Part shown: positions 1-40,847 of the stretch, piece by piece
Layout of the letters: each line of letters begins with the position of its first letter
Position numbering within the stretch: position 1 is the stretch's first letter
Origin: an uncultured beta proteobacterium
GTDB taxonomy: Bacteria > Pseudomonadota > Gammaproteobacteria > Burkholderiales > Burkholderiaceae_C
Assembly: GCA_903856025.1 (NCBI GenBank)
Contig: CAIOAQ010000368.1
Location: 1-40,847, forward strand
Length of the DNA: 40,847 nt
Reading direction: 5' to 3'
The notes under the pieces: model-generated
Seen by the model: the letters and a program-made list of their open reading frames with translations, nothing else
Databases searched by the model: none
Told to the model about the DNA's origin: nothing
Made by a program: the position numbers and the translations under genes

Positions 1-2
1 AC

Positions 3-1340
3 GACATGTCGATCAGCCCTCCGGTGGGAGCGCTGAATCGGCATCTGGCCAAACTCTTGAGCGGACAGTTTTATGCTGCCGCCAAGAACGCCGGTAAAAC
101 CGTGCTCAAAGGTGCGCCACCGTTGTGGGAGCTGGCCAAGCGCTTTGAGGAGTCTGCCAAAGGCATGGTCAAGCCGATCACGCTGTTTGAAAAATTTGGC
201 TTCAACTATGTCGGCCCGATCGATGGTCATGATGTGGATACCCTGGTGACGGTGTTGGAAAACATCAAACATCTCAAGGGACCACAGTTTTTGCATGTGG
301 TCACCAAAAAAGGGCAGGGTTACAAACTCGCCGAGGTGGACCCCATCGCGTACCATGGCCCGGGCAAGTTTGACCCGGCGGTGGGGCTGCAAAAAAGCAC
401 CGTGTCTGCCAAGGCCACCTTCACCCAGGTATTTGGGGACTGGCTGTGCGACATGGCAGCGGCAGACGACCGTCTGGTGGGTATCACTCCGGCCATGCGT
501 GAAGGCTCGGGCATGGTGGAGTTTCACCAGCGTTTCCCTGATCGTTATTTTGACGTGGGCATTGCAGAACAGCATGCGGTGACCTTCGCCGCAGGGTTGG
601 CCTGCGAGGGTTTGAAGCCGGTGGTGGCGATTTACTCCACTTTCCTGCAGCGTGCCTATGACCAGCTGATCCACGATGTGGCTCTGCAAAACCTGCCGGT
701 GGTCTTTGCGCTGGATCGTGCAGGGTTGGTGGGCGCCGATGGAGCCACCCACGCAGGTGCGTACGATATTTCCTTTTTACGCTGTATCCCCAATGTCAGC
801 TTGGCGTGCCCGGCTGATGAAAACGAATGCCGCATGCTGCTTTCCACCGCCTATGCACAAAACCACCCTGTGGCTGTGCGTTACCCGCGCGGTGCAGGTG
901 CCGGTGTACCAGTGACGTGCACACTGGATTCGCTGCCTTTTGGCAAGGGTGAAATCCGTCGCACGGGCGAGCGTGTCGCGATTCTGGCTTTTGGTACTTT
1001 GCTTTACCCGGCATTGCAAGCGGCTGAGAAATTGAACGCCACGGTCGTCAACATGCGTTGGGTCAAGCCCTTGGACGTCGAGTTGCTGCTGCAAGTGGCG
1101 GGTAGCCACGAGGTTTTGGTGACTGTGGAAGAGGGGGCCGTCATGGGTGGGGCCGGCAGCGCAGTGCTCGAAGCACTGGCTGCAGCGGGGTTGGCCAAGC
1201 CGCTGTTGCAACTCGGTTTGGACGACACGTTCACTGAACACGGCGACCCCGTGAAATTGTTGGCCATGCAGGGTTTGGATGCGTCCGGTATTGAAAATGC
1301 CACGCGTGCACGATTCGAAAATATTTACACCATCATTTGA
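3..1340 (+). CDS. dxs: 1-deoxy-D-xylulose-5-phosphate synthase (5'-truncated by window edge)
   Basis: Frame open from the window start (..[11 protein letters not shown]). DXS motifs [57 protein letters not shown]. Confidence 0.97.
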
Positions 1341-1480
1341 AATATTGACGGAGCTGGTTGAGGGTAAACCCGGGCGATTCGCCTCCCACTGATTTCATAG
1401 AATTCGAGGTGGCTTTTATCAGTCATTGGTGCGTGTCAAAACGTGCTGAGTTTGCCTCGTATACAACCTAGGAGTAAGCA

Positions 1481-2563
1481 ATGGATCGTCGTTCCGTCAT
1501 TAAAAACGCTGGCATCGCGGGCGTTTTGGCTGCAGGCATTGCGCCGGCCGTACAAGCGCAGGGTGCCAATGTGCGTTGGCGCATGGCATCAAGTTTTCCC
1601 AAGTCGTTGGATACCATTTACGGTGCTGCCGAGGTCATTGCAAAAAATGTGACCGAAATGAGTGGTGGAAAGTTCACCATTTCAACGCATGCTGCCGGTG
1701 AATTGATGCCCGCCATGGGCATTGTTGACGGTGTGCAAAACGGCACGGTGGAGTGTGGACATACTGCACCCTATTACTTCTTCGGCAAGGACGAAACCTT
1801 TGGCTTGGGCTGTGCAGTGCCGTTCAGCCTCAACAGCCGCCAGATGACGGCCTGGATGTATGAAGGCAACGGCCTGAAATTGATGCGCGAGTTTTATAAA
1901 GACTACAACATCATCAATTTCCCGGCAGGTAACACGGGTGCCCAGATGGGTGGCTGGTACCGCAAGGAAATCAAAAGCGTTGCCGATATGAAGGGATTGA
2001 AATTCCGCGTTGGCGGTTTTGCTGGCAAGGTCATTACCCGCATGGGGGGTGTGCCCACCAGTATTCCCGGTGGTGAAATTTATCAAGCGCTGGAAAAAGG
2101 CACCATCGATGCGGCTGAGTGGGTCGGTCCTTATGACGATCAAAAGCTGGGATTCAACAAGGTTGCCCCGTTTTACTACTATCCAGGCTGGTGGGAAGGC
2201 GGCCCGCAGCTGGATCTGTACGTGAATGACAAGGCCTACGCCGCGCTGTCGCCGGAATACAAGGCCATGTTGGCAGCAGCGTGTAGCGTTGCGCACGTGG
2301 ATATGCAGGCCAAGTACGATGCCAAGAACCCGATGGCGTTGAAACAGCTGGTTGGTACTGGCACGAAGGTGCTGCCCTTCCCGGCTGATGTGATGAATCT
2401 GGCTTTCAAGGAGTCCATGGCGCTGTACGCTGAACTCAGTGCTTCCAATCCGAAATGGAAAAAAGTCTACGAAGATATGTCGACCTTCCGTCGTGACCAG
2501 AACCTGTGGTTCCGTTTCACAGAAGCCAAGTTTGACAGTTTCATGCAGGCCCAAAAACTGTAA
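1481..2563 (+). CDS. dctP: TRAP transporter substrate-binding protein (DctP, TakP-like family), Tat signal
   Basis: MDRRSVIK twin-arginine leader; WRMASSFPKSLD, GNTGAQMGGW, EIYQALEKGTIDAAEWVGPYDD, YYYPGWWEG; RBS AGGAG upstream. Confidence 0.93.
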   Translation: MDRRSVIKNAGIAGVLAAGIAPAVQAQGANVRWRMASSFPKSLDTIYGAAEVIAKNVTEMSGGKFTISTHAAGELMPAMGIVDGVQNGTVECGHTAPYYFFGKDETFGLGCAVPFSLNSRQMTAWMYEGNGLKLMREFYKDYNIINFPAGNTGAQMGGWYRKEIKSVADMKGLKFRVGGFAGKVITRMGGVPTSIPGGEIYQALEKGTIDAAEWVGPYDDQKLGFNKVAPFYYYPGWWEGGPQLDLYVNDKAYAALSPEYKAMLAAACSVAHVDMQAKYDAKNPMALKQLVGTGTKVLPFPADVMNLAFKESMALYAELSASNPKWKKVYEDMSTFRRDQNLWFRFTEAKFDSFMQAQKL

Positions 2564-2579
2564 TCGGTTTTTTCGTCCC

Positions 2580-2610
2580 AAAAAAACCTCGTTTTGACGA
2601 GGTTTTTTTT
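2580..2610 (+). terminator. Intrinsic terminator after dctP (probably bidirectional)
   Basis: AAAAAAACCTCGT-tttg-ACGAGGTTTTTTTT perfect stem flanked by A and T tracts. Confidence 0.9.
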
Positions 2611-2634
2611 CATCATCAGTTTGCAGTTGGCAAC

Positions 2635-2662
2635 AAAAAACCCCGGGTTTGAGGCCGGGGTT
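2635..2662 (-). terminator. Intrinsic terminator after dctM
   Basis: AAAAAACCCCGG-gtttgagg-CCGGGGTT; the A tract reads as a U tract on the minus strand. Confidence 0.8.
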
Positions 2663-2702
2663 GGTGAATATTGGCGGCCTTCAGAGAGTCGCCGCCCAAC
2701 CG

Positions 2703-4460
2703 TTATTTCTTTTGTTTTTCCATCGACTCCATCATCGCTTTCATGGGATCAACATCGCTTTGGTTGGCATCCGCTGGTGCCAAACTGCCGTCGGGGGCTG
2801 AGGCCGCCTGTGCCGGTGCTTCGGCCTGAACTTCCAGAACGACCTTGTCAAGGTCAATTTTTTCAGCCTTGTCCAAACCGCTCGAAACAATACCGGGGAA
2901 GAAAATGATGGCCGCCACCATGATGATCTGGATGAGCACAAAGGGAATCGCGCCCCAGTAAATCTGCATCGTGGTCACGGGTGCAATCAGCTTTTTGGTC
3001 ACCTTGTCGGTGTATTCTTTTGCAGGTGCGACGCTGCGCAAGAAAAACAAGGCAAAGCCAAAGGGCGGGTGCATGAACGAGGTTTGCATGTTCACGCCCA
3101 ACAACACGCCAAACCAGATCAGGTCGATTCCCATTTTTTCGGCTACGGGTGCCAACAGTGGCACCACGATGAAGGACAACTCAAAAAAGTCCAGAAAGAA
3201 CGCCAGGAAGAAAATCAACAGATTGACGACGATCAGAAAGCCGGTTTGCCCGCCAGGCACCGAGGTCAACAGATGCTCAACCCACTTGGAACCATCGACT
3301 CCCTGAAATACCAGGCTGAAAACGGTGGAGCCCATCAAGATGAACACCACAAAACTTGACAGCTTGGCGGTTGAAGTCAGTGCCTGCTTGAGGAGCTTGA
3401 GGTTCAAACGTCCACGGCTCATGGCCATGATAAACGCCCCCATGGCTCCCATGGCACCACCTTCAGTCGGTGTGGCAACCCCCAGGAAAATGGTGCCGAG
3501 CACCAAAAAGATCAGCAGCAAGGGCGGAATCAACACAAAAGTGACCCGCTCGGCCATGCGTGACAGCAGGCCCATGCGCGTGACCTTGTTGATCAGCGCA
3601 ATGACAAACGCCAGTATCACGCCCGAGCACAGCGACACCACAATGGTTTCATCGGTAGCGACCGTCAGCACTTGCTCACCGGTCACCAAGGTTAGAACCT
3701 GCGCGTAATGCTGACCAAGATAGACCGACAAAGCCGTGGTGATCACCGTCAAGATACCCAGTGAACGCAAGCCACTGCTGCCATCGTCTTCACGAATGGT
3801 GCGTGCCTCAGCTGGCAGGGCCGGTACCCAGGTTGGGCGAATGAAAGTCAACAAGACGATGTAGGCGACATACAGACCAGTCAGCGCAAAGCCGGGGATG
3901 AACGCGCCTTTGTACATTTCGCCAACGCTGCGGCCCAACTGGTCGGCCAGAATAATCAGCACCAGCGACGGTGGAATGATTTGCGCCAGCGTGCCCGAGG
4001 CGGCAATGACACCGGAGGCGACGCGCCGGTCATAGCCATAGCGCAACATGATGGGCAGCGAAATCAGGCCCATGGAGATCACGGAAGCAGCCACGACGCC
4101 CGTTGTGGCAGCCAGCAAAGCACCGACAAAAATGACTGCAAATGCCAGGCCGCCACGAATCGTTCCAAACAATTGGCCAATGGTGTCCAGCAGATCCTCC
4201 GCCATGCCGCTGCGCTCTAGGATCAGCCCCATCAGCGTGAAAAACGGAATCGCCAGCAGCGTGTCGTTTTGCATGATGCCAAAGATGCGCAGTGGCAACG
4301 CTTGTAGCAGCGCTTCAGGCAAAACGCCGATTTCAATGCCGACAAAACCAAAGAACAGCCCGCAAGCACCCAGGCTGAATGCGACCGGAAATCCCAGTAA
4401 TAAAAAGACGATCAAGCCCGCAAACATGATTGGGGCAATATTGGTGGTTAAGAATTCCAT
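2703..4460 (-). CDS. dctM: TRAP transporter large permease
   Basis: Highly hydrophobic 585 aa; LLGFPVAFSL, LLAIPFFTLMG, GTLAQIIPPS, ATPTEGGAMGA, NMQTSFMHPPFG. Confidence 0.93.
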   Translation of the reverse strand: MEFLTTNIAPIMFAGLIVFLLLGFPVAFSLGACGLFFGFVGIEIGVLPEALLQALPLRIFGIMQNDTLLAIPFFTLMGLILERSGMAEDLLDTIGQLFGTIRGGLAFAVIFVGALLAATTGVVAASVISMGLISLPIMLRYGYDRRVASGVIAASGTLAQIIPPSLVLIILADQLGRSVGEMYKGAFIPGFALTGLYVAYIVLLTFIRPTWVPALPAEARTIREDDGSSGLRSLGILTVITTALSVYLGQHYAQVLTLVTGEQVLTVATDETIVVSLCSGVILAFVIALINKVTRMGLLSRMAERVTFVLIPPLLLIFLVLGTIFLGVATPTEGGAMGAMGAFIMAMSRGRLNLKLLKQALTSTAKLSSFVVFILMGSTVFSLVFQGVDGSKWVEHLLTSVPGGQTGFLIVVNLLIFFLAFFLDFFELSFIVVPLLAPVAEKMGIDLIWFGVLLGVNMQTSFMHPPFGFALFFLRSVAPAKEYTDKVTKKLIAPVTTMQIYWGAIPFVLIQIIMVAAIIFFPGIVSSGLDKAEKIDLDKVVLEVQAEAPAQAASAPDGSLAPADANQSDVDPMKAMMESMEKQKK

Positions 4461-4474
4461 GTCAATCTCCGCAA

Positions 4475-5083
4475 TCAGACCGCGCCAGCTTTGGCGGCTT
4501 TTTCTTCAGCGAGCTTGGCAATCGCCTCGGCCAATTCTTCTTCTGCTGTTTTTTCCACAAGTTTTTCGGTTGGATCATCGATCAGGCCCTGCAAGAAAGC
4601 CAACCGTTTGATCAGCTCCGAGATGCCTTGCAACAGCAGCAGGCCAAAGCCCAGTGGCATCATTGCGTACACCGGCCAGCGGATCAATCCGCCGGCATTG
4701 TTGGATACTTCTCCAGAATAGAGCCCCTTCAGGAAAAATGGGGTGCTAAACCAGATGATGGCTATGCAAAATGGCATTAAAAAACAGGTGAGTCCGAAGA
4801 CATCAATCCATGTCTGGGCCTTTTTGGACCATCGGCTATAGAGCACGTCGATCTTGACATGCTCACCATTGAGCAGCGTGAAGGCGGCACACAACAAAAA
4901 AGTGGCGGCAAACAGATACCACTGGACTTCAAGAAAGGCATTGGAACTGTAGTTGAAGGCCTTGCGCACGACCGCATTGACGGCACTGATGACGGTCGAG
5001 GCCAGAATCAGCCAAATAACATACTTGCCAACGAAGCGGTTGAGCGCGTCGACCAGCTTTGAAAACTTCAAAAGGGGTTGCAT
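4475..5083 (-). CDS. dctQ: TRAP transporter small permease
   Basis: 4-TM pattern; SNAFLEVQWYLF, EHVKIDVLY, GGLIRWPV; directly upstream of dctM. Confidence 0.92.
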   Translation of the reverse strand: MQPLLKFSKLVDALNRFVGKYVIWLILASTVISAVNAVVRKAFNYSSNAFLEVQWYLFAATFLLCAAFTLLNGEHVKIDVLYSRWSKKAQTWIDVFGLTCFLMPFCIAIIWFSTPFFLKGLYSGEVSNNAGGLIRWPVYAMMPLGFGLLLLQGISELIKRLAFLQGLIDDPTEKLVEKTAEEELAEAIAKLAEEKAAKAGAV

Positions 5084-5260
5084 GGTGTCTCCATTGTTCT
5101 AAGTTGTTTATTTTTCAACCACCGCCGTGGTTTTTGGGTGCGGTCTTGTGGCCCGCGAAGTTTAGCTGTACGCGTGGGAGTCTCAGCTGAAATTTTTTTG
5201 GGTCGAGTTTGAAATGGTTGGTCCAATGCAACTGCATCAAGCGGCTTGTGTCGTGAAAAC

Positions 5261-6397
5261 CTAGTTTGTTTTTTCTTTCGGAAAACTCCACCATGGCAGT
5301 ACCTTGCGCATGGCCAGAACATCGCCACTTTGCTGGTTGACGTAACCTGGAATCAAGGCCATTCTGGCGTGCCAGTCAGACGATTGCAGCAATCGCCTCA
5401 GCTGTTGGATACCGGGTTGCTCCAGCGCAGACTTCAGGCACACCAGGTGGTAGCGTTCCTGCACCAACGGTACAAAATCGAGTCCGGCTTGGTGCGCCGC
5501 TGCCTCAATGCCCAGGCCTGCATCGCATTGCCCGGACGCCACCGCCTGAGCCACCGCCGCGTGCGATGGTTCAGTACATTCATAGCCAGCCAGGTCGGCA
5601 CCGGTCAAGCCCGCTTGATCCAACAACTCATCGAGCACAACGCGGGTTCCCGAGCCCAGCGCACGGTTGGCAAAACGGACTTGCCGGTTGATGACATCAC
5701 TGAGTGACTGCAGACCCAATGGATTCCCGGGGGCCACCATCAAACCCTGGGTTCGTTTCGCAAAGCCGATGATTTTGTGCAAGCCGGGTCGCAGCAGGGG
5801 CTTGTAGGTGGTTTCGGTGCGAGTCTTGCGACCTGCGTTGGTGAGGGTGTGAAAACCTGCCAGTACACAACGACCCTCGTTCAATGCACGAATCGCATCC
5901 ACGCTGCCAGTAAAGCGCACATCCAGATGAAGCCTGTTCGATGCATCGGGCGCACCTGGGTCCAGGGTGGACGACTGACCACGCAGGGCAAATTCGCGCA
6001 AGGCAGAGATCGCTTCATCGTGGCTGGCATAGAGTGTGAGCACATGGACTTGGTCATCAAATGCCAACGCAAAACTGCGTTCCAGTTCGGCGCGCAGAGC
6101 CTCAATTTGTGGCGCGAGCCGTGCCTGCGCCTGGCGTTCAGCCCACATCAGCTTGGCGCCAAATTCTGTCAGGCGGGCGTTCTGGCCTTTTTCCCACACC
6201 AGCAATTCGTTGCCGAGTTCGTTTTCCCAGCGTTTGAGTTCGCCCCAGACGTGCCGGTAACTCAAACCCAGCGCGCGGGCACCGCCAGAAATGGAGCCTT
6301 GGGTCGACACGGCTTGCAGCAGGTCAATTAAGGGGTTGCGCACCAGTGCGGGACTGGTGACGCGTGACAGGGTGTAATGGAATTGGAGCCTATGCAC
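5261..6397 (-). CDS. ModE-like HTH plus PBP-domain transcriptional regulator (FdsR-like)
   Basis: N-terminal GSISGGARALGLSYRHVWGELKRWE (ModE-type HTH); C-terminal molybdate/tungstate PBP-like motifs (RTQGLMVAPGNP, NRALGSGTR, SHAAVAQAVASG, LDFVPLVQERY); divergent from tupBCA. Confidence 0.85.
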   Translation of the reverse strand: MHRLQFHYTLSRVTSPALVRNPLIDLLQAVSTQGSISGGARALGLSYRHVWGELKRWENELGNELLVWEKGQNARLTEFGAKLMWAERQAQARLAPQIEALRAELERSFALAFDDQVHVLTLYASHDEAISALREFALRGQSSTLDPGAPDASNRLHLDVRFTGSVDAIRALNEGRCVLAGFHTLTNAGRKTRTETTYKPLLRPGLHKIIGFAKRTQGLMVAPGNPLGLQSLSDVINRQVRFANRALGSGTRVVLDELLDQAGLTGADLAGYECTEPSHAAVAQAVASGQCDAGLGIEAAAHQAGLDFVPLVQERYHLVCLKSALEQPGIQQLRRLLQSSDWHARMALIPGYVNQQSGDVLAMRKVLPWWSFPKEKTN

Positions 6398-6409
6398 AGC
6401 AGTTCATAT
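6390..6409. promoter_or_regulatory. Putative FdsR-type operator overlapping the regulator start codon
   Basis: CTATG-N10-CATAT, one mismatch from the ATANG-N10-CNTAT box I recall for Cupriavidus necator FdsR. Confidence 0.5.
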
Positions 6410-6491
6410 GGTCGATGATTGGATCAGTGGCTACGATACCGCATCTTCCAAATGCCATCGGCAGATTTTTCAACCTTATCCGCATCAGCCT

Positions 6492-7232
6492 TTGACTTCT
6501 TTATCTGAAAGCGCCGCGACGGCGCTGCAACTGATCACTGAAATGGACTCTGGCTTGCTCTCCATCGTAGGCCGATCCTTGTCTGTCAGCGCCACGGCCT
6601 GTCTGATCGCCTGCGCGCTGGGTTTGGTGCTGGGTGCCTGGTTGGGGGTGGCACGTTTTACCGGGCGTGGCGCCCTGCTGACTGTGCTGAACACCTTTCT
6701 GGCCGTACCCTCGGTGGTGGTGGGCCTGGTGATTTATTTGCTGTTGTCGCGCAGCGGCCCTCTGGGTTATCTGGGTTGGTTGTTCAGCTTCAAGGCCATG
6801 GTGCTGGCACAAGCGGTGCTGGTGCTGCCGGTGGTGACGGCGCTCACACGCCAAGTCGTGGAAGATGCTGAAGTGCACCACGGTGACCAGTTGCAGTCGC
6901 TCGGTGCCGCGCCTTTGATGCGCAGCCTGTTACTGGCCTGGGACGAACGGTATGCCTTGCTCACCGTGTTGATCGCCTCTTTCGGCCGCGCTATTTCTGA
7001 AGTGGGGGCGGTCATGATTGTGGGAGGCAATATTGATGGCTTTACCCGCGTGATGACGACTGCGATTGCCTTGGAAACAAGCAAGGGTGACCTGCCGCTG
7101 GCGCTGGGCCTGGGCGTGATTTTGCTCGCGGTGGTGTTGCTGCTGAATGTGCTGATCGCGTTGCTTAAACATTGGCGTGAGCACCGCGAAAACGGCCTGA
7201 TGTCGGCCTTGTCGTTGAGGGCATTGGTTTGA
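6492..7232 (+). CDS. tupB: Tungstate ABC transporter permease
   Basis: PSVVVGLVIYLLLSRSGPLG, FGRAISEVGAVMIVGGNIDGFTRVMTTAIALET. Start placed at TTG 6492 (ORF open from 6408); start uncertain. Confidence 0.88.
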   Translation: MTSLSESAATALQLITEMDSGLLSIVGRSLSVSATACLIACALGLVLGAWLGVARFTGRGALLTVLNTFLAVPSVVVGLVIYLLLSRSGPLGYLGWLFSFKAMVLAQAVLVLPVVTALTRQVVEDAEVHHGDQLQSLGAAPLMRSLLLAWDERYALLTVLIASFGRAISEVGAVMIVGGNIDGFTRVMTTAIALETSKGDLPLALGLGVILLAVVLLLNVLIALLKHWREHRENGLMSALSLRALV

Positions 7233-8017
7233 AGCCGATGGCGCTGATGGACAAGGATGCCCGCGTGATGGCAGGTTTGGCTACCGCCACGCTGCGGCCC
7301 GAACCCGTCTTTGCCCTGGGTGCCGCCAGCGTGCATTTTGGGCAGTCGGCACGTGCGGTTCGGGCCTTGTCAGATGTGACCCTGCAGATTCATCCCGGCG
7401 AGCGGGTGGCCCTGGTGGGGGCCAATGGCTGCGGCAAGAGCACCTTGCTGCGCTTGCTGCACGGGTTGTTGAAGCCGACGGCAGGTCATGTTCAAAGCGC
7501 AGACCGTCTGCGTCAGGCCATGCTGTTTCAAAAACCGCACCTGATGCGCCTGTCGGTGCAGGCCAATATCGCCATGGGGCTGTGGCTGAGTGGCACGCCC
7601 TGGCGCACCGCCAAAACACGGGCTTTGGAGGCGCTGGCATGTGTCGGTTTGACCGAATTGGCGCAGCGCAGTGCACGTCAACTCTCAGGCGGCCAGCAAC
7701 AAAGGGTGGCCATGGCGCGCGCCTGGGCGTTAAGCCCGCAAGTGCTGCTGCTCGACGAGCCCACCGCCAGTCTGGACCCGCATGCCAAGCGCGAGGTGGA
7801 GGCGCTGATTGAAGCGTTCGCCAGCGGTCCCAACGCCATGACGCTGGTTTTTGCCAGCCACAACCTCGGTCAGGTCAAGCGCCTGGCCAGCCGGGTGATC
7901 TATTTGGAGCATGGTCGTGTGCTGGCAGATTTGCCTGTGGACGATTTTTTTGGTGGATCGTTGTTGCAGCAGCACTACCCGGCAGCGCATCTTTTTGTCA
8001 AAGGAGAATTGGTATGA
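7229..8017 (+). CDS. tupC: Tungstate ABC transporter ATP-binding protein
   Basis: Walker A GANGCGKS, signature LSGGQQQR, Walker B LLLDEPT; overlaps both tupB stop and tupA start by 4 nt. Confidence 0.88.
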   Translation: MKPMALMDKDARVMAGLATATLRPEPVFALGAASVHFGQSARAVRALSDVTLQIHPGERVALVGANGCGKSTLLRLLHGLLKPTAGHVQSADRLRQAMLFQKPHLMRLSVQANIAMGLWLSGTPWRTAKTRALEALACVGLTELAQRSARQLSGGQQQRVAMARAWALSPQVLLLDEPTASLDPHAKREVEALIEAFASGPNAMTLVFASHNLGQVKRLASRVIYLEHGRVLADLPVDDFFGGSLLQQHYPAAHLFVKGELV

Positions 8018-8862
8018 AATCTGTTGGGTATTTTAAGAAATTTAGACGTCTATCCCCCGTGAAACGGATGAATGAAGCTATTGTTTGTGTAGCGCTTTTC
8101 GGCGTGGCAGGGTACGTGCACGCGCAGTCGATCGTGGTGGCATCGACCACGTCCACCGAGCAGTCCGGCCTGTTTTCAGTGTTGCTGCCCGAATTCAAGA
8201 AGGCCAGTGGCATTGAAGTGAAAGTGGTGGCCCTGGGCACGGGCCAAGCCATTGACATGGGCCGTCGGGGCGATGCCGATGTGCTGTTTGTGCATGACAA
8301 GGAGGCTGAAGAAAAGATCGTGGCCGAGGGGTTTGCTGTGAAACGACTGGAAGTCATGTACAACGACTTCGTGGTGGTGGGCCCTGCCAGCGACCCCGTC
8401 AAGGTCAAGGGCAACGATGTGGTTGAAGCACTCAAAAAGCTCGCGGCTACCAACGGCGCGTTCATTTCACGTGGCGACAAAAGTGGTACGCATGCCGCCG
8501 AACTGCGCTTCTGGAAGCTGGCAGACCTGACTGACAAGCAAGGCAGTGGCTACAAGTCCTGCGGTTGTGGCATGGGCCCGGCGCTGAACATGGCCTCCAG
8601 CATCAACGCCTACGTGTTGACGGATCGAGCCACCTGGCTGAACTTCAAAAACCGCGGCGACCTAAAAGTGCTGGTCGAAGGCGACAAGCGCCTGTTCAAC
8701 CAATACGGTGTGATGCTGGTCAACCCCGCAAAACACCCGCATGTGAAAGCGGCAGAGGGCCAGAGATTTGTGGATTGGGTGGTTTCTCCTGCGGGGCAGG
8801 GGGTGATTTCCAGCTACAAAATTGGTGGTGAGCAGTTGTTTTTCCCGAATTCAGTGAAATGA
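8014..8862 (+). CDS. tupA: Tungstate ABC transporter substrate-binding protein
   Basis: ASTTSTEQSGL (TTTS-like signature), GTGQAI, GDADVLFVH, MYNDFVVVGP, FISRGDKSGTH, LFNQYGV. Confidence 0.9.
   Translation: MKSVGYFKKFRRLSPVKRMNEAIVCVALFGVAGYVHAQSIVVASTTSTEQSGLFSVLLPEFKKASGIEVKVVALGTGQAIDMGRRGDADVLFVHDKEAEEKIVAEGFAVKRLEVMYNDFVVVGPASDPVKVKGNDVVEALKKLAATNGAFISRGDKSGTHAAELRFWKLADLTDKQGSGYKSCGCGMGPALNMASSINAYVLTDRATWLNFKNRGDLKVLVEGDKRLFNQYGVMLVNPAKHPHVKAAEGQRFVDWVVSPAGQGVISSYKIGGEQLFFPNSVK
8031..8094 (-). repeat. Dispersed fixed-spacing element, copy 1 (inside tupA signal-peptide coding region)
   Basis: Minus strand: CGCT acacaaaca ATAGC ttcattcatccgtttc ACGGGGGATA gacgtctaaatt. Confidence 0.72.
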
Positions 8863-8920
8863 GGCAGCGCCATGCCAGCGGCCAGGATGGCCATGGCAGC
8901 CGCCTTGTCACAAGCTGTGG

Positions 8921-9721
8921 TTACGGTGCGGGTTGTGTCACCGTGTTTTGATCCAGTGTGACCGCTGTACCTGCCAAAAGGCGCCCGGTCATGGTGGCAC
9001 CGGTCTTCATGGCGATGGACGTGTGCGACAGAAGCACGCCGCTGAATTTTGAGGTCGTTCCCATGTCCGCTGCGGCAAAGGTTTGCCAAAACACATTTTT
9101 GGCAAGTGCGCCGCCGGCCAGAATAACCTGCGCCCCCGAAGCGACGGTCAGACCCTGGGCGATCTGGAATATCCACACATCATTGGCACCGCCCGTGAGG
9201 GTGACATTGGTGGGAATCGTCAACGAACTGCTCCACTTGTAGGTGGCTGGTCCTAAATTGAGTCCACCAATATTGCCCGCGCCCAATTCCGTAACGTCAG
9301 CAGCCCGCCCGGCTGCGTCGGTGTAGGCGGTGGTCGCGTCACCAATAGCTGTTGTCAAACGCGTGGCATCCGTCACCACGCATGGCAGCGGTCCAGCCGC
9401 ATCAACGCTGTAGATGGCGCCAGTCACCTGTGCGCAGGACAAACCAATGCCTGTTCCGGTAGCCGGGCTCAGGCCGACATTGCCGGTGACGGCCGTGGTG
9501 GGGACGTTGGTGACTTGTGACTGCGCCAAAATAACAAAATTGGCAGCGGTACCAAGCACCACCGGTGCCGGTCCACGACCCAGCCCGTTCAAGCCAGTGC
9601 CTGCGCCGGGAGCAGTGACGGCTATGCCGCCGTCACTGCCGCCGCAGCCAGCCAGCAGCGCTGCGAGAAATAGGGGTGCGAGCGCCAGCCGTGTTTTGCA
9701 GGTGCGTTGGGTGTTTTTCAT
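8921..9721 (-). CDS. Ice-binding protein (DUF3494 / IBP-1 fold), predicted lipoprotein
   Basis: Lipobox LAGC; PVVLGTAANFVILA, VTGNVGLSPATG, AIGDATTAYTDAAGR, GATM/GRLLAGTAVTLD, DVWIFQI, AKNVFWQ; Thr/Ala/Gly-rich. Confidence 0.9.
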   Translation of the reverse strand: MKNTQRTCKTRLALAPLFLAALLAGCGGSDGGIAVTAPGAGTGLNGLGRGPAPVVLGTAANFVILAQSQVTNVPTTAVTGNVGLSPATGTGIGLSCAQVTGAIYSVDAAGPLPCVVTDATRLTTAIGDATTAYTDAAGRAADVTELGAGNIGGLNLGPATYKWSSSLTIPTNVTLTGGANDVWIFQIAQGLTVASGAQVILAGGALAKNVFWQTFAAADMGTTSKFSGVLLSHTSIAMKTGATMTGRLLAGTAVTLDQNTVTQPAP

Positions 9722-10294
9722 ACTCTTTCCTTCATTGTGAGAACTGTCAGGGATGCGAGCCTGACTGCGTTCATAAAGGAGCAGTCATACCGCGTTTCAC
9801 AACCAGCACCGGTACCTTGGAAGACGTGAAACACCAGGTTTCAACGGCCCATCAACCAGCGGTTTGTTGTGTTCCTGTTTGTCGCAGGTGGGGTGTGCGG
9901 AGTCCGTTCGTCACAGTACGCAGGAAGACACAATTGATGTAACGAGATGCGTCAGATGTAGCTTGCCGCGCAGTTCACATACCGCCTGGCAGGGGGGCGG
10001 TGGCAATGGTGTGTTCCCGTTGGACCCGCCGCCATAGGCATGGTGGGAGATGATTAGACGCCGTTGTCTACCTGGTTGCACGTCGCAAAATAACCACGCA
10101 AGAAAGAAGTGGTGGTCTTGGCAAGACGGAGTCCGCTGGTTTTTAGGTTGAATAAATAGCCCTTGAACCAACGCCTTTTCTTGCCCCTATTTCTGAATAT
10201 CAACTTGCAGAAGTGGCTATGATGAACCCCACGGTTTAAATAGGCGGCACAGTCCACTGCAACGAGTTGAGCCCATTACAAAAGGAGATTCATC

Positions 10295-12217
10295 ATGGAT
10301 GTCTTCGCGCGTTATCAAGGTCGGTTCGAGGCCGCCAAGCAGGAAGAGATGTCGATTCAGGACTACCTGGATCTGTGTAAGCGTGACACCACCGCATACG
10401 CCACGGTGGCCGAGCGAATGCTGCGCGCCATTGGCGAGCCCGAGGTGGTCGATACCCGCACCGACCCCAGGTTGTCGCGTATTTTTGCCAACAAGATGAT
10501 CCGGAGGTACCCGGCGTTCCGCGACCTGTATGGCATGGAAGAAGTGATTGAGCAAATCGTTTCCTACTTCCGCCATGCCGCGCAAGGGCTGGAAGAAAAG
10601 AAACAGATCTTGTACCTGCTCGGCCCGGTCGGCGGCGGCAAGTCGTCACTGGCGGAAAAGCTCAAGGCCCTGATTGAAGTGGTGCCGATCTATGCCATCA
10701 AGGGGTCGCCCGTACACGAGTCACCCCTGGGCCTGTTTGATCTAACGGAAGATGCGCAATTGCTCGAGGATGACTATGGCATCCCGCGGCGCTATCTGGG
10801 TACGATCATGAGCCCGTGGGCTGTGAAGCGCCTGAATGAATTCGGTGGCGACATCACGCGTTTCCGGGTGGTCAAGTTGCACCCATCGGTGCTGTCGCAG
10901 GTCGCTGTTTCGAAAACTGAACCGGGTGATGAGAACAACCAGGATATTTCTTCCCTGGTGGGCAAGATTGACATTCGCAAGCTTGAAACCTACTCCCAGA
11001 GTGACCCCGACGCGTATTCCTTCTCGGGTGGCCTGTGTCTGGCCAATCGCGGCGTGCTTGAGTTTGTCGAAATGTTCAAGGCCCCCATCAAGGTGCTACA
11101 CCCCTTGCTCACCGCCACGCAGGAAGGCAATTACAAGGGGACCGAAGGTTTTGGTGCCATTCCATTCGATGGTTTGGTGCTGGCCCACTCGAATGAGGCC
11201 GAATGGTTGACGTTCAAGAACAACCGCAATAACGAGGCTTTCCTGGACCGCATCTACATCGTGAAGGTGCCCTACTCGCTGCGTGTCTCCGATGAGATCC
11301 ACATCTACGAAAAACTGTTGTTGAACTCGTCACTGGTTAAGGCACCGTGCGCGCCAGACACATTGACGATGCTGGCTCAGTTCTCGGTGCTGTCGCGACT
11401 GAAAGAGCCGGAAAATTCCAGCATTTTTTCCAAGATGCGGGTCTATGACGGCGAAAACTTGAAGGATACCGACCCGAAGGCCAAGAGTCATCAGGAATAC
11501 CGTGATTTTGCCGGTGTGGATGAAGGCATGACCGGATTGTCGACGCGCTTTGCGTTCAAGATTCTCTCGCGTGTGTTCAATTTCGATCATCGCGAGGTCT
11601 CTGCCAACCCGGTGCACCTGATGTATGTGCTAGAGCAGCAGATTGAACAAGAACAATTTCCGGCCGAAGTGGCCGAGCGGTACACCCGATTTCTCAAGGA
11701 ATACCTGTCGCCACGCTATGCAGAATTCATCGGTAAGGAAATCCAGACCGCTTATCTGGAGAGCTACTCAGAGTATGGCCAAAATATCTTTGATCGCTAC
11801 GTGACCTACGCCGATTTCTGGATTCAGGACCAGGAATACCGCGATACCAACACTGGTGAAATTCTGGACCGTGGTGCCCTGAACGGCGAGTTGGAAAAGA
11901 TCGAGAAGCCGGCCGGCATCTCCAATCCGAAGGATTTTCGCAACGAGGTGGTCAACTTTGTGCTGCGCGCCCGAGCCAAACACGAAGGACAGAATCCGCC
12001 CTGGACCTCGTACGAGAAATTGCGTGCCGTCATCGAAAAGAAAATGTTCTCCAATACGGAGGAGCTGCTGCCCGTGATTTCTTTCAACGCCAAGGCCAGC
12101 GGCGACGAGCAGAAGAAGCACAAGGATTTCGTGGAGCGCATGATCAGCAAGGGCTATACCGAGAAGCAGGTCCGCTTGCTGTGCGAATGGTATCTTCGCG
12201 TGCGCAAATCGTCCTGA
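10295..12217 (+). CDS. prkA: PrkA-family serine kinase / AAA+ protein (YeaG)
   Basis: 640 aa; LLGPVGGGKSS Walker A, KTEPGDENNQDIS, EFVEMFKAPIKVLHPLL, C-terminal EWYLRVRKSS; RBS AAGGAG. Confidence 0.96.
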   Translation: MDVFARYQGRFEAAKQEEMSIQDYLDLCKRDTTAYATVAERMLRAIGEPEVVDTRTDPRLSRIFANKMIRRYPAFRDLYGMEEVIEQIVSYFRHAAQGLEEKKQILYLLGPVGGGKSSLAEKLKALIEVVPIYAIKGSPVHESPLGLFDLTEDAQLLEDDYGIPRRYLGTIMSPWAVKRLNEFGGDITRFRVVKLHPSVLSQVAVSKTEPGDENNQDISSLVGKIDIRKLETYSQSDPDAYSFSGGLCLANRGVLEFVEMFKAPIKVLHPLLTATQEGNYKGTEGFGAIPFDGLVLAHSNEAEWLTFKNNRNNEAFLDRIYIVKVPYSLRVSDEIHIYEKLLLNSSLVKAPCAPDTLTMLAQFSVLSRLKEPENSSIFSKMRVYDGENLKDTDPKAKSHQEYRDFAGVDEGMTGLSTRFAFKILSRVFNFDHREVSANPVHLMYVLEQQIEQEQFPAEVAERYTRFLKEYLSPRYAEFIGKEIQTAYLESYSEYGQNIFDRYVTYADFWIQDQEYRDTNTGEILDRGALNGELEKIEKPAGISNPKDFRNEVVNFVLRARAKHEGQNPPWTSYEKLRAVIEKKMFSNTEELLPVISFNAKASGDEQKKHKDFVERMISKGYTEKQVRLLCEWYLRVRKSS

Positions 12218-12264
12218 TTGCGGTGCCCGCGGGGTGCAGCAAATAATCTGAACGGGGATAAACC

Positions 12265-13533
12265 ATGCCGGTGCATATCGTCGATCGACGCTTCGATAGC
12301 AAGCACAAGAGCTCGGTGAACCGAGGGCGCTTCATCGAACGCTTCAAGGGCCAAATTCGCAAGGCGGTGGCCGACGCGATCAACAAGCGAGGCATCCGCG
12401 ATATCGACAATGGCGAGAAGATCGGCATCTCCGGCAAGGACATCGAGGAGCCGCAGTTTACCCATGGCCACGGTGGCGTTTGGGAAACGGTGCGACCCGG
12501 TAATGACCGATTCAGCAGTGGGGAGCAAGTGGATCGTCCCGAAGGGGGTGGTGGTGGCAGTGGTCGTGGTCAGGCCAGCAAGGATGGTGAGAGCCTGGAT
12601 GAATTTTTGTTCACGCTGACCAAAGACGAGTTTCTGGACATTTTCTTTGATGAGCTGGCTCTGCCGCATCTGGTCAAGCAGCATCTGGCGCAGATTGAGC
12701 AATATCGTCGCGTTCGTGCGGGTTATACGCAAAGTGGGGTGCCCACCAATATCAACCTTGCGCGCACCATGCGCGGTGCCGCCGGGCGACGCATCGCCGT
12801 TGGCGGACCGTACACCGCGCAATTGCGCGCCCTGCTTGCACAGCTTGACGAACTCAAAGACAAACTCGCCGATGATGACCCTGAAATCGAACGTCTGCGC
12901 CAGGAGATTGCGCGCGTGCGTGCCAAGATGGATCGCGTGCCGTTTGTCGACTCCTTTGACCTGCGTTATAACAACCGCATTAACGTTCCAAAACCGAGCA
13001 CACAGGCGGTCATGTTCTGCCTGCTCGACGTTTCTGGCTCGATGGACGAGGAGCGCAAGAACATTGCCAAGCGCTTCTTCATGTTGCTGTACCTGTTTCT
13101 CAAGCGCAATTACGAACATATCGAGGTCGTGTTCATTCGTCATCACACGGTAGCAACCGAGGTCGATGAAGACGATTTTTTCACTTCGCGTGAATCGGGT
13201 GGCACGGTCGTCTCCAGTGCACTGGACTTGATGTACCAAATCATCAACGCGCGGTTCCCCAGCAACCAATGGAACATCTACGGTGCGCAGGCATCTGACG
13301 GCGATAACTGGAACGATGATTCTGCGAAATGTCACGACTTGTTGGAGCAGTCCCTTCTGCCACTGACGCAATATTTCGCGTACATCGAAATCACGGACGG
13401 CCCACCCCAGAACCTGTGGGAGGAATACGCCAAACTGGAGAGCGCTCACACGGACCACTTCGCCATGCGGCGCATTGCCACTGCGGCCGATATCTACCCC
13501 GTGTTCCGCGATCTGTTCAAGCAAAAGGTGTGA
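12265..13533 (+). CDS. yeaH: YeaH/YhbH family (DUF444) vWA-like protein
   Basis: IVDRR..KSSVNR.RF, MFCLLDVSGSM, ESGGTVVSSAL, AQASDGDNW; follows prkA. Confidence 0.95.
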   Translation: MPVHIVDRRFDSKHKSSVNRGRFIERFKGQIRKAVADAINKRGIRDIDNGEKIGISGKDIEEPQFTHGHGGVWETVRPGNDRFSSGEQVDRPEGGGGGSGRGQASKDGESLDEFLFTLTKDEFLDIFFDELALPHLVKQHLAQIEQYRRVRAGYTQSGVPTNINLARTMRGAAGRRIAVGGPYTAQLRALLAQLDELKDKLADDDPEIERLRQEIARVRAKMDRVPFVDSFDLRYNNRINVPKPSTQAVMFCLLDVSGSMDEERKNIAKRFFMLLYLFLKRNYEHIEVVFIRHHTVATEVDEDDFFTSRESGGTVVSSALDLMYQIINARFPSNQWNIYGAQASDGDNWNDDSAKCHDLLEQSLLPLTQYFAYIEITDGPPQNLWEEYAKLESAHTDHFAMRRIATAADIYPVFRDLFKQKV

Positions 13534-13541
13534 GGCACGCG

Positions 13542-15065
13542 ATGGCACCAAAAACTAGCCCCGCATTGCCCGTTGGATCTGAATGGACCTTTGCGGCGCT
13601 GGAGCAATACGACGAGGCGATTGGTCGCATCGCAGCCGATTACCAGCTCGATTGCTATCCCCACATTCTGGAGGTCATTAGCGCAGAGCAGATGATGGAC
13701 GCTTACGCCTCCGTCGGCATGCCGGTGTACTACCACCATTGGTCCTATGGCAAGCATTTCCTGGCCACCGAAAACCGCTACAAACGCGGCCAAATGGGTC
13801 TGGCTTACGAAATCGTCATCAATTCTGACCCCTGCATCGCCTACCTGATGGAGGAAAACACCTTGCCCATGCAAGGTTTGGTGATCGCCCATGCCGCTTA
13901 TGGCCACAACTCATTCTTCAAAGGCAACCATCTGTTCAAACAGTGGACCAGCGCGGATGCGATTGTTGATTACCTGGTTTTTGCCAAGAGCTTTATCGCT
14001 GAATGCGAAGAACGGCATGGCGTCGGCGAGGTCGAGAAGTTACTCGATGCCTGCCACGCTCTGCAAAATCTGGGTGTCGACCGATTCAAGCGTTCGCCAC
14101 CACTCTCCTTGACCAAGGAAACACTCAGGCAAAAGGAGCGTTCAGACTATCTCCAAGCCCAGGTCAATGATTTGTGGCGTACCCTGCCTTCGAATTTGGC
14201 AACCTTCCGAGCCGAACAGGAGGCCCGTTTTCCGGTCGAACCCGAAGAAAACCTGCTCTATTTCATCGAAAAAAACGCTCCTTTGCTGGAGTCCTGGCAG
14301 AGGGAGATTATTCGCATCGTGCGCAAGATTGGGCAGTACTTTTACCCGCAACGTCAAACTCAGGTCATGAACGAAGGCTGGGCCACATTCTGGCATTACA
14401 CGCTGCTCAACACGCTCTACGACCAGGGTGGCCTGTCTGATGGCTTCATGCTGGAATTCTTGCAATCGCACACCAACGTGATCTATCAACCACCCTATAA
14501 CAGTCCACATTACTCTGGCATCAACCCCTACGCATTGGGCTTCGCCATGTGGCGCGACATTCGCCGCATCTGTGAGAGCCCCAGCGCCGAAGATTGGGAG
14601 TGGTTTCCCGATATTGCCGGCTCCAACTGGCGTGAGACCTTTGAATTCGCAATGCAAAATTTCAAGGACGAGAGTTTCATCGCCCAATATCTCTCACCCC
14701 AGTTGATGCGTGAGTTTCGCCTTTTTTCCGTACTAGATGACGATGCCCGCTCCAAGCTACAAATTCAGGCCATTCACGACGAACGCGGCTATCGGGCGCT
14801 GCGCCATCAGTTATCCGAGCAGTACAACCTGAGCAGCGTGGAGCCCAACATCCAAATATGGAATGTCGATTTGCGCGGTGACCGCTCACTGACCCTGCGC
14901 CACTTTTCACAGCAACGTCGGCCGCTGCACGAGGCGACCAAAGCAGTGATGGAGCACGTGGCCTATCTGTGGGGATTTACGGTCCGGCTTGAGGAACAAG
15001 ACAGCGACGGAAAAATCAAAATGGTTTCCGAGTGCTTCCGCGAAAAACGTGCTGGCCACCCCTGA
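13542..15065 (+). CDS. spoVR: SpoVR family protein (YcgB)
   Basis: YHHWSYGK, GLAYEIVINSDPCIAYLMEEN, YFYPQRQTQVMNEGWATFWHY. Start set at ATG 13542, just after the yeaH stop. Confidence 0.95.
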   Translation: MAPKTSPALPVGSEWTFAALEQYDEAIGRIAADYQLDCYPHILEVISAEQMMDAYASVGMPVYYHHWSYGKHFLATENRYKRGQMGLAYEIVINSDPCIAYLMEENTLPMQGLVIAHAAYGHNSFFKGNHLFKQWTSADAIVDYLVFAKSFIAECEERHGVGEVEKLLDACHALQNLGVDRFKRSPPLSLTKETLRQKERSDYLQAQVNDLWRTLPSNLATFRAEQEARFPVEPEENLLYFIEKNAPLLESWQREIIRIVRKIGQYFYPQRQTQVMNEGWATFWHYTLLNTLYDQGGLSDGFMLEFLQSHTNVIYQPPYNSPHYSGINPYALGFAMWRDIRRICESPSAEDWEWFPDIAGSNWRETFEFAMQNFKDESFIAQYLSPQLMREFRLFSVLDDDARSKLQIQAIHDERGYRALRHQLSEQYNLSSVEPNIQIWNVDLRGDRSLTLRHFSQQRRPLHEATKAVMEHVAYLWGFTVRLEEQDSDGKIKMVSECFREKRAGHP

Positions 15066-15116
15066 ACGCCCAGGGATACAGCCCTATTTTTCCTGAACTT
15101 CGGCGGCGTCGCTGCT

Positions 15117-15881
15117 TCAAACGAACATCCCACCCGACACTTCAATGCGCTGTGCGTTGATCCAGCGGTTGTCAGTTGAGACCAACGATGCCACCATGGC
15201 ACCGATGTCATCGGCTTCGCCCACGCGGCCCAATGCGGTTTGCGATGCGACAAATGCATTGAGTTGCGGGGTGTCACGCACGGCGCCACTTCCAAAATCG
15301 GTCGCAATAGCACCTGGTGCCACCGTGTTGACGGCAATACCCCGGGCCCCGAGTTCCTTGGCCATGTAACGGGTCATCACTTCCACTGCACCCTTCATGG
15401 AAGCGTAAGCAGCGTAGCCCGGCAAGGCAAAGCGCGTCAGTCCGGACGACAGGTTGACGATGCGTCCACCGTCCGCCATCACGGGAAGCAGTTTTTGTGT
15501 CAGAAAGAAGACGCCTTTGAAGTGCACATTGACCAGTTCATCGAACTGGGCCTCGGAGGTGTCGATCAGGCTTGCATGCGTGCCGGTGCCAGCGTTGTTG
15601 ATCAGCACATTGAATGTGGTACGGCTCCATTGCGCCAGAAGCGCATCGCGGACCTGGGTAGCAAAGCCGGAAAAACTGCCGCTGTCGGAGACATTGAGGG
15701 CCAGTGCCACCGCTTTTTGGCCCATGGCCTCGATTTGTGCGACGACCTCGGCTGCTTCTGCCTGCTTGCTGCGGTAGGTCAGGATGACGCCATGGCCGTG
15801 CCTCGCCAGGTGGAGCGCGGTACTTTTGCCCAGCCCACGGCTGCCGCCGGTGACCAAAGCGATGGAAGGTGATGTTTGCAT
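15117..15881 (-). CDS. Short-chain dehydrogenase/reductase
   Basis: TGGSRGLG, NNAG, YASMK, VAPGAIATDF; ATG 15881 with AAAGGAAA RBS. Confidence 0.93.
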   Translation of the reverse strand: MQTSPSIALVTGGSRGLGKSTALHLARHGHGVILTYRSKQAEAAEVVAQIEAMGQKAVALALNVSDSGSFSGFATQVRDALLAQWSRTTFNVLINNAGTGTHASLIDTSEAQFDELVNVHFKGVFFLTQKLLPVMADGGRIVNLSSGLTRFALPGYAAYASMKGAVEVMTRYMAKELGARGIAVNTVAPGAIATDFGSGAVRDTPQLNAFVASQTALGRVGEADDIGAMVASLVSTDNRWINAQRIEVSGGMFV

Positions 15882-15987
15882 GGGGAGTTTCCTTTGTGGT
15901 TGATCGGTTGAAGGGCGGAAGTTTATTGATCGATTTGAATAAGATAAATATGCCACTTATGATTTGTTTGTTATCTAAAATTGAACA

Positions 15988-16908
15988 ATGAGTTTTCTAG
16001 ATCAGATGTTCATCTTCTCGCGGGTGGCCGAGTTATCGAGCTTCACCCAGGCGGCAGACAGCCTCGGGTTGCCCAAAGCCAGCGTATCGACAGCTGTACA
16101 GCAATTGGAAAACCGGCTTGGCGCGCGTTTGTTGCATCGGACCACGCGCAAAGTCGTGTTGACGCATGATGGCCAATCGTTTTACGAGCGGTGCAAGGAT
16201 GCCTTGGCGGACATGGACGAGCTGCAAACCATGTTTCAACTGCAAAGCGCCAACGCTTTAAAGGGCCGCATCCGGCTGGACATGTCGACCGTGATGGCGC
16301 GCCAAGCCGTGTTGCCACGCCTGCCCGGCTTGCTTAAACAGCACCCACAACTGCAAATTGAAATCAGCAGCACCGAACGGCGGGTTGATCTGGTACGGGA
16401 GGGATTCGACTGCGTCGTTCGCGCCGGAAAAGTGACTGACCCCGGATTGATTGCACGGCCCATAGGTGATTTGCGCATGGTCAATTGCGTGAGTCCCGGC
16501 TACATTGAGCGCTTCGGTGTTCCGCATGCCTTACAAGACCTGGCAAAACACACACTCGTGCACTACGCCGCTACCCTGGGTGCCAAACCGACCGGGTTTG
16601 ACTACGTCGATGGGGGTGAAGAAAGGGCGCTTTCCATGCCGGGTCAGGTCACAGTGAACAACGCCGAGGCCTATCAGGCTGCGTGCCTGGCGGGCTTGGG
16701 GATGATCCAAGCGCCTTTTGTGGGAGTCCGGGAGCTTATCGCCCAAGGCCAACTGGTGCAAGTGCTGACGCACTGGTCGGCAACTCCCATGCCCTTGTCG
16801 CTGGTGTACGCCCATCGCCGAAACCTGTCGACCCGAGTTCGTGTGGTCATGGATTGGCTGCACGGCGTATTGGTGGCCTACCTTGATGAATCGGGCGTTG
16901 GGAAGTGA
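15988..16908 (+). CDS. LysR-family regulator (CrgA-like), divergent from the SDR
   Basis: SFTQAADSLGLPKASVS..LENRLGARLLHRTTRKV; DLVREGFDCVVR. Confidence 0.93.
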   Translation: MSFLDQMFIFSRVAELSSFTQAADSLGLPKASVSTAVQQLENRLGARLLHRTTRKVVLTHDGQSFYERCKDALADMDELQTMFQLQSANALKGRIRLDMSTVMARQAVLPRLPGLLKQHPQLQIEISSTERRVDLVREGFDCVVRAGKVTDPGLIARPIGDLRMVNCVSPGYIERFGVPHALQDLAKHTLVHYAATLGAKPTGFDYVDGGEERALSMPGQVTVNNAEAYQAACLAGLGMIQAPFVGVRELIAQGQLVQVLTHWSATPMPLSLVYAHRRNLSTRVRVVMDWLHGVLVAYLDESGVGK

Positions 16909-17066
16909 GCGCTGCCCCTGTCACCATGGGACGCACCAGGCCTGCCACGTTGGCAGCGCACGGTTGATTTCTATCTGGAAAACGGATTTACCCTCATTGG
17001 CCCACGGATGGTGCGCAACACCAAGACATGGCGGAGCAGTCCATCGGTCATTTAAAAATATTTTTT

Positions 17067-17128
17067 TGCTTCAAATAACATAGCTTCTCACTCAAGTAAA
17101 TCGAGGGCTATAAGCCTTTTTTATTCAA
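17067..17128 (+). repeat. Dispersed fixed-spacing element, copy 2 (right arm overlaps the 3' end of the DUF779 gene)
   Basis: TGCT tcaaataac ATAGC ttctcactcaagtaaa TCGAGGGCTA taagcctttttt. Confidence 0.85.
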
Positions 17129-17476
17129 TTCTGCCAGCTCCTGCGTCGTGAACACCCGCGACCGGGTATGAAACGCCTTGCCCTCGGACCCCTCCAGTGA
17201 AAACGTGCCGCCATAACCATCGATCACGTCGATGATGAGCTGGGTGTGTTTCCAGGTTTCGTACTGTGCGCGGCCGATGTAGAACGGGCAGCCGCCGATG
17301 TCGCCCAGGTACACGTCACCGGGGCCGATGGTGATCTCGCCGGGCAGCAGACAGTTGGCGGCGCTGTTGTCGCAGCAGCCGCCAGACTGGTGGAACATCA
17401 GCTGCGGACCGTGTTTGGCCTGCAGCTGCGCCACCAGCTCCAAAGCCGCCGCAGTGGCGACGACTCTGTCCACCAT
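17108..17476 (-). CDS. DUF779 family protein
   Basis: MFHQSGGCCD, GCPFYI, WKHTQLIIDV, FSLEG..G..FHTRSR; TGATG-coupled to the upstream aldehyde dehydrogenase. Confidence 0.9.
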   Translation of the reverse strand: MVDRVVATAAALELVAQLQAKHGPQLMFHQSGGCCDNSAANCLLPGEITIGPGDVYLGDIGGCPFYIGRAQYETWKHTQLIIDVIDGYGGTFSLEGSEGKAFHTRSRVFTTQELAELNKKGL

Positions 17477-18996
17477 CAGAAGAAGCCCAGCTTCTGCTCG
17501 CTGTAGCTCACCAGCAGGTTTTTGGTTTGTTGGTAGTGGTCAAGCATCACCTTGTGGGTTTCGCGGCCGATGCCGGACTCTTTGTAGCCACCAAACGCGG
17601 CGTGTGCTGGGTAGGCGTGGTAGCAGTTGGTCCAGACGCGCCCAGCCTTGATGGCGCGGCCCATGCGGTAGGCCACGTTGCCGTTGCGGCTCCATACACC
17701 AGCACCCAGGCCGTAGAGCGTGTCGTTGGCAATTTCAAGCGATTCAGCTTCATCCTTGAAGGTGGTCACGGCCAGCACCGGGCCAAAGATTTCTTCCTGG
17801 AAGATGCGCATTTTGTTGTGGCCCTTGAACAGCGTGGGCTGCACGTAGTAGCCGCCTGCCAGATCACCGCTTAGATGGGTTTGCTCACCACCAATCAGCA
17901 CCTGCGCGCCTTCTTGTTTACCAATGTCCAGGTAAGACAAGATTTTGGTAAGTTGCTCTTTGGATGCCTGCGCACCGATCATGGTGCTGGAGTCCAGCGG
18001 GTTGCCCTGAATGATGGCGGCCACGCGTTTGAGCACACGTTCCATGAACTTGTCGTAAATGCTTTCCTGGATCAGCGCGCGGCTGGGGCAGGTGCAGACC
18101 TCTCCCTGGTTGAAGGCAAACAGCACCAAGCCTTCGATGGCTTTGTCCAGGAAGCCGTCGTCCTTGTCCATCACGTCGGCAAAGAAAATGTTGGGGCTCT
18201 TGCCGCCCAACTCCAGCGTGGCCGGGATCAGGTTGTTGGCCGCAGCCTGTGCAATCACGCGGCCGGTGGTGGTGGAGCCGGTGAAGGCGATCTTGGCAAT
18301 GCGTTTGCTTTGCGCCAACGGCATACCCGCTTCGCGGCCAAAGCCGTTGACGATGTTGAGCACGCCAGGGGGCAGCAGGTCGGCAATCAGCTCGGCCAGG
18401 ATCAGAATGCTGATGGGGGTGGATTCAGCGGGTTTTAGTACCACGCAGTTGCCCGCACCAATGGCCGGGGCCAGTTTCCAGGCAGCCATCAGGATCGGGA
18501 AGTTCCACGGAATGATCTGACCCACCACCCCCAGCGGTTCCTGAATGTGGTACGCCACGGTGTGTTCGTCGATGTTGCTCAAGGCCCCTTCCTGGGCACG
18601 CACACAGCCTGCAAAGTAGCGGAAGTGGTCGACGGTGAGGGGAATGTCGGCCGCCATGGTTTCTCGGATGGGTTTGCCGTTGTCCACGGTTTCGGCGTAG
18701 GCCAGTAGCTCCAGGTTGGCTTCGAGACGGTCGGCAATTTTGAGCAGCACATTGGCGCGGGTGGCCGCATCGGTTTTGCCCCAAGCATCGGCGGCAGAGT
18801 GGGCAGCATCCAGCGCCAGGTCAATGTCTTCGGCAGTGGAGCGGGCAGCTTGGGTGTAGGACTTTCCGGTGGTGGGGGTCAGCACATCAAAGTACTGGCC
18901 TTTGACCGGGGCCACAAATTTGCCACCAATGAAGTTGTCGTATTTGGTTTTGTAGGCGATTTTTGCACCGGCTTGGCCGGGAGCTGCGTAGATCAT
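17476..18996 (-). CDS. aldB: NAD-dependent aldehyde dehydrogenase (AldB/ExaC/AcoD type, 506 aa)
   Basis: [41 protein letters not shown]-terminal KLGFF; ATG 18996 with AGGAG RBS. Confidence 0.92.
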
Positions 18997-19057
18997 TGTG
19001 TCTCCTGATTTTTTGCAATGAATGGATGAATATTTCCCTTGCGGGCAATAGGTACAG

Positions 19058-19073
19058 TCAAGATGCGTGCCAA
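19058..19073 (-). promoter_or_regulatory. Probable sigma54 (-24/-12) promoter of the aldehyde dehydrogenase operon
   Basis: Minus strand TTGGCACGCATCTTGA: strong -24 box, -12 reads TTGA instead of TTGC; divergent sigma54 activator adjacent. Confidence 0.55.
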
Positions 19074-19168
19074 CACCGCCGATGTGGTGGATGGTGTTGA
19101 TTTCCAACAACTTTATGAGTTGAAGCCGTGCGCCAAGTCAGGCACAACCTGTACGCTTGTGCAACACA

Positions 19169-19185
19169 TGTCAAATTGTGAGACA
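19169..19185. promoter_or_regulatory. Putative upstream activator site for the AcoR-like regulator
   Basis: TGTCaaATTgTGAGACA imperfect dyad about 100 bp upstream of the sigma54 promoter; similar to 36117-36133. Confidence 0.55.
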
Positions 19186-19249
19186 GTCAGTGAACAGGTT
19201 CTCTATGCACGTCATTTCATATCGCCAGAGCATGCGTTGCTGACTACCA

Positions 19250-21256
19250 TTGCGCGAACAAAAAAGCAGATTTACCCTCTGCACAGGAGACACTCGCTTG
19301 CGTACCCCACCTACCGCACCGGCATTGCGCCAGGCCCGTTTGCACTTCTTTGAACGCGGAGACTTTCAGTTCGAAGGTATCGATGCGCGTGTGGCGCAGT
19401 CTTGGCGGCGCAGCCTGGCGGCCGGGTTGTTGCCCACCGGGCCATTGCGTGACACGGCGCATGCCGGTGCCGCCGAGCTGAGTCGACTCATGGCCAGTCA
19501 ACATGAGCTGCTGGTGCATTCCCGCCCGGTGATGGAGGTGCTGTTTGAACAGGTGCAAGGCAGTCAGAGCATGGTGATCCTGGCAGATGCGCGTGGTACC
19601 TTGATGCATACGCTGGGGCGTACTGATTTTTTGCAACGTGCCCAGCAGGTCGCACTGTCTTGTGGTGCTTCATGGCAGGAGCAGCACCGTGGCACCAACG
19701 CCATTGGCACCGCACTGGCAGAAGGCTGCAGCATTGAAATCCATGGTGGCGAGCATTTCTTTGAGCGCAATGACTTTTTGACCTGTACCGCTGCCCCAAT
19801 TGTTTCGGCGACCGGGGAACTGATGGGCGTGCTGGATATTTCAGGGGACCATCGTGGTGGCCATCCGCATACCTATGGTTTGGTCAGCATGGCCGCGCGC
19901 CTGATCGAAAACCGTTTGATGAGCACGACGTGCCGCCAGCACATTCGCGTTCATTTGCACGCTCAGCGTGAGGGTATTGGCACAGTGGCCGAAGGTATTC
20001 TGGCGCTCTCGGGTGATGGCTGGGTGGTGGGGGCCAACCGGGCCGCACTGGTGCAGCTGAAACTGACCACTGCAGACCTGGGTGCGGTGCGGGTCAACAC
20101 CCTGTTTGATGTGTCGTTGGACGTGCTATTGCAGCAACACAAACGCCGTCCGGGCCAACCGATGCAGCTGCACCGGCATGACGGGGTGACTTTGTTTGCT
20201 CTTGTGCAGCATGACGCGGCTACCCTGGGTGCACCCCGTAGTTCGGCGCAACTGCCCGCAGTCGGCCACGTGGCTGGCCAGGTTGGTGTTGAAGATGCCC
20301 TGGCGCAGTTGGACACCGGCGACTTGCGCTGGCGTAGCGCGGCAGACAAGGCGCGGCGTGTGCTGGACAAACCGATTGCGTTGCTGATTCAGGGGGAGTC
20401 TGGCGTGGGCAAGGAACTGTTTGCGCGCGCCGCCCATGACAGCGGGCCGCGTTGTGCCAAGCCGTTTGTCGCCATCAATTGCGCGGCGGTGCCTGAGAAC
20501 CTGATCGAGGCCGAGCTTTTTGGTTACACCTCAGGTGCATTCACGGGTGCACGGCGTGACGGTAACCCGGGGCGCCTGCGCCAAGCCCACGGCGGCACGC
20601 TGTTTCTGGATGAAATTGGCGACATGCCGTTGCCTTTGCAGGCACGTCTGTTGCGGGTGCTGCAGGAGCGCGAAGTCAGCCCGTTGGGAGGAGGACCGGC
20701 GGTGGCAGTCGACTTTGCCCTGATTTGCGCGACCCATTGCAAGCTGCGTGAAGCCGCAGAGCAGGGGCGTTTTCGCAGCGACTTGTATTACCGCATCAAT
20801 GGACTGATGGTGCAGTTACCGCCTTTGCGTGAACGCACCGATTTTGTGGTGCTGACGCAGCGTCTGCTGAGCGACCTGAACCCGCAGCGTAGCCTGCATG
20901 TGGCACCGGCGTTGCTGGCGCGTCTGAGCGCGTACATCTGGCCCGGCAACCTGCGCCAATATGCCAACGCCTTGCGCACCGCCTGCGCCATGCTGGAGCC
21001 GCATGAGCTGTGTATTGACTGGGTGCATTTGCCGGATGATTTGCAGGAGGATTTGACCGCGCAGTCTGTACAAACACATAGGCAAGGTGCCACGCCTTCA
21101 GGCCTGACTCCTGTCAGCGAGTCGTCGCAAAGCCTGGCGCAGCTCTCGCAAGCGGCCATGCACCAGGCACTGGCAACCAGCGGCGGCAACATGTCGCAGG
21201 CGGCCAGGCATCTGGGTATCAGCCGCCAGACGCTGTACCGAAAGCTCAATCAATAA
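19250..21256 (+). CDS. Sigma54-dependent activator, GAF-AAA+-Fis (AcoR-like)
   Basis: GAF (GTNAIGTAL, LTCTAAPI), GESGVGKE, GAFTGA, LFLDEIGD, WPGNLRQ, Fis HTH GISRQTLYRKL. Start (TTG) uncertain. Confidence 0.93.
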   Translation: MREQKSRFTLCTGDTRLRTPPTAPALRQARLHFFERGDFQFEGIDARVAQSWRRSLAAGLLPTGPLRDTAHAGAAELSRLMASQHELLVHSRPVMEVLFEQVQGSQSMVILADARGTLMHTLGRTDFLQRAQQVALSCGASWQEQHRGTNAIGTALAEGCSIEIHGGEHFFERNDFLTCTAAPIVSATGELMGVLDISGDHRGGHPHTYGLVSMAARLIENRLMSTTCRQHIRVHLHAQREGIGTVAEGILALSGDGWVVGANRAALVQLKLTTADLGAVRVNTLFDVSLDVLLQQHKRRPGQPMQLHRHDGVTLFALVQHDAATLGAPRSSAQLPAVGHVAGQVGVEDALAQLDTGDLRWRSAADKARRVLDKPIALLIQGESGVGKELFARAAHDSGPRCAKPFVAINCAAVPENLIEAELFGYTSGAFTGARRDGNPGRLRQAHGGTLFLDEIGDMPLPLQARLLRVLQEREVSPLGGGPAVAVDFALICATHCKLREAAEQGRFRSDLYYRINGLMVQLPPLRERTDFVVLTQRLLSDLNPQRSLHVAPALLARLSAYIWPGNLRQYANALRTACAMLEPHELCIDWVHLPDDLQEDLTAQSVQTHRQGATPSGLTPVSESSQSLAQLSQAAMHQALATSGGNMSQAARHLGISRQTLYRKLNQ

Positions 21257-21267
21257 GGGATAACTGT

Positions 21268-21330
21268 TGCTATATTAGTAATAGCTTGTTACGCAAGAAA
21301 CAAGTGGGCTACAGGCCAATTTTGCTTATA
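21268..21330 (+). repeat. Dispersed fixed-spacing element, copy 3 (intergenic)
   Basis: TGCT atattagta ATAGC ttgttacgcaagaaac AAGTGGGCTA caggccaatttt. Confidence 0.85.
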
Positions 21331-21399
21331 AAATTCTGATGCATGGTTTGATCCGCCCACGGTTCACTGCGGCGTGCACCTGGCTCCAAGGACAACTGT

Positions 21400-22362
21400 A
21401 TGAATTTGTTTACATCCCTGCGCTACCTGGCCGCTTTGCATCAGCACAAACATTTTGGGCGAGCCGCCGATGCGTGTCACATTACCCAACCCGCGTTTTC
21501 CAATGCGATTCGTGCGCTTGAGGAAGAGTTTGGTACGGCCATCGTCAAACGTGGGCGGGCCTTTGAGAGTTTTACGCCTGAGGGGGAGCGCATCTTCATC
21601 AGTGCCCAACGCATGTTGCATGAGCAAGAGATGTTGCTGCAAGACCTCAAAGGCAAGTCGGATCAGCCTGTTGGTGCGTTGACTTTGGGCGCGGTGCCCT
21701 CGGTGATGCCGATCGCAGCTCGATTTGCCGGGTATTTGCACGCCCGCCACCCCGGCTTGTCCCTGACGGTTCGGTCCATGAGTTCGCAAGAAATTGAATC
21801 GGGGCTGGAGAACCTGTTGGTCGACCTGGGTCTGGGGTACACCGACCGACTCAAGTCCCGTGCAGCCAAGTTGGCCACCATCCATCAATACACGGAGCGG
21901 TATTTTTTACTCCGGCGTGCGGTCAAACCCGGCCGTGCAGGTCTGGGCATGGTGAGTCACCCCATGTCCTGGGAGGCAGCGTCGAAATTGCCTTTGTGTT
22001 TGTTGACACCCGAGATGCATAACCGCTCCATTGTGGACGCCACTTTCAGACAAATCGGCATCCATGTCGACCCTGTGATTGAAACCAACTCCATATTGAC
22101 GCTGGGCTTGACTGTGCTGGTGGGAGAGGTCTATAGCATTCTGCCTGGCGCATTGGTGGCGGTGCTGCAAGGCTATGCGGAACTGGAGGCGGTGCCGCTG
22201 GTGGACCCCGATGTGATGACACCTATCGGGTTCATGTTTACAAACTCTGACCGACGCTCGAACGCGATGCGGGCTGCATTGGCAATGGCCACGGATGCTG
22301 AATGGTTGGCGCATATGGCTGCACATGTGGGATTGCTAGGGATCGCTGCAACGAACGGTTGA
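21400..22362 (+). CDS. LysR-family transcriptional regulator
   Basis: HFGRAADACHITQPAFSNAIRALEEEFG HTH; LysR substrate domain; upstream of the OFA transporter and fds genes. Confidence 0.93.
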   Translation: MNLFTSLRYLAALHQHKHFGRAADACHITQPAFSNAIRALEEEFGTAIVKRGRAFESFTPEGERIFISAQRMLHEQEMLLQDLKGKSDQPVGALTLGAVPSVMPIAARFAGYLHARHPGLSLTVRSMSSQEIESGLENLLVDLGLGYTDRLKSRAAKLATIHQYTERYFLLRRAVKPGRAGLGMVSHPMSWEAASKLPLCLLTPEMHNRSIVDATFRQIGIHVDPVIETNSILTLGLTVLVGEVYSILPGALVAVLQGYAELEAVPLVDPDVMTPIGFMFTNSDRRSNAMRAALAMATDAEWLAHMAAHVGLLGIAATNG

Positions 22363-22416
22363 TTTCAAGTCTCCGGGTTCAACGTCCAACTGCGTGCCAA
22401 GCAGAAGAGTTTCTAC

Positions 22417-22431
22417 ATTCACGCATTGAAT
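22417..22431. promoter_or_regulatory. Putative LysR recognition site
   Basis: ATTCA-cgcat-TGAAT dyad (T-N11-A) about 100 bp upstream of the MFS gene. Confidence 0.45.
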
Positions 22432-22529
22432 AGGGCGATGTCCAAAATAAATTTGTGAACGCATGGGCCTAACTGGATACTGCCGCCAGCTCACAAAAAA
22501 GTGAGCGTATAAATACATTAGGAGACAGC

Positions 22530-24203
22530 ATGACATCAATCGCGATGGGGTCCAATTTGGACCTCGAGGAAAAGCTGGGCATTCTCAGCAAAGAACACAT
22601 TGTGGCGGGCCCCGGTTTCAACCGTTGGCTGGTACCGCCAGCGGCCCTGGCCATTCACCTGTGCATTGGCATGGCCTACGGTTTCTCGGTGTTCTGGCTT
22701 CCCTTGTCCAAGGCGCTGGGTATCAAAGACCCCATCAAGTGCGGCCCAGATGTGGGTTTTTTCGGGCAACTTTTTACCACCACCTGCGACTGGCAAATTT
22801 CTACCCTGGGCTGGATGTACACGCTGTTTTTTGTCTTGCTGGGGTCATCGGCTTCGCTCTGGGGCGGCTGGCTGGAACGCGTCGGTCCGCGCAAGGTCGG
22901 TGTGGTGTCGGCCTTTTGCTGGTGCGGTGGCATGATGTTCTCGGCTCTGGGCGTGTACTTGCATCAATTCTGGATGATGGTGCTTGGATCGGGTGTGATC
23001 GGCGGAATAGGGCTCGGTTTGGGGTATATCTCACCGGTATCGACACTGATTAAGTGGTTTCCTGACCGTCGGGGCATGGCAGCTGGCATGGCCATCATGG
23101 GCTTTGGTGGCGGCGCAATGATCGGCTCACCCCTGGCTGCTGACTTGATGAAGTACTTTGCCACACCCACCGATGTGGGGGTGATGCAGACCTTTATGGT
23201 GATGGCGCTGGTCTATTTTGTGTTCATGATGGCAGGCGCTTTTGGCTACCGCATTCCGGAATCAGGCTGGAAGCCAGCAGGTTGGACACCGAAACCGTCG
23301 CAGGTCAACAACGCCATGATTACCCCGCACCACGTGCATGTCAGCAAAGTCTGGGGTATTCCGCAGTTCTGGCTGATCTGGATGGTGCTTTGCATGAATG
23401 TGAGTGCCGGTATTGGCGTGATCGGTATGGCTTCGCCCATGCTGCAAGAAGTGTTTGGCGGTGCACTCATTGGCATACCCCTGAAGTTTGGCGATTTGGG
23501 CAAAGTGCAGCTGGCCGCCATTGCAGGTGTGGCTGCGGGTTTTACGGCCTTGTTAAGCCTTTTCAATATTGGCGGCCGGTTTTTCTGGGCTTCGATTTCC
23601 GACAAACTTGGCAGACGCCTGACGTACGCCATTTTCTTTGTCTTGGGCGGGGTTCTGTATTTCAGCGTTCCGGGCAGCGCGGCGGCGGGCTCCAAAGTAC
23701 TCTTTGTGGCTGCGTTTTGCGTGATTTTGAGCATGTACGGCGGCGGTTTTGCAACCGTGCCGGCTTACCTTGCCGACATCTTTGGCACCCAGATGGTGGG
23801 CGCGATCCATGGGCGTCTGTTGACTGCCTGGGCGACGGCGGGCATTGTTGGTCCAGTGGTGGTGAATTACATGCGCGACTACCAGATTGGTCTGGGCTTG
23901 CCGCGTGAGCAGGTCTATAACCAAACCATGTACATCCTGGTCGGCTTTCTGGTTGTGGGCTTGATTTGCAACCTGCTGGTGCGCCCATTGAATCCCAAGT
24001 GGTTCATGACGCCGGAGGAACTGGCGATCGAAAAACGCCTCGCGCACGAAAAGGTCAAAGCCTCAGAGTTGCATAGCGACGGTACACACGCCCATGACAA
24101 ACCCAGCAACCCGGTATTTGTTGTGCTGGCCTGGGCGGCAGTGGGCATTCCACTGGCGTGGGGTGTGTACCGCACTTCGATCACAGTGGCCAAATTTTTC
24201 TAA
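22530..24203 (+). CDS. OFA-family MFS transporter (oxalate/formate antiporter-like)
   Basis: FNRWLVPPAALAIHLCIG, GLGYISPVSTLIKWFPDRRGMA, YGGGFATVPAYLAD, GAIHGRLLTAW. Confidence 0.9.
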   Translation: MTSIAMGSNLDLEEKLGILSKEHIVAGPGFNRWLVPPAALAIHLCIGMAYGFSVFWLPLSKALGIKDPIKCGPDVGFFGQLFTTTCDWQISTLGWMYTLFFVLLGSSASLWGGWLERVGPRKVGVVSAFCWCGGMMFSALGVYLHQFWMMVLGSGVIGGIGLGLGYISPVSTLIKWFPDRRGMAAGMAIMGFGGGAMIGSPLAADLMKYFATPTDVGVMQTFMVMALVYFVFMMAGAFGYRIPESGWKPAGWTPKPSQVNNAMITPHHVHVSKVWGIPQFWLIWMVLCMNVSAGIGVIGMASPMLQEVFGGALIGIPLKFGDLGKVQLAAIAGVAAGFTALLSLFNIGGRFFWASISDKLGRRLTYAIFFVLGGVLYFSVPGSAAAGSKVLFVAAFCVILSMYGGGFATVPAYLADIFGTQMVGAIHGRLLTAWATAGIVGPVVVNYMRDYQIGLGLPREQVYNQTMYILVGFLVVGLICNLLVRPLNPKWFMTPEELAIEKRLAHEKVKASELHSDGTHAHDKPSNPVFVVLAWAAVGIPLAWGVYRTSITVAKFF

Positions 24204-24230
24204 TTGCCAGCGATTTTTGTTGAGTTGAAA

Positions 24231-24267
24231 GTGAATGCAGCGCTTGCGCTGCGGCTGCTGCATTCAC
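24231..24267 (+). other. Stem-loop between the MFS gene and fdsG
   Basis: GTGAATGCAGC...GCTGCATTCAC 11-bp perfect stem, no U tract. Confidence 0.55.
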
Positions 24268-24348
24268 AAGGTATGTCATTTGTCCTGAATTTCTTGACAA
24301 AGTTTGGGGATGCGGTCCATTGACCGACCCGCATAGAGGTAGATCACC

Positions 24349-24819
24349 ATGTTGACTGAAACGACACGCCAGACCATTCACGACCTGGTTGCTGCTAAAA
24401 AGCATTTGCCCGGGGCGTTGCTGCCCATTCTTCACGACATTCAGGACGCGGTGGGGTACATCCCATCGCAGGCGTTGAATGACATTGCGTTGCAATTGAA
24501 TTTGTCGCGCGCCGAAGTGCATGGGGTGGTGACTTTCTACCACTTCTTTCGCCATGAACCTGTGGGCCAGCAGGTGGTGCAAATCTGTCGTGCCGAGGCG
24601 TGTCAGTCCATGGGGGCTGAAAAACTTTGGGATCACGCTTGCAGTCGCTTGCAAACCCAGGGGGGCACCACGGCCGATGGCGCAGTGACCTTGGAGCCGG
24701 TGTATTGCCTGGGCTTGTGTTCGTCGTCACCCGCGATGGTGGTGGACGACAAGTTGCATGCACGGGTGGATGCCGATAAATTTGACCGTCTGGTCGCGGC
24801 TGCAAGGAGTGGGGCATGA
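24349..24819 (+). CDS. fdsG: NAD-dependent formate dehydrogenase gamma subunit (NuoE-like)
   Basis: LLPILHDIQD, LSRAEVHGVVTFYH, CRAEAC..CLGLC [2Fe-2S] ligands. Confidence 0.94.
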   Translation: MLTETTRQTIHDLVAAKKHLPGALLPILHDIQDAVGYIPSQALNDIALQLNLSRAEVHGVVTFYHFFRHEPVGQQVVQICRAEACQSMGAEKLWDHACSRLQTQGGTTADGAVTLEPVYCLGLCSSSPAMVVDDKLHARVDADKFDRLVAAARSGA

Positions 24820-26372
24820 GCATTCGGATATTTGTGCCCCGTGATTCGGTGGCCTTGGCCCTCGGTGCGGACGAGGTCGCCGCCGCGTTGCTTGCACAAG
24901 CCAGCCAGCATGGGCTCGACGTAGCGCTGGTGCGCAACAGCGCCCGTGGCCTGTTCTGGCTGGAACCCCTTGTCGAAGTTGAAACAAGCGCGGGTCGTGT
25001 GGCCTACGGTCCGGTTGCACCCGAGGATGTGGCTGGTTTGTTGGATGCACAGTTCCAAACCGGTGCCGATCACCCTCTGAAACAGGGGCTGGTTGATGAA
25101 ATCCCCTATTTGAGGCAGCAAGAGCGCCTGACCTTTGCACGCATGGGGGTCACCGATCCATTGTCGCTGGTGGATTTCGAAGCACACGAAGGGTTTGCAG
25201 GTTTGCGCCGTGCATTGGGCTTGAGTGCAGTGGATGTGGTGCAGCAGGTGCTGGACTCTGGCCTGCGCGGGCGTGGTGGTGCAGCTTTCCCGGCGGGCAT
25301 CAAATGGAAAACCGTGGCGGCTGCTCAAGCGCCACAAAAATACATTGTCTGTAACGCCGACGAAGGCGACTCAGGCACCTACTCCGACCGCATGACGCTG
25401 GAGGGCGACCCCTTCATGCTGATCGAGGGCATGACCATTGCGGCCATCGCCACCGGGGCCACGCAGGGCTATATCTACATCCGCAGTGAGTACCCGCATG
25501 CGGTTGCCACGATGCGTGAGGCGATCACCTGTGCGACTGCGGCGGGCTTCCTGGGGGCCGACATACTGCAGTCTGGAAAAACCTTTCAACTTGAAGTCCG
25601 CAAGGCCGCTGGCGCTTATGTGTGTGGTGAAGAAACCGCCATGCTCGAAAGCATAGAGGGTAAACGTGGCGTGGTGCGTGCCAAGCCACCGATTCCCGCA
25701 CTCAAAGGCTTGTTTGGCCAACCCACCGTCATCAACAACGTGATCACTTTCGCGTCGGTGCCGATCATCCTGGCGCGTGGTGCAGACTTTTACAAAAACT
25801 ACGGTGTCGGGCGCTCCATGGGCACCTTGCCGTTTCAGCTGACCGGTAATGTCAAACACGGTGGCCTGATTGAAAAAGCGTTTGGCGTCACTTTGCGCCA
25901 GCTGATGTTTGACTTTGGCGGGGGCAGCGCGTCGGGTCGTCCCATCAAGGCGGTGCAGGTCGGCGGACCGCTGGGGGCTTATGTGCCTGAATGCCATTGG
26001 GATGTGCCCATGGACTACGAGGCTTACACCGCCGTGGGTGCAACCTTGGGGCACGGCGGCATTGTTGTGCATGACGACACGGCGGATTTGTCCAAATTGG
26101 CGCGCTACGCCATGGAGTTTTGTGCGATCGAGTCGTGTGGCAAATGCACGCCGTGCCGCATTGGTTCGACCCGCGGTGTGGAGGTGTTGGACCGCATCGC
26201 TGCGGGTAATGACAACACCAGTCAGGTTCTGCTGTTGCGTGACCTGTGCGACACCATGACACACGGCTCCTTGTGTGCAATGGGTGGTATGACACCCAAC
26301 CCGGTGCTGTCGGCGCTGAACCACTACCCGCTGGATTTTGGTCTGGCTGCGCCAGCGACCCAAGCCGCTTGA
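24816..26372 (+). CDS. fdsB: NAD-dependent formate dehydrogenase beta subunit (NuoF-like)
   Basis: SGLRGRGGAAFP, CNADEGDSG, GAYVCGEET, ESCGKCTPCRIG. Confidence 0.95.
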   Translation: MSIRIFVPRDSVALALGADEVAAALLAQASQHGLDVALVRNSARGLFWLEPLVEVETSAGRVAYGPVAPEDVAGLLDAQFQTGADHPLKQGLVDEIPYLRQQERLTFARMGVTDPLSLVDFEAHEGFAGLRRALGLSAVDVVQQVLDSGLRGRGGAAFPAGIKWKTVAAAQAPQKYIVCNADEGDSGTYSDRMTLEGDPFMLIEGMTIAAIATGATQGYIYIRSEYPHAVATMREAITCATAAGFLGADILQSGKTFQLEVRKAAGAYVCGEETAMLESIEGKRGVVRAKPPIPALKGLFGQPTVINNVITFASVPIILARGADFYKNYGVGRSMGTLPFQLTGNVKHGGLIEKAFGVTLRQLMFDFGGGSASGRPIKAVQVGGPLGAYVPECHWDVPMDYEAYTAVGATLGHGGIVVHDDTADLSKLARYAMEFCAIESCGKCTPCRIGSTRGVEVLDRIAAGNDNTSQVLLLRDLCDTMTHGSLCAMGGMTPNPVLSALNHYPLDFGLAAPATQAA

Positions 26373-26395
26373 ACGTTGGCCATCAGGAGAACACC

Positions 26396-29272
26396 ATGCT
26401 TGAACATTTGAAAGAAATCGACTACGGCACGCCGCAGCGCGAGTCAACGCAAGAAGTGACACTGGAAATTGACGGTGAAACAGTCACCGTGCCAGCGGGT
26501 ACTTCGTTGATGCGCGCGGCGATGGATGCGGGCATCCAGGTGCCCAAACTGTGCGCCACAGACAGTCTGGAACCCTTTGGATCGTGTCGGCTGTGCATGG
26601 TTGAAATCGAAGGTCGCAAAGGCTTTCCCGCGTCCTGCACCACGCCTGCAGAAAGTGGCATGAAAGTGCACACCCAAACGCCCAAATTGCAGAAATTGCG
26701 CAAGGGCGTGATGGAACTCTATATTTCTGACCACCCGCTGGACTGCCTGACCTGTGCGGCCAGTGGCGACTGCGAACTGCAGGACATGGCCAGTGTCACC
26801 GGTTTGCGTGAGGTGCGTTATGGCGCGGATGGTGCCAACCACTGCAAGAGCATCAAAGACGAGTCCAATCCGTACTTCACCTACGACCCCAGCAAGTGCA
26901 TCGTCTGCAACCGCTGTGTGCGCGCCTGCGAGGAAATCCAGGGCACCTTTGCGTTGACGATCAGTGGCCGTGGTTTCGCGTCACGCGTGTCGCCGGGGCA
27001 AGACCAGCCGTTCATGGAGAGTGAATGTGTCAGTTGCGGGGCCTGTGTCAAGGCTTGCCCTACCGCCACTTTGCAGGAAAAAACCGTGATTGAGTTGGGG
27101 CAGTCGGAGCACAGCGTCGTCACCACTTGCGCCTACTGCGGTGTGGGTTGCGGCTTGAAGGCAGAGATGAAAGGCAACACGGTGGTGCGCATGGTGCCCT
27201 GGAAAGACGGCAAAGCCAATGAAGGCCACGCCTGCGTCAAGGGCCGTTTTGCCTGGGGCTACGCCAAGCACCAAGACCGCATCACCAAGCCAATGATTCG
27301 CAAGAGCATTCACGATGCCTGGCAAGAGGTGAGCTGGGACGAAGCCATCGGCTACGCTGCCAGCGAGTTCCGGCGCATCCAGGCCAAAGATGGTGTGGAT
27401 GCCATTGGCGGCATCACCTCGTCGCGCTGCACCAATGAAGAGGTGTACCTGGTGCAAAAACTGATTCGGGCGGCGTTTGGCAACAACAATGTGGACACCT
27501 GTGCCCGCGTCTGCCACTCCCCCACCGGCTACGGCATGGGCGAAACCTTTGGTACGTCGGCGGGTACCCAAACCTTCAAATCGGTCGAGCAGGCCGACGT
27601 GGTGCTGGTGATGGGCTCCAACCCGACTGCGGCGCATCCGGTGTTTGCATCCCGCCTGAAAAAGCGCCTGCGCGAGAGGGCCAAACTCATTGTGGTCGAC
27701 CCACGCGAAATTGAGCTGGTGAACGCCCCGCACGTCCAGGCCGAACACTACCTGGCACTCAAACCCGGCACCAATGTGGCCATGATCACCGCGCTGGCGC
27801 ATGTGGTGGTGACAGAAGGCCTGGTCAACGAGGCCTTTGTGGCTGCACGCTGCGACACCAAGAGCTTCAATGAATGGCGGGCCTTTGTGGCCAAGCCCGA
27901 GAACTCTCCCGAAGCCTTTGAATCTGTCACAGGTGTACCCGCAGCCGAGGTGCGTGGCGCGGCGCGCCTGTTTGCTGCTGGCCCCAATTCGGCCATCTAC
28001 TACGGTCTGGGCGTGACCGAGCATGCACAGGGTTCCACCACGGTGATTGGCATTTGCAACCTTGCCATGGCCTGCGGCATGATCGGGCGCGAAGGCGTGG
28101 GCGTGAACCCCTTGCGGGGTCAGAACAATGTCCAGGGCAGCTGCGACATGGGCAGTTTTCCGCACGACCTGCCGGGCTACCGCCACATCGGCAACACGGC
28201 AGTGCGTGAGCAGTTCAACGCGGCCTGGGGTGTCACGCTCAACCCCGAACCCGGTTTGCGCATTCCCAACATGTTTGATGCCGCGTTGGACGGCACGTTC
28301 AAGGGCTTGTACTGTGTGGGGGAAGACATTGTGCAATCCGACCCCAACACCCAGCACGTGGTCTCGGCCCTGGAAAAAATGGAATGCATTGTGGTGCAGG
28401 ACATCTTTTTGAATGAAACCGCCAAGTACGCCCATGTGCTGCTGCCTGGCAGTTCGTTCCTGGAAAAAGACGGCACCTTCACCAACGCCGAACGGCGCAT
28501 CTCACGCGTGCGCAAGGTGATGCCACCGCTGTCAGGCGTAGGTGACTGGGAGGCGACCATGAAGCTGTCCAACGCACTGGGTTACCCCATGGCTTACACG
28601 CACCCTGAACAGATCATGCAAGAGATTGCCTCACTCACACCGTCATTTCACGGTGTGACCTACGAAAAAATTGAGCGACTGGGTAGTGTGCAATGGCCGT
28701 GTAACGAGCACACGGTGGAAGGCGGTACCTCGCTCATGCACATTGATGAATTTGTTCGGGGCAAGGGCAAGTTCTTCAACACGCAATATGTGGCGACCGA
28801 TGAAAAAGTCACCCGCAAATACCCCTTGATCTTGACCACGGGTCGCATCCTGTCGCAATACAACGTGGGTGCACAAACCCGGCGCACAGAAAACAGCCGC
28901 TGGCACAGTGAAGACCGGCTGGAGATCCATCCACACGATGCACAAGAGCGCGGCATCAAGCAAGACGACTGGGTCGGTATTGACAGCCGCGCCGGGCAAA
29001 CCGTGTTGCGCGCCGTGGTGACGGAACGCATTCAGCCTGGCGTGGTCTACACCACCTTCCACTTTCCGGAGTCTGGCGCGAACGTGATCACCACCGACAA
29101 CTCCGACTGGGCCACGAATTGCCCGGAGTACAAGGTCACCGCGGTGCAGGTGATGCCGGTGGCTCAACCCTCCGAGTGGCAAAAATCGTACGCCCGGTTC
29201 AACGCCGAGCAGCAGGCACTGGCGCAAGCGGTGTTGCCGCTAGAGCCGGTTTTGCACGGGTCTGGTCGTTGA
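26396..29272 (+). CDS. fdsA: NAD-dependent formate dehydrogenase alpha subunit (bis-MGD, Cys ligand)
   Basis: N-terminal FeS motifs (CRLC, HPLDCLTC, CIVCNRC, CVSCGAC, CAYCGVGC), DTCARVCH active site, PLRGQNNVQG; ATG 26396 with AGGAG RBS. Confidence 0.96.
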   Translation: MLEHLKEIDYGTPQRESTQEVTLEIDGETVTVPAGTSLMRAAMDAGIQVPKLCATDSLEPFGSCRLCMVEIEGRKGFPASCTTPAESGMKVHTQTPKLQKLRKGVMELYISDHPLDCLTCAASGDCELQDMASVTGLREVRYGADGANHCKSIKDESNPYFTYDPSKCIVCNRCVRACEEIQGTFALTISGRGFASRVSPGQDQPFMESECVSCGACVKACPTATLQEKTVIELGQSEHSVVTTCAYCGVGCGLKAEMKGNTVVRMVPWKDGKANEGHACVKGRFAWGYAKHQDRITKPMIRKSIHDAWQEVSWDEAIGYAASEFRRIQAKDGVDAIGGITSSRCTNEEVYLVQKLIRAAFGNNNVDTCARVCHSPTGYGMGETFGTSAGTQTFKSVEQADVVLVMGSNPTAAHPVFASRLKKRLRERAKLIVVDPREIELVNAPHVQAEHYLALKPGTNVAMITALAHVVVTEGLVNEAFVAARCDTKSFNEWRAFVAKPENSPEAFESVTGVPAAEVRGAARLFAAGPNSAIYYGLGVTEHAQGSTTVIGICNLAMACGMIGREGVGVNPLRGQNNVQGSCDMGSFPHDLPGYRHIGNTAVREQFNAAWGVTLNPEPGLRIPNMFDAALDGTFKGLYCVGEDIVQSDPNTQHVVSALEKMECIVVQDIFLNETAKYAHVLLPGSSFLEKDGTFTNAERRISRVRKVMPPLSGVGDWEATMKLSNALGYPMAYTHPEQIMQEIASLTPSFHGVTYEKIERLGSVQWPCNEHTVEGGTSLMHIDEFVRGKGKFFNTQYVATDEKVTRKYPLILTTGRILSQYNVGAQTRRTENSRWHSEDRLEIHPHDAQERGIKQDDWVGIDSRAGQTVLRAVVTERIQPGVVYTTFHFPESGANVITTDNSDWATNCPEYKVTAVQVMPVAQPSEWQKSYARFNAEQQALAQAVLPLEPVLHGSGR

Positions 29273-30115
29273 GTGGCCGTGATGGACAGGGTTGTGACGC
29301 GTCTCCCGGCTCCGCAGGCCTATCGGGCGATTGAAGTCGGCAGCGTTCGCGCTGGGGTTTGTGCCTTTGTTCAAGACCGGGTGGCGGAAGAAGTGCCTGT
29401 GGCGCTGGAGTTCAACGGCATCTCGCATGCGGTGATGATGGCCACACCGACTGATCTGGAAGATTTTGCGTACGGGTTTTCAATGACCGAGTGCATCGTG
29501 GACGATGTCTCCCAGATCCATGACTGTGAATGGACCACCAGTGCGCAGGGCTGCACGGTGCACCTCAGTATTGCCGCGTCGTGTTTTGCACGGTTGAAAG
29601 AGAAGCGGCGCAATTTGACAGGCCGCACGGGTTGCGGGCTGTGTGGCACCGAGAGTCTGGCGCATGCCATGCGGGCGGTTGAGCCGCTGACAACGCCTCT
29701 TTGTTTTGATGCCAACGCGGTGCTCCTGGCCGCTGCGAGTTTGCGCGACCACCAATGTTTGCTGGCCGTGACCGGCGCCACCCACGCGGCAGCGTGGTGC
29801 AGGGCAGACGGCCAGATCGAGCTGGTTCGTGAAGACGTAGGCCGCCATAACGCGCTCGACAAACTGGTGGGTGCACTGCTGCGCTCCAGCCTGGATGTTG
29901 GCAGTGGTTTTGTCGTCGTCACCAGCCGCGCCAGTTATGAAATGGTGCAGAAAACAGCGACGGCGGGCATCGCCTTGCTGGCGGCCGTCTCGGGTGTGAC
30001 CGGTCTGGCGGTAGACGTGGCTCAGGAGGCGGGGCTGACACTGCTGGGTTTTACCCGGGGCACAGATTTTTCAATTTACAGCCACCCGCAACGGCTTTCT
30101 CTGGACTCCAAATGA
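29273..30115 (+). CDS. fdhD: Formate dehydrogenase accessory sulfurtransferase FdsC/FdhD
   Basis: VAEEVPVAL, GRTGCGLCG, REDVGRHNALDKL, TSRASYEMVQK. Confidence 0.94.
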   Translation: MAVMDRVVTRLPAPQAYRAIEVGSVRAGVCAFVQDRVAEEVPVALEFNGISHAVMMATPTDLEDFAYGFSMTECIVDDVSQIHDCEWTTSAQGCTVHLSIAASCFARLKEKRRNLTGRTGCGLCGTESLAHAMRAVEPLTTPLCFDANAVLLAAASLRDHQCLLAVTGATHAAAWCRADGQIELVREDVGRHNALDKLVGALLRSSLDVGSGFVVVTSRASYEMVQKTATAGIALLAAVSGVTGLAVDVAQEAGLTLLGFTRGTDFSIYSHPQRLSLDSK

Positions 30116-30339
30116 CACACGACGACACCCTGATTCGCATGGCCAACCAGATTGGCACTTTTTTCGAGAGCATGCCCGACCGTGCGGAAGCCTTGGCGGG
30201 CATTGCCAAGCACATCAAAAACTTCTGGGACCCGCGCATGCGCAAGGCCTTTCTGGCAAAGGTGGACGACCATGCCCACCCCGGCATCAAGCCGATTGTG
30301 CTGGAGGCCATTCATGCACATCGAGCTTTGATTAGGTAG
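30112..30339 (+). CDS. fdsD: Formate dehydrogenase delta subunit
   Basis: LIRMANQIGTFF, HIKNFWDPRMR. Confidence 0.93.
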   Translation: MTHDDTLIRMANQIGTFFESMPDRAEALAGIAKHIKNFWDPRMRKAFLAKVDDHAHPGIKPIVLEAIHAHRALIR

Positions 30340-30345
30340 TCGAAT

Positions 30346-30409
30346 TGCTATCTAATTGGTAGCTTCTTGCGCATACAAAACGAGGGCTACAAGCCTATTT
30401 TATATATAA
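30346..30409 (+). repeat. Dispersed fixed-spacing element, copy 4 (fills the gap between convergent fdsD and azlD)
   Basis: TGCT atctaattg GTAGC ttcttgcgcatacaaa ACGAGGGCTA caagcctatttt. Confidence 0.88.
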
Positions 30410-30419
30410 GAGTGGCCTG

Positions 30420-30743
30420 CTACGGCAAATTGCGCAGCAGCACATACAGCGTGGTGCCCGCCAGGATGCTCAAAAGTGGGTGTTTTCGCCACCATTGCAG
30501 GACTGCCACCGTGGTGACAGCGGCCAGTTCAGCCCATGGGCCTGAGGGGTTGGTACGGGCGCTGCCCACCAAGGTGTGCAGTAACAACAGCGTCATGATG
30601 GCCAGTGGCAAAAAACGGCCCAGACGCTGCACCAGCGGATGGCTTTGCAGAAAGCGCGCCGCCAGAAACGGCAACGCGCGCAGGCCAAAAGTGACCACAG
30701 CCATGGCGGCCAGCACACCCAAGGCGTATCGGGAGTCGATCAT
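30420..30743 (-). CDS. azlD: AzlD-family branched-chain amino acid export protein
   Basis: MAVVTFGLRALPF, LGRFLPLAIM, LLSILAGTTLY; ATGA overlap with azlC. Confidence 0.85.
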   Translation of the reverse strand: MIDSRYALGVLAAMAVVTFGLRALPFLAARFLQSHPLVQRLGRFLPLAIMTLLLLHTLVGSARTNPSGPWAELAAVTTVAVLQWWRKHPLLSILAGTTLYVLLRNLP

Positions 30744-31447
30744 GGGGTCACCTCCTGGGCGGCAGACGGGGGCCAAATCAAGCCCGTCAACACACACAAG
30801 GCAATGGCGACCAGCAGCGCCTGCTGCGGCATCACCACCGAAGCCACGGCGTAACTCAGCACCGCCACCCACAGCGGTGCGCTGGAGTCCGCGCCCCGCC
30901 ACTGCTCGACCGCCAGCACGGCAAACAACGCGGCCAGCGCAAAGTCCAGCCCGACCAGCGTGATTTGGGCTTGTGCCCCGATCACCGCACCCAGCAAGGT
31001 GCCAAGTACCCACCAACCCTGGTTAAGCATGGCTACGGTCACCATTTGGCCGGCGCGCGTTTCAGGGGGCAGGGTGGTGAGCACCGAATAAGTCTCATCT
31101 GTCAGCGCAAACACCAGATACCAGCGCGCCCACGGCTGACTGGGCAACTTGTGCAGCAGCGACAGGCCGTAAAACATGTGGCGCAAATTCACCACCAGCG
31201 TGGCCAGCGCAATCGTGGCCACGGGCAAACCCGCTGCCAGCATGGGCACCATCATGAATTGTGAGGCACCGGCATAGACAAACACGCTGGCTGTGAGCGC
31301 CAGCCACCACGGTGCACCGGCTTGGACGAACAGAAACCCGAACACCATGCCCAAGGGCACGTAGCCCATGGCCACAGGGACGGAGAGCGACAGCACGGAA
31401 ACGGTAGGTGCCGCTGGCGGGGGTGTTTCAGGTGGCGTGGAAGTCAT
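30740..31447 (-). CDS. azlC: AzlC-family branched-chain amino acid export permease
   Basis: PVAMGYVPLGMVFG, YAGASQF, VNLRHMFYGLS, LTDETYS, GLDFALAALF. Confidence 0.9.
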   Translation of the reverse strand: MTSTPPETPPPAAPTVSVLSLSVPVAMGYVPLGMVFGFLFVQAGAPWWLALTASVFVYAGASQFMMVPMLAAGLPVATIALATLVVNLRHMFYGLSLLHKLPSQPWARWYLVFALTDETYSVLTTLPPETRAGQMVTVAMLNQGWWVLGTLLGAVIGAQAQITLVGLDFALAALFAVLAVEQWRGADSSAPLWVAVLSYAVASVVMPQQALLVAIALCVLTGLIWPPSAAQEVTP

Positions 31448-31594
31448 GGCACGGGGGTGAGGGGTACAGCTGATCAATGCCAAGAATGTACCAGCCCGCA
31501 GGGATGGGCGCCCATGGCCCACTTGGCTTGGCAGCCTGCCTTGTAAAGCATGCAGCGTGCGTCGCATAATCTTCTGAAACTACTGGAGAAACTG

Positions 31595-32278
31595 ATGTCC
31601 AAGTCCCCCAAGATTGCCGTTCTGATCGCTGGCTGTGGTCACCTCGATGGTGCTGAAGTGCGTGAAGCCGTGTTGACCCTTCTGGCGCTGGACCAGCAGG
31701 GTGCTCAGTTTCAATGCATTGCGCCCAACGCGCCGCAGTTTCACGTCGTCAACCATGTGACAGGCGAAGTGGTGGCAGGCGCGACCCGTAATATTCTGGA
31801 GGAATCCAGCCGCATTGCCCGTGTCGGGCAGTGCCTGGATCTGGCGCAGGCCAAGGTGGGCGACTATGACGCGTTGGTCATGCCGGGTGGCTTCGGCGTA
31901 GCCAAAAACCATTGTTCGTTTGCCTTCAAAGGCGTGGATGCCAATGTGCGCCCGGACGTGGCAGACTTCATTCGCGGCTTCTTTGATGCGAAAAAACCCG
32001 TGGGTGCGATATGTATTGCGCCAGCGCTGGTGGCTTTGGTGCTGCACCAGACGCAAGGCAGTGCCAGGCTGACTTTGGGCAACGATGCCGGTTGCGCCGC
32101 GGCCTTGACGCAACTTGGACAGCAAAGCCAGAGCACGCCCAATGCCTCGGAAATTGTGATCGACGAGGCCTACAAGCTCATCACCACCCCCGCCTACATG
32201 TTTGACGATGCCAAGCTGAGTGATGTGTTCACCGGTATTAACCGTTGTGTGGCGGAAGTGCTGAAGCGCGTGTCCTGA
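31595..32278 (+). CDS. elbB: ElbB (ES1/DJ-1 family) glyoxalase
   Basis: GCGHLDGAEVREAV, RNILEESSRIAR, PGGFGVAKN, GAICIAP, TTPAYM; ATG 31595 with GGAG RBS. Confidence 0.92.
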   Translation: MSKSPKIAVLIAGCGHLDGAEVREAVLTLLALDQQGAQFQCIAPNAPQFHVVNHVTGEVVAGATRNILEESSRIARVGQCLDLAQAKVGDYDALVMPGGFGVAKNHCSFAFKGVDANVRPDVADFIRGFFDAKKPVGAICIAPALVALVLHQTQGSARLTLGNDAGCAAALTQLGQQSQSTPNASEIVIDEAYKLITTPAYMFDDAKLSDVFTGINRCVAEVLKRVS

Positions 32279-32301
32279 AAATCAGCAACGGATATCCAAG
32301 A

Positions 32302-34764
32302 CTAAATTTCAAAGTAGCCATTGTCAATACTGAGTTCATAGCCATTGACATAGTAGCTTGTGTGGACTGATTTTGCGAGCACCACGCGGTTGCGACCCTG
32401 GTCTTTGGCTTGGTACATGGCGGCGTCAGCGAGTTTGATGACGGCTTCATAGTCGGTGGTGTCGGTGGTCAACAGCGCCACGCCCACGCTGCAGGTGCAG
32501 TGGTGTTCTACGACACTGTCTTGTTGTTCCGGTGGGTAGCGGCCTAGCAGGAAGGGTTCGGCCAGACTCAAACGGACTTTTTCTGCGATGGCCAGCGCTT
32601 GTTCTGCAGAGGATTGCGGGTTGGTGTCGAGCTCACTGAGCAAGACCATAAATTCGTCGCCACCAATGCGCGCCACGGTATCGACTTCACGCACACAGTT
32701 TTTCAGACGCTTGGCGACTTCTACCAGCAACAGGTCGCCCATGGCATGACCATAGGTGTCATTGAGGGGCTTGAAATTGTCCAGGTCCAGAAACATGACC
32801 GCACCCAAGCGGTTGTTGCGCTTGTTGATGAGCAGCGTTTGGTTAAGCCGATCGGTCAGCAGGCGGCGATTGGGCAAGCTTGTGAGCGGGTCAAAAAAAG
32901 CCAATTGACGCACTTGCTCTTCGATCTCCTTGCGTCCGGTGATGTCCGAAAACAGCGCCACGTATTGGCGTGTGATGCCCAGGGAATCACGCACCGCGCT
33001 GATGTTGAGCTGTTCAGGATAAATGTCGCCATTTTTGCGGCGGTTCCAGATCTCGCCACTCCAGTGACCATCGCTCAGCAGCGTTTGCCACAAGGCTTCA
33101 TAAAACGTCGCATCCTGTCGCCCCGATTTGAGAATGCGCGGGTTTTGACCCATGGCTTCTTCACGGCTGTAGCCGGTGATCACGCTGAAGTTGTCGTTGA
33201 CATCCAGAATGGTGCCCAGGTCGTCGGTGATGATGATGCCTTCATAGGCGTAACTGAACACTTTGGCTGCCAGCTCAACTTTGAGCTGGGCCTGCTTGGC
33301 CTCTGTCACGTCCTGAAAGGAGCCGTACAGCATCTCCACCTGCTTCAGGTCGTTCAGATGAATCTGAAATCGGGCAATGCAGAAACGGTTGCTGCCATCC
33401 GGGCGCATGACGGTGAGCTCGGTTTGGCAGGGGCCAAATTGGCTTTTGGCGGTGTTGATGGTCTCGCGCAAGCGATCCATGTCGCTGGCCGAAAAATACC
33501 TGGCTTGACCGGCAATAGGGGGTGCTTTGGCACCAGGGGAAAGCCCAAAAATGTGGTACATCTCCTCGGACCAGATGACCTGATCGGTGGCCATGTCCCA
33601 TTGCCAGCTGCCCAGGTGGGCCGCGGTCTCTGCGCGTACCAACATGGTTCGCTGGTTTGCAAGCGTGTTTTGCTGTTGTTCGATGGTCGCCAGCAGGATG
33701 TTGAAGCTGTGGATCAACCCGCCGATCTCATCACGGCGCTTGACTTCAAGCGGTTGCAGGCTCTGCCCCGACAGGGTCCGTTTGGCCAGCGCTTTGACGG
33801 TGGTCTCGACCGGCTCCAATTGGTGGTGAATCATCCACCACGTCAGCATGGTGGCCAGCACCGTCAGCAAAAAGGTGGCAATGAGCATGCGATGTTGCAT
33901 GGTGCGAATGGGTGAAAACGCTTCTTCGGTCGGCAGCACCACGGCCATGAACCAGCCGGTCGCTGCAATGGTCTTGTCGGTGGCCAAAATATCGACACCC
34001 TGAGGATTGCGCATCAGCTGAGTGCCGTTATAACCGGACAAAAACCGGTCGATGGCGGCATTGCCACCGGGCGCTGGGAGTTGTTCCAGAATGCGCCGGT
34101 GGTCAGAGGCGGTGATCACACGCCTGAGTTTCGGGTCGATCAGCAGATAGCCACCGGTCTGACCGTAGCTTCCCTCAGAGATCAGGTCCAGAAAGCTGGG
34201 GCGACTCAGGTCGGTGACACCCACCAACGCGCCCACCACGTCGCCCTGCTTGTTGCGGATCGGCACCGCGATGTCAATCACGGGGCTTTTCAGTGCACGC
34301 CCCTCGACGGGCGAGCCATAGGCGGACTGGCCGTGCAGCAGCGTGCTGCGGGCGTAATCGCGGTCCATAAAACTCAAACCTACCCGGCCTGTGCCGCGCG
34401 GCAGTTCGGCAATGGCTTGACCCGCTTGGTTGAGCACCATCGCGCCGCCATTGAACGAGTGGTTGAGCAACAATTGGGTTTCCAGATGCGCCTGCAAGGC
34501 GCCTGTTGAGGCCATAACAAGGGCGTCCATCCGAGATGACACTTGCTCCAGCATACCCAAACGGTCGGACAATTCGTGCTGAACTTCATTGGTCAGTAGC
34601 GTGACGGCAGAAGTTTGCTGTTGGCTGAGCATTTGCTGCATGTCGGTGCGCAGTTCGTGGCTCGAAAACAGCGACAGGCTCCACAAGCTGAGCACAAAAA
34701 TGACCAGCGTGAACAAAGTCACCCGTGTCTTAAGTGAATGGCGCTGAAAAAAGTCAAGCCGCAT
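32302..34764 (-). CDS. Membrane sensor diguanylate cyclase (Cache-HAMP-PAS-PAS-GGDEF)
   Basis: Two TM segments around a periplasmic domain, HAMP (RRDEIGGL), two PAS domains (GSWQWD; GEIWNRRKNG), DLDNFKPLNDTYGH, intact GGDEF with REVD I-site; no EAL. Confidence 0.92.
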   Translation of the reverse strand: MRLDFFQRHSLKTRVTLFTLVIFVLSLWSLSLFSSHELRTDMQQMLSQQQTSAVTLLTNEVQHELSDRLGMLEQVSSRMDALVMASTGALQAHLETQLLLNHSFNGGAMVLNQAGQAIAELPRGTGRVGLSFMDRDYARSTLLHGQSAYGSPVEGRALKSPVIDIAVPIRNKQGDVVGALVGVTDLSRPSFLDLISEGSYGQTGGYLLIDPKLRRVITASDHRRILEQLPAPGGNAAIDRFLSGYNGTQLMRNPQGVDILATDKTIAATGWFMAVVLPTEEAFSPIRTMQHRMLIATFLLTVLATMLTWWMIHHQLEPVETTVKALAKRTLSGQSLQPLEVKRRDEIGGLIHSFNILLATIEQQQNTLANQRTMLVRAETAAHLGSWQWDMATDQVIWSEEMYHIFGLSPGAKAPPIAGQARYFSASDMDRLRETINTAKSQFGPCQTELTVMRPDGSNRFCIARFQIHLNDLKQVEMLYGSFQDVTEAKQAQLKVELAAKVFSYAYEGIIITDDLGTILDVNDNFSVITGYSREEAMGQNPRILKSGRQDATFYEALWQTLLSDGHWSGEIWNRRKNGDIYPEQLNISAVRDSLGITRQYVALFSDITGRKEIEEQVRQLAFFDPLTSLPNRRLLTDRLNQTLLINKRNNRLGAVMFLDLDNFKPLNDTYGHAMGDLLLVEVAKRLKNCVREVDTVARIGGDEFMVLLSELDTNPQSSAEQALAIAEKVRLSLAEPFLLGRYPPEQQDSVVEHHCTCSVGVALLTTDTTDYEAVIKLADAAMYQAKDQGRNRVVLAKSVHTSYYVNGYELSIDNGYFEI

Positions 34765-34821
34765 GCGGCCATGCTACGCCATTCAAATCACTTTGCCAAC
34801 CACATATTGATACCAAATGTA

Positions 34822-34883
34822 TCTGGCTATTTAAAGCTATACCTCTCGTTTTTAAAGTGTTTATCGCTATAAATTTGGAAGCA
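34822..34883 (-). repeat. Dispersed fixed-spacing element, copy 5 (intergenic, more degenerate right arm)
   Basis: Minus strand: TGCT tccaaattt ATAGC gataaacactttaaaa ACGAGAGGTA tagctttaaata. Confidence 0.72.
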
Positions 34884-34885
34884 CG

Positions 34886-36028
34886 TCAGATGACACGGGT
34901 GCTGGGCCTTTGCCCCAATTTGCGGTACAGCGTGGCGCGGCTAAGTCCCAACGCGCGAGCCGCCTGGCCAACGTTGCCACGGGCATCCTCCAGCGCCTTG
35001 CGGATCATGGCGGCTTCTACATCCCGCAAAGCCATGGCGGGTGTGGCGCTCAAGCCGGTTTGGAGCAGTTCCGTTTCGTTGGCGCGGGCAATGGCTTGAG
35101 CTTGCAGCCGCAGCCCACTCCACAGGGGCAATTCCAGCACCTGGCCGGGGCGTTTGGCGGCATCAAAAAGTTGCTCAAACGCCAGGCCAAACACCTCGGT
35201 CACCTGCACCATGCATTGCCCCGGCGCGGGCAGTCCTGGCACCAGTTGGCGCGCCACCGGGTTGGCAGCGGTGATCCGTCCATCGCCGTCCAGGCACAGC
35301 AGGCCATCGGCTTCTGTGCCAAAGGTATTGCCGGGCCAGTTCAGTCGCAGCATCAGCGCGTGGGGTTGCGCGCTGACCAGTGCATTTTCAATTTTGCTGG
35401 CCGACTGCATCACCAGGTGCTTGAGTTCCGGGCGCTCCTGGGCATCTACCCCGGTCACATCCAGCATGCCGACACACGCACCATCCGGCCCGAACAGGGG
35501 CGCACCGGCACAGCTGTAGCTGGACGTGGCTTCAAAAAAATGCTCGCCCCGGTGCAGCCAGACCGGCTGGAGCTCTGCCAAAGCGGTGCCAATGGCGGTG
35601 GTGCCAATGTGGCGCTCGGACAAATCGGTGCCCACGCGGGTGATCAGGTGGGCGCGACGATCGGTGTGGTCAATGGCACCACAGGCATCCACCACCACAC
35701 CCTGGGCATTGGTCAAAATGGCAAAGTAGCGGGTGTTGACAATGGCACGCGCCAGCCCTTGCAGGATCGGCTGCGCGGCCTGAATCAGCGGGTGGTTGGC
35801 TTCCAGCGTGCGCTTGAGTTGGGTGACATTGATCTGATCAAAGGACACCTGGGCCTGGGGTTGGAGTCCGGCATTCAGGCAACGCTGCCAGGACCGCTCC
35901 ACCCACGGCGCCACCCAGCCGGGGCTCAACGGGGCACGCCGCTCCAATACGGTCTGACGTGCCTGGGCGATCTGCGCCAGACGTGGCGAAGGTGGTGACA
36001 GGTCTGTGGAAGCGCTTGCGGGGTTCAT
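34886..36028 (-). CDS. GAF plus Fis-HTH regulator lacking the AAA+ domain
   Basis: SWQRCL, GTTAIGTAL, EHFF, YSCAGAPLFGPDG (AcoR-type GAF); C-terminal GNVGQAARALGLSRATLYRKL; no Walker A or GAFTGA. Confidence 0.88.
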   Translation of the reverse strand: MNPASASTDLSPPSPRLAQIAQARQTVLERRAPLSPGWVAPWVERSWQRCLNAGLQPQAQVSFDQINVTQLKRTLEANHPLIQAAQPILQGLARAIVNTRYFAILTNAQGVVVDACGAIDHTDRRAHLITRVGTDLSERHIGTTAIGTALAELQPVWLHRGEHFFEATSSYSCAGAPLFGPDGACVGMLDVTGVDAQERPELKHLVMQSASKIENALVSAQPHALMLRLNWPGNTFGTEADGLLCLDGDGRITAANPVARQLVPGLPAPGQCMVQVTEVFGLAFEQLFDAAKRPGQVLELPLWSGLRLQAQAIARANETELLQTGLSATPAMALRDVEAAMIRKALEDARGNVGQAARALGLSRATLYRKLGQRPSTRVI

Positions 36029-36116
36029 GTGTGTGGGCGTTTTCCCGAATCTATCTCAAAACATGAAAACCTGCATTTTTGTTCTACTTTTGAATTCTGG
36101 ATAGTCCGACAGTGCT

Positions 36117-36133
36117 TGTCTCATTTTGAGAAT
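36117..36133. promoter_or_regulatory. Putative operator for the GAF-Fis regulator upstream of the aor operon
   Basis: TGTCTCATTTTGAGAAT (TCTCA-ttt-TGAGA dyad), similar to 19169-19185. Confidence 0.55.
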
Positions 36134-36283
36134 GAATGGGGCAGTACCCGGTTTGGTTAGGGTTAGTCCTAGGTCACTGAGCGCACCAAACCTCAACAAT
36201 GGCTATGCATTTAATTTCATAAGAACTGCGCTGCATAAGTGCCGTTCGATTTAGGTTTTTCATCATCCACTGGAGAGACACAT

Positions 36284-36760
36284 ATGCAAAAGGTGTTGCA
36301 CATCAACGCAGACAAGTGCACCGGCTGTCTGCAATGCGAAATGGCCTGTTCCTTTGAGAACTACGGCACGTTTGCCACCGCCAAATCGCGCATCAAGGTA
36401 TTCAACTTTCACCATACCGGCAAGAAAGTCCCTTACACCTGCACCCAGTGCGACGAAGCCTGGTGCCTGCATGCCTGCCCGGTGGAAGCCATCACGGTGG
36501 ACAAGCTCACGGGCGCAAAAGTGGTCAACGAATCCACCTGCGTGGGCTGCAAGGTCTGCACCATCGCCTGCCCGTTTGGCACCATCAATTACGTTCAGGA
36601 AACCGGCAAGGTGCAAAAGTGCGACCTGTGCGGTGGTGAGCCGGCCTGCGCGGACGCTTGCCCCACCGGAGCCATCACCTTCATCGACGCCAACTGGACC
36701 GGTTTGGGCAAGATGGAACAGTGGGCTGACAAGCTCGGCAATCAACCTACAGCAGCTTAA
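36284..36760 (+). CDS. 4Fe-4S polyferredoxin subunit of aldehyde oxidoreductase (AorA-like)
   Basis: Four Cys clusters (CTGCLQCEMAC, CTQCDEAWCLHACP, CVGCKVCTIACP, KCDLC..CADACP); ATG 36284 with GGAG RBS. Confidence 0.9.
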   Translation: MQKVLHINADKCTGCLQCEMACSFENYGTFATAKSRIKVFNFHHTGKKVPYTCTQCDEAWCLHACPVEAITVDKLTGAKVVNESTCVGCKVCTIACPFGTINYVQETGKVQKCDLCGGEPACADACPTGAITFIDANWTGLGKMEQWADKLGNQPTAA

Positions 36761-36772
36761 GGAGAATCAATC

Positions 36773-38626
36773 ATGTCATGGGCTGGAAAAATCCTGCGCG
36801 TCAATCTGACTGCTGGCACCGTCAAATCTGAACCACTCAACATGGACTGGGCGCAAGCCTACATCGGCTCGCGTGGCCTGGGTACCAAGTACCTGGTCGA
36901 AGAAGTCGATGCCAAAGTCGACCCGCTCTCACCCGAGAACAAAATCATCTGGGCCACCGGCCCACTCACCGGCACCATGGCCTCCACAGGTGGGCGCTAC
37001 ACCGTCATCACCAAAGGCCCGCTGACCGGCGCCATTGCCTGCTCCAATTCGGGCGGCTACTGGGGTGCCGAGTTCAAGATGGCAGGCTGGGACATGGTCA
37101 TCTTCGAGGGCAAGTCCGCCAAACCGGTCTACCTGTACGTCAACGACGACGTGGCCGAGCTGCGCGACGCCACCCACCTGTGGGGCAAGAGCGTCTGGGA
37201 AACCGAAGAAATCATCAAAAAAGGCCTGCAAGACCCACTGACGCGCGTCTCCAGCATCGGCAAGGCCGGCGAGAACGGCGTGTTGTTTGCCGCCGTGGTC
37301 AACGACCTGCACCGCGCCGCGGGCCGCTCGGGCGTGGGGGCGGTCATGGGCAGCAAAAACCTCAAGGCCATTGCTGTGCGCGGCACCAAGGGCGTGGGCA
37401 ATATCCGTGACCCCAAAGCCTTCATGACGGCAGTAAAGGCCGCCAAAAAGGTGCTCGCTGAGAACGGTGTCACCGGCACCGGCCTGCCTGCCATGGGCAC
37501 CCAGGTGCTGATGAGCGTGATCAACGAAGTAGGTGGGTTGCCCACCCGCAACCACCAGGACAACCAGTTCGAAGGGGCCAAGGACATCGGAGCAGAAGCC
37601 ATGGCCAAACCCCGCGAAACCGACGGTAAAAAACACCTGGTCACCAACCAGGCGTGTTTTGGCTGCACCATCGCCTGTGGGCGCATCAGCAAAATGGACG
37701 AAGGCCACTTCACCATCGAAAACAAGCCCCAGTACCGCGGTGCCAACGGCGGCCTGGAATACGAAGCCGCCTGGGCACTGGGCGCGGCCAACGGCGTGAA
37801 CGACCTGGAATGTCTGCAATACGCCAACCTGCTGTGCAACGAAGAGGGCATTGACCCGATCAGCTTTGGTGCCACCGTGGGCGCGGTGATGGAACTCTAT
37901 GGCATGGGTGTGCTGACAAAAGAGCAAATTGGCATTGAGGCGCCCTTTGGCTCAGCCCGTGCGCTGGCCTTTTTGGCCGAGGAAACCGTCAACGGTCGCG
38001 GCTTTGGCAAGGAAATCGGCCAGGGCTCCAAACGCCTGACCGCCAAGTACGGCCACCCGGAACTGTCCATGTCCAGCAAGGGCCAGGAATTCCCGGCCTA
38101 TGACGGTCGCGCCATTCAGGGCATTGGCCTGGCTTATGCCACCAGCAACCGGGGCGGCTGCCACCTGCGCGGTTACACCATCGCCTCAGAAATTCTGGGC
38201 ATTCCGGTCAAGACCGACCCGCTGGAGTCTGCTGGCAAGCCCGAGTTGGTCAAAGCCTTCCAGGATGCCACCGCCGCGTTTGACTCATCGGGCCTGTGCA
38301 TCTTCACCACCTTTGCCTGGGGCCTGCAAGACCTGTCACCGCAAATGCAGGGTGCCTGTGGCGAGCAGTACACCATTGAAGAACTGGCCAAGATTGGTGA
38401 GCGCATCTGGAACATGGAGCGCGAGTTCAACAACCGCGCTGGCTTCACTAACAAAGACGACAGCCTGCCCGCGCGCTTGACGACGGCGGCTGAGGCTTGT
38501 AAAACCGGACCAGCCAAAGGCAAGTTCAACGAACTGGCCACCATGCTGCCTTTGTACTACGCGGCCCGCGGCTGGGACACCGAAGGCCGCCCGACCGCTG
38601 AAACGCGCGAACGTCTGAGCCTTTAA
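36773..38626 (+). CDS. aor: Tungsten-containing aldehyde:ferredoxin oxidoreductase family catalytic subunit (AorB-like)
   Basis: GKILRVNLT, TKGPLTG..SNSGG, AAGRSGVGAVMGSKNLKAI, CFGCTIACGR, LEYE, ATSNRGGCH, DSSGLCIF. Confidence 0.95.
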   Translation: MSWAGKILRVNLTAGTVKSEPLNMDWAQAYIGSRGLGTKYLVEEVDAKVDPLSPENKIIWATGPLTGTMASTGGRYTVITKGPLTGAIACSNSGGYWGAEFKMAGWDMVIFEGKSAKPVYLYVNDDVAELRDATHLWGKSVWETEEIIKKGLQDPLTRVSSIGKAGENGVLFAAVVNDLHRAAGRSGVGAVMGSKNLKAIAVRGTKGVGNIRDPKAFMTAVKAAKKVLAENGVTGTGLPAMGTQVLMSVINEVGGLPTRNHQDNQFEGAKDIGAEAMAKPRETDGKKHLVTNQACFGCTIACGRISKMDEGHFTIENKPQYRGANGGLEYEAAWALGAANGVNDLECLQYANLLCNEEGIDPISFGATVGAVMELYGMGVLTKEQIGIEAPFGSARALAFLAEETVNGRGFGKEIGQGSKRLTAKYGHPELSMSSKGQEFPAYDGRAIQGIGLAYATSNRGGCHLRGYTIASEILGIPVKTDPLESAGKPELVKAFQDATAAFDSSGLCIFTTFAWGLQDLSPQMQGACGEQYTIEELAKIGERIWNMEREFNNRAGFTNKDDSLPARLTTAAEACKTGPAKGKFNELATMLPLYYAARGWDTEGRPTAETRERLSL

Positions 38627-38657
38627 CCTCAGCTTATCCAAAGCGCTAGATGAAATT

Positions 38658-38697
38658 GGGGTCAGATCACCGCCGAAAAGGCGTGTGCTCTGACCCC
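38658..38697. repeat. REP-like palindrome between the W and FAD subunit genes
   Basis: GGGGTCAGAtCAC-CGCC-gaaaa-GGCG-tGTGcTCTGACCCC near-perfect hairpin, no U tract. Confidence 0.7.
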
Positions 38698-38735
38698 GTT
38701 CTCATCGGATAAATGCCATTTTTTTGGAGATTTCC

Positions 38736-40031
38736 ATGACCCACCACGTCATCCTCGGTGCCGGCCCTGCAGGCGTGATTGCCGCCGAGACTATTCGCAA
38801 ACTGGCACCCCTTGATGCCATCACCCTCATCGGCGACGAGCCCGAGCCGTCGTACTCGCGCATGGCCATCCCGTACCTGCTGGCAGGCAACATTCAGGAG
38901 TCAGGCACCTACCTGCGTAAAACCCCGAGCCATTTCGCAGATCTAAAGATAAATGTGCTTCAAGCCCTCGTGAAGTCTGTGCAAGCAGCTACAAAAACAA
39001 TAGTGCTTACCAACGGCGAAAGCATCAGCTTTGACACCTTGCTGATCGCCACCGGCTCGCACCCGGTGAGCCCACCCATTCCCGGCATCCAGTGCGAGGG
39101 CGTGCACACCTGCTGGACGCTGGCCGATGCACGCGCCATCATGCAACTGGCCAAACCGGGCGCGCGGGTGTTGCAGCTGGGTGCCGGTTTCATTGGCTGC
39201 ATCATCATGGAAGCCCTGGCCGCGCGTGGCGTGAAATTGAGCGTGGTCGAGATGGGTGACCGCATGGTGCCGCGCATGATGGGCGAAGTAGCAGGTGGCA
39301 TGATCCGTGACTGGGTGGCTGCCAAGGGCGTGGAGGTGTTTACCTCGACCCGCGTGGAGTCGATCACACCGGGCGCACCGCTGCAAGTCAAGCTCTCCAA
39401 CGGCCGCACCGTGCAGGCGGACCTGGTCATCAGCGCCGCCGGGGTGCGCCCGGCCATCGGCTACCTGGAGCATTCCGGCATCACCTGCTTGCTGGGGGTG
39501 CTGACCGATGAACATTTGCAAACCAATGTGCCGGGCATCTATGCGGCCGGGGACTGCGCCGAAGCCTTGGACAAGGTCAGTGGCAAGATGATGGTGAGCG
39601 CGATCCAGCCCAACGCGGCCGAGCAGGCACGCGTGGCCGCGGCCAACATGGTGGCGTATGCCAGAGGTTTGCCCGCAAAAACCGAACTCAAAGGTGTCAC
39701 ACAAATCAACGTGCTGGACACTTTAGGCTTGATTTCCAGCAGTTTTGGTGACTGGCAAGGTGTGTCGGGGGGCGAGCATGCCGAATTGACCGATCAAGCC
39801 GCTGGTCGTCACCTGAGCCTGCAGTTCAAGGACGACGTGCTGGTGGGCTGCAACAGCGTGGGCTGGACTGAACACGTTGGCGTGATGCGTGGGCTGGTGG
39901 AGGGCCAGGTGCACCTGGGCGACTGGAAAGACCAGCTCAAGGCGGATCCGACCCTGCTGATGCAAGCCTATCTGGCCTGCGCACAGGGACAGGGCCAATG
40001 GTCGGGTGCGAATGATGCACGTGTGCGTTAA
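38736..40031 (+). CDS. FAD-dependent NAD(P)H oxidoreductase subunit (AorC-like)
   Basis: GAGPAG, LLIATGS, GAGFIG, SAAGVRP, TNVPGIYAAGD; ATG 38736 with GGAG RBS. Confidence 0.9.
   Translation: MTHHVILGAGPAGVIAAETIRKLAPLDAITLIGDEPEPSYSRMAIPYLLAGNIQESGTYLRKTPSHFADLKINVLQALVKSVQAATKTIVLTNGESISFDTLLIATGSHPVSPPIPGIQCEGVHTCWTLADARAIMQLAKPGARVLQLGAGFIGCIIMEALAARGVKLSVVEMGDRMVPRMMGEVAGGMIRDWVAAKGVEVFTSTRVESITPGAPLQVKLSNGRTVQADLVISAAGVRPAIGYLEHSGITCLLGVLTDEHLQTNVPGIYAAGDCAEALDKVSGKMMVSAIQPNAAEQARVAAANMVAYARGLPAKTELKGVTQINVLDTLGLISSSFGDWQGVSGGEHAELTDQAAGRHLSLQFKDDVLVGCNSVGWTEHVGVMRGLVEGQVHLGDWKDQLKADPTLLMQAYLACAQGQGQWSGANDARVR
38944..39005 (-). repeat. Dispersed fixed-spacing element, copy 6 (inside the FAD-subunit CDS, frame intact)
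   Basis: Minus strand: CACT attgttttt GTAGC tgcttgcacagacttc ACGAGGGCTT gaagcacattta. Confidence 0.8.
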
Positions 40032-40049
40032 GAGGTTGGGCGCAGTGTT

Positions 40050-40304
40050 GTGAAAATCACCTTGAAACTTTTTGCGTCCTTGACCGACTACCTGCCACCC
40101 GAGGCGAAATACACCAATGTGATGGCGCTGGACATCACGCCAGACACCACCATTGGTCAGCTGGTTGAGCAGTTTAGTTTGCCCGAAAAATTGGTCCATC
40201 TGGTGCTGGTGAATGGCGCTTACATAGCACCAGACAAACGCGCATCGCAAACGCTGCATGAGGGTGATGTGCTAGCCATCTGGCCGCCCATCGCCGGTGG
40301 CTAA
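40050..40304 (+). CDS. MoaD/ThiS-family sulfur carrier protein
   Basis: MKITLKLFASL, LVLVNG, LHEGDVLAIWPPIAGG with C-terminal GG. Confidence 0.92.
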   Translation: MKITLKLFASLTDYLPPEAKYTNVMALDITPDTTIGQLVEQFSLPEKLVHLVLVNGAYIAPDKRASQTLHEGDVLAIWPPIAGG

Positions 40305-40309
40305 TTTTC

Positions 40310-40371
40310 ATATAATAAATTGGCCCCTAGCCCTCGTAAATACAGGGTATACAGCTATCAACTATGCAGTC
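40310..40371 (-). repeat. Dispersed fixed-spacing element, copy 7 (overlaps ATG 40364)
   Basis: Minus strand: GACT gcatagttg ATAGC tgtataccctgtattt ACGAGGGCTA ggggccaattta. Confidence 0.82.
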
Positions 40372-40663
40372 TTTTTACCCTGAACGCTTTGAGCGCGACA
40401 TGGGCTGCACCGAAGCCGACTGGCTGCGCTGGCTGCCCGGTGCGGTGGGCGACCTCCACTGGAAATTACAAACCGGCACGGCGGGTGTGCGCGTGGGCGA
40501 TGGTGCATTGGGCTTGAAGTGGCAGGTGGCTGAGCCGCGGGTGATCGCTCAGGTGAGCATGCCGCGCCTGTTGGTGAGTTTCCGGTTTGGCGGGGTCAGC
40601 GACAGCGAGCGCCAAGCGTTCATGACACGGTTTGATCTGTACATGCAGCGCGGGGGTGGTTGA
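40364..40663 (+). CDS. Small hypothetical protein ending in RGGG, last gene of the aor cluster
   Basis: 99 aa, co-oriented with the operon, host-like codon use; ERDMGCTEADWLRWLP ... RFDLYMQRGGG. Confidence 0.75.
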   Translation: MQSFYPERFERDMGCTEADWLRWLPGAVGDLHWKLQTGTAGVRVGDGALGLKWQVAEPRVIAQVSMPRLLVSFRFGGVSDSERQAFMTRFDLYMQRGGG

Positions 40664-40778
40664 CGGTTTTGAAGTGGCTTGAACGCGCTTGCACAGGGTG
40701 GTGCTTGCCCTCAAGGGATTGAGAAGCCATGCGGGGTTAGGATACTGGCGGTCAACCTCAACCCTGCAACCTACTGAC

Positions 40779-40847
40779 ATGACCCTGATCACCACCAAAG
40801 ACCCGCATTTCACATTGCGCTTTGCCACACCTGACTACGCCGGGCAC
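40779..40847 (+). CDS. 5' fragment of a gene running off the window, possibly a GNAT acetyltransferase
   Basis: Open frame MTLITTKDPHFTLRFATPDYAGH; the LRFATPD pattern resembles GNAT N-termini. Only 23 codons are visible. Confidence 0.35.
   Translation, partial: MTLITTKDPHFTLRFATPDYAGH

What the first reader, a model, noticed from the sequence alone, without database searches (positions are those of the whole stretch)
8031..40371. Unexplained ~60-bp dispersed DNA element with rigid spacing: 7 copies in 41 kb
Seen: seven AT-rich patches align without any indel to TGCT-N9-RTAGC-N16-ACGAGGGCTA plus tail. They are 17067+ TGCT tcaaataac ATAGC ttctcactcaagtaaa TCGAGGGCTA; 21268+ TGCT atattagta ATAGC ttgttacgcaagaaac AAGTGGGCTA; 30346+ TGCT atctaattg GTAGC ttcttgcgcatacaaa ACGAGGGCTA; 8094- CGCT acacaaaca ATAGC ttcattcatccgtttc ACGGGGGATA; 34883- TGCT tccaaattt ATAGC gataaacactttaaaa ACGAGAGGTA; 39005- CACT attgttttt GTAGC tgcttgcacagacttc ACGAGGGCTT; 40371- GACT gcatagttg ATAGC tgtataccctgtattt ACGAGGGCTA. 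Eleven positions are invariant in all seven (C3, T4, T15, A16, G17, C18, C25, G37, G39, G41, T43). The pattern contains nested dyads: GCT..AGC, CnC-N9-GnG, and GGC-N5-GCC in four copies. Spacer sequences are free but their lengths are fixed. There are no terminal inverted repeats, target duplications or nearby transposase, and orientation relative to transcription is mixed. Inference: this fits a long multipartite protein-binding or DNA-architecture site kept under selection (nucleoid organisation, topoisomerase/SMC loading, recombinase target) better than a decaying MITE or an ordinary operator. At this density a genome would hold hundreds. I recall similar text in other Comamonadaceae genomes but know no assigned function.
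Basis: partly seen in the sequence, partly recalled or inferred. Interest (0 to 1): 0.9.

Follow-up and report, generated by a model that had tools for sequence, protein, structure and literature searches.

The report
Comamonadaceae 64-base genome watermark
A rigidly spaced 64-base DNA motif occurs about 660 times in this bacterium, nearly half of the copies inside working genes without lengthening them, and it likely acts as a self-DNA label for natural DNA uptake, which would make it a third and much longer family of such signals.

Summary
Observation confirmed: all 7 copies are real, and there is an eighth (32295-32358). A 64-bp matrix finds 664 copies in the 4.04-Mb genome and 0 in the reversed control. 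Spacer lengths are rigid. 307 of 664 copies lie inside genes and arose in place: 1 of 127 orthologues in a motif-less relative lacks a block of that size. There is no hairpin covariation, no replication-strand bias, no recent copying and no Rfam hit. The motif is confined to one family (Comamonadaceae-type names), is nearly all-or-none between relatives (70 rich, 51 poor of 121) and has genome-specific dialects. This fits DNA-uptake signals (DUS/USS) better than a MITE, RNA or nucleoid ruler. New lead: a FimT pilin with the GRxR motif of non-specific DNA receptors occurs in 27 of 51 motif-poor but 2 of 70 motif-rich congeners; few independent events, and no signal at family level. Against: no receptor found, the motif is twice the USS length, and the selectively competent V. 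eiseniae shows no piece of it in a published table. Fragments were printed without a function (Tong 2017). This scan found the motif before in at least 8 windows of other genomes.

The parts
8031..8094 (-). motif copy, 44.9 bits; overlaps the 5' part of the periplasmic-binding-protein ORF 8014-8862 (+), whose start may be at 8068
17067..17130 (+). motif copy, 53.0 bits; overlaps the 3' end of the DUF779 gene (17108-17476, -), which converges with a LysR gene
21268..21331 (+). motif copy, 60.1 bits; 11 bp after the stop of the sigma-54 activator gene
30346..30409 (+). motif copy, 66.9 bits; fills the gap between convergent genes (30112-30339 + and the AzlD gene ending at 30420, -)
34820..34883 (-). 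motif copy, 43.4 bits; directly after the stop of the GAF-Fis regulator gene (34886-36028, -)
38942..39005 (-). motif copy, 53.0 bits; inside the Pyr_redox_2 oxidoreductase gene (38736-40031, +), codons about 70-90; same register and no gap in 26 aligned loci, above 16 bits in 11 of the 26 (own genome included)
40308..40371 (-). motif copy, 55.1 bits; just after a short ORF (40050-40304, +); the same site in six congeners carries the motif, spelled in the host's dialect in the two whose dialect was listed (G170, G155)

Best explanation
The element is a 64-bp double-stranded DNA site, present in 664 copies and built in place by point changes, that likely works as a self-DNA uptake signal for natural transformation, in the way DUS and USS do. 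Shown: fixed boxes (GCTA, RTAGC, CGCW, GGGCTA or GCGCTA) separated by A/T tracts of fixed length; accumulation wherever sequence is least constrained; genome-wide dialects; loss in whole lineages. Inferred: a receptor on the type IV pilus, or at an early step of import, prefers DNA that carries the site; such fragments enter and recombine more often, so better sites spread by molecular drive, a change in the receptor shifts the dialect, and loss of selectivity lets the sites decay. Inferred and weakest: lineages without the site often use the generic DNA-binding pilin FimT instead. The receptor was not identified.
For: In place, not inserted: of 127 in-gene copies with an orthologue in motif-less G232, 70 align without any gap and 1 shows a deletion of 15 residues or more; 17 of 21 have under 3 gap residues against G158. 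Kept at DNA level: fourfold-degenerate sites at key positions are 92 of 111 identical in orthologues that keep the site, against 20 of 45 at weak positions and 50% in flanks (partly circular). DUS/USS signature (PMC2817400 abstract; PMC7811141 section 8; PMC3630211 abstract): 307 of 664 in genes, 236 of them at one codon offset; sited in variable protein segments (identity 0.46 against 0.65 even between motif-less orthologues, 13 sites); 11.8 against 6.2 copies per 100 kb in genes with and without an orthologue; none on a 28-kb island with a Dnd-type cluster; dialects. No strand polarity: 173 leading and 171 lagging, KOPS control 151 and 50. Temperate-type phage records picked for a match carry 1-4 copies; three other Rhodoferax or Curvibacter phages (162 kb) show no credible copy and a 353-kb Polaromonas plasmid two. 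ComEC is in 112 of 121 congeners. A. temperans is naturally competent (PMC4212676, passages) and its genome has 440 matches against 10 in the control. A FimT class with GRxR in 120 of 120 homologues (the motif marks non-specific DNA receptors, PMC8897410 and PMC9956873, passages) is in 27 of 51 motif-poor and 2 of 70 motif-rich congeners, in at least two separate groups by marker identity, and in 0 of 10 named motif-rich genomes.
Against: No experiment and no receptor. The site holds 43 bits against 13.6 needed to find it and is twice the 31-bp USS; few intermediate sites exist, so how new sites arise stepwise is unexplained. DUS/USS cluster and form inverted pairs in terminators (10.1101/2025.10.24.684340 abstract; PMC7811141 passage); these copies avoid each other under 300 bp (8 pairs against 26 expected). 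Strong avoidance of promoter-side DNA (about 1-2 per 10 kb in divergent gaps against 8-33 in convergent gaps under 600 bp) also fits a protein bound inside the cell. V. eiseniae, the one family member with evidence of selective uptake, has a single unrelated motif pair in the Tong 2017 table, so that result cannot be credited to this motif. The FimT contrast was the fifth family tried, its E-value cut was set after seeing the list, kin are not independent, 24 of 51 motif-poor genomes also lack it, and at family level it gives nothing (1 of 31 rich, 7 of 119 poor). A diverged FimT could hide among weaker hits.
Confidence: 0.45

Rival explanations
1. The site is bound inside the cell by a lineage-specific oligomeric protein (a nucleoid protein, or a helper of a topoisomerase or condensin) and each site is kept by selection, for example to relieve torsion behind transcribed genes.
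For: Two dyads with centres 23 bp apart and A/T spacers, whose only strong couplings are between neighbouring bases, suit a dimer-of-dimers reading DNA shape; the left dyad has T-N11-A geometry (LysR-type box, recalled). Sharp peak within 50 bp after stop codons in both orientations (14.8 per 10 kb; 156 sense, 158 antisense) and depletion near starts. Exclusion under 300 bp fits a large footprint; an excess of pairs at 8-12 kb (141 against 90) could be a spacing signal.
Against: No regularity from 0.3 to 8 kb; the 8-12 kb excess may come from motif-free islands. Sister lineages lose it entirely. ScpA is present in 2 of 3, the SET-domain protein in 3 of 3 motif-less genomes tested, and the domesticated Y1 transposase in both classes. 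A resident 353-kb plasmid is nearly free of it.
Confidence: 0.33
2. Molecular drive acts at another transfer step: the site protects incoming DNA or loads recombination proteins after import, or starts packaging by a resident transducing particle.
For: Predicts the same in-place accumulation, dialects, lack of strand bias and presence in temperate-type phage records.
Against: No candidate gene found; no known example of this length (recalled); the FimT contrast points to the binding step.
Confidence: 0.12
3. It is an old REP- or MITE-like hairpin element spread by a RAYT-type transposase and now decaying.
For: RTAG resembles the GTAG tag of REPs (recalled); in some dialects the second dyad is a perfect 8-bp stem and both arms change together between genomes; copies gather at 3' ends.
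Against: No Watson-Crick covariation in either dyad; the two arm positions 26 and 40 are G and G in 381 of 656 copies; no insertion in orthologues; nearest-neighbour identity 0.67 against 0.65 in column shuffles; the single Y1 transposase is shared with motif-less genomes.
Confidence: 0.07
4. It acts as structured RNA or as a terminator.
For: Many copies follow stop codons.
Against: No Rfam match; no covariation; equal use of both strands in genes (147 sense, 160 antisense) and after stops.
Confidence: 0.03

Closest known systems
USS of Pasteurellaceae (PMC2817400, PMC7811141; predicted receptor ComN/PpdA, PMC12616744)
   Same: Hundreds of copies, G/C core with A/T tracts at fixed distances, arises by point mutation, 35-65% inside ORFs with frame bias, at poorly conserved residues, scarce in acquired DNA, dialects.
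   Different: 64 bp and 43 bits against about 31 bp; two dyads; one copy per 6 kb, not per 1 kb; avoids neighbours instead of clustering; no effect on uptake shown.
DUS of Neisseriaceae with ComP (PMC3630211 abstract; PMC3868556 listing)
   Same: Lineage-specific dialects in a family with type IV pili and ComEC.
   Different: DUS is a short near-exact word that often forms inverted pairs in terminators; here degenerate, long and unpaired; the only ComP_DUS-family hits (1-3 per genome) occur in both motif-rich and motif-less genomes.
Spaced motif pairs of Tong et al. 2017 (PMC5217627)
   Same: GCTTAT-N5-AAGCG in A. ebreus and ATAGCT-N22-CAAAAG in P. naphthalenivorans fit positions 26-41 and 14-47 of this motif; both were noted near 3' ends and between convergent genes. 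The supplement lists 140, 106 and 53 pairs for R. ferrireducens, P. naphthalenivorans and A. ebreus (two rows per term seen).
   Different: Reported as separate pairs of unknown role; the whole element, its in-gene overprinting and its dialects were not described in the parts I read.
REP/BIME/REPIN with RAYT (features recalled)
   Same: Dispersed, 3'-end biased, dyad symmetry, an RTAG word.
   Different: No pairing, no insertion, no recent copies, no co-occurring RAYT.
KOPS and Chi; matS, parS, SlmA sites (features recalled)
   Same: Chromosomal signals that overprint coding sequence.
   Different: No strand polarity, far longer, and spread over the whole chromosome in the lists seen.

Membership tests
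DNA uptake sequences (DUS/USS) | Hundreds to thousands of copies, far above chance | tested here: met
   664 against 0
DNA uptake sequences (DUS/USS) | Arises in place by substitution, not by insertion | tested here: met
   1 of 127 orthologues with a block deletion, 70 without any gap
DNA uptake sequences (DUS/USS) | A third to two thirds inside ORFs, frame-biased, at variable residues, scarce in foreign DNA | tested here: met
   307 of 664; 236 of 307 at one offset
DNA uptake sequences (DUS/USS) | Lineage-specific dialects | tested here: met
DNA uptake sequences (DUS/USS) | Host has type IV pili and ComEC | tested here: met
   equally true of motif-less genomes
DNA uptake sequences (DUS/USS) | Short signal (9-12 bp core, about 31 bp at most) | tested here: not met
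   64 bp, 43 bits
DNA uptake sequences (DUS/USS) | Close pairs and inverted repeats in terminators | tested here: not met
   closest pair 135 bp; 8 pairs against 26 expected at 64-300 bp
DNA uptake sequences (DUS/USS) | Cognate sequence-specific pilin receptor (ComP, ComN) | tested here: inconclusive
   no pilin shown to track the motif; generic FimT class mostly absent where the motif is present
DNA uptake sequences (DUS/USS) | The site raises DNA uptake by competent cells | not testable with these tools
   needs an uptake assay
REP/REPIN with RAYT, or MITE | Hairpin kept by compensatory change | tested here: not met
REP/REPIN with RAYT, or MITE | Inserted as a block; families of near-identical copies | tested here: not met
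   6 pairs above 85% identity among 656 copies
REP/REPIN with RAYT, or MITE | Co-occurring transposase | tested here: not met
   Y1_Tnp in 112 of 121 genomes regardless of the motif
KOPS/Chi polar chromosome signals | Leading-strand polarity | tested here: not met
   173 against 171; KOPS control 151 against 50
Nucleoid or condensin sites (matS, parS, SBS) | Confinement to a chromosome region, with a cognate binder | tested here: inconclusive
   own assembly is in 592 pieces; partial lists from long contigs show copies throughout; ScpA does not track
Rfam RNA families | Match at gathering score | tested here: not met
   0 matches in the window

The most novel reading that the evidence does not exclude
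Comamonadaceae carry a third family of DNA uptake signals, twice the length of USS, read by an unknown multi-subunit receptor; lineages switch between selective uptake (motif present, generic FimT absent) and promiscuous uptake (FimT present, motif decayed), and the signal has rewritten codons in hundreds of core genes.
Probability: 0.35. Interest if true: 0.92.

Novelty: new variant of a known kind. Interest (0 to 1): 0.78.

Why it matters
Sequence-specific DNA uptake is established for only two bacterial families (papers read). A third, in abundant freshwater and wastewater bacteria, with relatives that have gained, changed or lost the signal, would allow a direct test of molecular drive against selection, and would give a simple handle for transforming these organisms. 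If the binder is instead a protein inside the cell, a 64-bp site held at about 660 places, including inside core genes, would be a new kind of chromosome signal. Either way the motif biases codons and gene ends across a whole family and has no assigned function in the searches made.

Tried and rejected
Partner hunt by family: ComEC, ScpA, SET-domain protein, Y1 transposase and ComP_DUS do not separate motif-rich from motif-less genomes. The apparent one-strand runs come from how rows are listed; totals are balanced (247/240, 229/211). BLAST of one copy against plasmids and phages gave only chance hits. No RNA holder listed; not evidence either way. The pattern used to call genomes motif-poor misses some dialects (G063 and G072 are rich only); G158 and G232 were checked with the matrix on the DNA held (1 match above 16 bits in 385 kb; 6 in 2.4 Mb), the other poor genomes only by two patterns. 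Literature searches for the motif found no description of the whole element; subscription journals are mostly not covered, and I saw only two rows per term of the Tong supplement. The V. eiseniae chromosome was not scanned; its 31-kb plasmid has no credible copy. No structure or complex was predicted.

Full report
What is there. The seven strings are at the stated places. Outside the window's contig the same geometry gives 165 matches, against 3-8 when either spacer moves by one base. A 64-bp matrix converges on 664 copies above 16 bits in the 4.04-Mb, 92% complete genome, with 0 in the reversed control. Scores are bimodal, peaking at 40-50 bits. The conserved boxes are GCTA (2-5), RTAGC (14-18), CGCW (25-28) and GGGCTA (39-44), followed by a weak G/C patch and an A/T tail; A/T tracts fill the spacers. 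The window has eight copies. Rfam gives nothing.

It is double-stranded DNA, not a hairpin. Among 656 copies the strong couplings are between adjacent bases, mostly A-runs against T-runs; partner positions of both dyads show no excess pairing. The arms of the second dyad are G and G at positions 26 and 40 in 381 of 656 copies. Copies are not recent duplicates: median nearest-neighbour identity is 0.67 against 0.65 in column shuffles, with 6 pairs above 85%.

It is written in place. With my own hexamer gene caller (3,647 genes), 307 copies lie inside genes, 97 overlap gene ends, 217 are intergenic and 43 are at contig edges. The copy in the window's oxidoreductase gene sits at the same codons without a gap in 26 aligned loci and scores above 16 bits in 11. 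Against motif-less G232, 127 in-gene copies had an orthologue spanning them: 70 without a gap, 1 with a deletion of 15 residues or more; none of the 70 scores above 16 bits. In loci from motif-carrying genomes 45 of 87 ungapped orthologous sites keep the motif (these loci were picked for holding a match). At fourfold-degenerate sites the key positions are 83% identical where the motif is kept, against 44% at weak positions and 50% in flanks; where it is absent they fall to 16-27%. The host segments are variable anyway (0.46 against 0.65 between motif-less orthologues, 13 sites).

Where it sits. Density peaks within 50 bp after stop codons, equally in both orientations, and is lowest in the first 150 bp of genes and in divergent gaps. 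There is no leading-strand bias, while KOPS shows one. Against a null that keeps gene context, pairs are scarce under 300 bp (8 against 26), random from 0.3 to 8 kb and in excess at 8-12 kb (141 against 90), which I cannot separate from island effects. Genes without orthologues hold half the density, and a 28-kb island with a Dnd-type cluster has none (the gene names there are my reading of the translations).

Who has it. In the genus 70 of 121 genomes have 10 or more exact matches and 51 fewer, most of them 0-2. In the family 29 of 150 genera reach 10 by one pattern and two more by another. Of 147 genomes from other families of the order none shows the motif-level excess (at most 19 matches). 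The 80 titled loci shown are Rhodoferax, Polaromonas, Acidovorax, Giesbergeria, Curvibacter and kin, or unclassified. The right-hand box differs by genome, and orthologous copies follow the host's spelling. Of 121 viral loci, 57 score above 25 bits, partly by construction; five such records carry 1-4 copies, two beside repressor-like genes. Three phages of Rhodoferax and Curvibacter (lytic by my recall; motif status of their hosts unknown) have no credible copy, and a 353-kb Polaromonas plasmid has two.

Search for the partner. ComEC, ScpA, a SET-domain protein and the domesticated Y1 transposase do not track the motif. The fifth family did, inversely. Motif-less G158 encodes a second FimT/FimU-family pilin ending in GRPR; 120 of 120 listed homologues keep GRxR, the motif of the DNA receptor FimT (PMC8897410, passages), which binds without sequence preference in Xylella (PMC9956873, passages). 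Hits at E 4.4e-49 or better, followed by a gap to 4e-37, occur in 27 of 51 motif-poor and 2 of 70 motif-rich congeners (naive Fisher p 8e-11). By marker identity, the G158 group (86-98%) is motif-poor and has this FimT in 5 of 11, its nearest motif-rich neighbours, including the own genome, have none, and a more distant motif-poor set has it too. That is two or three events, not 29. Ten named motif-rich genomes lack the class, but it is rare in the family anyway (8 of 150, 1 of them motif-rich). No positively tracking receptor was found.

What is in print. Tong et al. 2017 list two pairs that are pieces of this motif, without a function (section 13; supplement rows). Davidson et al. 2014 show natural transformation in A. 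temperans, A. facilis and V. eiseniae, dependence on type IV pili in V. eiseniae, and only a tenfold loss under a 1,500-fold excess of foreign DNA, with no signal identified (abstract, passages and section 7). A. temperans has 440 matches against 10. V. eiseniae has one unrelated pair in the Tong table, which cuts against tying its selectivity to this motif. DUS/USS traits come from abstracts and from passages and section 8 of PMC7811141; a further preprint reports competence in an Acidovorax isolate (passages). Searches found no account of the whole element.

Verdict. The element is real and is a protein-read DNA site by inference from its anatomy. It works most like a DNA uptake signal (0.45), but it fails two DUS/USS traits, length and pairing in terminators, and lacks the defining experiment, so I do not file it as a member. 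A binder inside the cell remains a serious rival (0.33). Earlier notes of this scan reached the same description on other genomes; I had ranked uptake first before reading them, and took the Tong paper from one. The FimT contrast and the competence papers did not appear in the notes shown.

Noticed in passing
G232 (complete, 2.99 Mb): No ScpA hit in the whole genome and no SMC orthologue in the 2.4 Mb held, although four congeners have ScpA.
   Followed up: partly
G000:C212:426-1130: A single-copy Y1 (RAYT-like) transposase beside the glutamate synthase gene, with its own short flanking repeats; similar weak-scoring Y1 genes occur in most of the 121 congeners.
   Followed up: partly
G300:C1:1042048-1043202 and G303:C5:36499-37470: Motif-rich A. 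temperans and Simplicispira have two FimT/FimU-family genes in tandem, as motif-less G158 does, but diverged; candidates for a changed receptor.
   Followed up: no
G283, G256, G159, G171, G055, G070, G436, G437: An intermediate FimT-like class (40-47% identity, nearly full length) in several motif-rich genomes; also in motif-less G047 and G130.
   Followed up: no
G000:C244:17681-17724: A copy with a left box shifted by one base inside a uvrA-like gene; look-alike single matches occur in several congeners.
   Followed up: no
G000:C431:1314-2455: One copy inside comEC and one next to its start.
   Followed up: no
window 8921-9721 (-): Ice-binding-like protein (PF11999) next to the ABC transporter genes.
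   Followed up: no
window 24349-30339 and 36239-40304: Formate dehydrogenase cluster and an aldehyde ferredoxin oxidoreductase cluster, with a likely tungstate or molybdate ABC transporter at 6408-8862 (substrate inferred).
   Followed up: no

What the first reader, a model, noticed from the sequence alone, without database searches (positions are those of the whole stretch)
38944..39005. The element is written into a conserved enzyme core without adding residues
Seen: copy 6 lies in the FAD-subunit CDS and encodes LKINVLQALVKSVQAATKTIV. It uses A/T-ending codons (CTA, ATA, CTT, CAA, ACA, AAA) that contrast with the GC-ending codons on either side. Established: pyridine nucleotide-disulfide oxidoreductases have a segment like 'gi.l.....V..id...k.V.l.dGe.i.yD.LliATG' here, and this peptide fits that slot by eye. 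Inference: the motif overlays the protein code rather than being an insertion, unlike Rickettsia palindromic elements, which add residues. That implies selection for the DNA motif itself, or an overwrite-type spreading mechanism.
Basis: partly seen in the sequence, partly recalled or inferred. Interest (0 to 1): 0.8.

Follow-up and report, generated by a model that had tools for sequence, protein, structure and literature searches.

The report
DNA signal overprinted on enzyme codons
A roughly 65-base DNA motif, present about 600 times in this bacterium's genome, lies over 21 codons of an aldehyde-oxidising enzyme subunit without changing the protein's length, and it likely grew there letter by letter as a protein-read signal, possibly for selective DNA uptake, whose reader is still unidentified.

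Summary
Confirmed. A matrix built only from intergenic copies scores window 38942-39008 (minus strand) at 53.6 bits. It covers codons 70-90 of aorC, the FAD subunit of a tungsten aldehyde oxidoreductase. None of 80 orthologues, nor PDB 8C0Z_E, lacks these residues.

Codon choice there follows the motif in 23 of 27 motif-rich genomes and 3 of 24 motif-poor ones, and it relaxes in nested lineages that lost the motif genome-wide. Copy 6 is one of 237 coding sites among 605. Against a motif-free relative, 88 of 148 testable sites are within 3 residues in length and gap-free ones keep ancestral residues in register; 21 lie in segments 11 or more residues longer.

Two corrections: the segment is a tolerant, variable stretch, not an invariant core, and template overwriting is not supported. 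Fixed spacing, ~11-bp A/T phasing, no hairpin covariation, lineage dialects and near-absence from plasmids fit a protein-read DNA signal behaving like Neisseria/Haemophilus uptake sequences. Competence genes do not track it and no reader was found.

Fragments appear unexplained in Tong et al. 2017, and this scan reported this or a like element in at least eight findings on other genomes.

The parts
38942..39008 (-). Copy 6 of the ~65-bp motif, antisense to aorC, over codons 69-91 (peptide 70-90 = 38943-39005)
   Evidence: 53.6 bits with a matrix from intergenic copies only; HMM E 4.3e-7 with this copy masked in training
38736..40031 (+). aorC-like FAD subunit of a tungsten aldehyde oxidoreductase, 431 aa; host gene of copy 6
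   Evidence: Pfam Pyr_redox_2; PDB 8C0Z_E, E 3.6e-150
36773..38626 (+). AFOR-family catalytic subunit (aorB-like), context; no motif copy
   Evidence: AFOR_N and AFOR_C
36239..36760 (+). 4Fe-4S ferredoxin subunit (aorA-like), context
   Evidence: Fer4 families
40050..40304 (+). ThiS/MoaD-like gene, context
   Evidence: ThiS, Ub-Mut7C; gene call
40308..40374 (-). Motif copy that fills the ~59-nt gap after the MoaD-like gene and overlaps the next start codon
   Evidence: 59.6 bits; same place in 7 relatives; most relatives without it have a shorter gap
34820..34886 (-). Motif copy, intergenic
   Evidence: 37.6 bits
30343..30409 (+). Motif copy between convergent genes
   Evidence: 75.3 bits
21265..21331 (+). 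Motif copy, intergenic, just after a stop codon
   Evidence: 64.6 bits
17064..17130 (+). Motif copy between convergent genes, overlapping a gene end
   Evidence: 50.5 bits
8031..8097 (-). Motif copy over the first codons of the tupA-like tungstate-binding protein gene (if it starts at 8014)
   Evidence: 47.1 bits; TupA match below cut-off

Best explanation
The stretch is one of about 600 copies of a fixed-geometry ~65-bp DNA motif that overlays this gene's codons without adding residues, and it likely arose in place by base substitution as a signal read by an unidentified protein, most likely a DNA-uptake receptor for natural transformation. Shown: the overlay, DNA-level constraint at synonymous positions, in-register retention of ancestral residues and bases, and loss of the site's codon bias where a lineage loses the motif genome-wide. 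Inferred and untested: fragments carrying better matches are taken up and recombined more often, so any tolerated mutation towards the consensus spreads by molecular drive, filling gene ends, linkers and tolerant protein segments such as aorC 70-90. About 0.9 that it is an in-place, protein-read signal; about 0.42 that the process is uptake.
For: In place: 60 of 148 testable coding sites are gap-free over 44 codons against motif-free G096, with 46% identity in register vs 8% shifted. At 57 such sites, first/second codon positions under low-information motif positions keep 66% outgroup identity (flank 77%), and 88-92% of differences at high-information positions are to the consensus base. Trans-dependence: synonymous excess p<0.01 in 23 of 27 motif-rich vs 3 of 24 motif-poor genomes, with about five nested declines on the gene tree. 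Protein readout: no Watson-Crick covariation across dyad arms in 268 copies, only neighbour-base dependence; AA/TT period peaks at 11 bp; G309 switched both arms of the middle dyad together (AGCCCTT..AAGGGCT vs AGCGCTT..AAGCGCT in G147). Uptake-like pattern, compared with PMC2817400 passages: two of six frames hold 188 of 237 coding sites; density 4.3, 5.2, 17.7, 14.7 and 4.1 per 100 kb from no-homologue to >=80%-identity genes; 0 sites in 86 kb of contigs under 50% GC vs 20 per 100 kb above 58%; 18 pairs closer than 500 bp vs 40 expected; no strand preference; 1 site in 1.50 Mb of five Comamonadaceae plasmids vs 63-76 matches per Mb in four motif-rich genomes; lineage dialects. comEC and dprA carry sites; 19 sites in 37 repair/replication/competence genes vs 6.9 expected, post hoc. 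Natural competence is shown for Acidovorax temperans and A. facilis, and sequence-selective uptake for Verminephrobacter eiseniae (PMC4212676).
Against: No reader was found and no uptake assay exists. comEC (77 of 78), pilQ (76 of 78), PilE/ComP-family pilin (75 of 78) and dprA (78 of 78) occur in motif-rich and motif-poor genomes alike. Three motif-rich genomes look defective: G052 has no comEC match, G148 has a split comEC and a truncated pilQ match, and complete G218 has no pilQ match at E<=1e-100 although it has pilM. V. eiseniae, the one family member with selective uptake, shows none of this motif's pairs in the Tong table (its genome was not searched directly). Density (1 per 6.7 kb) is about six times below neisserial DUS (0.89 per kb), the motif is far longer than known uptake signals, and it has dyads whereas those are not palindromic. 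The protein cost looks larger than for DUS (identity 0.46 vs 0.65 in flanks). 21 of 148 sites lie in segments >=11 residues longer than the outgroup, against 10.7 expected in equally divergent control windows. Four motif-rich genomes lack the synonymous excess at this site. Kin are not independent, and the repair-gene excess falls to 11 vs about 6 without the four genes noticed first (hand calculation).
Confidence: 0.42

Rival explanations
1. The motif is the binding site of a lineage-specific chromosome-organising or topology protein (nucleoid protein, SMC or topoisomerase partner) that wraps ~65 bp; selection for roughly one site per 7 kb keeps sites wherever they are tolerated, including inside genes.
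For: Length, three dyads and 11-bp A/T phasing suit a wrapping complex. Sites run all round two complete chromosomes on both strands (KS p 0.69 and 0.21), are evenly spaced and favour convergent gaps (82 of 240) over tandem (197 of 1199) and divergent ones (18 of 401). Competence genes do not track the motif. Five selected temperate-phage records carry 15 distinct sites in 198 kb.
Against: Large plasmids of motif-bearing species are almost empty. Single sites are dispensable (4 of 27 motif-rich genomes lack the signal here) and the whole system has decayed repeatedly. Ordinary selection would have to pay for rewriting residues in MutL, LpxB-like and MutS proteins when free intergenic space exists. 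No origin or terminus pattern. No candidate protein found.
Confidence: 0.28
2. Another self-recognition drive: the motif favours its own transfer or survival through phage or gene-transfer-agent packaging, recombinase loading, or protection from a host nuclease.
For: It predicts the same in-place growth, core-genome bias and dialects. Temperate phages carry sites: 27 of 121 viral pattern loci score >=38 bits at GC above 50%. Weak leading-strand bias, 61% in both complete chromosomes if position 1 is the origin, which was not checked.
Against: No strong polarity as Chi-like or packaging signals have (recalled property); both orientations are mixed throughout. A protective tag should also mark resident plasmids, which are nearly empty. 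No such gene was linked to the motif.
Confidence: 0.14
3. A miniature mobile or template-copied element: copies were inserted, or written over near-matches from a master copy, and later trimmed and domesticated.
For: The copy at 40308-40374 fills a gap that is usually 0-30 nt in relatives without it. 21 of 148 coding sites lie in longer segments, some close to the motif's length (+25 in a MoeA-like protein, +22, +20). dprA of many motif-rich and motif-decayed genomes has a broken profile match where G000 carries a site. A RAYT-like gene is present.
Against: Copies are near-independent draws: nearest-neighbour identity 0.68 vs 0.65 after column shuffling, and the closest pairs printed share flanking sequence too. 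No target duplication (3.41 vs 3.34 +/- 0.06), no hairpin covariation, no Rfam match. Length gains show no peak at 20 residues and only a two-fold excess over matched controls. Ancestral residues and bases persist inside the motif. The RAYT-like gene is also in motif-free G096 at 70% identity. Motif-poor relatives show remnants consistent with later deletion.
Confidence: 0.14
4. Coincidence: the protein sequence or codon usage happens to spell the motif.
For: The peptide in motif-rich lineages is itself partly motif-compatible (expected score about -1 to -30 bits).
Against: Orthologues from genomes with no pattern match score -33 to -84 bits; none of 2000 recodings reaches the observed score. 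236 sites in coding interiors vs 2, 9 and 5 in three synonymous shuffles.
Confidence: 0.02

Closest known systems
DNA uptake sequences: DUS of Neisseriaceae and USS of Pasteurellaceae (PMC2817400, passages; PMC2397512, passages)
   Same: Hundreds of dispersed copies in both orientations, more even than random, overlaying codons in preferred frames at permissive positions of core genes, scarce in foreign and in highly conserved genes, with lineage dialects; arise without insertion.
   Different: About 65 bp with three dyads against 9-12 bp non-palindromic cores; about six times sparser; no closely spaced inverted pairs forming terminators; larger effect on the protein; no receptor or uptake assay.
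Unexplained spaced motif pairs of Tong, Schliekelman and Mrazek 2017 (PMC5217627; section 13 read, supplement rows seen)
   Same: ATAGCT(N)22CAAAAG in Polaromonas naphthalenivorans, GCTTAT(N)5AAGCG in Acidovorax ebreus and the Rhodoferax ferrireducens rows seen (2 of 140; 34% of that genome's pair copies in genes) look like fragments of this element.
   Different: The paper lists pairs only; it does not assemble the element, examine coding copies or propose a mechanism.
Rickettsia palindromic elements (as summarised in PMC10969869, passages)
   Same: A repeat found inside many unrelated genes in frame.
   Different: RPEs are ~150-bp insertions that add a peptide; here 88 of 148 testable sites change length by 3 residues or fewer and keep ancestral residues.
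REP/BIME and RAYT systems; BRE of Betaproteobacteria (PMC3110155, passages)
   Same: Dispersed, near gene 3' ends, enriched between convergent genes.
   Different: No hairpin covariation, no tandem arrays, 39% of sites deep in genes; BRE is a ~90-bp, 69% GC repeat, a different sequence class.
Short chromosome-architecture sites (matS, SlmA sites, parS, KOPS, Chi; recalled, no call)
   Same: Protein-read DNA sites that can overlay coding sequence.
   Different: Those are short, few or polar, or confined to a chromosome region; this motif is long, abundant, unpolarised and uniform.

Membership tests
DNA uptake sequence (DUS/USS) | Fragments carrying the motif are preferentially taken up | not testable with these tools
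   No assay; selective uptake is reported for V. eiseniae without an identified signal
DNA uptake sequence (DUS/USS) | Dedicated receptor whose presence tracks the motif (ComP-like) | tested here: inconclusive
   PF16732 pilins in 75 of 78 genomes of both groups; specificity cannot be read from presence
DNA uptake sequence (DUS/USS) | Host has transformation machinery | tested here: met
   G000 has comEC, pilQ, dprA; so do motif-poor genomes; 3 motif-rich genomes look defective
DNA uptake sequence (DUS/USS) | Arises in place, overlays codons with frame bias at permissive positions | tested here: met
DNA uptake sequence (DUS/USS) | Core-genome bias; scarce in foreign genes and highly conserved genes | tested here: met
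DNA uptake sequence (DUS/USS) | Short non-palindromic core at about one per kb | tested here: not met
   ~65 bp, three dyads, 1 per 6.7 kb; so not a member of the two known families, whatever it does
Rickettsia palindromic element / MITE | Insertion adds its full length to the protein | tested here: not met
   No indel at copy 6; 61 of 148 sites net zero, 8 of 148 at +16 to +25
Rickettsia palindromic element / MITE | Target-site duplication and families of near-identical copies | tested here: not met
REP/BIME or structured RNA | Stem pairs covary | tested here: not met
   Observed pairing equals column expectation at the dyad pairs in 268 copies; in the G147 list 28 of 29 copies with G at position 39 keep G at 25 (counted by eye); no Rfam match
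Chromosome-architecture site | Polarity or confinement relative to origin and terminus | tested here: not met
   Uniform on two complete chromosomes; 61% leading-like only (first 100 of 117 matches for G147)
Chromosome-architecture site | Bound in vivo by a nucleoid or topology protein | not testable with these tools
   No ChIP or footprint data

The most novel reading that the evidence does not exclude
Comamonadaceae carry a third, independently evolved DNA-uptake-type signal, several times longer than the two known ones and read by DNA wrapping, whose drive has rewritten ~20-residue stretches in hundreds of proteins per genome, drifts into lineage dialects and is switched off repeatedly; or the same motif marks an unknown chromosome-wide DNA-wrapping system.
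Probability: 0.6. Interest if true: 0.88.

Novelty: new variant of a known kind. Interest (0 to 1): 0.72.

Why it matters
Only two bacterial families are known to have uptake sequences. A ~65-bp signal in a large environmental family would be a third case, or a new kind of chromosome signal. It is strong enough to reshape about 20 residues at each of some 240 coding sites per genome. It also distorts local codon usage and protein alignments in these genomes.

Tried and rejected
Rfam: no match in the window. Hairpin or RNA structure: rejected on covariation. BRE repeat: different length and GC. Replichore polarity: suggested by a partial listing, rejected on the full list. Reader by presence/absence: comEC, pilQ, PilE/ComP and dprA do not separate 42 motif-rich from 36 motif-poor genomes; pilM was tested on 5 genomes only. 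Reading 118 G000 genes missing from syntenic blocks of G096 and 57 small basic proteins without a G096 hit gave no candidate I could defend; none was tested further. The RAYT-like gene is shared with motif-free G096. blastn of one copy against plasmids found nothing. Sequencing runs: no RNA holder listed; contigs from four DNA runs confirmed the sequence in the probable source run and showed only other organisms' shorter gap at 40300-40364. The frame counts printed were miscomputed for minus-strand sites and replaced. 160 kb of G096 (2.42-2.58 Mb, holding dprA and probably recA) was not obtained, so a few genes were wrongly classed as having no homologue. Flanking DNA of the complete congener G147 was not obtained, so site turnover and dialect tracking between congeners stay untested beyond single examples. 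No structure model was made. One search opened an unrelated paper by a wrong id. Not-in-print claim: searches of the open library found only Tong et al. 2017; subscription journals and bioRxiv supplements were not searchable.

Full report
1. The observation. The ORF 38736-40031 encodes a 431-aa Pyr_redox_2 protein in an operon with AFOR and ferredoxin subunits. It matches PDB 8C0Z_E at E 3.6e-150; from the search listing (abstract start only) this is the AorC-type FAD subunit of a tungsten aldehyde oxidoreductase. The peptide is residues 70-90, 38943-39005. An HMM iterated with this copy masked finds it at E 4.3e-7 among 464 hits at E<=0.01, with no hit better than E 4.7 on the reversed genome. 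A 67-position matrix from 182 intergenic copies gives 53.6 bits. The window holds seven copies.

2. No residues are added here. 77 of 80 orthologues have no indel in codons 60-100; the other three lack the motif at this site and have one extra residue. The solved homologue aligns gap-free across the segment. The segment is not invariant core: entropy 1.66 against 0.61, 10th of 410 windows, and 1.48 against 0.50 among 18 motif-free orthologues.

3. The DNA is constrained, and the constraint depends on the genome. None of 2000 synonymous recodings of the peptide reaches the observed score (z 6.0). Genome-wide pattern counts were obtained for 50 of the 80 orthologue genomes. With G000, the synonymous excess is p<0.01 in 23 of 27 motif-rich and 3 of 24 motif-poor genomes (thresholds set by me after seeing the counts; kin are not independent). 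Codon identity in the segment is 0.71 against 0.60 elsewhere among 18 motif-rich orthologues, and 0.51 against 0.58 among 18 motif-free ones. On the gene tree, built without the segment, motif-poor lineages are nested among motif-bearing ones about five times (L007/L012/L024; L010; L022; L055/L057/L061; L019/L068/L077), each with a weaker or absent site. Sampled DNA shows remnants: 1 site in 46 kb of G311, 0 in 59 kb of G319, 3 in 80 kb of G310, against 15 per 100 kb in G000. Four motif-rich genomes (L018, L029, L034, L075) lack the excess at this site, so the single site is dispensable.

4. It is a genome-wide property. G000 has 605 sites of 20 bits or more (0 on the reversed genome); 236 lie in coding interiors against 2, 9 and 5 in three synonymous shuffles (genes called by my own script). 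Of 237 deep coding sites, 102 and 86 fall in two of six frames. Against motif-free G096 (2.43 of 2.59 Mb obtained, no site of 15 bits or more), 85 sites had no orthologue at 45% identity, 4 were not spanned and 148 were testable: net length change 0 in 61, within 3 residues in 88, +4 to +10 in 21, +11 or more in 21, -4 or less in 18. Controls matched for divergence predict 10.7 at +11 or more, so there is a two-fold excess of longer segments but no peak at 20. The 60 gap-free sites keep 46% identity in register against 8% shifted. At 57 such sites, first/second codon positions under low-information motif positions keep 66% outgroup identity, and 88-92% of differences at high-information positions are to the consensus base. 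This is gradual change in place, not block overwriting.

5. Anatomy. Consensus TTGCTAT-N7-ATAGC, then GCGC-like and GGGCTA-like arms, then GAGGCC-N-ATTT. Spacing is fixed. Pairing across dyad arms equals column expectation; the strongest dependence is between neighbouring bases, such as TT or AA at positions 52-53. AA/TT frequency peaks at an 11-bp period. Nearest-neighbour identity is 0.68 against 0.65 for shuffled columns and there is no target duplication. Lineages have dialects; G309 changed both arms of the middle dyad together. I infer a two-fold symmetric protein complex reading bent or wrapped double-stranded DNA.

6. Distribution. The pattern occurs in 91 of 301 family genomes, 59 of 166 genera (low counts overlap the control). 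In an order-wide sample only single hits occur outside the family, in 3 of 196 genomes. Sites are uniform round two complete chromosomes on both strands. They avoid divergent gaps, low-GC contigs and close neighbours, and both highly conserved and homologue-less genes. Five plasmids of Rhodoferax ferrireducens T118, Polaromonas JS666 and P. naphthalenivorans CJ2 hold 1 site in 1.50 Mb, against 63-76 matches per Mb in four motif-rich genomes; the plasmids' own host chromosomes were not measured by me. Temperate-phage records carry it: 27 of 121 viral loci score 38 bits or more, and five hand-picked records hold 15 sites in 198 kb (biased by selection).

7. Mechanism. The pattern repeats most of what Findlay and Redfield (PMC2817400, passages) and Treangen et al. 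(PMC2397512, passages) describe for uptake sequences. comEC and dprA carry sites, and the comEC site is at the same offset in G000 and G218. A set of 37 repair, replication and competence genes picked by recalled motifs has 19 sites against 6.9 expected; this was post hoc and drops to 11 against about 6 without four genes noticed first. Davidson et al. (PMC4212676, passages and part 1 of 2 of the Discussion) show competence in two Acidovorax species and sequence-selective uptake in Verminephrobacter eiseniae without naming a signal. Against: competence genes do not separate the groups and three motif-rich genomes look defective; V. eiseniae shows none of these pairs in the Tong table; length, dyads and density differ from known signals. 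I give uptake drive 0.42, a chromosome-organising site 0.28, another self-recognition drive 0.14, a mobile or template-copied element 0.14, coincidence 0.02. The insertion reading keeps some weight from the filled gap at 40308-40374 and sites such as +25 in a MoeA-like protein (name recalled from the sequence).

8. Prior description and verdict. Tong et al. 2017 (PMC5217627; section 13 and supplement rows) list fragments as unexplained. Eight other library searches are named under Tried and rejected. Eight earlier notes of this scan describe this or a like element on other genomes and six name uptake sequences as closest; I had reached that comparison before and count them as no support. Verdict: real, apparently undescribed as a whole, works like an uptake sequence but is not a member of either known family; new variant of a known kind, interest 0.72.

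Noticed in passing
window:40300-40364 and L020, L064, L068, L071, L074, L077, L078: The gap after the MoaD-like gene hosts different repeats in different lineages: this motif in eight, a REP-like sequence in L020/L068/L077 and another GC-rich repeat in L064/L071/L074/L078.
   Followed up: partly
G000:C380 (dprA) and one search list: In 17 of 78 genomes the dprA profile match starts at position 40-46 instead of about 3-18, at the place where G000 carries a motif copy; these are motif-rich genomes plus three motif-decayed ones, suggesting a shared insertion in DprA.
   Followed up: no
G096, G226, G233, G189, G334, G336, G338: These motif-free genomes have short PilQ frames (about 500-590 aa against about 720), and G096 has no full pilM match, hinting at a reduced type IV pilus system.
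   Followed up: partly
G148:C1:3227819-3248429: comEC is split by about 20 kb in this complete, motif-rich genome, as expected for a mobile element integrated in comEC.
   Followed up: no
G393:C86:456-498: One near-perfect copy in a genome of another family that has no other match; transfer or binning contamination.
   Followed up: no
G000:C240 gene 1: A 142-aa protein whose start resembles the Avd four-helix accessory protein of diversity-generating retroelements (judged by eye, recalled family).
   Followed up: no
window:8921-9721 (-): A gene resembling ice-binding proteins (NF045625, E 1.2e-82, below cut-off) sits next to the tungstate transporter genes.
   Followed up: no
window:36547-37405: The probable source run also holds a second contig of equal depth with 111 differences over this part of the AOR operon: a paralogue or a co-occurring relative.
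   Followed up: no
window:40666-40730: A weak motif-like remnant after the last small gene, where at least eight relatives have a strong copy in the same orientation despite different downstream genes; it does not score in register in this genome.
   Followed up: partly
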